NCBI GenBank assembly: GCA_030704615.1
Contig: CM060731.1
Location: forward strand, 19,158,001 to 19,222,000
Source: Takakia lepidozioides
Lineage: Eukaryota; Plantae; Bryophyta
DNA: 64,000 nucleotides
Direction: 5' to 3'
Shown here: one piece after another, positions 1 to 64,000 of the stretch
Numbering within the stretch: position 1 is the first letter of the stretch
Layout of the letters: each line of letters begins with the position of its first letter
Position numbers and translations under genes: made by a program
The notes under the pieces: model-generated
What the model saw: only the letters and a program-made list of their open reading frames with translations
What the model was told of the DNA's origin: nothing
Databases searched by the model: none

Positions 1-1164
1 GCATTGTCGTCTTGATGGTACAGGAGACACAGTATGCCGTGTTTGGAAGGGGTTACTATGATGTCTGGAATTCCTCAAAGCCACATGAAAACCCCAGAAA
101 ATGGACCTGTTCAGTGTCTTGTAGGAAACAGCAAGCTTATACCTTCTCTGGAGTCAACGGCGGCTGCTTAGGAGTGAACAGGGCGCCCTGCAGAACAAAA
201 AAATCACAGTCCATCACCCACCTGACACCCACTTCCATGGTCATAGCAACATTTTCAAGAGCTGACAAATGGCTAATAGTTTCCAATCTTAGTAAGGAAT
301 GATAACTAGAAGGATGAACCTCAAAGTGTGAAGCAAGAAAATGGTGCAATAAACTAGACCTACGTGCTCTTACACCTGTGAGATAATAATGCTCGGAAGC
401 ACACATCACCCTCTCGATTCTTTCTGTGGATTTTGGAGAAAATGTTGAAGTCCCCGCAGCATGGACAATGCTAATCACCACTACCTTGCAGCTTGGCCAA
501 AAAGGAAGTGTGGAAGGGCCTCAGCCGTTGCATGAGACTCACGAGAGAGTACCAGCGGAAAGTACAAACTAATTATCAAAGCCAGTGTTCAAATTCTGTT
601 GACTTTGTCAACCTACGGAAGGCGAGACCAGTACAATTGTCCAGAAAGTCCGATATTTTGCTGGAATGACAATGTGCAAATACTCTGCGGGAGTGACATG
701 GCTCGGAACCTTATCGCATTGCTCAGTGACAAAGCATCCAGGGAAGCCTCAAATGCGCTGCACCGCCATCGTGTCTATCAGGGAGGTGTCGTGTCTTGTC
801 AAACAGGCCCATGTGAGATCGATATCCAACGTATTTACATAGGTTTTACCCGCAATGCATGCTCATCAAACATGTAACAAACATTTCTTGACAACTTACG
901 CACTCCCCCACTCTCATTTTAATACACATGGGCACTGAACAAAGAAAAGAAAGCAGGACAGATGGTACCAAGGGAAAGAACGTGCAAATTCGAAATCTTT
1001 ACTCCAGGAGGAGAATGAGGAATGGTAGGGAGGATTACAAGCACGAGTTTCGAGAATCTCAAACGGAATAGCAAGCGCTCGACAGCAGGTGAATCGACGA
1101 GTAGCGCAGCATCCAACAGCAACCCACCAACCTCTACCTCTCGCACACCAGCCTCAGCCGCCAT
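1..1164 (-). CDS. ITPK4: 5' exons of a multi-exon gene, probably inositol-1,3,4-trisphosphate 5/6-kinase 4-like (N-terminal HAD-like domain); runs off the window start
   Basis: ATG at 1164 gives MAAEAGVREVEVGGLLLDAALLVDSPAVERLLFRLRFSKL, resembling the plant ITPK4 N-terminus (GVLLDESVL...LLRLLRYS). Several GT-AG-bounded segments follow (e.g. GALFTPKQPPLTPEK at ~143-187). Downstream exon phasing was not resolved. Confidence 0.45.
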
Positions 1165-2765
1165 GTCAATTGCTCCGATGGGTGCTGTGTCACTCTGATG
1201 TTCTTTGCTAGAACTTTGCAGCAAGACGATGGATAGATACAAGAGATCACCGACACACTGGAGCTGTTATATATCCGAGCCACGTCACTCACACCTGTCG
1301 CTGCATCACTTGCCTCCAATTGTCGCTATTTTCACTACAACATTGCTGTTTCTTAGATGCTTCAAAGTTCAAGAGGCGGCGGGTTCGAACGTTCGAACTC
1401 ACAATAGAGATTCGCTTGCGTGGCATGGAGATGCAAGACTGAAACCCTGGAGAATCTGCCAAACAGATCCAAACTCTTGATGGGTTCTGCCTGCCATTCA
1501 ATCTATCCAAGCTACTGTAGTCAACACAAAACTGTTCTCTTTATCGTTTTCAGGGACGATGAAGGGGCTCAAAAACACAGTTTTCGCAGCAAAAATTATA
1601 AACTGGAAGTTACCAGGAAACAAACACTCTGAACTTGGGAAAGAATTGAACAGAACAATGCCAAAGAGTAAGAAGACAGAAACGACGAAGCAAAGTCGTC
1701 CAACTTAGTTGTAGATAGTGTGCAAAAAGTCAAATGCATCTTATTACTTTCATAATCAGAAATTGTTATAGCAAGAATGCCTATCCAGAAGGGCCATTGC
1801 TGTGGATAGGTCTGCCTGCCAGCGGTCGCCATGGATCTAGCAGGCCTGCACCAAGCTTCGGCAGGGACCGTCTGCAAGCTTGCAGTGTGTGGTGCGCCAC
1901 ATGCTTTCCTTTCCTGTGATGGCAGAGTGAAAGAACAACATAATTGGATATATATTCGGTGATATAGCTTGAGTGCTGCGGAAATCAGCACGGTAGAACT
2001 CTGGCGGAGAAGCCCTTCAGAAACTCATAAAGGATTGGATTATCCGCGCAATGTGGCTGTAATGCAGGGCCTCAAACTGACATTTGTGCTTTTCGGAATC
2101 CTTGTTTGTTAAGCATCTCTATTCTCTCAAGAGAGGGTAATATGTGAATGTACTCAAGTGTTGAAGAGAAAATGGTGTCATTCAGGCTTCGAATGCTTCT
2201 AGTTTTGCAGACTCTTAGAGGTCGGAAAGCACAAATTTTTAGACAGAGGATTCCTGGGTTTATTAGGTCAAAGGAGGGCATGGGATTTGGATTAAGTTCA
2301 ATTTTTTTCTGGTGATCATCCTTTTCTCCCAAGTTCTTGTGGTGCGTTCTGATAAGCACTGTGTTGGTGTCATTCATTTTTCACCTCTCTGTCCTTCATG
2401 TCGTCTCCTCTTTTGTGCCTGGCATGCTGCAATGAACAGACTATTTGTTTGGTTTCATTACATGCCAAATTCCAGTAGGTCTACTTCAAGTTCGCAAGGT
2501 GGGTTTCTTCTTGCCATCTTTTTGTCGGTAGTCAGTATTTGATTCACACTTCCAGTGTTTTACTCGCCCGTTATCAACGCCTGATGTTGAAAGTCCTGTA
2601 TATTTGCAAGGGCCATCTGAACTGTGAAGACTCCATCAATAACCATCTTTCTATGCACGGCAGGATGTCCTGGATGTCCTGCCTAGGCAATTATGTTTAA
2701 GTGTAAATGGAGGAGGAGTTGCCATTGCAGGGCTGACCCAGGTGTAGAATGTTGGTGTGTGGGTA

Positions 2766-5700
2766 ATGGGTCGGGCAGCAAAAAAGGATGCTGTGCAGCA
2801 AGGCCCTTTCCCCCGGTCAACTGTAAGTCCCATTTTCTGCGCACTTTTCTCTTGAATTCTGGTCATCAAGCTGTCTGTCTAACTGTATAGGAGCAGGTAG
2901 ATAAGCTGATTAAGGTATTTTAGATGGTGGCTGGTCCAAAGCTTGAAGTGTGATGAGTGTTTGGTAATGGTGCAGAGAGCATTCCCCATGCGTGTAGTTA
3001 CAGTTGGCAAGGGCCGCAGCAATGCTATGCAGAGTGTTGCGCTTGATTACATTCAAAAAATTCAACGGTATTGCAGTTTTGAGGAGGTGCAACTTCGCCC
3101 CAACCCCAAGAACACCAGGCATGGCTTAGCACCTCCCTCGTTCCATTTGCTCATTCTTGTTGTCTTTCTGTCTGGCTTACTTGACCCACCTACTCTAGTT
3201 CGTGGAGCATCTCCAATTTTCTGGCGGTGGTGAAGACTACTTGTTTAAGGAGTGTTGTCTACAGGTAGTTGTACTGCGATGGTTAGGGAATGCAACAACC
3301 AGTAAGAGTTGCAAAGGGGTGCATAGTGGGTCAAAAGTAATCTTCCGAGGGGCTGGTTATTTTATAAGTATTTTCTGTCATAGTCATCTGTAATTGACAT
3401 CTGATGAGCTGCATGGTGGGTGGGCAGCGATGTGAGCATGCAGGTGACCACCGAGGGTGAACGAGTCCTGCGTACCTTAGCTGTTAAGGACTGGGTACTC
3501 CTGCTGAGCTCTTGTAGCAAGTAGAGGAGGTGAAGTCGTAAGGATTTCTTGTCTGTCATCTATGCATCATTGTTTTGAAGCAGTGTGGATTGATGTGCAA
3601 GAATGCTTTGTAGAGAGATGTGTGGTTATTATCAGTCAACTGCCGATGATGGTACGAGGACTTTAAGATGTGGTCTCTTTCTTCATTTGTCTCTCGAAGC
3701 ACCCTTCAACGCAGGGGTGGAAGAGAGGTTCCTCATCGTTCAAATTGTGTTGACAGTGGTTTCTCTGACTGAGCCAAATACGGAGGGATACGTTGTTGTT
3801 GATCAAGCTGTGTTTTTCGGTGTGATTCATGAGTTGAAACCAGGGTTGATCGGTTTCCTGTTTGGTCCAGCATGTGCTCCAACTTAGTTGCTGGTGTTCG
3901 GCAGGTGGTGCTTTTGGATGAGCGAGGGAAAGAACTTACATCGGAACAATTTGCATCTTTAATCGCAGATGCGGGAGATACTGTGGGTGGTCATTGCAAA
4001 AGTTCTATGGACCTCCTTGTTGACGTCTACTAGGTAGCATTTCTGTTGATTATAGTTGTTTGGGCATGCTTCGTTGTAGTGATGGTCTTGAAGTGTGTAG
4101 CTTGCATTCTCACCCAGATGGAAAACCCTTTTCCTTCCTATTTGTGCCATCTTCCTCTTCTTTTCTTGGTCTTCTTCCCCAGCTGTACATTTGGTTGATG
4201 TGTGCAGGGTGCTTCTGCAGTAGTATTTTGCATAGGAGGACCATATGGGCATGGACCGCAGGTACGAACACGTGCAAATGTTAGTGTGAGGCTCTCTGCC
4301 ATGGTGCTGAACCACCAATTGGCACTGCTTGTGTTGCTTGAGCAGATTTACAGGTATTACTCGCTTCTTTCACATCTTTCACTTTTCATCAACGCTGCCA
4401 CTACTTTAAAATTCAGTCAAATAAATGCATGACTCTCACAGACACAAACCTTGGGAGGATGTAACAGAGAGAAGCGCTCATTGAGGGTTCCCTGTGAACG
4501 TTTTCTATGATGTACACTTGAGGGGATTAAATACGTCCCAGAGCAGCAAGAGCTTGATTCTTGCTGTTGCTATCAGTAGCTTATGTTTACTTTGTTAGCA
4601 TGGCATGGAAGTAGGTTGGTGGGGCAAGAAGGGAAGAGAATATGAGAACATTGGAGAAGATCAGAATAGGGTCCACTGCCATCACAGAAAGCTTTCTCCA
4701 ATAGTTCTAATCTTCATGAATCGAAGTTGATTCTCACCTCCCAGATCTCAAGGAAGCTTTACCAAATCAGGAATTTCAGACCAAAGGAGTCCCACAGCAT
4801 TGCCATGAGTTCGACTTTCTCAAATCAATAACAAGCCAGGAAGTGTTGTGATATGTTCTAAGATGTGGTTTGATTGCGCTGCATATGCAAGACAGAGAGA
4901 GAGAGAATGTACTCATAAGACAGCCTTGTGGCCATAGACCTGTGCCCAGTTTGGGCGGGACAAAAGGGAACACTACCTTTGTGAAGGGCTCACTCCAGTA
5001 GTGGGACTTACCTTGATATTAACAATTACTTGGGGCTTTCCAGATTTCCTCTAGAAAGCCCTTCACACAAGCATCAATCTGATGCATGTGAGCTGCCCAA
5101 CAATTAGACCCCAACAGGGCCAGGGCTTTAAGGTCAGCCTCAAGGTTTTGAAAGTTAGTGGAACGGAGGTGCAGGGATTATGTTCTTGATGGTCCTGAAG
5201 AGTATCGATCTCTGATGAGAATACCAGAGACATTGTATCAGAAATTGGATACTGTCTTCAGGCTGCCCGCACATCGGGCATTGACTATCTCCCTTTGCAT
5301 CTGTTTATTATTCAAAGGTAGACTCCACCCTGGCTTTAAATTTCAGTGGAGTGCCAAGGGTAGGTAGAGAGAGAGAATGTGTTCATGAGACGTTTTCTGT
5401 AGCCTTGTGGCCATAGACCCTGTGCCCAGTTTGGGTAAAACAAGAGGGAATGGACACTACCTTTGTTAGGGGCTCACTTTGATAGTGGGACTTCCCTTGG
5501 TATAAATAATTGGTTCGAGCTTTTCCGATTTCCTCTAGAAAGCCCTTCACACAAGCATCAATCTGATGTGTGTGAGGTGCCCAGCAATTAGACCCCAACA
5601 GGGCCAGGGCTTTAGGCTCAGCCTCAACATTTTGAAAGTTGGTGAACAGAGGTGCAGGGACTATGTTCTTGATGGTCCTGAGGAGGGTCGCTCTCTGATG

Positions 5701-6059
5701 AGAATGCCCCAGACATTGTATCAGAAAATGGATATTGTCTTCAGGCTGGGGCATTGACAATCTCCCTTTTCCTCTCCACATCTGTTTATTGCTCAAAGGT
5801 AGACTCCACACCGTGAGTTCAAGTTAGGGAAGGTAGGCCCTTCAGATCATCCTTAAGGTGCTCACCCATTTCACAAACTGGAACAAGTTCAGGGAATTTT
5901 ATGCCTTTTTGTTGTAGAGAGAGAAGATACACATGACACGTAGCCTTGTTGCCATACACCCCGCGCCCAGTTTGGTGTTGGATTTTTAACACGGGGGTTG
6001 GGGGTCCTGTGTCTTGCAGAGCCTGGACAATTCTTCGAGGAGAAAATTATCACCACTAG
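2766..6059 (+). CDS. rlmH: RlmH/YbeA-family SPOUT RNA methyltransferase (At5g10620-like), 6 exons: ~2766-2822, 2976-3118, 3427-3495, 3905-3982, 4208-4352, 6020-6059
   Basis: Spliced translation reads RAFPMRVVTVGK...YIQKIQRY...WVVLLDERGKELTSEQFA...FCIGGPYGHG...[33 protein letters not shown], the RlmH signature. The start codon is inferred. Confidence 0.93.
4890..5975 (-). mobile_element. Two ~450-bp copies plus one short copy of a 5'-truncated LINE 3' end or LINE-derived SINE with a (CT)n tail, inside RlmH intron 5
   Basis: Direct repeats at ~4890-5330, ~5365-5810 and ~5915-5975. The minus-strand ORF PEDNIHFLIQC..HSHQR resembles the C-terminal CCHC region of LINE ORF2. Each copy ends in a GA/CT microsatellite. 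The same family occurs at 57090-57775. Confidence 0.7.
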
Positions 6060-7184
6060 ACAGGTCAAGGCTTCAGTTTTTTGAAATGGCTACAAGACTT
6101 TAGGAAGGAGTGAGCATCTTCCACTAGTTTATCAAGTTCTATGTTAGCCCTTTCTCTCCATGGAAAACCCAAAGCATGACAACTCGCAGAATTTAGACGA
6201 CAGCTGGAAGAAAGGAGACACTTTGGTGTTTGAAGGTTTAATATGTTTTCAATTTCCTTTTACCCCTATCCTTCTGAAGCTTTCAGCAAGTGGTATTGTT
6301 CCTGTCTAGGCGACTCATGCACTTCTTTTTTCAGAACCTGTTAATCATATGAAACAGGGACATTGAAGGCCGTGAAAATGTTTTATACTACAAATAGGAG
6401 AACTGAAGCTTTTCATGCCTAGGAATTTCAAGATTTGGGAGCTATTCAGTTTTACAACTGACCCATTTTGCATGGACATACAATTGGTTTCACCTGGAAG
6501 AATATTTGGCTCTGAATCCTATGGGTCTGGGCCTGCAGAACTGTCAAAACTGTGGAGACTAGGTAAAATTGGAGAAGGCAGGACTTGCTCTCATTGTGCA
6601 TCCAGGAATAGAACTTGTTGTGACGAGGAGAGCCGAGCACGGCCGCCATGAAAGCAGCGTAAAGAGTAGGCGGGACCCATAAAGAATGGAATAACCTCGT
6701 GCCTAAACTTGCTCGATATCGTTTTACGCCACTTGCACGCAAGTATGTACGTCACTAGCAACCACCGGGTGACTCATGGGATCTTCCCTGCGCTGTCATC
6801 TCCATTTTCTTCCTACACTCTTGCCCCCCACGGCTCCTCTCCGAGGTCAATACACGCCTCTCACTCCACCCATTTGCGCAACCAAGTGACAAATATGTTC
6901 GGTGGAGCACCCACATACAAGCGCTCGGTTTCACTGGGGATTCGAGCTCCTTATTTGAAGTTTCTAACCATCCTCTGATTTGTAAACTGCTGATGCATAG
7001 TGCGGACAGTTAGAATTGCAGTCAGTTACTGTAGAGCGGTGATCGCTTGTAGTACAAGTGTGCGACAATGGGTTAGAGCGTGACATGCAGCACTGTTAAG
7101 TACTACAGCGTATAGATTGATCGGTCGAGCCTGTGTATATATCTGCAGTGGTGTAGATCAGAGGGGGAAGGAGAGTGATCGTGT

Positions 7185-7210
7185 GAGAGAGAGAGAGAGA
7201 GAGAGAGAGA
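7185..7210 (+). repeat. (GA)n microsatellite directly upstream of the D27-like start codon
   Basis: About 13 GA units abut the ATG at 7210. Confidence 0.9.
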
Positions 7211-9316
7211 TGCATCAGCTAGGGGCATTGCAGGGTGGTACCGTCTTGCGCATCAGAAATTCAGTGGTGGGGCAGCGTGAACGTGTTCCGGCTGCAACAA
7301 TCCGGTGTGGATTAGCAGAGCCGTCGGGAAAGCCGGCGCCCATGGGCCAGAAATCTCGCTACCAGGACTCTTGGTTGGACTCTGCAATCATAAGCTACTT
7401 TGCGGGGCACATGCACCAAGTCACAGGTGCCTTATGCCTCTCTCTGTTAAGCCAGCCCGATCGGTCTTTCCCCTCGACAATTGAAGAGCATTCTCGTTTA
7501 ATACTCGTAGCTCCTGGTCCAGTACTTGAATGTCTCCGTCATCACTTCCATAAGATCTGGAGTGGATCACATGCTTGCGTTTTTTAGGACGGTGGAGTGT
7601 TTACAAGCTGGTTGTGTTTGAAATTATACGCTCTGAAGATGCTCACTATACAGTTGTATATGCTTACTGATCAGGACTGTCAACAAACCTAGAGGGTTAT
7701 GACGGGTTGGTCGACATATCGAGAAAGTTGGTGCAAAGTAGAACTCCTCCACTACAGCGACAGGTTACGCTCCAAGTGTTTCATTCGGCGGTACCTGCTT
7801 GGGTTCCCAAAGCTGTACTTTACCAACCCTCACATTTATAAATCTGCAGTCGTATTTGCTCGCTGCATGTATCGATTTCTGTGTGCATGTCCAGCACTCT
7901 ATTGGCCTCGAGATGGATCATGCATAAATTAGTTCGTTGTAGAGCGCCAGAGTACCAAGTTAACCAGTCTTGAATATTGCATCGTGGTATACCCTGCGCA
8001 ATCAAGAGAATCGTGAGCTCTTGTTTTGGGTAGGAAAAGACCACAACTCAGTGTCAGTGGTCCTGTCAGTTCCTGAGCTCAAATGCCAAAATGAAGTGCT
8101 TGATTGAATGAAGAGTTAATCGGTGCTCAATCGGTGGAGTAATGATGTATGATAAATCCAACTGCAGGTTCGGAAAATTTTCCCGCCATCAAAATGGACT
8201 GCTACTACTTTCGCCGCCTTCACGGTTCTGTTTCAGTGGCTTGTTGGACCCTGCGAGGTGTGTGGACATACAAACTCCTCAAATTTCTGAAGTTCATCAC
8301 AAGTTTGGATATTTGCCTATTCAACAACTCTCGAAAGAAAAGGTTATACCAGGTTCTTAGCTTACGATCTAGTTGGCTCTGCTTTTTCTTCTTTGATTTA
8401 TCCCAAACTTGAGCAATTTGGAAACTGGAGCAGGTGAAGGAAGTCGAAGTGCATGGGAGCATTCAGAAAAGTGCGGTGCTGATTAAGAAGTGCAGGTTAG
8501 CCCATGAGCTCCCAGAAAACCTCCAAATGTGTAACTCTTCCCTTATATTTCTGCCAGTTGCAAACTGAAAGGCAGTTTGTTGGCTAGCTGACGTTTTGTT
8601 TCACTTAGGTGCGATGTAAGTGAAAACAACATTAAGGTCTTGTAGGGGGGCCAGTCCTCTTGACTATGCGCGAATGGAACAGGCTTCTGGAGAGTAGCAA
8701 TTGTGTGGGGATGTGTGTCAACTTGTGTAAAATCCCCACACAGGAGTTCATCACACGTGAATTTGGTGTGCCTCTCACCATGACCCCCAGTACGTAACAT
8801 TGACCTCCAACCCAACATCCTCTACAACTTTGGCTCGTCTTCTATTGAGAATAATAGCATAGTTACGGATTGCATGAATTGTTGTGTGAGGGAAGCTGAG
8901 ATCATGCGAGTGCTGGCTATTCATTGCAGACTACCAGGACATGAGCTGTGAGATGGTGTATGGGCAGTTACCACCGCTTCTGGACGAGGACCTTGCATTC
9001 AAGCAGCCCTGTTACGCTACACTATGTCAGTAATCCTGAACAACACACGTTCACTTTTTTCCTTGTGTGTGCGTTTCACATTTGTATTTTAGGGACAGTT
9101 CTCAGGTGTGAAGTATGTAGGTGTGAGGCACCAAGGTACGTACTGTACATGAAAGAAAGTGCACATGCTGTCAGTATACCTGCTAATATGTACGAGGGCG
9201 GGTTCTCAGGTGCTACAGCACAGCAGAAGGCAAAGAGTTGTCCGAAAACTCCGTCCGCGTCAACATCTCTCTCTGCTTTGCAACTGCAGGAAGACGAATG
9301 CATGAAAGCAGAATAG
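7210..9316 (+). CDS. D27L1: Beta-carotene isomerase DWARF27-like protein (D27-like1/At1g64680 type, DUF4033), likely plastid-targeted; 7 exons: 7210-7426, 7675-7813, 8168-8257, 8434-8495, 8683-8788, 8930-9025, 9210-9316
   Basis: Spliced motifs [84 protein letters not shown].PP and QPC, with canonical splice sites. Confidence 0.93.
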
Positions 9317-12227
9317 TAGAGGTTACAGAAGCTGCTCTGCTCTGAGAAATTGCTCGCCACCATCATCTCCAGCTCCTATGACTGACAAAAAGATACTAGC
9401 ACTTACACTTGCTGCAATCATGTCCATAGGTACATGTGTATATCTACACACATGCATTAACTTCACTTTAAAATGAATTATTACTAATGTTACAAACATT
9501 CATATTCTTGCTTTCAACAGCCACGCTTTGGAACAAATAAAGTTGAAGTTAAGGTTATTCTATGCATACATCTTTACCGGATCTACATATGCTCTGCCAA
9601 TATTCTCAGTACACAAAATTCGGACAAATTTAATCAATCTCTAGTAAACAACGCAGACCAGAAATTGGAAACTAACCAACTTCTATTCATGTGCACAAAA
9701 CCTCACTCCAGCATAGGCTATTAGTGTAATGCTCACAAATCAACTTCACAAACCATCCGGTTTAAAATTGCGCTATTCGCGCACAAGTTGCTGAACAATT
9801 ATTGGAATTTAAGAAGCAAGTTTACCACAGAAACATGACCTGCGGAACACCGCCAGGACAAAATTTGTTGTGCCAAACCACCATTACATTGTGCGGTCAA
9901 GTGTGTAACCCCCATAGTCAGAACCTGAGCTACACCTTGTCAATCTGCATAGTACAAATCTACAGTACGTACAATCATGCCAGCACAAGAAATCTTGTAC
10001 AAATGCCTGCAAGGCTGTTCCATGGATCCAGAAAAGGCGAGTACAAACAGTCTTGTACTTGACCTTCAAGCTGCTCTCAGGATCCATGCTCATTCAGTTC
10101 CCTTGGCAACAGCAGCAGAGAATATCAAGACAGTACTCGCACGACTCGTAGCAACAGAAGCAGCAGCACAATGTGAAGGCGCTGTACACGAACGCACAAA
10201 GAGAAGGATTAATTCGTCACCTGAAAAACAACTCAATTCAATCCTGCACTACTATAGGTGTCACGGTACAGTTCTAAACACGCCCTATATAACCTCCTGC
10301 GTTTCTGCCGTAGGTTCAACACTCCTCACAACCTCAGATACACACTGTACATGCCCTCAAAACACATGGAAGATAGTGATGGTGCGCACTTCCAACCATT
10401 GAACTCAACTACTCTGATACACACATTAAAGACGAGAGTACGACTAGTTGCAAACGTACCATGCATACAAACAGCCTTTTTCGTCTTTACGCTTCTGAAT
10501 ATGGTCGCCAACGCCCATCTGCTGTCCATCAGGAGCATACATTTTCGCTTCTGCGCAACACACAACAGTCGAAGTCAAGAGAGCACAAATGATACGAAGA
10601 TACGTGTCTGAGTAGACAACGAATGCTCTGTGAACTGAGTGTGGAAGCAAGGAGCGTATAGCGAAGAACTTAGCAGTGTAACCACGGTAACAACCACATT
10701 GATAAGGGACTAACACATACTACAACTCAAGTGATCACTCTTCACATCCAGTAAGACAACCTAAGGCAGGTGGCGACTCACGGCTCGACAAACAAACTGA
10801 AATGCTACCCCGACTGACTCAATCAGAGAGACAATGAAACTTCTCGGTAGACAGGGCTACTGGCAAACCGTCTCTACACTCCTGGTCGAGAAATCGTCAT
10901 CGGGCAAAAAGGCAGCACTTGTAGCACGAAACTTGGAAGCAAAGACGAAAGCACATAAGAACAGACACACATACTAGTGGTGACTCTTCACAACCAGCAA
11001 GAAAGAGAGGATCGGCGACCGCAACTCAACTCGTATTACTACACACAGATTGAAACTCTAGCTGATAATCCACACTAGCGAGGTATTTAAACTTCACAAC
11101 TTAGAGCGACTGCAACAAACCAAAACCAAGACGAGCATACCAGCTGGACGAAAACGGAGCAACAAAAGATAAGGCAGACCGCTTCTCGCAGTACAATAAC
11201 CAAACTGAGAGATACGGGGGACAACTCGTTTTGATTTTGAAGGGAAAAAAACACATACGACCACACCGCATTCGACAAGAGGTGGTGAAGTAGAGAAACT
11301 CAATGAAACAAGCTCAAGTAAACAATCCTGCAAGATGAATGCATTACCTGGCAGCGCAAGACGAGGACTCACACAGACACGAACTTCCGAAGAGGAGCAC
11401 GAGAGACGACTGGAGGGAGAGCAGTCTGCAGCGAGGATGTGCTGGTCCATGCCTCGCACGAATCTTCGGAATATGCGGTGACGGCTCGACCGCACGATGC
11501 GCTGCAGCGACCGACGAGATGCAGGGCCCCCAGCGCATGCGCCAGCTGTCACGGCACGTGTCTCGAGAAGGTCGGTGTTGGTGCCGGCAGTACCTCCCGA
11601 GCTCCATCTGCCAGCTCATCAATGAGACGCGTTTCCATTCGTTGGATCGACTATCCAGTGGCTGGATGATGAGACGGGGGAACCTTTTCATCGAACACCG
11701 AACTTTCATCCGTCACCGACCACACTATTATATTATTACACTTGGACTTACTCGTCGTATCCAAGACTGGCGTTTGGAACTGCGGATTGTGTCAAATTTG
11801 TTTTGTGTTTCGGGGAAAGGGGCAGATTGGAGCCCGGAATTGAGTAAGAAAAAAAGTAGCCAAATATAAGCTGTCGCTCCCAGCATACGTGGCCCAGAGA
11901 TTTTGTCTTACCCAGCTCGCGATGCCGCCAGAGCGGACGTGTAGGCGATGCAATCGAGGTCATGCTTTTCCGCTGCCCCGGCCTGCTCAAGACTCTAAAA
12001 TTGGGTCCATTATTATATCCTGCCCACAAGGAATCTTTAGCCAGTGCAAGCAAGATATATACAGTCAAACGTGGATAAATGTTATGCTCCACTGAGAGTA
12101 GGAACTCTATAACAATTAGGCAGTTATATCAAATAACAGTAAAACAGGTTGAAATTACACAACGTAACAATTAGAAATTTAACATTAAAACAGGTCCTTC
12201 AGATGCAAAATAACATTTAGAGAGAGG

Positions 12228-12525
12228 GCAAAAAAAATAGACGAATGTCTCTGTGCCGGCAGTTTGTCTGCTTAGCAAGATGCAATTCCTTCTCCATGGA
12301 TAAACACTTTGAAAGAGCATCACCAATATCGTAAGCTTGTTGTGCAAGATACAAATGAACGGTTTCTATAGCCCTTTTGACCTCGGAGTAAGAGACTCAA
12401 GGTAGATCGAGGGGTACTAATTCTTCTTCATCGTCCTCATGCATTTCTTCACTTGGTGCAACCATATCCCATATTTCTTCATCTGTCGGCTCAAATGGCA
12501 CAATGGTAGCACCGATGCTTCCTCT
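12228..12525 (-). pseudogene. C-terminal remnant of a pogo-like transposase
   Basis: Reads PTDEEIWDMV...EDDEEE...*VSYSEVKRAIETVHLYL...RHRDIRLFF, matching the acidic tail and terminal I..FF typical of pogo/Tigger proteins. Contains an internal stop. Confidence 0.65.
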
Positions 12526-12945
12526 CTTCTTCACACATACACTCATAGTATCTCAGTAGCATTGAAGGTGTCATCACATAGTGCTTAACATACTCTTCTC
12601 TATGTTCCCGTAAACATTCGAAGTACCCTACCAGGAGGTTCTTGAGTTCCGTGGAGGCCCCCCAAACCCTAACAAGCGGCGGCGGTTAGGGTTCTCCTTG
12701 CCATCTCAATAGTTCAAATGGGAAGATAAGAGGAAATATGTAAGAACTTATGCAAAGCGCGTCAGGACGGTCCAGCCCTGACACCAGTACAGCCGGTTCT
12801 TCGCATCCGGCAGACATCGAAAGGCAGCCGGCTGGGCTCGGTCATCCCTCCCACCCCAGCCCTCATCCCATCGGCGTCGTCGCCCCCTGCGTCGTCGTTC
12901 TGCGACACCAGTCCGCCGCTTCTTCCAGCAGTCCGCCAGTTCCCT

Positions 12946-15180
12946 GTAACCCCCGCCCCGGGTTCAACCATCAACCCCATGTAACCCTCTGTAACTCCGC
13001 CGAGTGTAACCCACACACCATTGTAACCCTCTGTAACCCATAAACCCCATGACCCTCTGTAACCTCACCACCAGGTAACCCATTGTAACCCATGTAACCC
13101 TCTATAACACCGCAGAGTGTCACCCCCACCCCTATGTAACCCTCACTACATGAAACCCTCTGTAACCCTCTGTAACCATGTAACCCTCTATAACACCGCA
13201 GCCAGAGTGTCACCCCCACCCCTATGTAACCCTCACTACATGTAACCCTTGTAACACTTTGCAACCCATGTAAACCGCTGTAACACCGCCAGAGTGTAAC
13301 CCTTACTCCATTGTAACCTCTGTAACCCTTTGTAACCCATGTAATCCTCTGTGACCCTCTGTAACCCATGTACCCTCTGTGACCCTTTGTAACCCTCACC
13401 ACCATGTAACCCTCTGTAACACCGCAGAGTGTCACCCTCCCCCGTATGTAACCCTCACTCATGTAACCCTCTCTGACCCTTTGTAACCCTCACCACCAGG
13501 TAACCCTCTGTAACCCATGTAACCTTTGTGGTGAACCCTATATCCATCCACGGTGTTGAACCCTTACCACCATGTAACCATCTGTAACACCGCAGAGTGT
13601 CACCCTCGCCACCATGTAACCCTCCGTAACCCTCACAAACCCTATTTGTGACACCACAGAGTGTCACCCTCATCCCATGTAAACCTCAAAACCCTCTGTG
13701 GCTCTGTAACCCATGTAACCCTCTGTAAACACCGCGGAGTGTCACCCTCACCCCTTATGTAACCCTCACTCCATGTAACCCTCTGTAACCCATGTAACCC
13801 TCTGTGACCCTGTGTAACCATCAAAACCATGGAAAACCTCTGTAACACCGCAGAATGTCACCCTCACCCCTATGTAACCCTCTGTGACCCTCTGTAAACC
13901 CTCGGTTGTAACCCATGTAACCCTCTATGACCCTCTATATCCCTCACCAGGTGTAACCTTACCACCATTGAACCCTCTGTAACACCGCCGGAGTGTCACC
14001 CTCGCCACCATGTACACCCTCAGTAACCCACACAAACCCTCTATGACACCGCAGGAAGTGTCACCCTCATCCCAATGTAACCCTCACTCCATGTAACACC
14101 CTCTGTGACCTCCCTGCTCGGGGCTCTGTAACCCAGTGTAATCCTCTATAATACCGTAGAGTGTCACCGCACCCCGTAGTAACCCTCACTCCATGTAACC
14201 TTCTGTAACCCATGTAACCCTTTGTGACCCTTGTAACCCTCACCACCATCTAACCCTCTGTAACACCGCAGAAGTCACCCTCACCCCTAGGTAAAGCCTC
14301 ACGTCTATGTAACCCTCGTGACCCTCTGTAACCCTCTTGGTTACCATGTAACCCTCTGTGTCCTTCTATATCCCTCACTAGGGTAACCCTTACCACAATG
14401 TAACCCTCTGTAACACGCAGAGTGTCACCCCCATCCCTATGCCATCACTCCATCCTTGTAAACCCGGTAATCCGTTGTGACCCTGTGTAACCCGTTTGTA
14501 ACCCTCTGTGACCGTTGTAACCCATGTAACCTCATGTAACACTCACTCCATGTAACCCCTCTTGACCCTCTGTAAACCCATGTACCCTCTGTGACCCTCT
14601 ATAACCCTCACCAGGTGTAACCTCCCACCATGTAACCCTCAGTAACCCTCTGTAACACGTAGTAGAGTGCCCCCTCACCCCTGTGTAACCTCACTCCATG
14701 TAACCCTCTGTAACCCTCACAGGTTGCTAAACCCTCACACCATGTAACCCTCCGTAACCCGTTTATCCCGTATGTACACCGTGGTGTCACCCTCACTCCA
14801 TAAAACCCTCCCATGTAACCTATGTCACCCTCTGTAACCCATGTAACCCATGACCCTCTGTACCCTTTGTTAACCCATGTACCCTCTGTTAATCCGGCGG
14901 TGTAACCCTCACTCCATGTTATCCTGCATCGTGTAACCCCAATGTAAGCTTGTATCATGTTATCCCATATACCCCTCTCCGTGTAACTCCAGTTCCTCGT
15001 AACCCCATCATCCTTGTAACCCTTGCTCGTCAGCCTTTTAGCTCGCCTCGTGTAACCCTCATTGTGCAACTCTCACATTGTAACCCCACCATGTAACCCC
15101 GATACTGTATCAATTCCCTCCGTGTAACCCCCGATTGTGTCACTCATAGCTCGTGTCACCCCTGTTCGTGTAGCCCTTGG
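12946..15180 (+). repeat. ~2.2-kb degenerate tandem array of TGTAACCC(TC/A) units with higher-order units (ACACCGCAGAGTGTCACCC)
   Basis: Directly visible. The ORFs predicted here are low-complexity translations of the repeat. Confidence 0.95.
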
Positions 15181-15277
15181 TGCCCGGCAAAAATTGGCGG
15201 GCTCCAAGAGGTGTCAATATTTTGAATTCAACCTGGGTTACACGATTCGGTGACATCAAAACCACGTGTAACTCCAC

Positions 15278-15700
15278 TCATCGCTCGTCATTTTCACCAG
15301 GTGCGTAGACGACGTGCAGTTCCCGAGGGGCTCCGCTGCGTTGCCCGCGTGTTTTATGCGATTTGTACTTGTACTGGTTGATACTTTTGCTGCTAATGGC
15401 ATGTGTTGCCGAAGGTGACGAAGGTGCTAGACGAGGAACGCAAAGCAGCATGGAATCAAATGGTTTTGAAAGATGAGGCGGGAGAACTCTGTCATTTGCA
15501 GCAATTGGTATCTTATTGAATGCATCCACAGCTGCCCATAGACGGGCTTTCAATCACACAACCTCCGTGGATATGCCAGGTTTCCCAGGAAAGGGAAAGG
15601 ATATCCATCGAAGTAGCTCGTCGTTCCATGGTCTCGCATTGTCCTGATTTCTGGAGGGAGAAAGGAGTTGATGTGGTGGGAAAGACCCAATTTTAGTTCA
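15278..15700 (-). other. Possible exon(s) of a MULE accessory gene, divergent from the transposase and frameshifted
   Basis: Overlapping ORFs 15550-15810 and 15278-15553 with a TATA-like GCATATAAAG at ~15860. No recognisable domain. Confidence 0.3.
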
Positions 15701-16110
15701 ATGATCGAAGGTACCGTGAGTTGCCAGATTTGACAACACCGCGTGCAAACAGTTATCGTCAGTGGCATAAGTAAGTCACTATGAGGTTGTTGTCTAATTC
15801 CCAGCCCCACTCTTTCTGCTGGCCTAGCAAAGTCGTATTATGCCGATAACCTCCTCGCTTTATATGCTGTTTTGCAGGGGTACCACTGCTGCTACGGCCT
15901 GATAGATAGGGCACAGACCCGCCGATTGTGAAGAAGAAAGAAAAAAACCGATAGCCAGCCTCCGATTAATCAAAAACCAGTCAAGCGAAATCAGACGTTA
16001 TAAGGCAGCGGATTTCGGAGAGTATAACAAACGTGGGGTGTACGTGTAGCTTCAAAGTTGGCCAGTGTTTCTAGATTCAGAGTTGGCAATCTCAATACTT
16101 CCAAAACAGC

Positions 16111-18831
16111 ATGGATGCAAAGGAAAGCCATGTCATGGTTCAAGCTGACCCCTCTTCCCATTTCTCGCGATTGAGCATGCCCCTCGTCTCAGCCAAGTAT
16201 GAAAGAACGAGTGGATCGTCGATAGGTCTTCGCGAGTGGCCTATCTCCAGCTATGATTATGACACAACACAATCAACAAGCCCCAGGAAGCTTGTGCGTC
16301 CAGCCAAGGCATGAGTGGAGTCGCGATTGTTTCTTGTTCCAAGTACGACGTGAAGAAACATTACCGACAAGCTTGCGATTGAGAGTTACAACAAAACATC
16401 AGATGATGCACAAAGTGTACGTATTGTGGGTCGATAGCCAATCCTGAAAGCGTCTTCTTCTACCATAAGAGACAGCGCAGTGGCGGGGATGGTTGATTGA
16501 AGTTCATAATTGGAATACAAACGGAGTGGCCAAAAAAACAGGAAAATGATCGACTGGGACACAACCGTGTGGTATCCTGCGATGCAACATTTGGGACCAA
16601 TGAAAAATCGGTATCGTGTACGCTTTACCTTTCATTGCATTCTGAAATGTGAGTGCCATGCAACTGTTTGCCAAATTATAACACCACCTTATTCATTTTT
16701 GTACATTGCGACATTGCAGTTCCCAATGATTACCATGATGGGTTCACGAATGGCTCAACGGCCATACTGTTGCTTATAATTATATCACGAGGAAAACAAA
16801 ACGACTGACTGAGCCCATTGTGGATTTGAACCGTATTCGCGACCGAACTTCTTCAGAGCAAACCAGATTGGAGGCCAAAGTTTTGTTGTCGACGATGCAG
16901 CCAAAAAAGACTGCGCAAGAACAGAGAAAGAAATCAATGCTATCGGTACCGCTAGCAGTACAAATGTTCTGAGTCAACAGTAATTCACACTACAAGTGGC
17001 ATGCACGAGGAGGGTTTCATGGATCGGGCTACATGCTGCATAGTTACACTGAGAATCACAAGTAGAGTTAAACTGCCCCAGTTAAGTTTACACGAGGGGG
17101 TGCATTGCTGCCTGGAACACTGGAGTTACATGGCAGTGCTTGAAGGGGTACAATGGATGGGTTGCAGTGTGTCTGTTACACTGAGGTTACACACTGAGGG
17201 TTACATCAGTTAGACAGATGGTTATACTGCCTTGAGTTGGATGGAGGGTTACACTGTTGTGAGTTAGACCGAGGGTTTACACTGCTATGAGGTAGACAGA
17301 GGGTTACACTGCGAGTTACACTGCGAGTTACACGGCGTGTCATCCGCAGTCCTGCATGGATTAGGTTGCACTGCTATAGCCTGTGAGTTACACTGGGAGC
17401 ATCGCAGAGGGTTGTATGGGTTTGGGTCGCTCTGAGAGTTACACGGTGTACATGGATTGCGTTACAGCGCTGCGAGGGGTTATATGTGTTGGGTTACACT
17501 GCTGTGAGTTTCACTGATAGTTACATGACCAGATGCACGAGGGGTTACATGAGTCACACTACTAAGTGTGACACTTTGAAGAGTTACACTTCTACGAGTT
17601 ACACTACGAGAGTTCCTCTGATAAGAGTTACACTGACAAGAGTTACACTGATGGATTGGGTGGCATTTGATGTGTGTGCGTGCAAGGAATCGTTTGGGGA
17701 CGTAGCAATATTTCTATGCCTTTGGCATGTTCGCCGCGTTTGGCTGAAACATTCGTGGCGTAAGATGCCCGATCCATACACTCGCAATGCTGTTTTGAAA
17801 CAGCTTGGCGACGTAATGTACGGCATTAACGCCTGTGTGGGAGTCACCCATAAGAGTGGGCGCTGGAGCGACTGGAAGATTTGAATTATTCCTATCCGCT
17901 TGCGCGTGACTTCCTACATTACATCAGAATGGAATGGGTCCCAAAACTGAGCATGTGGATCACGGGGGCTCGTTATATTCCCCACGCAAGTCAGGATACT
18001 AATGCCGCAATTGAATCTTGGCACGGAAATTTGAAGGCTCGTTTACGCTCAGGAAAGCAAAGGCTTGATGGCAGGAGAATCGATTGGCTAATTAGCGAAC
18101 TCGTGGGTCCTGTTCTAACCCACTATTGGTATAGAGATAACTTGAAATCGAAAGGCTTCAAAAGGAATGTACGACGGGAGGAATTTATCAGTAATGTTGT
18201 TTGGACTGCAAGGGAGATCCCTGATGTCAATGTTCATTTGCCCACTGTTCCTGGTCATCCGGCGATTGTGGATAGTGTTCAAACGGCCGGTCGAAGCTAC
18301 ACAATCTATGCACTTGCGACCACCTGGGCTTGTTGCGATTGTCCATGGGCTTTGAAGGGTAACTTGTGCAAACATCAAATCCGCGTTCTTCAATTGATGA
18401 AGCCAAATCTGAAGGAAGGGCTTATTGTGAAGCTCTGTGGCACAAAGCTCGGGACCATTCATGGAGGTCTTCACATGTTGATGAAATCAGAACTTCCAGA
18501 TATTGATGCAGAGGAGGAAGTTGTGAATCTAGCAGAGCCTACGGAGTGCTCAGCATCATCCCAGCGTGGTCGGCAGGAGCCATCGGATGTTTCATCAATT
18601 GAATCTGAGATGAAGTCCCTGTCGCTTATTGGCAATGAGAGTGAAACAATGCGCAAACATCTGCTTGGCGAGCTTCGTTGTGTTCGTGGGAGGCTGTCCA
18701 CTTTACAAGTTAGAATCGACAAAGGTCTGTTGCACCCTCTTCAAGCAATTCCATTCATAAAAAATGATGATGGAAACAACATGTCCCTTGCCAGGAAAGT
18801 AGATTTTGTAGACCGGTTCCGTAGTAAGTGA
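16111..18831 (+). pseudogene. MULE (MuDR-type) transposase with a SWIM zinc finger; spliced and frameshifted
   Basis: IFLCLWHVRRVW (MULE CxxH motif), TNAAIESWHGNLK (catalytic E region), RRIDWLISEL, and SWIM CDCPWALKGNLCKH. Frameshift near 17880. The 5' exons are degraded. Confidence 0.85.
16980..17650 (+). repeat. GTTACAC-rich array in the transposase intron (reverse orientation of the TGTAAC motif)
   Basis: Dense GAGTTACAC/GGGTTACAC units. Confidence 0.85.
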
Positions 18832-18939
18832 CCATTGAGTCCATTGGCAATGACACTTATTTTGTGATCACCAAGTTTAATATGAAGTACATGTCTGTTC
18901 ATGGGTTGTTATTCACTTTGTCATTCCATCCACATTCAA

Positions 18940-19570
18940 CCTATGTAACCCACTCAATGGGACACCCATGGCCGGGGTGACACACCGCAGGGTTACACCG
19001 TCTGGGGTTTCATAACGTAACATAGCTCTACTTAGTGTAACTCGCATCTGTGATACTCCACACAGTGTAACACAGATGAGTGTGAACCTCTTCAGTGTAA
19101 CTCATTGTGGTGTAACTCCAAGTGTAACTGCAATGTAACTATCAACAGTGTAACCCAGTATGTAACCCCATAGAATATTGTTGTCAGTGGTGTAACTCTG
19201 AGAATTATAAGTCGATGACTGCAATGTGACTACAGGGTCTGGGTTAGTCTGCCGGGGTTACATGACCCTTCAATACAGAGTGGGAAGATGCTGAAGTCGA
19301 GCACCTTTAGTCATCAACACTAGCCCCTGTATGTGTAACCCCTCTATGTGTAACCCAATTTGTGTGTAACCCATGGACGTGTAATCCATGAGATAGATAA
19401 TCATTCCGTTCAACCTATGTTATGGACCAGTGTAGCCCTCCGGAGTGTAACTTGTTGTTGTGTAACCCCAAGAAGTATGTATCCCGACCACATGTAACCC
19501 CCATTGATGTCACCCCATCGCATGTAACCCATTGTACAATTTGGGGTGCACACTATAAACCCCGATGCTA
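18940..19570 (+). repeat. GTGTAAC(CC)-rich array downstream of the transposase
   Basis: Dense GTGTAAC units. Confidence 0.8.
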
Positions 19571-19975
19571 CATCACCCCAGACAATAGGGATGACAACCA
19601 CGTCCACAAGATCTCGATTCTTTGTGAACACCATCCCTTGGGCATCCTGAGTGTACCATTCTTGCACCAACCCGAATAGCGTCTGCAGATCGTTACCATT
19701 GGTACGCATGACATGCCATTGGAAAAGAGCACAGATGACAAACTCAGGTGCGATAGCCTTAAACAATTTGGCCTCCAGAAGTTTGTTGTAACCCGAGAGC
19801 AATGCATCTGTGACAGTTGCTCTTATTTTATACATCGGCTCAAAATCTGTCTCTTCCAAGTAAAACTGTAACGGACTAGAAGCCAGGAAGGCATCGCCAT
19901 AATAAAACTTCACTTCGGGCGCCCCAGGAGGGTCCGACACCATTCTGAACTTTGTCAAGTACCATTGTTTTAGTC
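19570..19975 (-). CDS. Exon of a MULE accessory gene, weakly Ulp1/C48 protease-like (N-terminal half)
   Basis: Open exon after a TGCAG acceptor: FYLEETDF...VTDALLSGY...DLVDVVVIPIVW. This resembles the Ulp1 segment before the catalytic His, but the His/Asp/Cys triad was not found. Confidence 0.35.
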
Positions 19976-21494
19976 TGCACAACAAACCGCACATTACGAA
20001 CATTACGATGCATCATACAAGAGTTATAATCAATATTCGAAATCAGAGAGGATCAAAGTACAATGAGGTACCTCGAACGCTCCCGCAGAGGGTTACATAG
20101 GGTTACATGGGTTGCAAAGTGTTACAGAGGGTTACATGTAGTGAGGGTTACATAGGGGTGGGGGTGACACTCTGCGGTGTTATAGAGGGTTACATGGGTT
20201 ACATAGGGTTACATGGTGGTGAGGGTTACAGAGGGTCATGGGGTTATATGGGTTACAGAGGGTTACATGGTGGTGTGGGTTACACTCGGCGGAGTTACAG
20301 AGGGTTACATGGGGGTGATGGTTGAACCCGGGGCGGGGGTTACAGGAACTGGCGAACTGCTGGAAGCGGCGGACTGGTGTCGCAGAACGACGACGCAGGG
20401 GGCGACGACGCCGATGGGATGAGGGCGGGGGTGGGGAGGGATTGACCGAGCCCAGCCGGCTGCCTTTCGATGTCTGCCGGAGGCGAAGAACCGGCGGTAC
20501 GGGTGTCAGGGCTGGACCGTCCTGACGCGCTTGCATTAAGTTCTTATATTATTCCTATTATCTTCCGTTCAAATGTCCATCTCAATATTGAAATGGCCAT
20601 ATCAATAGTTCACATGAATTTGAATACTAATATTATTTTTATTTTTATTTTATTATTTTATTGAATGTAACAATTACAGAGGTGTCTTAACAAAGAGGAG
20701 AGTAGGTATTCAATAACAAATAACAAATAACACTCTTTTTGTCATTCTTAGTGTATATTTTTCAGAGTAAGAAAACTATAATATGTAGGATGATATAACA
20801 AAAGAAGAGGTAACATTTATCCAGGTTTGACTGTATGTATATCTTATTCTCGTATGTATAATGCTCATATACATGTACATATGATTCGGTTCGGGTCTCG
20901 TTTGGCACATAGGTCCAAGAGATCGTCTTCTTTGTGGTTGGAGGAGCGGCTTGATTTTCCACAACGTAAGCCACGTCTATAGCACACGGATAAAACTGCT
21001 TGGAAGAAAGAGCGTCGGCTGGGGAGTTGGAGGAGGACAAGGAGCAATGCCACATGCAAATGAAATTTGATGTGATATGGGCACAAGCCTCAATGCACAC
21101 TCTCGGGCCTGTTATGAAGAAAAAACCACGCTTATAGGGTAGCATGTTCATGAGGTATAGGGGCTACTTGTTCTTTATGTGTTAGTTTTGCAAAAAAAAG
21201 TATCACCAATTTCATTTCCCTGTGGAAATTTCACGGAAATTCGGGGAATATGCCCTTGTGCTCACGTGACATGCTCAGGCACTACCCAACCTCAACCACG
21301 GGAGGGTAGCTAACCCACCGCTTTACCCTGCCAACATGATATCTCACATACTTTAGAAATATGCAGAGAATATGTTATGGCAAAGTGAAAATGTGTTGAA
21401 GGCTAGGAAATTGCCAAAGACAAAAAGGCTTCTATTTCTGGTTTTTTCTATTTCAAACTTGTGCTCACGTGAGCACAATAAGGGTCCTCACGTT

Positions 21495-22845
21495 TTTTGA
21501 TAAACAGGGCATCTATCCCATTTTTTTAAATGTCCCAATTTCTGACATAGGCAATTCATGAAGGTCAAAAAAAGGGAGAGGATTGGAACGGCCAATGGGG
21601 AGGAACGGCAGGGGTGTTGGAATGGGTGATATGTAAGGCCATGTCTAGAGAAGTAGGATGAGGCGATGGGGTTGAGGGGGTGGGCCCCATTCTAGAAGAC
21701 TCAACCCCCCTCTTTAGATAGTATATAAAGAGGGGAGGGTTACAATTTAGAGGGTCTTGCCGCCTCCACATTACTTTGGTGGGCTCTAAAAGCAGGCCCC
21801 CCTCAAAAAGTATAAATTTGGAACCCAAACCATCTTCAAATGAATAGAAATGTCAATAACCTGGTCCCAAATCCTGGCAGGGGCTGTTCCTGAAGGTCAG
21901 AAAAAAGAAGAGCATTGGAGCGGCCAATGGGGAGGGAGGGCAGGACGTTGGAATGGGTGAAATGTGTGTCCTCATGTAGAGGCGAGCGTAGAAGCACGAG
22001 GTGGGCCCTCCTTCTACTTCTACAGCTTTCCAGAAGCAGGATGAGGCGGTGGACTCCTCCTAGAAGGCTCCACCACCGTCTTGAGAGAGTATATAATGAG
22101 GGTGGGGGCTACAAGCTACAGGTTTCTTCCGCCTACATCTCACTTTGGTGGGCTTTGCAAGCAGGGCCCCATCAGAATAAGTAAATTTGGAACCTGAACC
22201 ATCTTCTATGAATAGAAATGACAATAATGTCAACAAGCCTCAATCGACGATGGGCTCTCTTGCTTTGGCAAAACATAAGAGGAAGGTAAGACCAAGGGCA
22301 TGACCCAGCACAACACACCAATCGGAGCCTTGATGGGGTGTTTGGTCCTCTGACCACATTTTCTCCATTGACTTGAACATGATGCGTAGTCTTTTTCTAC
22401 AAGAGAGCCAATAAAGGGAACATCAGTTGGGCAAAATTTTAAAGGTAAAAAAAGGAGAGACGATTGGATGCAGGAAAGGTGTAGTAGGCTGGCTAAGCAG
22501 GGGATGATGGGATGAAGACAGGTGTCCAGCCACGTCAAGGTACCAACTGACGACTTTGCACACCTGGCGCAAACCGGCCTTCTAGAAGGTGAGCGCCGCT
22601 TAAAGGCCGGGCCCGCCATAGATTAAAAAAAAGGGAGGTTGTGCTCTAGGTGGCCTCTCTAGCCTCCAACTTACTACCTATTACTAGGGCCTCCATTAAA
22701 AAACAAAAATATTGAACAAATATCATAAGAAATTTATATGCTAGCTCAATAAGGATCATCATTTTTTTTGATAAACAGTGCCTCTGTCCCCTTTGTTTAT
22801 TTTCTTAAAAAAAAGGTCCCAATTTTTGACAGGCGCAATTCACCA
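21495..22845 (+). repeat. Diverged ~330-bp direct repeats (21560-21880, 21890-22230, partial 22440-22720) bracketed by a duplicated TTTTGATAAACAG...GTCCCAATT segment
   Basis: Shared GGA(A/G)CGGCCAATGGGGAGG, TTGGAATGGGTGA, ACTTTGGTGGGCT and ATGAATAGAAATG blocks. Confidence 0.8.
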
Positions 22846-24689
22846 AAAAAAGGAGAGAACACCATTTTAAGTAAATATGGACAAAGGGATGAAATCTGGA
22901 CATCTGTTAAATAATTGTAAATAATTAATAAATATGAAAAAAAAATCAGTATTAACAATGCATTAAAGCTTACAATTTTGGATTTTCCCGGATTGGTCAG
23001 AAAAGTAGCATCGTCCTTTGCAAAATAAATGACAAGCAAGACACCTATGTTGAATTTGAGGAGAATCTGATCGCTCATGAGTATATTCACGGAGGGGAGA
23101 TCTCCCGTGCACTCGATAGGTAGTTTCTCGCATCTTACGCGAAACGAATCATTCGATTACTACATGTCAATGGTGAGAGAAGATGAGAGGAGCTTTCCCG
23201 TGAAAACGTAACAAATGCATGTCAATATCATATAGGAAACAAAGTAAGAGCTTTAAAACCACAATGGGTCGTGACGTCGTGACTCAAAATTATTGGTAGA
23301 AACATTGGAATAATGTTTTTGAATTATTGAAACTTAAGGGATAGAAAAATCTTTGTCACATTGAGGACAAGAAATAACAAACGAAATGCATTGAACCGAC
23401 AAATACAAGGTTAGATACCATGTCAAATACAATTTCAAGTACAATGTCAGCTTGCTGCGTGCTTTGAGACCTCCCCCCACCAGGGGAGATCACCCGTACT
23501 CAATACGAGAAGCGTCGAGCCGTCAAATCAAAAGAAAATAAGATCTAGAAACATTCACATGAACTGGTCATCCAGAAATTAAAACTTTAAGGTAAGACAA
23601 CAGTTATTTGTCACCCTCCGAATACCAAATAAGAATCCAGGAAATGCCGAACAGACGTCGAGACATAGAAGGGGAGACCTCTCGTGCTACAACTGAAATC
23701 AATAGCACAATCGCGAAAATACAATTTCGAACGTCGGCATCATAAGGCGCCACCGTTAAAATCGGAGTAGTGAACGACATTCCGCAAGGGAAGATATGAA
23801 GGTTTTGGACCAGACAAAATCCTCATCATCTTCACAAAATGACAATATTTGCGAATCCTTACTATATTCGACAATGAGCTCTAAGAAAAATATAATAATC
23901 ATGATCGAAAATAGTCAAGTCACTGTAGCATGGGACATCTCCCGAGCACTATGTGTAAGGGAGAAAACCATCAACCACCATGGGAAATCGGCAGTCCGAC
24001 ATACGAATGCGTGGAACCGTCAGACGGAAACAAATAAAAATGTACAACCATTCACATCCACTGGCCATTCAAGCATTCAAAATTTTGGAGATCAGAACAA
24101 AAGCTATTTGTCCGCAGATTAAAAACAAATCCAGTAAATAATATTAAAAAAATAACGTGACATACCACGGGAGACCTCCCGTGTTACACCTGAAAATCAG
24201 TAACAACATCGCGAGGATACAGTTTACAAAGTCAGATTAAGAAGGGGCCACCGTTGAAATAGACACATAAAACTACATTCCGCTAGAGAAAAAAATGCGA
24301 TATTCGGACCACGACATATCCTTATCAGATAACGAACCAAATTGGGACTCAACAAGCGCTATGGCGAATGAGAATATTAATCATGTCAGTCTGCAATAGT
24401 CAAGAATCTGTAGCACGGGAGATCTCCCATGCTATGTGCATAAAATACAATCAACCAGAACTAAACTTTCACTGAGATGCAGGCAGTCAGGGTTCAAATC
24501 GCTAGAGATATAGATGTTCAGAAATTGAAAGTTTCAAATGGTCGACACAGAGAATTCAAGGTCAAATTCTGATTGTCAAAGGAGCTCCCACACAATCCTG
24601 GCAATCACCAATAAGATCAAGATTAACACATATTGTCGTCAAATTAGCACGGGAGATCTCCCGTGCACCTCTATACACTGTGCTTAATC

Positions 24690-27600
24690 AGACTCACTTT
24701 GATCGTTCGCAACATATAGATTTGCTTTCGCTTTAACTGCTTCGGCCTTTCCAATACATCTAGAGCTCTACTTGGAGGTGTTCTTCCGAGGTCGCATTGT
24801 CCACACCACACTGTTTGTATGTATCCACTTTGGTGGATCTTCATTGAACTCCCAAGCTTTGTCCCAGCAATTTCTATACATGTCCACGTCCTCCGTTGCA
24901 GCACCTTTAGGTCTCCACCACTCCAGAAGGACTTGCCGATATTTCTCATTTGAACGGTCACGAACAACATCAGAGATTGCCACACCCATCCAAACTGGAT
25001 ATGTCTCTGTGTCTGGTGGTCGAACAAGTACGAGTTTCCAATTTCAATATCTTTGAATGGGTTCATCTGCTCTTTAGGTCTCTGACTCTTTGGCCCACAA
25101 TAGGGATTCAGCTGGTTGCGATCTTCCTCCTCTGACTCCTCATGACTCTCACGTTTGACCCTAATCCCATCTCTGTCATGGTTATCTTTCTACAAAGTCG
25201 AAGGCCAAAACCCCTCCTCCAGCTTGTCATTTGGCTCAAGCAATGGCTTACCAAGTTCAATAAGAACATCCTTCCAATACTCATCGTAGTTCTTCATGAT
25301 ATTTTCGTAGTTCTTGTCGAGATCCATCCCAAGTCTCCAGAATTCGCGGTACTTCGAAAGGCCATTTACAATACTGGCATTTTTTTTCCCTGACATCTGA
25401 TTTTATTCCCCAAATAGGCTGCAGTGGAACAGGTTCCGGGACCCCTTGGGGTAGCAGGGGAGACCTCCCGTCCTCAGCAACCTTCCACATTTTGACTGCA
25501 CCCTGCTTCGAAAGCCAGTCAGCGTTGGTTGCTGATTTCTTATACTTCATTACATGCCAACCGTCACAATCCACATAGAACTTGAAGATGTGCATTTCAG
25601 ATATGCCGATTAGCGCATCGCTCCCATCAATAATATATCCATCCACAAACTTCTTGAAGTCTGCGACCTCCTGTATCAGTTGAGAGATAAATGACAGGTT
25701 TTGAGACTCCATAAAGATGTGTATGAGATCCGGAAGGATATATGTGCTCTTCTATTTCAACTTCTTTGATAGATACTAAAGTATGCATCAATATCCTCGT
25801 GGGTGTGACCAACCATCAGGAATCCAAGCTGGATCTCTTCAAAAACACCTCTCGCCGTCAAGAGTGATAAAAAAGCAAGCATCCAGCGATTTTTGTTCTC
25901 TCTTGAAGAATTGTCCATTTGCAGGTATAGTCGACAGGGTAATGGCTTGGGATGCCCTAGGCTTCAGTGCTTTCTCACATCGAGACTTTCCCCTCATTAG
26001 AGTTTCGAAAAAGGAGTTCTGCATTGGATGATCGAAAATTTCTCTTGAGTCTCGACACGTCGGCTTCTCAAGAGCGCGAAGACAACGAGCCAAGGAGCTG
26101 ATTGTCAAGTTAGGATCACTTGGCCAGAACTCGTTCGTGAACTGAGCATAAACACCGTCACCATGGCCATGAGTCACCATACCTGTTAGGGATAAGGTAG
26201 TTGACCAAGACCAGATGTCATCTTGTTTGTTACGAGGAGCCGGTCAACGCAGTCTTCGAGTGATCCATCTTATCGTGTATAATACACAAAAATTCCTTAC
26301 CCATCATCGTTGATTCATTTCGCCAACTATGATAAAGCCTGCGACATGACTCATGATGCTTCAAATGTCTCTCAAATTTCCTTTTGTGCTTTCTCTGCTC
26401 CTCAGTTCCGCTGACTGACTTCTGGATAAGATCTTTGAACATCTCACAATCTGTGCATTTCGCGAATTTCCAACCAGGTTTCCGAACCTCAACATTCCCA
26501 AAAAGTTTCGTTCGAATTCGGCTAATTCCAGACTTCGACAATTCCTTCAAGCCCATTCGTTTGTTCGCCTGATCCAATTGTCAACAATATATAGAGTTGG
26601 TATTATATTAGGGACGGGAGACCTCCCGTGGAGATTGAAATTGAGATAGAATATTCCAACATCTACATCCAAGAGATATGAAAATTTGATAGATGGTAAA
26701 AGAACGACAGACACAAAATTTCATTCTTAAATAGATGGACAAAATTGCTCCGAACGATCCATCAATGGACTATCGGTTATTATGCTGACGATTTGATATC
26801 GACTATTAGCACACGTAGCAGAATGGTTACGGGAGGTCTCCCGTGACATATGCTCCTTGAAAGTAGAAAAATATTTATAGAGGCAAAATCGGATTGGGTT
26901 GGAAAGCAGTATCCAACCTCATTGGATAGTTAGTTAAGCTCCTTCCAATTCATCTCCACCGGCAGCAACTTCAGAACATCTTCTCTTCCTTCTCCAATAC
27001 CTCTCATTTTATGAGGCATGAGGTATTGTTTCTGGAAATCACAACCTCAAAACTCCTTCCATTGTAAGGTAGGCATGACGTTTCCACAACCTGGTAGTCG
27101 GTGTTGTAGTCGTCGTGGTATGTCAAACCCTAACTCTCTCTTTGCATCAAAAGAAGATATGCCAAGAAACTTACTCCGGATAGCTTTAGTTTTTTTTCCC
27201 AGCTGAAGTGTTGACAACAGTTTCGAGCACAACAGCTCACAGAGCTTACTACTTGAATTGACTCCGAATTTAAGAGTCAGATCAATTTCTTCCCCCTGGA
27301 GTTCTCATCTCCCTTTCGAACTCGTTTCAAACATTTATACTACGATTTCTTAACTCCTTTGAGGTGGTCATCCTCCGTGTCTGACTCGTGCTCTTCATAA
27401 AAATTTGTGAGCAACTCTGATAGTTTTCGGCCATCTCGAAGTTTTGTATGTGTAAGCCGTCATTTCGTAATGATCATTAGCATATCCTGAGCTGACCCAG
27501 AGACAGCTGTAACAATTACACCGACATGCTCCTCCCAAGGTTTTCACCGAGAATAACTTCGTCAGGTTAGACACGCCACAACCCGTCCTCTCAGCGATGA

Positions 27601-27887
27601 CGTCTCTATCTCGTCATTGAGAAGATTGCACATCTGATTACGCCAAGTATCTCTTCCGAATATATGATGTGCGCCTTTCTGACACTCGGCACTCTTCTTT
27701 TTTGTTGTCTCTTGTGAAACTTTTGTTCCTGTGGCTTCAAAACCATCTGTATTGTCCTTCTGTATTGTATCCTCCAAAATATTTGTGCTCGCTCCAGCAT
27801 CAGACAAGCACACCTCACCCTCCATTCGTACAAGTTTCTCAACTTCACTAACTTTCCAGACAATCGGTTTGTCCAGGGCTTCTCCAA
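24690..27887 (-). pseudogene. Sola-like/DUF7869-type DDD transposase, multi-exon with many frameshifts
   Basis: Manual translation gives FAKCTDC, CIIHDKMDHSKT, MVTHGHGDG...WPSDPNLTI and LQMDNSSRENKNRWMLAFLSLLTARGVFEEIQLGFLMVGHTHEDIDAYFS. The DN..ENKN and GH...D motifs characterise this RNase-H-fold family. Confidence 0.8.
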
Positions 27888-28719
27888 GAGTCTCTCCGGT
27901 CTAGATGTGAATACGGCAAGCTAATTGACTCCATTCCCATGTATCACGGTTTTTCAATATGACGCACTTCTAACTACTAGAGAGACGTCTGCCATGACAA
28001 AAAATCATATTCAGACATGTACCCTCGGGCGACAATTATGGGAAACGGCGAAGAGCCGACAAGTTGGAATGAAATTCACGGCTTCTCCAATAGACAACTG
28101 TCCACAGGGTGGTAAACCATCTTCATCACGGGAGATCTCCCTACTATGCCTTCAAGATAAAAAACGGGGGAAAGCAAAAAAAAAAAAAAAAAAAAAGAGA
28201 AAAGGAAAGTAAAAGATGATATCTCAAATGTGGCACCACTCTGCAGGATGACGAGGGAGATCTCCCTTATAGTCGCATCACCTTAAGTGAGAATCCACAA
28301 AACAATTCTGGATTGTGCAAGATAGAACCTATCACCCACACAGATGTTAATAACACTAGGGCTCACGGGAGGTCTCCCGTTCTGTGATCTCCTATGGCGG
28401 AAAAAGATAAATAGAGAAAAAAAATGTTGAGTTCCAGACAAATTGGAAAGGATCTGCTCAAAGATGACGGGAGATCTTCCATCACATTCAATGGTATATA
28501 ACTGGAGAAGACGAAAGATAGAAAATGAGATTCAGAAAATAGCAACAAAAACAAAGCGAACATATCTAATGGAACAGAACTCTTCTTCGTTGTGCCAGGT
28601 AAAAAAGCAGACTCTCCGTCCTTCCACCACCCTTCCACCACTCTTCAGTCAATCCAGCACATGCGCTCCACAATTCGGCAGGGCTTCGCCGAGACTGAAT
28701 GAAATGAGAGGGAAGATTT

Positions 28720-29700
28720 TGCCCTTATATAGACCCGCATTTGCATGCTGGGCATGAGGCCAACCGCAACCATACATGAGGCTTGTACAGCAAGGGGAAT
28801 CGTTTCATTAATTACTTGCCATAATGATTGTGACAGGGGGCCTCCCGTACCCGACAGTACGAATCCTGCATGGCCGCCACGTGAATGGATATCATCTATG
28901 ATGTAACCTGCACGAACGACATCATGTAATCGGTACCGTCCAAGAGATCCCAAATAAATTTGAGCCGTCGGATTCGATGGATGTCGCATGACCATGATGA
29001 CGCTGCGCCGCGCCACGGAGGCTCTCCCCTCACAACATTCATGGAAGGTAAGATTCGCCGTAGCGTACCGCAACGCCGCCGCCGCATTCAGTAATGCCGA
29101 TGCCGCCGCATTGTGGCCGCGGCCGTCCTCGTACTCTGACATTCCAGCACATGCGTAGCTTTCCTGCTCGCCACGTGCTGGAATACTAACTATGGAAATG
29201 CCTTCACATGCATGCTCAAAAGATCGTTGAATTTGGATCGTCCATTACAGATGGAGGGCATAGAACCTTCCATGTTCATGAGTTGAATGCGCCGTTCAAC
29301 CGGAAGCCCTCCCTTAATAATTATGATTGGCTAGGTTTGGGGCCCTGCGCCCGCCGCCACCTGAATCTCGCGCATGATGGCCGCGTGGCAGGCATCGTTT
29401 CACGGGAGCCCTCCCCCTAATAATATGATTGGCCACGTTTGCAGGCCCTATGCTCGCCGCCCCCACCGCTGAATCTCGTGCATGGCTGGCGCGTGGCAGG
29501 CGCCGTTTCACCCTGAGCCCTCCCCTAATAATGATGATTGGACAGGTTTTGCGGGCAATGCGGCCGCCGCCGTTTGAATCTCGCGCCAACGGGGGGCGTG
29601 TGCAGGCACCTTTCCGTTCAATCACGGGAGCCCTCCCCTAATAATTGGTCCCTGCGACAGCTGCCCTCTTGATCTCCCGCGATGGCGGGGGCGCGTGGCA
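28720..29700. promoter_or_regulatory. Putative bidirectional promoter: minus-strand TATA box (~28725) plus four ~110-bp repeats carrying TGATTGG (CCAAT) and a palindrome-like GGGAGCCCTCCC
   Basis: GCCCTCCCCTAATAA..TGATTGG recurs at ~29305, 29408, 29517 and 29630 in GC-rich sequence between the two divergent genes. Confidence 0.5.
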
Positions 29701-32700
29701 GTTCTTAGGACATGCACCGGGTCATGTCTGCCATCCCCCCGGGTAATAATAAAGTGGAGGCTCCCTGGTTTCTTCTCCCTCTCACACTTTCATGAACCGA
29801 AGCCCTGCTGCAACTTAGAGCCACGAGTTTTGAAGCTTGAGAGGGAGTGAAGGGAGTGAAGGAGGGTCGTGTGTGTGCATCTGACCTGCGTCTGCATCTG
29901 TTGTCTGTTGCGTCTAGCAATGTTTCATGATTTCGTTTGTTAGTTTCAGCTGTGTGGTGCGGTCGTCGTTCAGGAGGGCGATCAGGAGGGCGATCAGGAG
30001 AGCGGTGGCGAGCCCGTGCTGGTGTTTTTGGTGTAATTTGATTAGTGCATTGCTGCTTGCGATTATTCTTCAACCCATGGAAGGATCAAGCTCACGGTAT
30101 GTACTTTTGTATCTTCCCACAACTGATTGATTAGGATTGCATTAGGTGACCCAAGCATTTTCTCATTCCAGGGGAGGTCTCCTTCCCATGCTAGTCATGG
30201 GACCGCTTCATGGATTGGTTTTTCAGGATACAACCAAGTGTTTAATTGATCCAAAAGATGTAATGAAGACACTTTCCACTTCTCCATGGGCACTTTTTGC
30301 TTATCAACTCATGTCCTTCAGTTCTGTCTATGCATGCACCCCTGACCTTTTCAAAGGGTGATGACCTATGCATTTTCCGATATTGTTCGAAGGAAATGGC
30401 TATCTTCTTAGATGATTTTTGTTGCCATGGAGAAATCCACAGTCCACACAAACATCCCGCACTTCGGAAGGCTTTTCTTTCCTCAATGTAGGGAGACTGG
30501 GATTCCTTGAACCCAATGAAATGTGTCTTTGCTATTACCATGGACTCTTGTTAGGCCATAGTGTTCCAAACATGGAATTTCTTCCTAACGACCCATCCAA
30601 GGTCAAGCTCTCCCATTAATTTCTCAGGGGAAGGTCTCTCCCTCTACTCCAGGGGACCTCTCCTGTTTGTTCTCCTCAGGGAGGTCTCCCGTGATAAAAC
30701 CATTGTCGGCGGTAGGGAATGTCACGGGAGACCTCCCGTGATATTTAAGACGTGTATCCAAGAGCGTAATAGAGTGTATAATGTCGACCAGGGAATGAGG
30801 TCATACCGCCAAAGAGTAGTAACTCCCTTTCACTGACCTTTTTTTCAGTTTGAACAGAGTTTGGATCATGCTATCCAGAAATGAGTGGAGGAGGACGGCA
30901 AGGAATCCGAGCTAAGCCATTGCAGTGGAAGCAATGTAATGTTGTCGCCCCAGAGAATATCTAGCACATTCACCAGAATACACCCTGCAGATGACACTAT
31001 TCACCGACAGATTCACCAGTCTACACCCGTGCGAGCACCAGTTTACATACCAGCAGATTCACCAGAATACACCCCCTTTAGAGGATACTTATGTCCCAAG
31101 CAAATTCACGTAGTATACACCCGCTTCAGAGGGACACTTACTTCTTCCACCAGCTGTCACCCCAGTGTAACATACTAGCAGATTCACCATATACAACCCC
31201 CTTTAGAGGACTCGTATGTACCTTCAGATTCATCAGTATACACCCTCCCCTGCAGAGTACACTTACATACCAGCCAGCAGTTGTCTACCCACCCAGTGTA
31301 CATACCAGCGCAGATTCCCAATAATACACTCCAGGACTGTACACTCCACAATAGCACGCCCCTGGATGCACATGTGTATCCTCCCGGAGCAAATTCCCAG
31401 GATGCACAGGCGTCGAACTCAATGGAAACCGACGAAATCTCCAAGATATTCCCTGATTGGGTTTCGGACAACGACTCTTGGAGTCCTGGATACCTCTCCA
31501 GCGACACCTCGAAGGGATCCAAAGCAGGGAAACTAAAGGAGAAGAGTTCTGCACACCAATCGCATAATCAGACTGGCTAGATAGCCCAATGCATTGTGGG
31601 TGACTATAGGGCAATTTCTTGATGTAGATTCTAGCAAACCGTAGATGGTAGGTGGGGTTGCTTCTAGAGGTTTAGGTTTGGAAAGTGTAGGTGGGGTTGC
31701 ATTTTGTGAGTTGATCACGGGAGGTCTCCCGTCACTGTATTGAATTACATCTCTGGTGTACTTGAAGCACCCTGGGTTTTTGATTTACTACTAATTGAAG
31801 TTCTGAAACCTCCATGTTGCTGTTTATATACTGTGTTTATGAGAACTTGAATTATCCTTATTGGTGGTATTGTTCATTGTTGTCACGGGAGATCTCCCGT
31901 GAAATTGAGATATAGCTCCATACGGTTCGGAAAGACCGTTGTGTTGGTTGTATTTGGTGTTTATATTAACGGGTTGTTCTTTTGTTGATTGTGCTGCCAG
32001 AACAAAGATTCCAAAGGAATTAGTCGCAGTTATGAGCGCCGAAATTGCCGGTTCCTTCATATATCCACACATTGAAGAATTCACAATAAAGCATGATGGC
32101 TTTTACGAGCTAAAGAGGAGTATTGACTACTGGGGTATCGACATTGCTGACTCCCCGAACCCAGAGAAAGCCATCTTCCGTTACCAGATTGGTGCAGAAA
32201 AGAAAACACTTTTGTGTTGTGATGTGTTGGGAATTGAAACGGAGGACTCCGAGACGGATAACAGGGTTACCCTTGCTGTGTTCATCCGCGAGAAGCCAGG
32301 AAAGGGAGAAGGTATTGGGTTCTCTGTGGATGCCATGAGTCTGAGTAGTGATCTGATGGATTCACGATTCGGATGGGATTCAGGGTCCCTGTTGTCGAAG
32401 ACAACCTGGAGATGGAAATCCTCAAGAGCTGGAAAATACCTTGACAGAATTCTCTACAATAATGCCAAGGAGAGAAAGCAATTGCAGGTACAACGACTCC
32501 AATCGGAGCAAAAGCAGTTGGAGGACACGAAGAAGAAACCGAAAAAAACAAAAAAGCCAAAAGAAGGAAATGGAGATGATGACGAAGAAGAGGGGGGGGG
32601 AGAAAACGACGAATGGCCATCGATATAGTGAATAGCCAAGAAAAGAGGCACCTGAAGACTGCGAGATTTTTGACCTGGATGAGGCGAAGAAGGTCGAGAC

Positions 32701-34826
32701 GACTCTCATCGAGCAATACCAGGATATATTCCCGTTTGGATTTGAATACGTCCAGGAAGTGGACATCAACCACTATTTTTTGGCCCCACAACATATGGTT
32801 TATCGACCACTCTGTGAGAAACACAAGCTGGAGATTAAATCAAGGCTAGTTGCGTACAACCTAATTGACTCAAAAATGCCTGTTTACTTGATTCCACGAC
32901 ACAAGACCGATCCCACGAAGGTGTGGAGCAGGAAACCCGTCAATGAGCGCGAACTGCAGAAGGCGACATATTTTATTATCGGAGGCCAACATACATTGAT
33001 GGCAACCCAGGTCAGGGGAGGTCTCCCGTGCTAACTCACCTTCAAGAAATTCTACTTACTATTTGACCATGTATTTGTCCACTGTCCATTTTCGATTGTC
33101 TCTCTTATAATGCTAATCAACTGAACTGTGATGATTGTAGGAGCTCTTGGAGGCCGGCACTGAGTAATGATGTCCTGATAAAATCGCTACGTACATGGCC
33201 TGCTAAGATAGTGTACTCGATGGATGAGCTTCGACTGGTGACTATCTCCAAGGTTCTGAATAAGCCCAACAAGGAGAATCTTTACGAACCGTCTTTCTAT
33301 GAAAAGGTCCGTCACTGCAGAAATATTACAATTACAAGGAGCGGCCCCAGAAGTATGATGAGCATCATCGAGTCGAGACTCAGCAGTGGAAGGTGAGGGT
33401 GACCACCAGAGGTCTCCCGTCCTCTCTTTCCATTCATCTATCACTGCAGCGATGCAATGGATATCTACATTATAGTCGATCGAAATCCAATGTCATCACC
33501 CACACCAGCAACCACATTCGTTGTCCCAGCAACTTCTCTTCCGTTCAGGTCATTTGGGATGTGTTCTGCTTTGTTTTGCGGTGCTTCTCTCTTTCTCCAA
33601 TCTGGTGACATTCTCGATCTGGAAGAGATCCACGCACCATCCAGATTTGAAGTTGGGGATGATGCTTCATGATGTGATTGTCTCTTGGTTACTTAAGGGT
33701 TTCTGTACCACAGGTTTGACTCTGTTCTAGGTCAAGAATGTCTCCAGAAAAAGAAAGGGGAAAATGGAGAAGCAAGCACGCAATACAAAGTAGGAGACAC
33801 TCCAGAAAGAGTGACCAATTGTCAACATCCTCTTGGTTGTTTTAAATCATCAATTGAAGGTGTTGGTAGGAAGTTAGCTGGACGTGTTTGAAGTGCTGGA
33901 GTTAGCTGGAAGTCCGTAAGTGTTGGCTGAATGTGAAAGTTAGGAAGGGAGACCTCCCATGGTAGTTAACTACACTTGTTGGTATGTGCAGGATTTCATG
34001 GTCGGACCTCAAAACCATTCTGGATGTGAAAAACGACAAAGAGGCAATGCCACTTGTGTTCACCTCCGATCGGACCTGGAATTACTGGACAAGAGTGTTC
34101 ATGAAATGGAGAAGGCGAGCTCATTGACCCCAAAGGGAATATCCCCATGAAAAGCAGCCAGCACTCAAAAAATCTAGCGTTGCTCGACTGCAGGGTTTGG
34201 ACGACAGCCAGATTTGGAAGGTTGCCCACATGTTACTCAAAAACAAAGTGTCGATGCGTCATCCATACACAGGGCCTGACCCCGATGTTCTGAGTCTAGA
34301 GGATTATTGCAAGTACAAGAAGTTGAGGAGGCACAATATTGATGATATCATGGTCGGTTTTGGATTTAAGGAGCCGACGAAGGACAACCGACATCCATAC
34401 ACAAAGTTGGAGTGGACCGCCATCAAACATAAGTACGAAATCAACAAGCACAGTTTTTGTGCACTTAAGAATGCTCTCGGAACCCCTACCTTGACGCAAA
34501 AATGAAGCCAACGACTGGAAAGCAGAAGCAACCACTTCAATTTCTGAATTAATTCAAGCCATGAAATCGCTTGCAGAGACCCACGAGGTTCGCTTGATAG
34601 AGTTTGCAGTGTGTGCGAGATTGGAACAGGGCTCGAGAGATTGAGACGGTGGCAATGTTCGCCACAAAAGCATTTGAAGTTGTTTCGCTCATCATGATCA
34701 GCACATTGAATGAGCGTCCAGACAAGATCGAGCCTTGGATGGAGAATGAGTTCGCCGACCTCTTCAATGGCATGAGGGTCAAGAAAAATCAGGACCAACG
34801 TATTTTGTGTCATCACACGATACTGA

Positions 34827-35078
34827 TAGCTCTCATGAGCTGCTAGCGTACATTCAATCCACAAAGGGGAAATTCCTTATAGAGACAAGCTTCTACATTC
34901 CATTGAGAGGGAGATTTTTTTTCAAGACAAAGAATTTTGAGACTCCAATAAATAGCTCTCATGAGCTGCTAGCGTACATTCAATCCACAAAGGGGAAATT
35001 CCTTATAGAGACAAGCTTCTACATTCCATTGAAGAGGGAGATTTTTTTCAAGACAAAGAATTTTGAGACTCCAATAAA
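34827..35078 (+). repeat. Near-perfect ~125-bp tandem duplication spanning an exon end and intron start
   Basis: ATAGCTCTCATGAGCTGCTAGCGTACATTC...GAGACTCCAATAA occurs twice. Confidence 0.9.
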
Positions 35079-35490
35079 TATTCATTTCCATTTCATTTTT
35101 CCGATGGCAGACGCGGAGTGGGACACCGTGGACGAGGTCGTGCGGAGGAGCATCACAGCCGACCATCGATACATCCCAAGAGTGCTACATACAAAGGCGG
35201 AAGAATCTGAAAATCCTCTGCAAAGTCGCTACTACAACAATGAGATCCGATCATCGGCCATCGACCAGGTCGTTGAGACCTTCTGTCCGGAGGGCTCTTC
35301 CGTTGTCAATGTGTATTGTTGTGGGATTGTCACATACTCGCTTCTGGTAAGAACCTACAAACTCAAATGTTAATTTGCTTCGTGAAATTTTCGTCCAGTG
35401 ACGGGAGATCTCCCGTCAATCCTTTTGTCGGGAGATCTTCCGTCGTTCGTTTAGTGGGATACATCCGGCGGTAAATTAAGTTCAATCAGG

Positions 35491-37020
35491 ACACTAGTGA
35501 TACCCAGGTGATTAACCACACATTCATTACGGGGATTTCAAGAGTGCCTGAACAGACTTACCTTGTAAACCACAAGACTTTATGCAACACTGGCAATGTT
35601 GGATAAGATCTTGTAGTTAACTTGGTAGGTATGGCCAGACATAAAACTTGAAGTATTTCCCAGATTGTGAGAGCTCTCATATTGCTTCACATGATGGGTT
35701 GAAAGTGTGCGTAGGAAGTCACCATATTTTCCAAGCGATTTTTTGACCTCCTTCTACGGGTGACCTCCCTTCTTTCTTTGTCTAGGTTCATCTGTGTCTT
35801 TCACTGTATCCAGTTCGTAGAATTTGGATCATTGAAACCTTCTCCCTTCCGGTCCATTGACCATTCAAGTATTTCAAGATGAACCTCGAGTAGGACTTGG
35901 CTGGCACGACACGCTACTGATACCCAAGTGATCCATAACATTCATGACGGGACATTTGGAGTGCAGCCAAATACTTTCAGAGGGCGACACAAGTCTTTAT
36001 ATTACAGACTGGCGATGTAATCTAAAATCTTGCGTGGCTTTAATGTAAGTATGGCCATGCACAAGCCTGAATTGTCACTGCTAAGAATGATGATGTGTTG
36101 AAAGTGTTTTTGGCAGAAGTCCAGTGAACGACCTTTTGACCATTCATTTGAACAATCATTTGAGATGAACCTCGCGCTAGATTACTGTTTCAAAAACACT
36201 ACTGATACCCACGTGATTAGCTACATTCATTGCAGGACTTCTCTAGTTGCCTCCGTATTCTTACAAAGTGATACACAAGACTTTAGTTAACACACTTGCG
36301 ATGTTATCTAACATCTTGGGTATCACTTTGTAACTATGGCCATGCACATGCAGGAATGTCTCTGCTTTGAATGCTATATCCTTGCTTCAAATGATGATGG
36401 GTTGAAAGTGTTTGCTGGCAGACGTGGATTGACAGGAGATCTCCCAGCTTTACTATGTCGGGAGACCTCCCGTTGTTGCTTCTCGGAAGATAATGACCAT
36501 TAATGACCATTCTTTTCGGCCTGTTTAAGATGACCAGTCTGACACAAAACACTATTAATAACCTAGGTGATTAACCACAATGATTAAGGGGATTTCAAGA
36601 GTGCATGATCAAACTTACCATGTAAACCACAAGACTTTGTGTATCATTAGCAATGTTATATAAGATCTTGTGGTTTACTCGATAAGTATGGCAAGCCAGA
36701 AACATGGAGTAATTCCCAGATTGATTTATTGATGATGTGTCAAATGTGAGTGCTGGTAGAATTTCATTGATGGGAGATATTCTGTTCTTCCATTGACGGG
36801 AGACCTCCCGTCCTCCCTTTCACTATACTTATTTGAGTCTTGTCCGGCGAGGAACTACCCGGATGATTAGCCAGATTCATTCTGAGTGCATGCGCATTCC
36901 TACAATGTGATACACAAGATTTTATTTAACACAATGGCGATGTTATCTAAGATCTTGTGGATCAATTTGTGGGCATGGACATTCTAAGTCTCTGAAAATG
37001 AGTCCTCTGTTATTGCTTAA
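35491..37020 (+). ncRNA. Intronic array of structured-RNA units 1-5 (pre-miRNA-like hairpins with conserved flanks)
   Basis: Units start at ~35491, 35911, 36196, 36548 and 36853. Each has GTGATTA..CATTCAT, then a hairpin (CACAAG...loop...ATCTTG), then ATGATG(G/T)GTTGAAAGTG. The arms covary. Strand is assumed from the host gene. Confidence 0.55.
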
Positions 37021-37669
37021 CCCCTAAGCGTCAAAACGACCCAACTTGGGTCGGTTGGGTTTAGAAAACAGGCTGGTTATCCCTGAGGTTAAGCCTGATG
37101 TGGGCCCACATAGGCTCATTCGATTGGAAATCAAGTCAGGTATGATGTGGCATTGCCCAATTGGTCATATGTCTTGGCAATTGCCACGTGGAGAGCGTAG
37201 AGTCCGCCACACTCGTGATTTTGAGGCCACTTTCCACCATCTAACCTGCCTTGAGGATGACGTGACAACTAGGGTCAGGTTAGGGTGAAATTCCATGCAC
37301 CCCCCCATGGCAGGGTGGCGCGTCTCCCAACACCCTTTATTGCGCCACTTACCCCCCTAAATGGCACCCGCAGCCGACCTGCCTCGGAGATCTCCATGCC
37401 TAATCCCCAAGCTGGAATCAATGGCGATGGTAGCTCCGGGCGTGGTTTGGTGTCAAACCTGTTGTTGTGGTGGGGGGGGGGGGGCGGGAGGAGACTCAAT
37501 TGATGCGCAGCGGTGCGCAGCTCGAGAGCTGCCTCGAGATGCTTCTTCGACATTTTTTATTATCGCATTGATGCGATGTTGTGTGCGAGGGAGGCAGCGC
37601 AAGTGGACAGGCATAGAGCCGCGTTGCGTACCTCCAGCCATGCCCGTGAGATTTACTTCAATGTTTTTT

Positions 37670-38135
37670 TTTGGTGATTTCTCACTCCATGCTTGTGCGA
37701 TGGCTGCGCAGGCAAGGAGCGAGCGGTGGTGGCAGGGAGCGAGCGAGCAGGTGAGTGACCACTTGCAATGGTTTTTTTTTTTTGTTTTTTTTTGTTTTGT
37801 TTTGTTTTTTCGGTGATTGGCTCACTCCATCTTGTGCGATGGCTGCGTAGGGAACGAGCGGTGGTGGCAGGCAGGGAGGAAGCGGGTAGCTGCGCAGGGA
37901 GGGAGCGAGCAGGTGAGTGACCACCTTCAATGCTTTTATTATTATTATTATATTTTTGGGCGATTGGCTCACTCCATGCTTCTGCGATGGCTGCGCAGGG
38001 AACGAGCGGGTGGTTGCGCAGGGAGGAGGAGTTATTTTTTTATTTTTTTATTTTTTATTTTTTATTTTCCGACTTTGTGTGATTTCTCACTCACTCCATG
38101 CGTGTGCAAGGGCTGCGCAGGCAGGGAGCAAGCGA
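37670..38135 (+). repeat. ~140-bp direct repeats in the piggyBac left internal region
   Basis: CTCACTCCATGC..TGCGATGGCTGCGCAGG..GAGCG units separated by T-rich runs. Confidence 0.8.
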
Positions 38136-38474
38136 GAGGGGAGGCAGGCTGCCGTCCTCACCTCCAGCAAAGCCCTACTGGGCGCTAGCGATGGTGGCCT
38201 TCAATTCCAACGGCGATGGAGGCAGCGTGGGGCCTGAGCGCATCTTGTGGGTACACTTCGAGCCTCCCTGACTTCATTTCCTGCTTTTCACGTACATTCA
38301 CCTTGAGTTGCCTTGAAGTTTTTGGATAGTTTTGAATGCAGTAAGTCTAATGGTTGCCTTGCTGTTATGGCTGCATATGATTACTGCTTGCCTGCCATGG
38401 GAGGCGATTCTTCATGGGTGTGCCCTGTGTGGGGGAGGTAGCCAGCCTCCATGCAGGTAATCAGCCTGTCCCTT

Positions 38475-38506
<32 letters not shown>

Positions 38507-39678
38507 CCTTCATTTTTGGGTTTGTTTATGCAAATGGTGGATTTCGCTATGGGTTTATCAAATCCAACCCATAATGCCAGCCTACTTGTGTCTTCTCCCT
38601 TCCCCTCTTGAAGTTCCAGCCTATTTTTGTCTTCTCCCTTCACTCTCTTTTCCCATTACTGAAGGTGTTTTCCATTTTGTTTGTGTTTTCTTTTTTGTGT
38701 GTGGGAGGGCTGCCAGGCAGACCAGCCACTCCAAGCCATCATTGTGTCTCCTCCTTTGCGCCATGCTTGTTTATGGCTATCCAAGTTGCCCTACATGGCC
38801 TACTATGGCATCAACCCTCAAGGAGTCTGAACAAAAGCTAAGTATATGACTCCTAACTGGCCTTGGGGTTCTTGTCTTCTTACTTGTCATCGCAACCATT
38901 GTGTGTTGGTGTTTGCCTAAGGTACTGTGCTTCATCTTTGCATATATCACAGTGATTGCAAACTAACCAACACTATGCTTCTCTTGTCATGGCAAGATCT
39001 AATGGCTTTGATGGCAAGTACTAATGTCTACCTCTTTTTTTGTTGTATATATGGCAAGTTGTGGAGGGTGGTCAATGAAGGCTGCCCGCCTACAGCCCCC
39101 AACCCACCTTCCATTGCGGCAAGTGTCAATAGGGTTGAATCAGGCCCTGATGCATCCTCCACAAGTGTTGCAGCCCCAAGGAGGTCCCCTTCCTTCGACC
39201 TCAACTTGCCACCCCTCCCCACAGTGGATGGCATCTCAAATGAGCCTTGGCCCGAGCTTCAGGTTGAATCACGGCCAAACTAGGATGCCACATTTCTGAG
39301 CCTACCCCTTTGCCACTTGAAGGACCTCTTACAATTGAAGGTAGAGTTTGTTCCACCTCCCCTCATGCAAGTAGTTTGATGGCCTCACAAGAGACTTTTG
39401 TTTGCTGTCCCAACCTTGAAAATGGTCATGAGATGCTTGTGGATGAGTGGCAACCTCCCAACCAACCTTCCTTGAGTTTCCAGCCACTTGGTGTGGGTTG
39501 TCCCAGCCCTGAAAATGGTCATTTCATGCTTTTGGATGAGTCCCAACCTCCTACCCAACCTTCATTGAGTTTTCAGCCACTTAGTGTAGGTTGTCCCAGC
39601 CCTGAAAAGGGTAAAGGGGTCCTTGTGGAAAAGTCCTAGCCTACCTCTCGATCTTCAAGGAATTTCCAGCCACATGGA

Positions 39679-41782
39679 GTGGCTCATGGGCCTTCAAATG
39701 TGGCCAGTACTTCTAGTGGGAGGTCTAATTCATATATGGTCCGCCCTTGTGTACCAATTAGAGTGAAACAGGGGCTGCTATTTGGTGAGAGTGACAAATA
39801 TGTGGATCCAGAAGCTTATTGGTGTTATGGGGAGATTATTGAGTCTTGGGTGCATGTGCCATCGCAAGAGAAACGAGTTGAGGCAGACTTTGGCCCTTTG
39901 ATTGATTTGAGGACCCTTGCCATTGGGCAATGTGAGTTGCTAGGGCTGCCTAGTTCTAGTTTGTTTGGGGATGGCCTTGATGGTGGGGTTGAAGTACCTT
40001 TGGGGCTGAATTCCATGGGGGATTTGTGCTCACAACACTTGTTGGATAGTGTTGATATTCCTGAGCATTATGATGATGAGGACTTCATTGGGGATGATCC
40101 CCTACCCCATGAGGTTGACACGGACGATGAGGACTTATGGAATGTGCCCGGGCAAGATCAAGACTGTCTCCTTGGTGAATTGGGCGCATATTATGATTCG
40201 GTTGACTTGGATACTATGCACCTCAAAGATCTCTTCAAGGACAGCAATTGGAAGTCCCGACAACCACTTTGGACCCAAGCCCGGCTGAATTCAGTGGACC
40301 AGCCCCTGGGGCAACCTTGCCAGCCATATTTAGGCATTGTGGGATGTCTTGGTTTGATCTATTCTTCCCTCGCAAGAACCTACTTCGTATATGTGAGGAA
40401 ACCAATAGGTATACAAGGTCTTTCATTGATCCAAGTAGTGGTAGAACACATGGTGGGTCAGATTGGAGTCCTTTGGGTGTTGTGGAATTGAGGGCATTTA
40501 TGGGCATATGTGTGTACATGGGTCTTAGAAAACAGCTTGTAGGAGGTCCTATTGGGAGCCCGAGGGTGCTTTGTATGCTTCAGCCACTATCAAGAAAGTA
40601 ATGACGAAGGCTAGGTTTGAGTCAATCCTTAGATGTCTTCACTTGGTAGACAATGCAAGTCTATGTCCTGAAAAATCCAGCCCTGATTATGATAAGTTGG
40701 GGAAGTGCCGGTGGTTGGTAGAGGAGTTGGTGAGAATTAGTGGATCTTTGTACAAGGCTGGAAAAAAATTGACCATCGATGAGATGATGATTGGGTACAA
40801 AGGATAGTACTGCGCTTTCAGGCAGTACATGAAAGCCAAGCCCACTAAGTGGGGCATAAAAGTATGGTGTGTTGCGGATGCCCAAACTAAGTATGTCTTG
40901 AATTTGAGAGTTTACTTGGGGGCTGAAGTGAGCAATGAGAGGCAACATGGCAACAAGAAAGAGGCAGGAGGGCAAGGTTATCATGTGGTCTTAAACTTAC
41001 TTGAAGGGCACCTCCATGTGGGACATACGGTGGTAATGGATAACTTCTTCACTTTTCCAAGGCTTTATTGGGAGTTGTTGAAGGTTGGGACCTATGCCAC
41101 GGGAACCTTGAGGGCTGATCGCATTGGAGTACCTTTATCCTTGTTGGGACATGTGCGAGGGAAACGTGGAGATCTACGGTACAAAATGCACCGCTCTAGG
41201 AAGATGTGTTGTTTGTTGTGGTGGGACAACAAAGGAATCCTACTCCTCTCTACTAGTGCCAACCCCCTTCGTAGTGGTTCTGTTCCAGCCACAGTCTTGC
41301 GATGGGATGGGGTGGTTGGGGCACGGGTTGAGGTGCAATCCTCACCCATACACTTGGAATATCAATCATTCATGCGAGGGGTGGACGTGCATGATCAATT
41401 GCGAGGCTCATATTCATGTCAAACTCGTAGCCACAAGTGGTGGCACCACATCTTTTTCTTTGTCCTTGATACCTCCTTAGTCAACATGTACATTCTTTAT
41501 AGAAGTCATATGACTTCTTTGGGGCAAGAAGTCATGACTCATGCTGCGTTTCAATTGTTTGTTGCAGAGGCACTTACAAGGGGATGGGAGAGTGGGGGCC
41601 GCATTTGCACATCCTTGCTTGTGCCGGCTGGAATGGCTGCAATTCACTATTTGGCGCGGTCTAACTTGAGGCGCAGGTGCTATGTATATAGCACGAGGTG
41701 CCGGTGGTTTTGTAGGTGTTGCGGTGGGCGTTTTTTGTGCCATGACACATGTTTTGCACGTGTTCATCGTCGACGCCGCTAG
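39679..41782 (+). pseudogene. piggyBac (DDE_Tnp_1_7/PGBD4-like) transposase with frameshifts and one in-frame stop at ~40805
   Basis: ICEETNRY, ELRAFMGI, MTKARFESILRCLHL, TIDEMMI (D1), YMKAKPTKWGIK, VMDNFFT (D2), GVDVHDQ (D3), KWWH.IFF, and a C-terminal Cys-rich RRRC...C..C...LC...CF..H. Confidence 0.92.
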
Positions 41783-41904
41783 GAATGGGTGTGGAGGAGT
41801 GTGTGTGGAGATATGGAGGGTGTAAACTAACTTTAGGGGCCATTCATGTTGGCTGGAAAGTTTTTGGGGGCTGGAATTGTCATGGGGCTGACATGCAATA
41901 GTAT

Positions 41905-42200
41905 AGATTGCACTAATATTGACATAGAGGGGCTGGAATTTTGATGGGGCTGCCACACTAATGAGTATAAGGCATAGTTGGGAGATGTAGGGGGTGTAAT
42001 TTGCACTAATATTGACTTAGAGGGGTTGGAATTTTGATGGGGCTGCAACACTTGTGAGTATAAGGCATAGTTGGGAGATGTAGGGGGGCTAATTTGCACT
42101 AATACTTGACTTAGAGGGGCTGGAATTTTGATGGGGCTGCCACACTAATGAGTATAAGGCATAATTGGGAGATGTAGGGGATCTAATTTGCTACAATACT
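41905..42200 (+). repeat. Three ~88-bp tandem repeats downstream of the piggyBac transposase
   Basis: GAGTATAAGGCATA(G/A)TTGGGAGATGTAGGGG occurs three times. Confidence 0.9.
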
Positions 42201-43839
42201 AATATTAGAGGGCTTTTTGGTTGTCTGGAATTTCCATGTGCCATAAGAAATAGCATATGTCATGGCTGGAATTTTTTTAGTATTGAAATTTGCCTATGTT
42301 TGTGCAAATATTTCCATTTTGATAGGCCTTGAGGCTTTTTTGATGAGTAGGAGGCTCTCTGACACTTTGTTTAGGGATGGTAATGCATAGTAGGGGCTGA
42401 TAGGGTGGTGGGGTGGCAGGAAGATATGTAGGGTTAACATCTTCACAAGGAGCGGCGACATTCATTTTGCCAAGTCTAACACCTCTACACCAACATTAGT
42501 TGGGGGCCGGGGGGGGGGGGGGGGGGTTGTCGGCTGCGATGGGCAGTTCAAGTGGGTTCAATCCCCACCCGAGTCGTGGGTGTGGTAGATTAGTTGGGGC
42601 TGATTGGATGCCTAAGGAGGTAGTTTAGTTTCATCTTTGATGTGGGTGTGGTAGAGGAGTTGGGGCTGATTGGGGTTGGGGGAGGAGAAGTGATGTTTTT
42701 GTGATGGAGGGTATGGTAGAGTAGATGGGGCTGATTTGGTGAGGGTGGAAGAGTATGAGGGGCTGATTGGTTCCTTGCATTATTGTAGACACTAAGTTCA
42801 ACACTATGCTGAACTAGTGGTCATGTTTTGATCATGGTGGAATATATGGTTCAATGGCCGATTGAACCAAGTGATGATAGCATGCAACACTAGAACATAT
42901 GAGGACTTGTGCAAAATGATGTGTGACAAATGAATACACTACAGGTTCAAGAACTTATAAACACTTAGGCAAAATTGGTGTGTGATAGATCAATACACAA
43001 AAAAGTAAAGGACTTAGATAAATTGAGTGGATGCACATAGTGCAACAAAGGGAGGGCTTAGGGCCAAAATGGACAAGTTGGTGGGGTGGGTGACCCCAAA
43101 ACCCAATAAACATAGGGGTGGCCCGAACCTGGGTGGGGGGGTGGACATGCCTTGGGAGGGGTGGAGGCATAATCAATTTAGGGACGGGTAGAATGAGGCA
43201 CCCCCTAAAACCCTCCACAAGAGAGGGCTACTGGCCAAAAATTATAGGCCCACATAGGTGCAATTGCAAGTCTCATGGGTAGGGGGGTAAAAAGACCTAG
43301 TAGTAGACTCAGATTGGCCCGAAATGTTTTTGGGGAAAAGCCATACCCACCCACAACATTCCCACCGGAGTGATTTCAAACGTTTTCCTCAATTTTCTGA
43401 ACAAACCTTTTTGCCTGCCCGAAGGAAAATCCCAAATTTGACCCCCCATTTTTAGCATACAAAGCAGCCCACCTGAGATTATGTCAGAAAAAAGATGAAA
43501 TTTGCAGGGAAGGTGTCTTATATGACAGGGCACCAGATTCTGGAGAGTGTCATGTCAGACCAGTTCGCACATGGGAAATTCGATAGAAAAAACATTTTTT
43601 TTCCCTATTTATTTCATGTTTTTTTTTTTTTTTTTGCACCACTTTAGACATTATATTCTTTGGATCTGCTGGTTGGATTTAGACAGGGATTTTTGTGGTC
43701 GTAGGTGGGGTAGTTGAGAGTATATTCCAACGGTTAGTTTTACAGGGCCTTAGTAAATCTCAAGATATAATGTTTTAGAGGGCCAGGGTCCAGTTTTTGA
43801 GGTCTTGGCAAAAATTGGCCCTTGTCCTTTAGGGGTTAA

Positions 43840-44431
43840 AATGATGGGTTTAATGTGTGAGATGGAAGTATGTATGTACGTACATACGTGAGATGGATTA
43901 GTTTATAAGGATGTTGTTCTAAATTATATTGATTTTTTGGTTACGTCCTATGACGGGACACCTCCCTTCATACATTGCCAATTCCTACTGATACCCATTT
44001 GATTAGTAACATTCATCATGGGACATTTTGGGGTGCAGCCAAATAGTTACAGAGGGTCACACAAGTCTTTATGTTACACTCTGGCAATGTAATCTAAATC
44101 TTATGTGGCCTTCATGTAATTCTTGGCATGCACAAGCCTGAATAGTTCTTGCTTACGATGATGGGCGGAAAGTGTGAGTAGGCAGAGGTCCATTGAATAT
44201 CCTATTTGATTAGTAACAACCCAAGTGATTAGTAACATTCATTACAAGACATTTCTAGGTGCAACCAAATAGTTGCAGAGGGTCACACAAGTCTTTATAT
44301 TACACACTGGCGATGTAATCTAAAATCTTGTGTGGCCTTCATGTAATTATGGCCATGCACAAGCCTGAAATGTGTTTGCTCGGTTAATGCATGAAATTAT
44401 GATGGGTTGAGAGTGTGAGATGGCGGAAGTT
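43840..44431 (+). ncRNA. Continuation of the hairpin array (tail of unit 5, units 6 and 7) after the piggyBac
   Basis: Units at ~43984 and ~44218, with hairpins at 44033-44133 and 44259-44360. Confidence 0.55.
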
Positions 44432-46382
44432 CCGGTTTATTCTAATTAAATTACATCGTTCGATGGGCGATCTCCCGTCGTCCTGCAACGGGAGGCCTCC
44501 CGTCCTCCTTTGAGCATTAACATCTTTCTGTTGGGACTGCCCAGTTACTGAAAATTACTAACCGGTTAATTTTTGATACATCAGGAATCGAACTGTAGGG
44601 TGTTGGAAGTAACGCACCCTGGTCGTATGGTCTCAGCAAGAGCCTCTGCTGAGAATCCTTTAACCTTATCAAACTGTTGCGTTCAAAGGTTTCTGCCGAA
44701 AAAGCGCAATCCTCCTCGGAGTCTGAGGGCAGGGGCAAGGGATCTACTGGGGGTGAAGGTATTGTGGAGTCTTCACCAGTTACACACGCTCGTTCTGAAA
44801 GAAGTCAAGGTCACCAGGAGAGGTCACAAATGTCCCGCGACACCAACTCTCGAAAGGATTTACTAACGCAACCAGATACAGCCGGAAATAGACCTGTGCA
44901 CTTGGAGGAAGATGAAGATGACAGTAAGACTGAATCCAACGGCGTGCAACAGAGCCCAATTTTTCAAAACCCATTTATCCAGCATTCGACTGGAGTGCAT
45001 GTACGCGACGTGGAGTCAGAAAATATTTCGCCAAACGGGCAAGCTAGAGGCCGGCGAACGACGGGCGGTACGCTTCAGTTCTCCCCAGAACCAATATCCT
45101 CTAGGCCCCCGAATATCTCAACTCGCCAGCTGTATAATCCTCAGATCGATGCAAGAGTGCGAGTCAACGCGGGCATGCACAGGGAGATTATCAATATTGA
45201 TGATGACGAAGTGGTCAACAGGGTTGAGTCAGCATTTCATTATGGAGGGCCAACGAATGCCTCCATTGACTTTACTTCCCAAATCCAATATACAGGTGGG
45301 GATAGTCTTGTCGCGATGTTGGACTTTTCTGAGATGACACCCAGTCAAGTCGATTACTTTCTTTCCGCAGACCTTATCACGGGAGGTCTCCCGTTCTCCA
45401 AGGCTCGGCGGCTGGCACTGCAACCATGCTTGTCGTCCTCTCCTGGTGGAACACCGGTCCCCACATTCACTCAAACTTTTTTACGTCCACAAGACCTCCC
45501 AGGAACCGAGTACATCGCATCTGCAGGAACCACACCAGTCCTCGAACAAGACGATGCAAATCTGAGTCAATCACAGCTGTCTACAGTGGAGAACCTCACC
45601 CAGTCCCAGACCCAGACAAGGACAATGAAAATAGAGCTTCCCACTCCACAGCTCCTTCATGGTGTTAGCAATACAGAGCTCATTGACACTCTTGCCAATC
45701 CGTTGCCGACACAATTCCCCATAACCGAGGACATCACATCTGCTAGAAACACACAAGATCTCATTCAAAACCCTGACACTTTAAGGCAGTCATAGCTGTC
45801 CTCCATCGACCACATCCCACAGACGCAGACATTGGAAACGGAGCTCCCTACTGGTGTTAGCATTCCCGTCCTGGATGGTGTCGTTGATGGGTTGAGGGCA
45901 ATTGTTGACGGCTATTGTACCCCTTCGACCGTTGGTCTCCGGAGGATGTTGCAACAGATGTTGTGGAGGTTTCTATTGTTAATTCCTCTCCATCAAGGGT
46001 GGGCACGGGAGGTCTCCCGTCCTCTTCTTTTGGGAATACCTCAGCATTAGTGCAGTTGAACGTTAATGAGGGTCGGGTTGAAGACTCTGGAGAGAATGAT
46101 ATCACCGCTGCTACAGAGGCACTAGCAAGGGGGGTTGTTATTCCATGAGCTCATGAGCGGGCACGGCTCACCCATGAGCCGCCAAGTAACACACTATGAT
46201 TTTCGGCAGGTTTTTTCCGGGTCCAAAACGATAAAATAATCGAAAGTAGTATAAGAAGAGAAGGTTTTCGAAGATTTCCGTGCTCATGCTGGAAGCACTC
46301 TGCTCATAAGTACCAGTATCCGCTCATGACTTGGAGCCCAGCTCATGGACCGCCAGGCCAGGTCATAGAAAAATAGAATTCT

Positions 46383-46860
46383 GGCCAATAACGGCACCGA
46401 AATTACCCTAGACGATGGGACGCAAGTGGAATTAGGATCCGGGTTTGCAGACTCCGAAAACGCAATGGCGACCTATAACCGTGGATAGTACTACTGCAGA
46501 AGTGCAGGATGGTTGGGTATAACGGCGCCGTAATTGGGCACAAGAAAAGAAATAGCCGGCTGAAGGCTCGGGAGTGAAGCCAATAACGGTGCCGAAATTG
46601 GGCTCCGCCAACCAAATACCCAACTGAAGCCTCCGAAGTGCAGCCAATAACGACGCCAAAATTGGGGTCCGGAAACCAAATACTCGGCTGAAGCCACCGG
46701 AGTGCAGCCAATAACGGCGCCGAAATTGGGGTCCGGAAACCAAATACCCGGCTGAAGGCTCAGGAGTGCAACCAATAACGGCGCCGAAATTGGGCTCCGG
46801 AGAGCAAATACCCGGCTTACGGTGAGGGAGTTTTGCCAATAACGACGCCGAAATTGAGGA
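46383..46860 (+). repeat. ~60-bp tandem repeat with core GCCAATAACG(G/A)CGCCGAAATTGGG
   Basis: About 7 copies. Confidence 0.9.
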
Positions 46861-47081
46861 TAGGGCCGACAAGTGCTAGATGCAAACTGTCCTGAAACTA
46901 GTGCGGATTTGTCTAATAAAAGCACACATGTCGGAGGAAATTCAAGTTCTGCCGTATACGACATTGGCAGTGCAGCAATGATATATCCCTCTTCCGCCGG
47001 CCTCGCTCTCATTTTGCTCTTCACTCTTCTCTTCTATGCCCATCTCCTCCGTGCTCTGTGTTCTTGCTGTGTCGTGAGGCC

Positions 47082-47633
47082 ATGTCGTGCCCGAATCACA
47101 TCTATCGACGCCAGACGGGACTCATTGTCCCGAAAGCAGACGACATCATTGTCTTCCTAGATGTTTACAGGGACGATCCTCGACTTGTCCAGCTGAGAGC
47201 AATGGAGTTTCTTCCAGGATTGCACGATTCTCCTGGACCCCGGCTGGGAAGCAGGTGGTTCCTGCGCATCATGGACCTGGACTTTCTGCTTGAGTGGGAG
47301 TCGAACAGATTACGCACAGCGTTGCTGTATCGCTGGAACTGTTGCGAGTGGACGTATGATGAGTGCATAGGTGAAAACTTCACGTGTGGACGGACTGGCT
47401 CGGAAAGTGGGGACATTCTCTTCAGTTATGAGGATGAGGAGGAGGGGAACACAGGGCCCACTGTGAAAATGTCCTTCTACAAAGGGGGCGCTATCGATAA
47501 ACACGACATCCTCGTTAGTTTCAACCAGGCGACAGAAACCGCTGACATTTTGTTCAAATATCGGCACCCGGTCACTCAAGAGGTCCTTGAGAGGCCAGTT
47601 CGAGTTCCTTCTTCTTGGGCGAGGGGACCATAG
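47082..47633 (+). CDS. Intronless 183-aa protein of unknown function
   Basis: Intact ORF with globular-looking composition, a TATA-like ATATATCC at ~46980, a pyrimidine-rich leader and a good start context (GCCATGT). Confidence 0.55.
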   Translation: MSCPNHIYRRQTGLIVPKADDIIVFLDVYRDDPRLVQLRAMEFLPGLHDSPGPRLGSRWFLRIMDLDFLLEWESNRLRTALLYRWNCCEWTYDECIGENFTCGRTGSESGDILFSYEDEEEGNTGPTVKMSFYKGGAIDKHDILVSFNQATETADILFKYRHPVTQEVLERPVRVPSSWARGP

Positions 47634-48319
47634 GTCTTGCATACTAGAGAAGACATGTTTCGACTCACGGACACTCATGGCACATACATTTTGCTTCAGA
47701 AATCAAGTAGCTTTCCCTGTGCCATATGGGGAATATACATGCTTGGATAATCTTCTGTTAAGGTTTTTTGCAATTCACTGCCAGTATGCTGGGACGTGTC
47801 CTTTGTCGTATGGATTGCTGTGTGCACAAGGTGCAGTATGCAAATGCTGGAATGTGCAGTAGGACCCTTCCCACTGGGACACAGAACTTGCAATCTTGTA
47901 AAGACATCACATTTGCAGAACAGTGTCAATGTATTGGTAGCAAATCGGAGTCTTCTCATAAAGGTGGACGAAAACGCCAGGATGGGCTGCGAAATCACCA
48001 CAAAATGAATGAAGAGCAATAACAAGGAAGCGCTATGCAGTATACAGACCAATAACGACGCTGAAATAGGCCACAATGCTCGTGTATCTCCACACAATGT
48101 ATGCTTTCCTTGTATCCATTAATAAACATAACCAAAATAAAAAAAAACATGCCCATGCCATTCACGGCCAAAAACCACTTTCTCATGTATTGCGGCACTG
48201 AAATGCACCTGAAGCCATGGCGGTGCGGCACCACCAAGTGTATAATTCCTCACAAAAAAATAGGGTGCAAGAAGATGAATGTAATATAATTGCCATTTTT
48301 CCTTCCCGAATGTGGAATG

Positions 48320-49288
48320 TCAAGCAGTCCGACCTGTATCCTGCCGTAGGGCCTTGTGCAACTCGTTGAAGCTCAGTGTTGGAGCATGGATGAAGACGTC
48401 CACTGCGGATACGCAACTCATGCGCTTCAGAAAAATGTAATAAAGGTGTTTGCAGGGGACGTATGCTGCATTCTTCGATTCCATAACAAGGAAGTCCTCA
48501 CAGTTGCAGGCTGGGTACTGAGAAACCGTGATTGCATACACGACACTGCGCGCAGCAGACCCGGCTACTGACAACTGAAATATGCGCCCCATCCCGGGGT
48601 AAGGAACATCCCTGCAACCTTGCACTATGTAGGGCATTGCAAGAGCATTGGCCATCCTGATGTCGTTCGCTTTTGTTGGTGGCTGCTGTCTTTTCAGTTT
48701 CCCCCACCGATGGGTGGGCCAAGCTGCGGGGTCACCCACCGGTATGCAGGGTGAAGAGCTTCTCGTAGGAGGAGGATGACGACTGGGAATTGGATTTCGT
48801 GGAACGTCTGTCCTCTCCACCAGTCGAAACCCTACACATCCTAGAGCGTCTGCCTCCTCCAGGGTAAGATCTGTACCGGTTGCCACAGGCCAGACTGCTG
48901 GTGGTTCAGGCATGCCTTGTACACCATACTTGGGCTTGCCGAATACACACGACATGATGTCGTGCCTGCAGAACCAAAACTCCTTCAGTGTGGCCTCCAC
49001 AAACTTTGCGCACACAAATCTTCCTGTGAAGCAAGGGGCAGGCACATCGCCCTGCGGGCTCCTCCGAATCATCTCATTGCATCTCTGGTTGGTGTCGACA
49101 CGAACAGCACAACATTTGCCACGAAATGACGGACGGGTCCGTGCAATTCTCCATTGCGAGGCCGACACATCTCGTTCCACGATTGGAATGTTGTACTGGG
49201 TAACAATAATAGGAGCGGCATGCTCATCCTCGGGATGCTGTCCCGAGTCTGGTAGCGATTCCATGGATGCTGCAGGAGAGGGGTACAA
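48320..49288 (-). CDS. Cys-rich protein with a C-terminal SWIM zinc finger
   Basis: YAITVSQYPACNCEDF...YVPCKHLYYIF matches SWIM CxC-xn-CxH. An N-terminal Cys cluster (GKCCAV...C...PAPCF...FWFC...SC) is also present. Confidence 0.75.
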   Translation of the reverse strand: MYPSPAASMESLPDSGQHPEDEHAAPIIVTQYNIPIVERDVSASQWRIARTRPSFRGKCCAVRVDTNQRCNEMIRRSPQGDVPAPCFTGRFVCAKFVEATLKEFWFCRHDIMSCVFGKPKYGVQGMPEPPAVWPVATGTDLTLEEADALGCVGFRLVERTDVPRNPIPSRHPPPTRSSSPCIPVGDPAAWPTHRWGKLKRQQPPTKANDIRMANALAMPYIVQGCRDVPYPGMGRIFQLSVAGSAARSVVYAITVSQYPACNCEDFLVMESKNAAYVPCKHLYYIFLKRMSCVSAVDVFIHAPTLSFNELHKALRQDTGRTA

Positions 49289-49289
49289 G

Positions 49290-49905
49290 TCATGCTGGGA
49301 GGAGGCGTGGGACGCAACATCGTTGCGCCCCGAGGTTGAGTGCGCATGTTATATCTGATCTCCATGAATCACCGTCGCCTCCGGGCATGTCCTCAATTCT
49401 TCTCTTCACCGGCCGGCTGCGGACATCGCCCTCCAGGCAGGGAACTTGGCAATAACACTGCGAATATCCTTCACGAGATATTTCATCCCGGGCTTGATAT
49501 AACTGGTAGTATCCTTGCAATCCTCAGCTGACCATATGAAGCAAAACTTCTTCGCTATTTTCATGGGGACGAAGCTCTCCAACATCCTACAAGGAACACC
49601 TCTATCAATGCATGACCAAATGGCCACGTGAAAATGTTTCAATTGCAAGGTCCAAAAACTGCAAGACTCAAGGCCGAGGCACCACAAACGGTCTGTCACG
49701 AACTTGAAGTGTCACTTTCCTGAAACAAAATTTCTCCTTCAACAGTTCACCACCGGATGGGGGTGGCCGGTAGCAGAGGAGTCCGTTGACACTCAGAATT
49801 AACAACATCCGTTTCCTCTTCCCCGCTGTTGCATGTAAAGAATGAGAGGCAAAGTTATCCTGAGCAAGTTCATCATACACTGACATTAGTGTTTCTGCCA
49901 TGAAA
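49290..49905 (-). pseudogene. FCP1/NIF-family HAD phosphatase-like domain, frameshifted; may have been fused to the SWIM ORF
   Basis: KRMLLILSVNGLLC...VPRP(G)...KHFHVAIWSC...FIWSAEDC...YLVKDI matches the NIF layout. The motif-I Asp appears replaced (SVNG). Confidence 0.65.
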
Positions 49906-50499
49906 ATACCCATGACCCAGAATGATCGAGTATATAAAAGATCAACACGAACGTGCAACAAGTGGCCAAAACTTGTACGTGTTGCGGGCTTGGAATGTTT
50001 CGAGAGGAGGGAAAATATTGCGAAGAAGCGGAACGTCGACTGCCAAGTGGAGGTTCAAGAAAGTACCTTGTACGGAGGGAATTTGATGAAGGTATCGTGC
50101 TGCATCCCCGCCTGTTGAGAAAGGATGGAATTACTTAGTGCAGAACCGAACAAACACAAAAGAGAAGAAAGTGGAGAAATAATATCGAATAATACCGATG
50201 TAGTCTTATTGGAATGTCTCGCTGGCGGACTTGGGATCCCAACGGATGTGTTTTGACAAGACCCTGGTATGTCCGAGGTAATCATTTTCTTCCTCAAGTC
50301 TGCTTTGTCTCGGAAGACAGACTTCTCTTCGGTGGAACCGATTTGTATATGAGATGGAAATGGTTTGGGGGCTCTATGCCGCTTCCTTGGTGCAGAACAT
50401 TGCGCCAAGCCGAGAAGTTGCAATTGTTTTGACCGTGTCGTCCAAAGGGGTGCAAAGAAGGGGAACGGAATGGAAATTGTCCCTTGAGCACTCCACATC

Positions 50500-52110
50500 C
50501 TGAATGGAATGCACACGTAATGAAGGGATTACCTTGGATTAACAGAATTCCAATGCAGACGTCGTTTGACAGGAAGGTCATAATCCGCAGATTTTCTGGT
50601 CTGGAGTAAAACAAGAACATCAAACCCCAAACTAAGGAAAACAAAAGGACGAGTAAGAATTCAGATATAAGTAATGTCACCTGACTCCTTCTGATTTGGG
50701 CTCTCCAACCCTCGTGCTGGGGAGAGAAGGAGGGAAGAGAGGCAACAGTGTGCTGCGGAGCCGCAGCCTCACCCGCGTCCTCAATGGCTGTCATTCTCGA
50801 GGTAGATTTCAGACCCTTGACACTTAACAGGGAGGGTGAGGATTGTAGAGTGATTGGATACCCGAGGATCCTACCCATGAAATAAACACACCATTTCTAA
50901 CTACATTCTAACTATGTTCATGACTCGCAGGGACCTCTCATGGATTTCGCAGAGCTCATGATGAAATTCTTGACCTAAGAAACTATTGGATCCGTTGTTG
51001 TACCTCAGAGGACCATACTCTGGAATAACGTAACATTCTATCTACTTGCCAAGAGATCACAAGCCTTTTTGGGTTTTCCTGTGCCTGACGCCCTTCACTC
51101 ATGTGAGGGGAGTAGCAACCACTGCTCTACAACTCACCTTTTACTCCCTCACTGCTTCTGATTTTTCTCTCTCTACAATGAATGCTACAGCGGGGTAAGG
51201 TGAAAATGACAAAAGGTTTAAGGTTAGAGTCCCCGTGCGGGAAGTCACTGTGCTCCATGCAGGGAGCATCAGTACACTGCAGAATGCTTGATACAGCAAG
51301 TCGAGTTTCAACTTTGCTCAATTTTCTTCTTGGCCAACTCAGTTTTTTCCTTCCTACATCTCTTGCCCAATGACTTATTCATTGAAGAAGTTACAAACAT
51401 CTTCACTCTTATCTCTGTGATTCCAAAGATTCACTTTTGTGACACCATAACTGATTCAGTGGACTCAGACTTAGAAGACCCGTTCTGCTCTTTCCTGATC
51501 AGTTCCTCATTGATCAACCTTGTAGCTACCACCTCCCAAGTTGATTTCTTTGGATCGATAGCTTCTACATAATACTTTGAAGATGTGACCAAAAATCCAT
51601 AACTCTGAGGTAGATTCATCATGAGTACCATTACCTTCATTGCATCCGAGCACCAATGGCATCCAGCTCGTCTGCCATGGAACCCAACTTGCAGTTCAAA
51701 TGCATGTACTCCATGGTATCTCCAAAGCTCATTTGTGAAGTGAAGAACTTTCACGTCATGAACAGCTAGTCGCTTATAAGGCTTTTGTCTATATGTCGAG
51801 TTTGGATCGGAACTTCATAGGTTTCTTTTGCAACTGTAGTCTTGGCCTATCGCATATCAAAAAGTTGACCATTAGAAAGGCTTTGAACAATAAAGTTCAG
51901 TGCATGACTCTCTTTCTTCTCCTATGCGGAAAGAGCAATTCTTTTGTTGGTTTCATTTCTCTCCCATCGATAAGACCCCACAGCTCCCTTGCCTTTAGCA
52001 TAGTCTCCATCTTAAACTTCCACAAAATTAAGTATTCATTTTCATTGAACTTCTCTACATACCCAAAGCGTGGGCCCACAACCTGTGAGTTCTCAGAGTC
52101 CTCCATCTTT
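50500..52110 (-). mobile_element. Highly degenerate Ty1/Copia gag(-protease) remnant
   Basis: VEKFNENEY..WKFKMETMLKARELWGLIDG (DUF4219-like), VLMMNLPQSY..LVTS...TWEVVATRLINEE (UBN2-type gag), and a possible protease remnant SGC..HM at ~51110. The left boundary is uncertain. Confidence 0.75.
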
Positions 52111-55100
52111 AGCATTTGGCAATGGGAGTATGAGACAAAACAAAAAGAATTGTAGATGATAGCAATGATTAAAGAGGAGTGTTTAGTATTGATAAAATTA
52201 CAACCCAATATGTACAAGATGGTGTCCTAATCTAACCGTGACACAAAAGATGTCTAAGTTGTGTGGATAACATTACTCAGAACTTTTGCCTACAAAAACT
52301 CGGCTCCATGAACCCTCACCAATTTACTACACCTGCAATTATAAATGAGCCCACTGGCTCCTAAATTCATGCCCATGACGAAGTTTCCGAATGGTTGGCA
52401 TTTAGCTTGACCACTTGACAATCGACACATGCCCAGAACACTTGCTACATGTAGATTTCTTCTGACCATAAACTTTATTTTAAGGACATATTTGAGGACA
52501 CATGATAAACGTTATTGCGATATAGTACCATGCATGTAAGATGACCCTGGACTGATCTATTTTGGTTTGATCAAGTGTCACCAGCCCAATTTTTACCCTA
52601 AATGCATTTTCTTTTTTTGCATTAGATGGAAGATCCCACTAGAATGAACAAATTTGGAAATCATCGAGTCATCCATTTCTTGAAAACAGTCAATCCCATT
52701 TGTAATTTTGGTGTGTAGGAGGATGTGGTTGAAGAAAGTGAAAGAACTAAAGAGTCTAAGTTTTTTTTAAACGTTTTGTAATTGTACAAAGGGAAACACG
52801 TGGGAGCGACAACTTGCAAATCAGCCCCCTTAATAGGGAGAGGAGAAAATAACCTCTTTCACAGTAACCTCGCCATGCAAGGCGTAGAAATGGGACACCG
52901 CCCAAGGGAAGGGGGACAAGAGTATACCACACCCCTCAAGTAGCAGAATTTGGCCCCAGAATCATGTGGGTGGCACTCAATGCACTAACCAACTGAGCTA
53001 TTGACTGTTGACCAGTCTAAGTTACTCACTATAAGTCTTGATCTACCTATCCATTTTGAATATTCCACAAATATCTGCAACAGACCGTACATCAATGAAA
53101 TCTTAAAATAACTAGAGATCCATGTTGGACATATTTTTATTTCAATGGAGTGCAATATAGAGCCCATAATATGTCTCATCAGTATGTACATGCAAACACA
53201 ATCTTACGAATGAGCATGAAACTCTACACAACATGAACCAAATGGCCTAAACATGATCCTATTGAACAAAAATGCAACCTTCAAATGTTTTCTCCAAATT
53301 TAGAATGTAGGGTGCAGATTGTGAGGGGATGAGGTGTGTTGGGACGGACTAATCTACTTTGGAAGAGGGCAGATGAGCGCAAGTATGAAAGCAATACTGA
53401 GCGCATAGGTCCGAGTATGGGTATAGGGGTTGTGGACAGTACCAGCATAAATAGGTATATCAGTGAGACCTTCGGGTCGAACTCTGTTTCAGGGTTTCGG
53501 CAGCAAAACTCTTTTCGAGTAGTAGTCCCCCTAACCTCACCCTCTCTTTGCTTCAGTTACACTTACATACTCTATTGAGGTTTTCTACTTTCTGCAAAGC
53601 TACTGACGGTATGGTTTTGAATCTTGTCAACGCCACTGAGGAATGATATCTGCTTTCAATCCAATTGCCTAAGGAATTCTGCCAATTTCATGTTTGAATT
53701 GGTGGGGCAATATGACTAATTAACGCAAGAACGCATTGCTTTGCTATGCCCTTTTTTGTTTGTTTTTAGTTTCCAGGTCCAATGTTTCAAATGTCAACTA
53801 AGTAGGAGGTTTTTTTGTCTTTTCAGGCTTGATGAAGTCTGAAGATACAGCATGGCTAGCAACAAGGAGGCATAAAGTTGGCCAGGGTGATATATACAAT
53901 TTTACTTTTTGTTTTTTTTCTATTTTTTCTGGACTAGCGATGCCCACATTCCGATGCTACATGTATACCTACCAAGGTTGAATTCCAAGAGAGGGAATAT
54001 TGATGGAAACAACATGAAAAGGCACTGAGGCTCACATAAGATCCTTTATCGCATAAAATCCATGTAAGACAGTTTAGTGTGTAAGGCATTCCTAGTGATT
54101 TGGCCAGCATGAAAACTTCATACAGGCATTCCATAGTTCTGCGAAAGTGCAGAGAAGAAAAGAGGGAGAATACAACTTAACCCTTAAATTCCCAAGCCCT
54201 TTTTTGACTTTTTACCAATTTTGGGTACCCAGCTGCAGTAAATTGCCCCTAGAAACCTACCAAAAATCATCCAGATATTCCAGCCTTATAACAATGGGCC
54301 CAGCTCATTTATGCATGACATACCAAAAAATGAGCCAAGTCCACCGTGGAAATTGTGAGATTATAGCGTTGGCCCGGACGTCAAATATCAGATCCCAAGG
54401 AAAAAGTGAGAAAGAAATTGGTTTGACCAAATCAAAACCTAGCTTTATCCAATTTTGCTTGCCCCAAGACCCACCATTTCCAAATCAATAGTGGAGTGGC
54501 TATGACCCCACTAAATTGCAGGTCCAACTGATTTTTTCACCTATGGTTGCTATGCATGCAATTACATGGGGGTTGAAATCTCAAAATTGACAAAAGAAAA
54601 TGTTCCTCCAAATGAAGTACTTTTTTTCTACAAATTTTTTAAAAGCCAATGGTGGATGTGTGTATGTAATGCTCACACACCACAAGGTGAAGCGCTTTTT
54701 CCAAAATTGCTAATTTTCTGCCAAAAATGGCCTTTGGAGTGCAATCTGTTTTGGGCTTGTTTACTTGCCACGTCGGCAGTCAACAAGCCCTTTTCAAGCC
54801 CCAAAACGTAAATGAGAGATCTAAGATATTTTTTTGTAGGTGGTAGCTTTTGTTTTTATTTAATTTTGTTTTTTGCATCATACTCAGACAAATCCCTTGT
54901 CATTAAAGCTTCAGGAGTGGGCCCCATCAGATTAGATCTGCAAAAATTAGGTCCAACTGCAAATTCAAAGTGACACGATTCAGGTCGCTTGGGAACTTAA
55001 GGGTTACCGTTCAACACAAGTAAATATGTCCCCCTAAGAAGAAATCCAATGTATGCAGCAAAAGTCCAATGGACGATACTGTGCACATTTCAAAACGTTG

Positions 55101-55619
55101 TTCCATTCATCTCAATTTACATAATCTGTCTCAAGCTTGTGACATGCGTGCACACTTGAATCTCAATTTTGTTTTAAAAATAAATAAAAGGGGTGGAAGC
55201 CCTGTAAATCATATTAATAAAGGGGAGTCCTGGAAAAATAAACCAGGCCCATCTTTGTTGATTGGTGTAATACCCTACCAAACCCCCCAGTGCAAGCTTT
55301 AAACAAACTATTATCCAGAAGCCCGAAAACTCAGGAACTACCTATGCTCCAGGATACTGCAAGAGAAGAACTAAAGTAAAGATAACATAGTCCAAAGGCT
55401 AAAGAGATCTCAAATTACAGCTACATTAATGATGCTTAGTACTAGAACATTTAATTGAAAAAAAAATGTGAACTCACATAATATTTGCTCACTCTAGTAG
55501 TGTTCAATTTGAACTAGCCATGGTGAATATGCAAACCCATGCGCCACAGCCATAGGCTTCTCCTTTGGCACTAAATTTTTTCCTATCATTCATGGAACTT
55601 CAGCACCTTGACTTGCTTC

Positions 55620-56294
55620 TCACCAGCACAACCATCCGCAACAATCCTCGGCCAATCTGGAATAGCTGCCACAGCCTTGTCCATGTTTGTAGATCGACCC
55701 ATCGGCGATCCGCTTCTGCAATATAGATGGACCATCTACTGCCTGTTCGTAGGCATGGCAATCATAATCCTGGTCCTGTCCAGATCGGTTGTTCCACGGA
55801 CTCTCCACCTCCGGCCAGCTACATCCAGTCATCGAACTGTCCGAGTCGCTCTTTATGTCGGATGCACATGATGCTGCTGACTCCTCGCTCTTTATATAAG
55901 ATGGACATGATGCTGCTGACTCCTTGCTCTTTATATAATATGCACATGATGCTGTCGACTCCTCGCTCTTTATATAAGATGCACATGATGGTGCGTCCTC
56001 ACGGGCAGCAGCATCTAGGCTCAAGCGAGCCTCCTTATCACCACTCAGATCACAACCAAAAATCCGAATATATATGGATGCTCTATTCAAATCTGTAAAA
56101 TCAACGGGCCCTTCCTCCCGTCTCAAGCGACTCGCCTCCTTATCACCATTCAGATCACAACCAAAAATCCAAACAGGATGGCAACCCAGAGTTGGCCAAT
56201 CTCGAACGGCAATCGGCGTCTTCTTGTGCTTCTTGCTGATGGCTTCATGCGCCTCATTCACAGACATGTTCGGAACCTCTTGTTTCCTTTTCAT
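55620..56294 (-). CDS. Intronless 224-aa orphan protein with a basic NLS-like N-terminus, a duplicated IFGCDL segment and four 13-aa repeats
   Basis: Intact ORF with a TATA-like GCATATAAG at ~56420. The 39-bp tandem repeats (~55850-55990) preserve the frame. Confidence 0.55.
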   Translation of the reverse strand: MKRKQEVPNMSVNEAHEAISKKHKKTPIAVRDWPTLGCHPVWIFGCDLNGDKEASRLRREEGPVDFTDLNRASIYIRIFGCDLSGDKEARLSLDAAAREDAPSCASYIKSEESTASCAYYIKSKESAASCPSYIKSEESAASCASDIKSDSDSSMTGCSWPEVESPWNNRSGQDQDYDCHAYEQAVDGPSILQKRIADGSIYKHGQGCGSYSRLAEDCCGWLCW

Positions 56295-57089
56295 CGCAAA
56301 TGAACTTCACTCACAATCCCACAAGACTCTCAAGCCCACTGACAAGGCAACAAGAGAGCAGGGTGGCAAGCAAAGACAGACTCGACCTCCTCGTTAGCGT
56401 TGCGTTGTATTTAAGCTTATATGCAGGCAACGCCGCTCACAAACGTCCTCGCCAAGGATAGATAGTAGGAATGATGTAACAACTTAATGCTCTTTACAAG
56501 TACGATTCAATCTATTGCGGAGTGCGGACCCAATTTAGGAAACAGTTGGCCTATTTATAGATAACATGGTTAGTGCATTTCTATTTCGCGTCAGTGAGAT
56601 GTTGCTGTGCTGTCATGTAACGTATCAACCGTTGGTCCTGCGAAGGTGACATGGGCCAAAGAAGGAAAACAAGAGAGCAACAGGTCGTCCTTCTCCCGAG
56701 TTAGATTGCTTAAATTGCCTTCTTTTTATCTCCGTGCTGCAATGCAGGGTATGCGAGTAATGGGAGTTGGGAGAGTGTCCGGCCTACAGTAAGGACTTGC
56801 AACGGATGAGAGCACAACATTCTGGGGCTGCTCCACGTACTTACATGCGTCTACTATCTTATTTCCAGGATGCAAACAAATGCAGATGTTCGGTTCAATA
56901 TGAGGTTCGGTATGAGTTTCACAAGGTGTGCTCATGCCTCACAGCTTAGAAATCCCCTCTGAAGCTCTGACCTCTCTTATATCCGAAAGCTGAGAGAGTG
57001 ATGAGAGATCTACGCGAAACAAATATCAAAGCAAGGCAGCCAGTACCATAGCCTAATAAACCTCAACTAAGAACGGTAAAAGCTCACGT

Positions 57090-57775
57090 AATCTGCCCCT
57101 ATGTCTCCTTTGAACAGCAAATAGATGCAAAGAGGAAAGGGGGATTGCAAATGCTACCTGAAGACAATATCCACTTTCTGATTCATTGTCCTGGGTACTC
57201 TCACCAGAGAGACATCCTCTGCAAATCCATCAAGGGATTTGTTCCTGTACCTCTGTTTACCAACTCTGAAGATCTCGAGGCTGAGCCAAAAGCCCAGGGT
57301 CTTTTGGGGCCTAGTTATTGGGTATAGTAAGAGATTCCTTGCCTTCCACCTCACTGGGGCATGCCTCTGGGAGCACCAGACAATGCGTTGACAATGGGAT
57401 TGTAGCCTTCAATATCCAGTAGTACAGAGCTATATTCTATCAGGATTCCTGCACAAGTACTGGATGCACAAGGATGTCGGAACGAGCATCTTGTTCAGCA
57501 TTTTTTGTTCTGGTGTCAATCAAATCTTTTCCCCCTTGCAGTTCTCTCTTTTACTTCATTGGAAAAGAGACAATGTACTCATAAGACGTTGTTTGCCATA
57601 GCCTTGTGGCCATTGACCTTGCACCCAGTTCGAGCGGAACACAACGGGACAGAAACTACCTTTGTCAGGGGCTGACGCCAGTAGTACGACTTACCTTGGA
57701 ACAGACAATTGATCCGAGTCTTCCAGATATCCTCTAGATATCCCTTTACACAAGCATCAATCTGCTGTGTGAGAT
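57090..57775. mobile_element. Copy of the same LINE-3'/SINE family as in the RlmH intron, split by a local inversion
   Basis: PEDNIHFLIHCPGYSHQR is on + (57090-57325). The continuation and tail are on - (57775-57563). Confidence 0.75.
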
Positions 57776-58394
57776 AATCTCTCTTTCAGAATTACGCTGG
57801 TGACACAGTAATCTATTTGGCAGCTATGCAGCAGTCTAGTACTGGACATAGGCTGGTGGGCCACATAAGCAGGCAAAGCGTGTGTCTTCTTTCTCTCATC
57901 AGCACTTGCCAAAAATTGACAGTGCAGCCAGCAAAGACAACCAAAGATGACCAGAGCAGCTACTTACAGGAGAAGTATTGCAATGGGAGCCTTCTATTCA
58001 CAGACAAGCAACGTTGAGCCATGCAATTTGCTGGTTTCAGTGCAATCATGCTGTGAGAAGTATCAGTACAAATTTATAGGAGGCCCTGCACCCAAAGACC
58101 ACCAGCTTGATATATTGTGTATCTGGCCCAAGTTCATACACAAAACTTGATGCAGCCGATGGTGTTCCAGGAATGAGATAAACCAGTTGCGAATGGGGAC
58201 CTGGAAGACCGAAAAAGGAGGAAAGCTTAAAGGTCAAGATAAAGAGAAGGGGGCCACAACTGTCAAGTGTAGAAACAACAAAGGTACGCTCTTTAAAGTC
58301 ACTATCAGCAAAATAACTGGAGTTAGAATGACTGGAGAGTGGAGAGCTGATGAGATGTACCCTACTAAGTGCACATTATCTTCTTTGACAGCAG

Positions 58395-59804
58395 TCATCC
58401 CACTGGAACGCCTCGAATTCCTTCTCTTGTGACAATAAAGTCACATGAAGCACGAGGCAGATGGGGTGCAAACACAACCTGCAACTGTCGTCCAACAATG
58501 GCGGCTTTGTTGGAATGCTGCTGAAGAGGTGCACACGTACCTTTGCCAATCCCATGCATCTCATCCATTACATGGTTTTGGGAGATCCCTTCAGACCAGC
58601 TTGGACTACTCTGAGGCATAATGGACAAAAATAGCCTCGTGTTAATGCAGTGAGCCCAAGAAATTCCTAAAGCTGGTCGAACACCTCTGCCTGAAGTCAT
58701 CATACTCTCAAGGTCTCCCTTCTGATAAGGTTCCAACTGGTGGCCGGCCATATCTGGAGTATCAAAGCAGTCAACAACCTGGTTCGTGACCACAATGGCA
58801 ATATTGAATTGCTCTGCATACTGCTTCAGTAAACCTGCAAGCCGGAAGAAGAGGACTGCTCTTTTCACGAGATCACCTTTAGTGTTCTCAAAATCGGATC
58901 GGAATAGTGCAGCTACAGAGTCAATTATGATGAGTTTCACAGGCATAAGAAACCTGTGTTTCAGGAGCTGTCGTGCTTGATTGTCTAAAAGGTTAAGGAG
59001 CTCTTCAATAGTCTGAACTTCTTTTACAAAAACCTTGTCACATAGATGGCGATCTCGAAGGCATTTCAGATGCTGATTATCGATCTCATCTTGCCTTTGT
59101 TTTGCAAACGGTGTTCCCCTGCTTCTATTCTCCATGCTGTATCTTTCACATTCCTTAAGATTGGTGCAGTAAGGCTCATCTCCTCGGTCACCAGATCCTA
59201 TCCTGCCACTCACGCAGAACGAATCTTTTCTATTTTCCTCATCCTCTCGAAAATGCCTTGATGTAGCGAGACTTGATCTTTGGAATCCACTCCTATCGAC
59301 GCCAGGTATACTTGCATCCAAGCAATGAAGTTCAGTTTTTCTACGTTCATTGTCCCCTCTCCCCTCACGGTCAGACGCCAATCTACCCGGGTCGTTGTCT
59401 CTCCGATTTTCGTCTACTCTTCTCAGCTTCTGCGCATGAAACGTTCCATTACGGCATACACCTCCGGGATCGTTGCAATTGTCATCCGAAAGCCTCCGAG
59501 TCTCTGTCATAACTTCTGCAAGCTCAAGCAGTCGTGCTCCAGGATATCGACCCTCGGTGTAAATGTATAGAGATCTCCCTTCCAGGCCACCCAAGCAGAC
59601 GGGGAGCTGCACAGTGAGAAGCATTTGCAGCGAAAGCAGCGTCTTTCCAGAGCCACACTCCCCTACCAGCTCCGTTACACTTCCGCAGGGAATTCCACCC
59701 CTGAGAAAGGAGTTCAAGATCGGACACCCCACACTACACTTCTTATTTGTTCCCTGCGTGATCGCAGGAACTGGAGTAGGCGCAGAGCTTCGGGATCGAA
59801 GCAT
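58395..59804 (-). CDS. XRCC3: DNA repair protein XRCC3 (RAD51 paralog), intronless CDS with a long insertion
   Basis: KCSVGCPILNSFLRGGIPCGSVTELVGECGSGKT (Walker A), LIIIDSVAALFRSDFE (Walker B), IVVTNQVVD, TSGR.VRPALGISWAHCINTRLFL, RQLQVVFAPHLP...CDFIVTREGIRG. Start placed at M47 of the tracked ORF. Confidence 0.95.
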   Translation of the reverse strand: MLRSRSSAPTPVPAITQGTNKKCSVGCPILNSFLRGGIPCGSVTELVGECGSGKTLLSLQMLLTVQLPVCLGGLEGRSLYIYTEGRYPGARLLELAEVMTETRRLSDDNCNDPGGVCRNGTFHAQKLRRVDENRRDNDPGRLASDREGRGDNERRKTELHCLDASIPGVDRSGFQRSSLATSRHFREDEENRKDSFCVSGRIGSGDRGDEPYCTNLKECERYSMENRSRGTPFAKQRQDEIDNQHLKCLRDRHLCDKVFVKEVQTIEELLNLLDNQARQLLKHRFLMPVKLIIIDSVAALFRSDFENTKGDLVKRAVLFFRLAGLLKQYAEQFNIAIVVTNQVVDCFDTPDMAGHQLEPYQKGDLESMMTSGRGVRPALGISWAHCINTRLFLSIMPQSSPSWSEGISQNHVMDEMHGIGKGTCAPLQQHSNKAAIVGRQLQVVFAPHLPRASCDFIVTREGIRGVPVG

Positions 59805-60070
59805 TCCAACCGCAACGAATTGGAGGCAGAACAATCTGTGCTTGAGAAATTCCAAAAGAGCAGCGAGAGAAGAGACACAGCGCGCCAACCACACTTTTGA
59901 ATGGAAGATGAATGTTATGGATGAATTCTCCCCGTTATCCATCTACGACTCACGGCTACAACAGATGAATGTCTGTGGAGTTCTGTAACGAACAAGCACG
60001 CTCGTCTGCTAAGCTACAGTTCTTCTTCCCTCTCTGGATCCACCAGCGTCTCTTGAGGTGCTAGAAGTAT

Positions 60071-60206
60071 TAGGGAAGGGTCGTTCCCAAGGCCCTTCCT
60101 GAATTTGAGAGCACAGGCAACGAGGGCAGAGCACAGGCAACGAGGGCGGAGCCCAATTTCCGGGTGCTCGAAAATTCAGGAAGGGCCGTGGGAACGACCC
60201 TTCCCC
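60071..60206. repeat. ~45-bp inverted repeat (MITE-like foldback) with a small internal tandem duplication, between XRCC3 and the F-box gene
   Basis: GGGAAGGGTCGTTCCCAAGGCCCTTCCTGAATTT pairs with AAATTCAGGAAGGGCCGTGGGAACGACCCTTCCC. GAGCACAGGCAACGAGGGC occurs twice. Confidence 0.85.
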
Positions 60207-60453
60207 AACGTGAAAAACTGGGAAATTTTTCATTTCCTACTCCTTGCCCCGCAGATCGGGGACCCTTCCGAAAGCGTAAGGTACTTCCCGTAAATCGGGG
60301 GAACCTTGCGGCCAGAGAGGTTCCTTGAATTACAAAGAAAAAAATTTGACAGTGTTTTACGTGTTGGGAGGCCACTGAATTTGCTGCTGGGAGAGTTTGC
60401 GCTGTATCGTTTACATTTGTGATTTTGCCTTTGATTCGGGATCAGGAGTGGTG

Positions 60454-60998
60454 ATGGATCCGACAGTGGTGTTGGACAAGGCGGTCTGGAGTAGATTGCC
60501 CTCTGACTTATTGGACATAGTGTTGGAGTGCTTGCCTTATTCGAGCTTTTGCGACCTACGGTCGGTGTGTCTTTGCCAACTGATCCTGCTTTCCTGGAAG
60601 TCTGCAGTGGAGTTCCTCTTTGTGGGGAGCAATATTTTTGTGTGTCTGAACTCTTTCACCCCGAGTGCATGTCGATTTATAATAACACGCGGGATGACTG
60701 GCAGGCTATGGACCTCGATTTCCTTGAAGAATATTTAGGCACTTGCAGGGACAAACAGATCGTAAGATTGTTGGTGGGGATGGATGTCTCTTCTGCCTTA
60801 TTTCACGGACGTGGAAGGAGTGTCCAGGAGTCTACACTGTGTACAACCCTGCTTCGAAGCGCTGGAGACAACTTCCAACATGGTCTTCTACTGCAGTCCA
60901 TGAAGAGGTGGTGCTAAGACAAATTACGGTGGACAAATCCACTAAGACCTACAAGGTTGTTGTAGTAACCTTCGACTCTGGTAGATTGAGGACGCGAG
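60454..60998 (+). pseudogene. F-box (kelch/FBA-associated type) pseudogene with frameshifts, truncated by a Copia LTR
   Basis: LDKAVWSRLPSDLLDIVLECLP..SFCDLRSVC (F-box), GGDGCLF, VYNPASKRWRQLP and YKVVVV fall in three different frames. Confidence 0.85.
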
Positions 60999-61560
60999 TG
61001 AGGAGAAAAACATAATATGAGAGAATGGAGAGGGCACCAGTGACACCCCAAAGATATACATGAGGTTGAAGGGAGGGTGCGCCGCCCTGTGACAGACGTA
61101 GTAGCTATAGTGAATCTAATCCCTAAAATGTAAGGCACAAAACAAAGCTGACAAGGCTCACTACAGGATAAACAATAAAGACCAAACTGATAAGTCTACT
61201 CAGATACAGCTAATCTAACTAGTAAAGATAGTAAGCCTGGTTGTCCTCATTTACAACACCCTCTCTACAGTCAGGCACCAAAAACATCAGAGAGATGAGA
61301 TAAGGATCGAACACCAATAAAATGACGATGCTTCTCAAACAGTTGTCTGCCTACAGGTTTAGTAAAAATGTCTGCATATTGTTCGTCGCTGGCAACATGT
61401 TTGAGTTTCACCTCGCCTTCTAGTATTCGTTTTCTTATGAAGTGATGTTTCGCTTCTATGTGCTTGGTACGTGCATGAAAAACGGGATTGAGTGCCAATT
61501 TAATAGAACCTTGATTGTCGCAATTCAAGTGAAGATCTTGCAAGGTAGGAACGGAGGCCT
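60999..61560 (-). mobile_element. Ty1/Copia 3' fragment: RNase H, polypurine tract and ~260-bp 3' LTR (60999-61258)
   Basis: CDNQGSIKLALNPVFHARTKHIEAKHHFIR...QYADIFTKP, followed on the minus strand by AGAGAGGG|TGTTG...CA. Confidence 0.88.
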
Positions 61561-61569
61561 TGGAGAGAA

Positions 61570-61672
61570 GTTAGCGCGTGAGCGCGCTCATGCTTAGCGG
61601 ACTAAGCGTGAGCAGACTTCGTTAAGCGTGAGCAGATTTCCTAAGCGTGAGCACATTTCTTAAGCATGAGCA
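61570..61672 (+). repeat. ~19-bp tandem repeat TAAGCGTGAGCA(G/C)A
   Basis: 4-5 visible copies. Confidence 0.8.
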
Positions 61673-62989
61673 TAGAATGAAAGCGGAGCCTATAGTCGTG
61701 GGAAAAGCAGAACCTATTGTCGTGGGGACAACGTTTAGGGTACCTGAGGGCAACATACGCAAGACACGAATGGAAATTTGAGAGTAGTGTGCGACGAAAT
61801 CCGCACGGATGAATGGGTATGTGGAATGGATGAATGTTGGATGACAAAATACGGATGAATGAACAATGGATGAGAGCAATAACATTTAGGGTGAAAGAAC
61901 TTGAACGATGTTGAATGAAGTAGGCCATCATCCACTGCTTCGAAGTGGTATGAATTTCCCTCACGTACCTTGGGTTCGAAACAATATACATGTCGTATAA
62001 ACAATGCCATTACTGAAGGTCCTTGTAAGACTGAAGTAAATTCAGAAAGCACGGTCGAAATTAGATTGGAGAAATTGTACAAAACATTGTCATTTAATTG
62101 GTCATGACGTGGGGTAGGAGATGGGTTCTCAGTCAAGAAAGTGTTGCCATCAAACAACATGAAGTTTTTTCCATGTAGAGACGACTTTGTCACGTGTCAC
62201 TGGACATGAACAGCAAGGGCATGCAGGGTACATTAGAGCACGGAGCGGCAGGGAGGGAGAGAGAGCGAGCGGCATGGAGGGCAAACATGGGAGGCCCGCA
62301 GTTGGTGCAACCTTCGCATCTGAAGCAAGTGAGAAACGCTAGGGTATGAGGAGGTGTCGGCTGAAAGCTCGCCGTATGGCCTCCTGATATTTAAGGGGTT
62401 GTGGTCTGGCCCCCAACAGATCTACACTTGCTGTTAAACTATCAAACTATTTATGGCACACCAAAGCTACCACTGATGCACAATATTACAAATACTCAAA
62501 TTTGAATACGCCCAATATATGGGTCCACCAACACAAACACATTTTCTGGCCACTTTGCTCACACACCCATCGGGTGCGTGACACCTGCCCCCACCTTCTC
62601 AGCCAATGTACCCACCATGTCATCCACAAACTACTCCCAATGTGTTTTTCCAGCTCACCATGCACCTGCCCCTCCATGCTGTGCCGGCCTGACATCTTGT
62701 TTGTCCAAGGCTTACCCATCAATGCCCCTCGTCCACTACTCCATCCCCCAACCTCACCATTTACTTCATTGAATTTACATACTGCCACGATTGTTACCCC
62801 GCTTCCTCCACCTTAGACAAAAAGGCAGAAATATGCACCGCTTAGCCTTGCAATTCGTCAACGAGGTTGGAACACCAGCCCACTATCTATCATCACGGCC
62901 GGAATTAGAGGTGACACTCATAACGCCAGTATATCACCACACTACACAAAAACTTTCATATCCCTATCCCCCTATCCACAAATGCTTAA

Positions 62990-63793
62990 CCCCTAACGGA
63001 CGACGCGACCCGATTCGGGTCGCGTCAGTTTACTTGCCACGCTCCAATTCCCATGGATGATATTGGATGGAAGTGAACCTTGAAGATGAATTGTACATGT
63101 CAGAGAGGAGCACATGTGGGAATTTACAATGCCAAAAAATCGTAAAAGCTCTGCTCACTAGAATTTTACAAAGTGCCAGGGTTTCATGAAATCCAGTGTT
63201 AGAGCACCATTGACATGCCTACGTGGCAGCCCAATGGGCAATCTTCAAGATAACATCTAGGGCTGAAAATTTATCATAATGCCAAATTTTTTGGACAAGA
63301 CACCATGAAATATTACCGTGCACTTACTTACCAGAGGAATTGGAAAACGAATGTCACCTCATGGGTGTACTTGTGAAAAAAGCCAAAACAAGATTTTTTA
63401 CCCCCCAGATTTCACATACAAAGCAACCCCCCCATATTTTTGGCATTTTGGTCTGAGATTCTGGGAGATGACCTGTTGGTTGCCCCTTATCCGGATTCTG
63501 GAGACCATTTCTTCAAGAAATAATGTAAAATCACCAAACTTGCATGGTCAAAGCAAATTTACCTCTCTTTTTTTGTTCATGGTTTCAACTTGTTCAATTT
63601 TCTTTTGTTAAAATCTACTAAATGGAACGGTAAAAAATGCTACAATTTTTTGAGGACCTTCATGTAGTAGGTAGGGATGAAATGGAATGGTTCATCCAGC
63701 TGGATGTAATGGGGTAGGAAGTTACAGCTCAGCAATGGAGGGTATGGCCCACTTTTTGGGAAAACTCCCAAAAATTAGCTTGTCATTTAGGGG
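62990..63793 (+). mobile_element. Non-autonomous piggyBac MITE (804 bp) with TTAA TSD
   Basis: TTAA|CCCCTAA...CGACCCG-ATT-CGGGTCG ... CTTGTCATTTAGGGG|TTAA. Both ends resemble those of the 37021-43835 piggyBac. Confidence 0.88.
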
Positions 63794-64000
63794 TTAAAGG
63801 TAATTCACCTCACGGCGCTTCGTTCCCTCACAGCTATTATTCACAATAAGCGGCAACTTGAATCCAACCCCTCTTTGGTACCCTAGATACCTCTGTCCCG
63901 TGGGCTACTCGGTGGGCGTTTACACACCTGATTTCCTTATAGGGCCCACCCCCGAAAGGAGGTAGTAGCTTGAGACGAAGTGGCTCTTAGTTACACCGGT

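Follow-up and report, generated by a model that had tools for sequence, protein, structure and literature searches.

The 64-kb stretch of DNA analysed here (the window) on balance appears to contain, in damaged form, one copy of a giant multi-copy Sola1 DNA transposon of a plant, probably a non-seed plant, with a self-marking accessory protein and a hairpin array acquired later. The core of this design, a ParB-type gene with its own palindromes inside a large transposon, is already reported from algae. The original prediction described a new system; this is unsupported, because both the combination of Sola1 with a ParB-methyltransferase (MTase) layout and the idea of self-binding have been published. 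What is new is that two metagenomic relatives retain the transposase, the ParB gene and palindromes, with a distinct palindrome in each of three ParB clades. The hairpins occur family-wide in the host species and are missing from the two metagenomic relatives. In addition, three hairpins have variable stems that match the GGGTTACA repeats of a neighbouring, unrelated MULE at miRNA grade.

The transposase (24690..27900, minus strand; spliced and frameshifted) is of the Sola1 type. The predicted DDD transposase on this strand was recovered with a DUF7869 match (E=3.5e-28) and the motifs IIHDKMD, QMDNS and HTHEDID; homology to Sola1 and these three Asp motifs place the element in that group. The protein is collinear with the transposase of the metagenomic relative L129 (~27-63% identity), and in a by-eye alignment 22/50 positions are identical to the core of Sola1-1_Ec32. 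Sola1 transposons duplicate 4 bp of target, preferably AWWT (PMC3845634). Repeated end searches of the element and its flanks found no TIR/TSD pair: matching 4-mers were present at no candidate end pair, and the sole TIR-type match was a 10-bp self-palindromic pair at 23072/46159. The borders of the element are therefore unproven. Those proposed originally, 21137 and 46128, are not supported: they have no TIR/TSD pair, the left one stands 2 kb outside the first palindrome, and on the right the sequence continues into repeats and ORFs that are unrelated. The copy looks truncated on its right side.

A piggyBac transposon (37021..43835, plus strand; DDE_Tnp_1_7 E=1.9e-38) is nested in the element. 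It has the TTAA duplication on both sides, contains no palindromes and is missing from other copies of the family. The frameshifts noted originally are present in the window copy, and neither they nor the piggyBac are common to the main family contigs. Contigs of the family in the host species span exons and hairpins alike without the indels of the window copy. Near-identical family copies with open frames exist in the host species.

The 16-bp palindrome ACGGGAGNNCTCCCGT, which has no strand, is dispersed from 23093 to 46020. It has 39 sites at no more than 3 mismatches, 32 at no more than 2 and 13 exact ones, while Markov controls gave a mean of 0.6 sites and a maximum of 3. Although about half of the element is coding, 36/39 sites are non-coding. 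They are found in the introns of both genes without clustering at the ends, and many lie between the two genes (28128-29640) or downstream of the transposase (23093-24664). Two exact sites are within an exon; several others are 12-130 nt from exon edges, and one begins at a donor site. No sites (≤3 mismatches) were found in 1-21136 or 46129-64000, and none from 36812 to 43952, the piggyBac region. The palindrome had been said to cover the element and to stop at its borders and inside the piggyBac; its absence from the flanks and the piggyBac was confirmed, the borders themselves were not. Its description as parS-like is apt for length and dyad symmetry only; the sequence differs from the bacterial parS consensus. 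A metagenome scan for the palindrome returned single-site matches only, which were taken as chance.

The divergent multi-exon gene on the plus strand exists as predicted, with the YFIIGGQHTLMA exon at 32636-33010. Its spliced model was searched exon by exon. The 5' exons (~30076-30095, 30853-31596 and 31990-32661, plus strand; edges approximate) have no Pfam match and encode, over 30076..32661, a Tyr/Pro-rich low-complexity part and then a domain of unknown function, to which the N-terminal domain of the L132 clade has no match. They are followed on the same strand by a ParB/Srx-like domain on two exons (32662-33010 and 33142-33392; motif IIGGQHT) and by a helical linker with a degenerate N4C/N6A-methyltransferase-like region (33732..35346), which contains a copy-specific 126-bp duplication (34826-35077). 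The last recognisable exon (44585..46145, plus strand) is low-complexity. The accessory gene of relatives includes FCP1-like domains; no remnant of the NIF/FCP1-like domain that lies downstream in relatives was found within the 64-kb window.

The ParB fold proposed for the protein family is supported by an AlphaFold model of the homolog P0038 (pLDDT 75), whose top structural matches are all ParB, KorB, PadC, Noc or Srx. The match scores are modest (best Z 8.1, Foldseek E 0.02) and P0038 is a ~30% identical homolog, linked to the ParB exon of the window via P0007 (E=5.7e-7). Helices follow the ParB domain in this model, and the structural matches stop near residue 160. The Atlas neighbours of the window's own ParB exon are DUF6551, ParB_N and DUF3723; an AlphaFold model of this exon, a half-domain, reached pLDDT 56 and gave no meaningful match, and searches of PDB, Pfam and phage sequences with ParB or MTase-like pieces found nothing. 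The arginine-rich CTP-binding motif GxxRxxA was not found in the family, which has GQH(T/S/M/I) without arginine. ParB-like spreading, part of the original prediction, is not supported, as the missing arginine motif is required for CTP-clamp sliding. GQH(T/S) in place of the arginine patch is closer to DGQHR/Srx-type members. The element showed no ParA-like ORF.

The degenerate methyltransferase-like domain had been overlooked in the original prediction. A motif-I-like stretch at ~35230-35346, continuing at 44585, is equally placed in the window and in L129, L127, L004, L130 and L132. A profile of the MTase-like region of relatives ranked the window exon first, yet only with E=0.06, and the exon has no Pfam, PDB or Atlas match. 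The catalytic motif IV, (D/S/N)PP(Y/F), was not seen in the window frames, nor in the L132 ORF, which is intact and carries IIDSTEG where the motif would be expected. Motif resemblance alone suggests that the accessory gene carries a degenerate amino-methyltransferase-like domain.

Both metagenomic relatives, L129 and L133, have the divergent transposase + ParB layout of the window with a different 16-bp palindrome (18 sites vs 0.2 expected in L129, 20 sites in L133). In the third ParB clade (L132, L135) the palindromic repeats are different again; no Sola transposase was seen in these two loci, though palindromes adjoin their ParB genes. L134 has the ParB exon and no palindrome array. Palindrome variants therefore track protein variants, as anticipated, with distinct palindromic repeats in each of the three ParB clades. 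The anticipated co-occurrence across species was found for transposase, ParB gene and palindrome (L129, L133) and failed for the hairpin array.

In the preferred reading, a dimer of the accessory protein would bind the palindrome of its own family, spread through all non-coding parts of the element, and would so mark its own copies, keeping them expressed or competent to transpose. The protein would work like VANC on VANDAL and neither slide as a CTP clamp nor methylate actively. The family-specific motif does run through the non-coding regions and differs between related elements, as in VANC systems, and marking of its own copies is also what has been proposed for the published algal parallels. 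It is improbable that the palindromes are instead bound by the transposase or a host factor, as internal enhancers or subterminal-type sites, with another job for the ParB gene. DNA transposons commonly carry dispersed repeats that bind proteins, and the transposase, too, differs between clades and so could track the palindrome equally well; however, the sites are present throughout the introns of both genes rather than gathered at the ends, and palindromes are found beside ParB genes in Plavaka elements and in L132/L135. It is very improbable that the palindrome works in RNA, as a short stem-loop governing how transcripts of the element are spliced. The sites close to exon edges and at the donor would fit such a role, and the palindrome could form a 6-bp stem with a 4-nt loop, but many sites are intergenic or downstream of the transposase and the two exact exonic sites also speak against it.

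The predicted seven covarying hairpins were confirmed in their folds, double changes and common intron. Units u1-u5 (35489..37020, plus strand) have cores near 35540, 35957, 36243, 36597 and 36882, spaced 285-417 bp apart, and u6 and u7 lie at 43980..44440 on the same strand; after removal of the piggyBac all seven are in a single intron (35347-44584). Fold z-scores range from -4.2 to -6.9. Double changes were found in 8/26 pairs and 92% of cells pair, a level reached by 0/500 shuffles, with the units representing only about three lineages. An MFE index of 0.85 is passed by 6/7 hairpins and only two other places in the window. The units are stable, long and imperfect hairpins, as plant MIRNA precursors are, and each consists of a conserved scaffold and a variable stem of ~20 nt. 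Divergence is greatest in the lower stems (53-56% vs 71-82%), whose pairing is nevertheless kept. RNA model R1 found no eighth full unit in the window and no array unit in eleven related loci, and the array does not belong to the module shared across species. Rfam had no match for the hairpins. A C/D box snoRNA cluster was considered and rejected: the units have a TGATGA-like motif, but not all of them keep CTGA.

A SWIM-type MULE (12700..20600; no strand) with long TIRs and GGGTTACA/TGTAACCC arrays lies nearby, separate from the Sola element. Targets of the hairpins were searched for across the 64-kb window. Their best candidate target is another transposon rather than a host methylase; the variable stem at 44046-44061 matches the MULE repeat at 13350-13365 (16/16). 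The hairpins may be remnants of a piece of MULE repeat that was captured, inverted and duplicated in tandem, with a DNA-level or neutral role and arms matched by gene conversion, a possible explanation held with low confidence. In u6 the entire 5' arm, with its conserved upper stem and loop, aligns ungapped to the MULE repeat (29/38, by hand), the ratio of G-U to A-C shows no significant bias (19:14, p=0.49), joints in family contigs skip or repeat units, and relatives have no such array. Such an origin is harder to reconcile with the unit-specific compensatory changes (arm pairing energy -33 kcal/mol for own vs -21 for swapped arms), with lower stems diverging faster than unpaired flanks, and with better folding of the plus strand in 5/7 units; capture is also compatible with a guide function.

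More doubtful is the reading of the hairpins as small-RNA guides against the GGGTTACA arrays of the competing MULE, that is, transposon-against-transposon silencing. In one fixed register, the scores of the seven variable stems against the MULE repeats are 12, 13, 13, 13, 12, 16 and 15 of 16, where the background reaches at least 13 in 1.2% and at least 15 in 0 of 3000. The alignment score of the u6 arm is 41 vs a shuffle maximum of 35, and plant-miRNA-style scores are 3.0 (u6), 4.0 (u7) and 3.5 (u4) vs 5-6 in 37 kb of control DNA. However, the match was found post hoc, the units are related by common ancestry, and u2, u3 and u5 do no better than controls in local alignment or target score. 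In the preferred reading the array would be a later, lineage-specific addition, the accessory-gene transcript would probably be cut there into small RNAs, and at least some of these would be complementary to the motif arrays of the unrelated MULE family. The joint proposal of two programmable parts, a ParB-type protein protecting its own copies via the palindrome and intronic small-RNA precursors silencing the self-recognition repeats of a rival, is considered unlikely; the array would then be a fixed scaffold with an exchangeable guide, steering host silencing onto the competing transposon.

For the ParB-methylase accessory genes of giant transposons in algae, binding and marking of the gene's own element has been proposed, and the window family offers a sharp test of self-marking: its site is short and exact, its proteins fall into three clades that differ in their sites, and near-identical open-frame copies exist. 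A sequence-specific self-protection protein, if true, would solve the VANC problem in a second, unrelated way and might serve as an epigenome-targeting tool. Hairpins that silence another transposon family, if true, would mean competition between transposons through small RNA, a direct warfare. In the literature searched (most subscription papers lay outside it) no case of transposon-against-transposon silencing by small RNA was found.

The closest known element is Sola1-1_Ec32 of Ectocarpus, a Sola1 of 21.5 kb that encodes, on the opposite strand, a protein with ParB-like and N4C/N6A methyltransferase parts, for which binding and modification of its own element have been proposed (PMC12477816). 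It shares the opposite-strand ParB-MTase layout and a related transposase core. It differs in its host, a brown alga, and in its resolved 282-bp TIR and 4-bp TSD (PMC12477816); palindromes and hairpins, present in the window element, are not mentioned in the accessible part of that publication, and the plant copies lack a visible MTase catalytic motif. The Bostrychia Plavaka elements with PAG2/PAG3 are giant DNA transposons with a ParB-like gene beside inverted-repeat arrays and proposed self-binding (bioRxiv 10.1101/2025.02.11.637652). They resemble the window element in being giant DNA transposons that combine a ParB-like accessory gene with inverted repeats, but the transposase is EnSpm-type, ParB forms a fusion with a 2OG oxygenase, the methylase has a gene of its own, and the repeats are in tandem beside the gene rather than dispersed. 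Arabidopsis VANDAL elements encode the anti-silencing protein VANC and have family-specific non-coding motifs that diverge between families, in regions that are also RdDM targets (accessible parts of PMC5735166, PMC10398659). An element-encoded protein and family-specific, diverging non-coding motifs are common to both; VANDAL elements, however, are of the Mutator superfamily, no ParB-type protein is described in those accessible parts, and the function is proven there and predicted in the window element. With bacterial ParB-parS, KorB and Noc the element shares the N-terminal fold (homolog model) and a 16-bp dyad site, but it has no ParA, its site is unlike parS, and GQH(T/S) replaces GxxRxxA. 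Transposon-borne miRNAs are known, for example rice miR820, and miRNA genes are also born by inverted duplication of their target. Hairpin precursors inside a DNA transposon are the shared trait with the miR820 type, whereas the window array has seven hairpins that combine a conserved scaffold with stems that vary, and its candidate target is the repeats of another transposon instead of a host silencing gene.

The window is eukaryotic in character, rich in repeats, contains spliced genes and presumably belongs to a non-seed plant. Three Asp motifs are found in its minus-strand transposase pieces, which hit DUF7869 at E=3.5e-28, and their core, aligned by eye, is identical to the published Sola1-1_Ec32 transposase at 22/50 positions. 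The Sola-like DDD transposase of the original prediction is thereby upheld, and the enzyme is classified as Sola1-type on its protein; the element ends gave no confirming features. The proposed borders, 21137 and 46128, did not hold up. No TIR or TSD for the Sola element was found within the window, 21137-23070 is free of the element's palindrome and has its own direct repeats, and on the right the sequence gives way to unrelated repeats and ORFs. The left 2-kb segment is low in CpG; its direct repeats, two to three in number and 330-370 bp long, are degenerate. On the right, 46375-49288 contains a 64-bp tandem array holding a 22-bp near-palindrome, an orphan ORF of 191 aa (+) and, tail to tail with it, an ORF of 322 aa (-) that has a SWIM-like Cys/His motif; this is probably another mobile element. 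The nested piggyBac (37021-43835), 6.8 kb long and lying in a plant genome, is strongly CpG-depleted (o/e 0.38) and has several internal repeat sets, with an acidic ORF preceding its transposase. The two far flanks (4900-5804 and 57103-57774) have repeats of ~75% identity in common, in both orientations. A RAD51-family host gene, a single 515-aa ORF with a long insert (58395-59942, -), is presumably XRCC3-like.

The palindrome ACGGGAGNNCTCCCGT occurs at 39 sites between 23093 and 46020 (at most three mismatches; 13 exact; 0.6 expected). At this threshold there are none in the window flanks or in piggyBac, as predicted, but the sites do not extend to the proposed left border. Although about half of the element is coding, 36/39 sites are non-coding; two of the three exonic sites are exact. 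Between the transposase and the accessory gene, three 108-bp repeats (29292-29640), each with a variant palindrome centred on CC, make up a candidate promoter region.

The accessory gene was searched exon by exon. The YFIIGGQHT exon matches only distant fragments (28-41% identity), and in the Atlas it lies next to DUF6551, ParB_N, and DUF3723. The following exon is the window's best match, a weak one, to the second half of the ParB domain. For a longer homologue a fold was predicted (pLDDT 75). Its best matches were without exception ParB, KorB, PadC, Noc, and sulfiredoxin, but they scored modestly, with Z reaching 8.1. The ParB-like protein is retained. Clamp-like sliding is doubtful, because this family has no counterpart to the arginines found in ParB's CTP motif. 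Downstream lies a beta-class amino-methyltransferase-like layout with a motif-I-like stretch that the window shares with five relatives; catalytic motif IV was not seen there, and database searches of the region gave no support. The relatives' genes run on into NIF/FCP1-like domains, which were not found in the window. Tyr-x-Pro-rich repeats at 30853-31420 loosely resemble the RNA polymerase II CTD heptad, and the domains downstream in the relatives are FCP1-like phosphatases.

These homologues come from metagenome contigs, whose layout suggests moss-like hosts. In contig L129 a collinear transposase lies ~8 kb upstream of the ParB exon, divergent from it, and a different palindrome, CCTAGTGGCCACTAGG, is present in 18 copies (0.2 expected). 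L133 is arranged likewise and has 20 sites. In L001, L004, and L127 there are 8-15 sites each and L130 has 3, while those in L134 are not above chance. L132 and L135 form a well-supported third ParB clade with other palindromic repeats. The site therefore varies with the clade of the protein; with three clades this describes a pattern and does not test co-evolution. L132 (1000-13260) has open ORFs for ParB (401 aa), an MTase-like protein (444 aa), and two NIF proteins, with >40 phased repeats, and is a good template for structural work.

The seven covarying intronic hairpins were confirmed. The units (230-400 bp) each have a stem of ~45 bp (z -4.2 to -6.9), show double changes at eight pairs, and pair better with their own arms than with swapped ones (-33 vs -21 kcal/mol). 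Variation is greatest in the lower stem, at 53-56% identity vs 71% in the upstream flank and 80-82% in the upper stem. The hairpins had no Rfam match and no significant G-U bias. The expected co-occurrence holds for transposase, ParB, and palindrome (L129, L133) but not for the array, which was not found in the relatives. Their intron at this position is apparently only ~60 nt. On both counts the array is an addition of this lineage. In three units within 35540-36700 (u1, u2, and u4), donor-like GTAAGT/GTAGGT in the 3' arm is paired with U1-like ACTTAC in the 5' arm; this is not seen in all units and is probably chance.

The part most worth following is a match between the hairpins and the neighbouring SWIM-MULE transposon. 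The variable stem of u6 is an exact 16-nt match to its GGGTTACA/TGTAACCC repeats (12.7-20.6 kb), and that of u7 matches at 15/16. In one fixed register all seven stems match at 12-16 of 16, where background attains 13 in 1.2%. In a shuffle test u6 scored above 200/200 and u7 above 197/200, the other units being marginal. Plant target scores were 3.0 (u6), 4.0 (u7), and 3.5 (u4) vs 5-6 for control DNA. The match, a post hoc discovery, is firm in one lineage and suggestive in a second. It fits hairpins acting as guides against a rival element; capture of SWIM-MULE repeats as their origin fits as well, since the entire u6 arm resembles these repeats. The SWIM-type MULE itself (12052-20845) has ~480-bp TIRs (12721-13194 / 20092-20566, 93%) and 141 GTTACA/TGTAAC cores across its non-coding parts, and may be a VANC-like motif system in its own right.

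Same-species DNA contigs cover the ParB exons and u1-u5 continuously at similar depth. Were the lower mode of depth to stand for a single copy, there would be ~6-9 close copies, depth being no copy number. The main family contigs lack the window copy's single-base indels, 126-bp duplication, and piggyBac, so there are probably copies whose frames are open. Assembly errors may account for some of the indels. One RNA run yielded no contigs, which is no proof of silence.

Beyond the anatomy and conservation observed here, the most likely reading, held with moderate confidence, is that a dimer of the accessory protein would bind the palindrome of its own family and maintain the activity of its own copies, as VANC does for VANDAL elements, and probably without methylase activity. 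The hairpins would probably be cut from the intron into small RNAs. A literature search found no description of such a module from land plants. The design as such is of a known kind, and the claim of a new system was not sustained. Ectocarpus Sola1-1 (21.5 kb) has an opposite-strand gene combining ParB with an N4C/N6A methyltransferase; modification of the element itself has been proposed as its role (PMC12477816). In Bostrychia Plavaka elements, ParB genes adjoin inverted-repeat arrays (10.1101/2025.02.11.637652).
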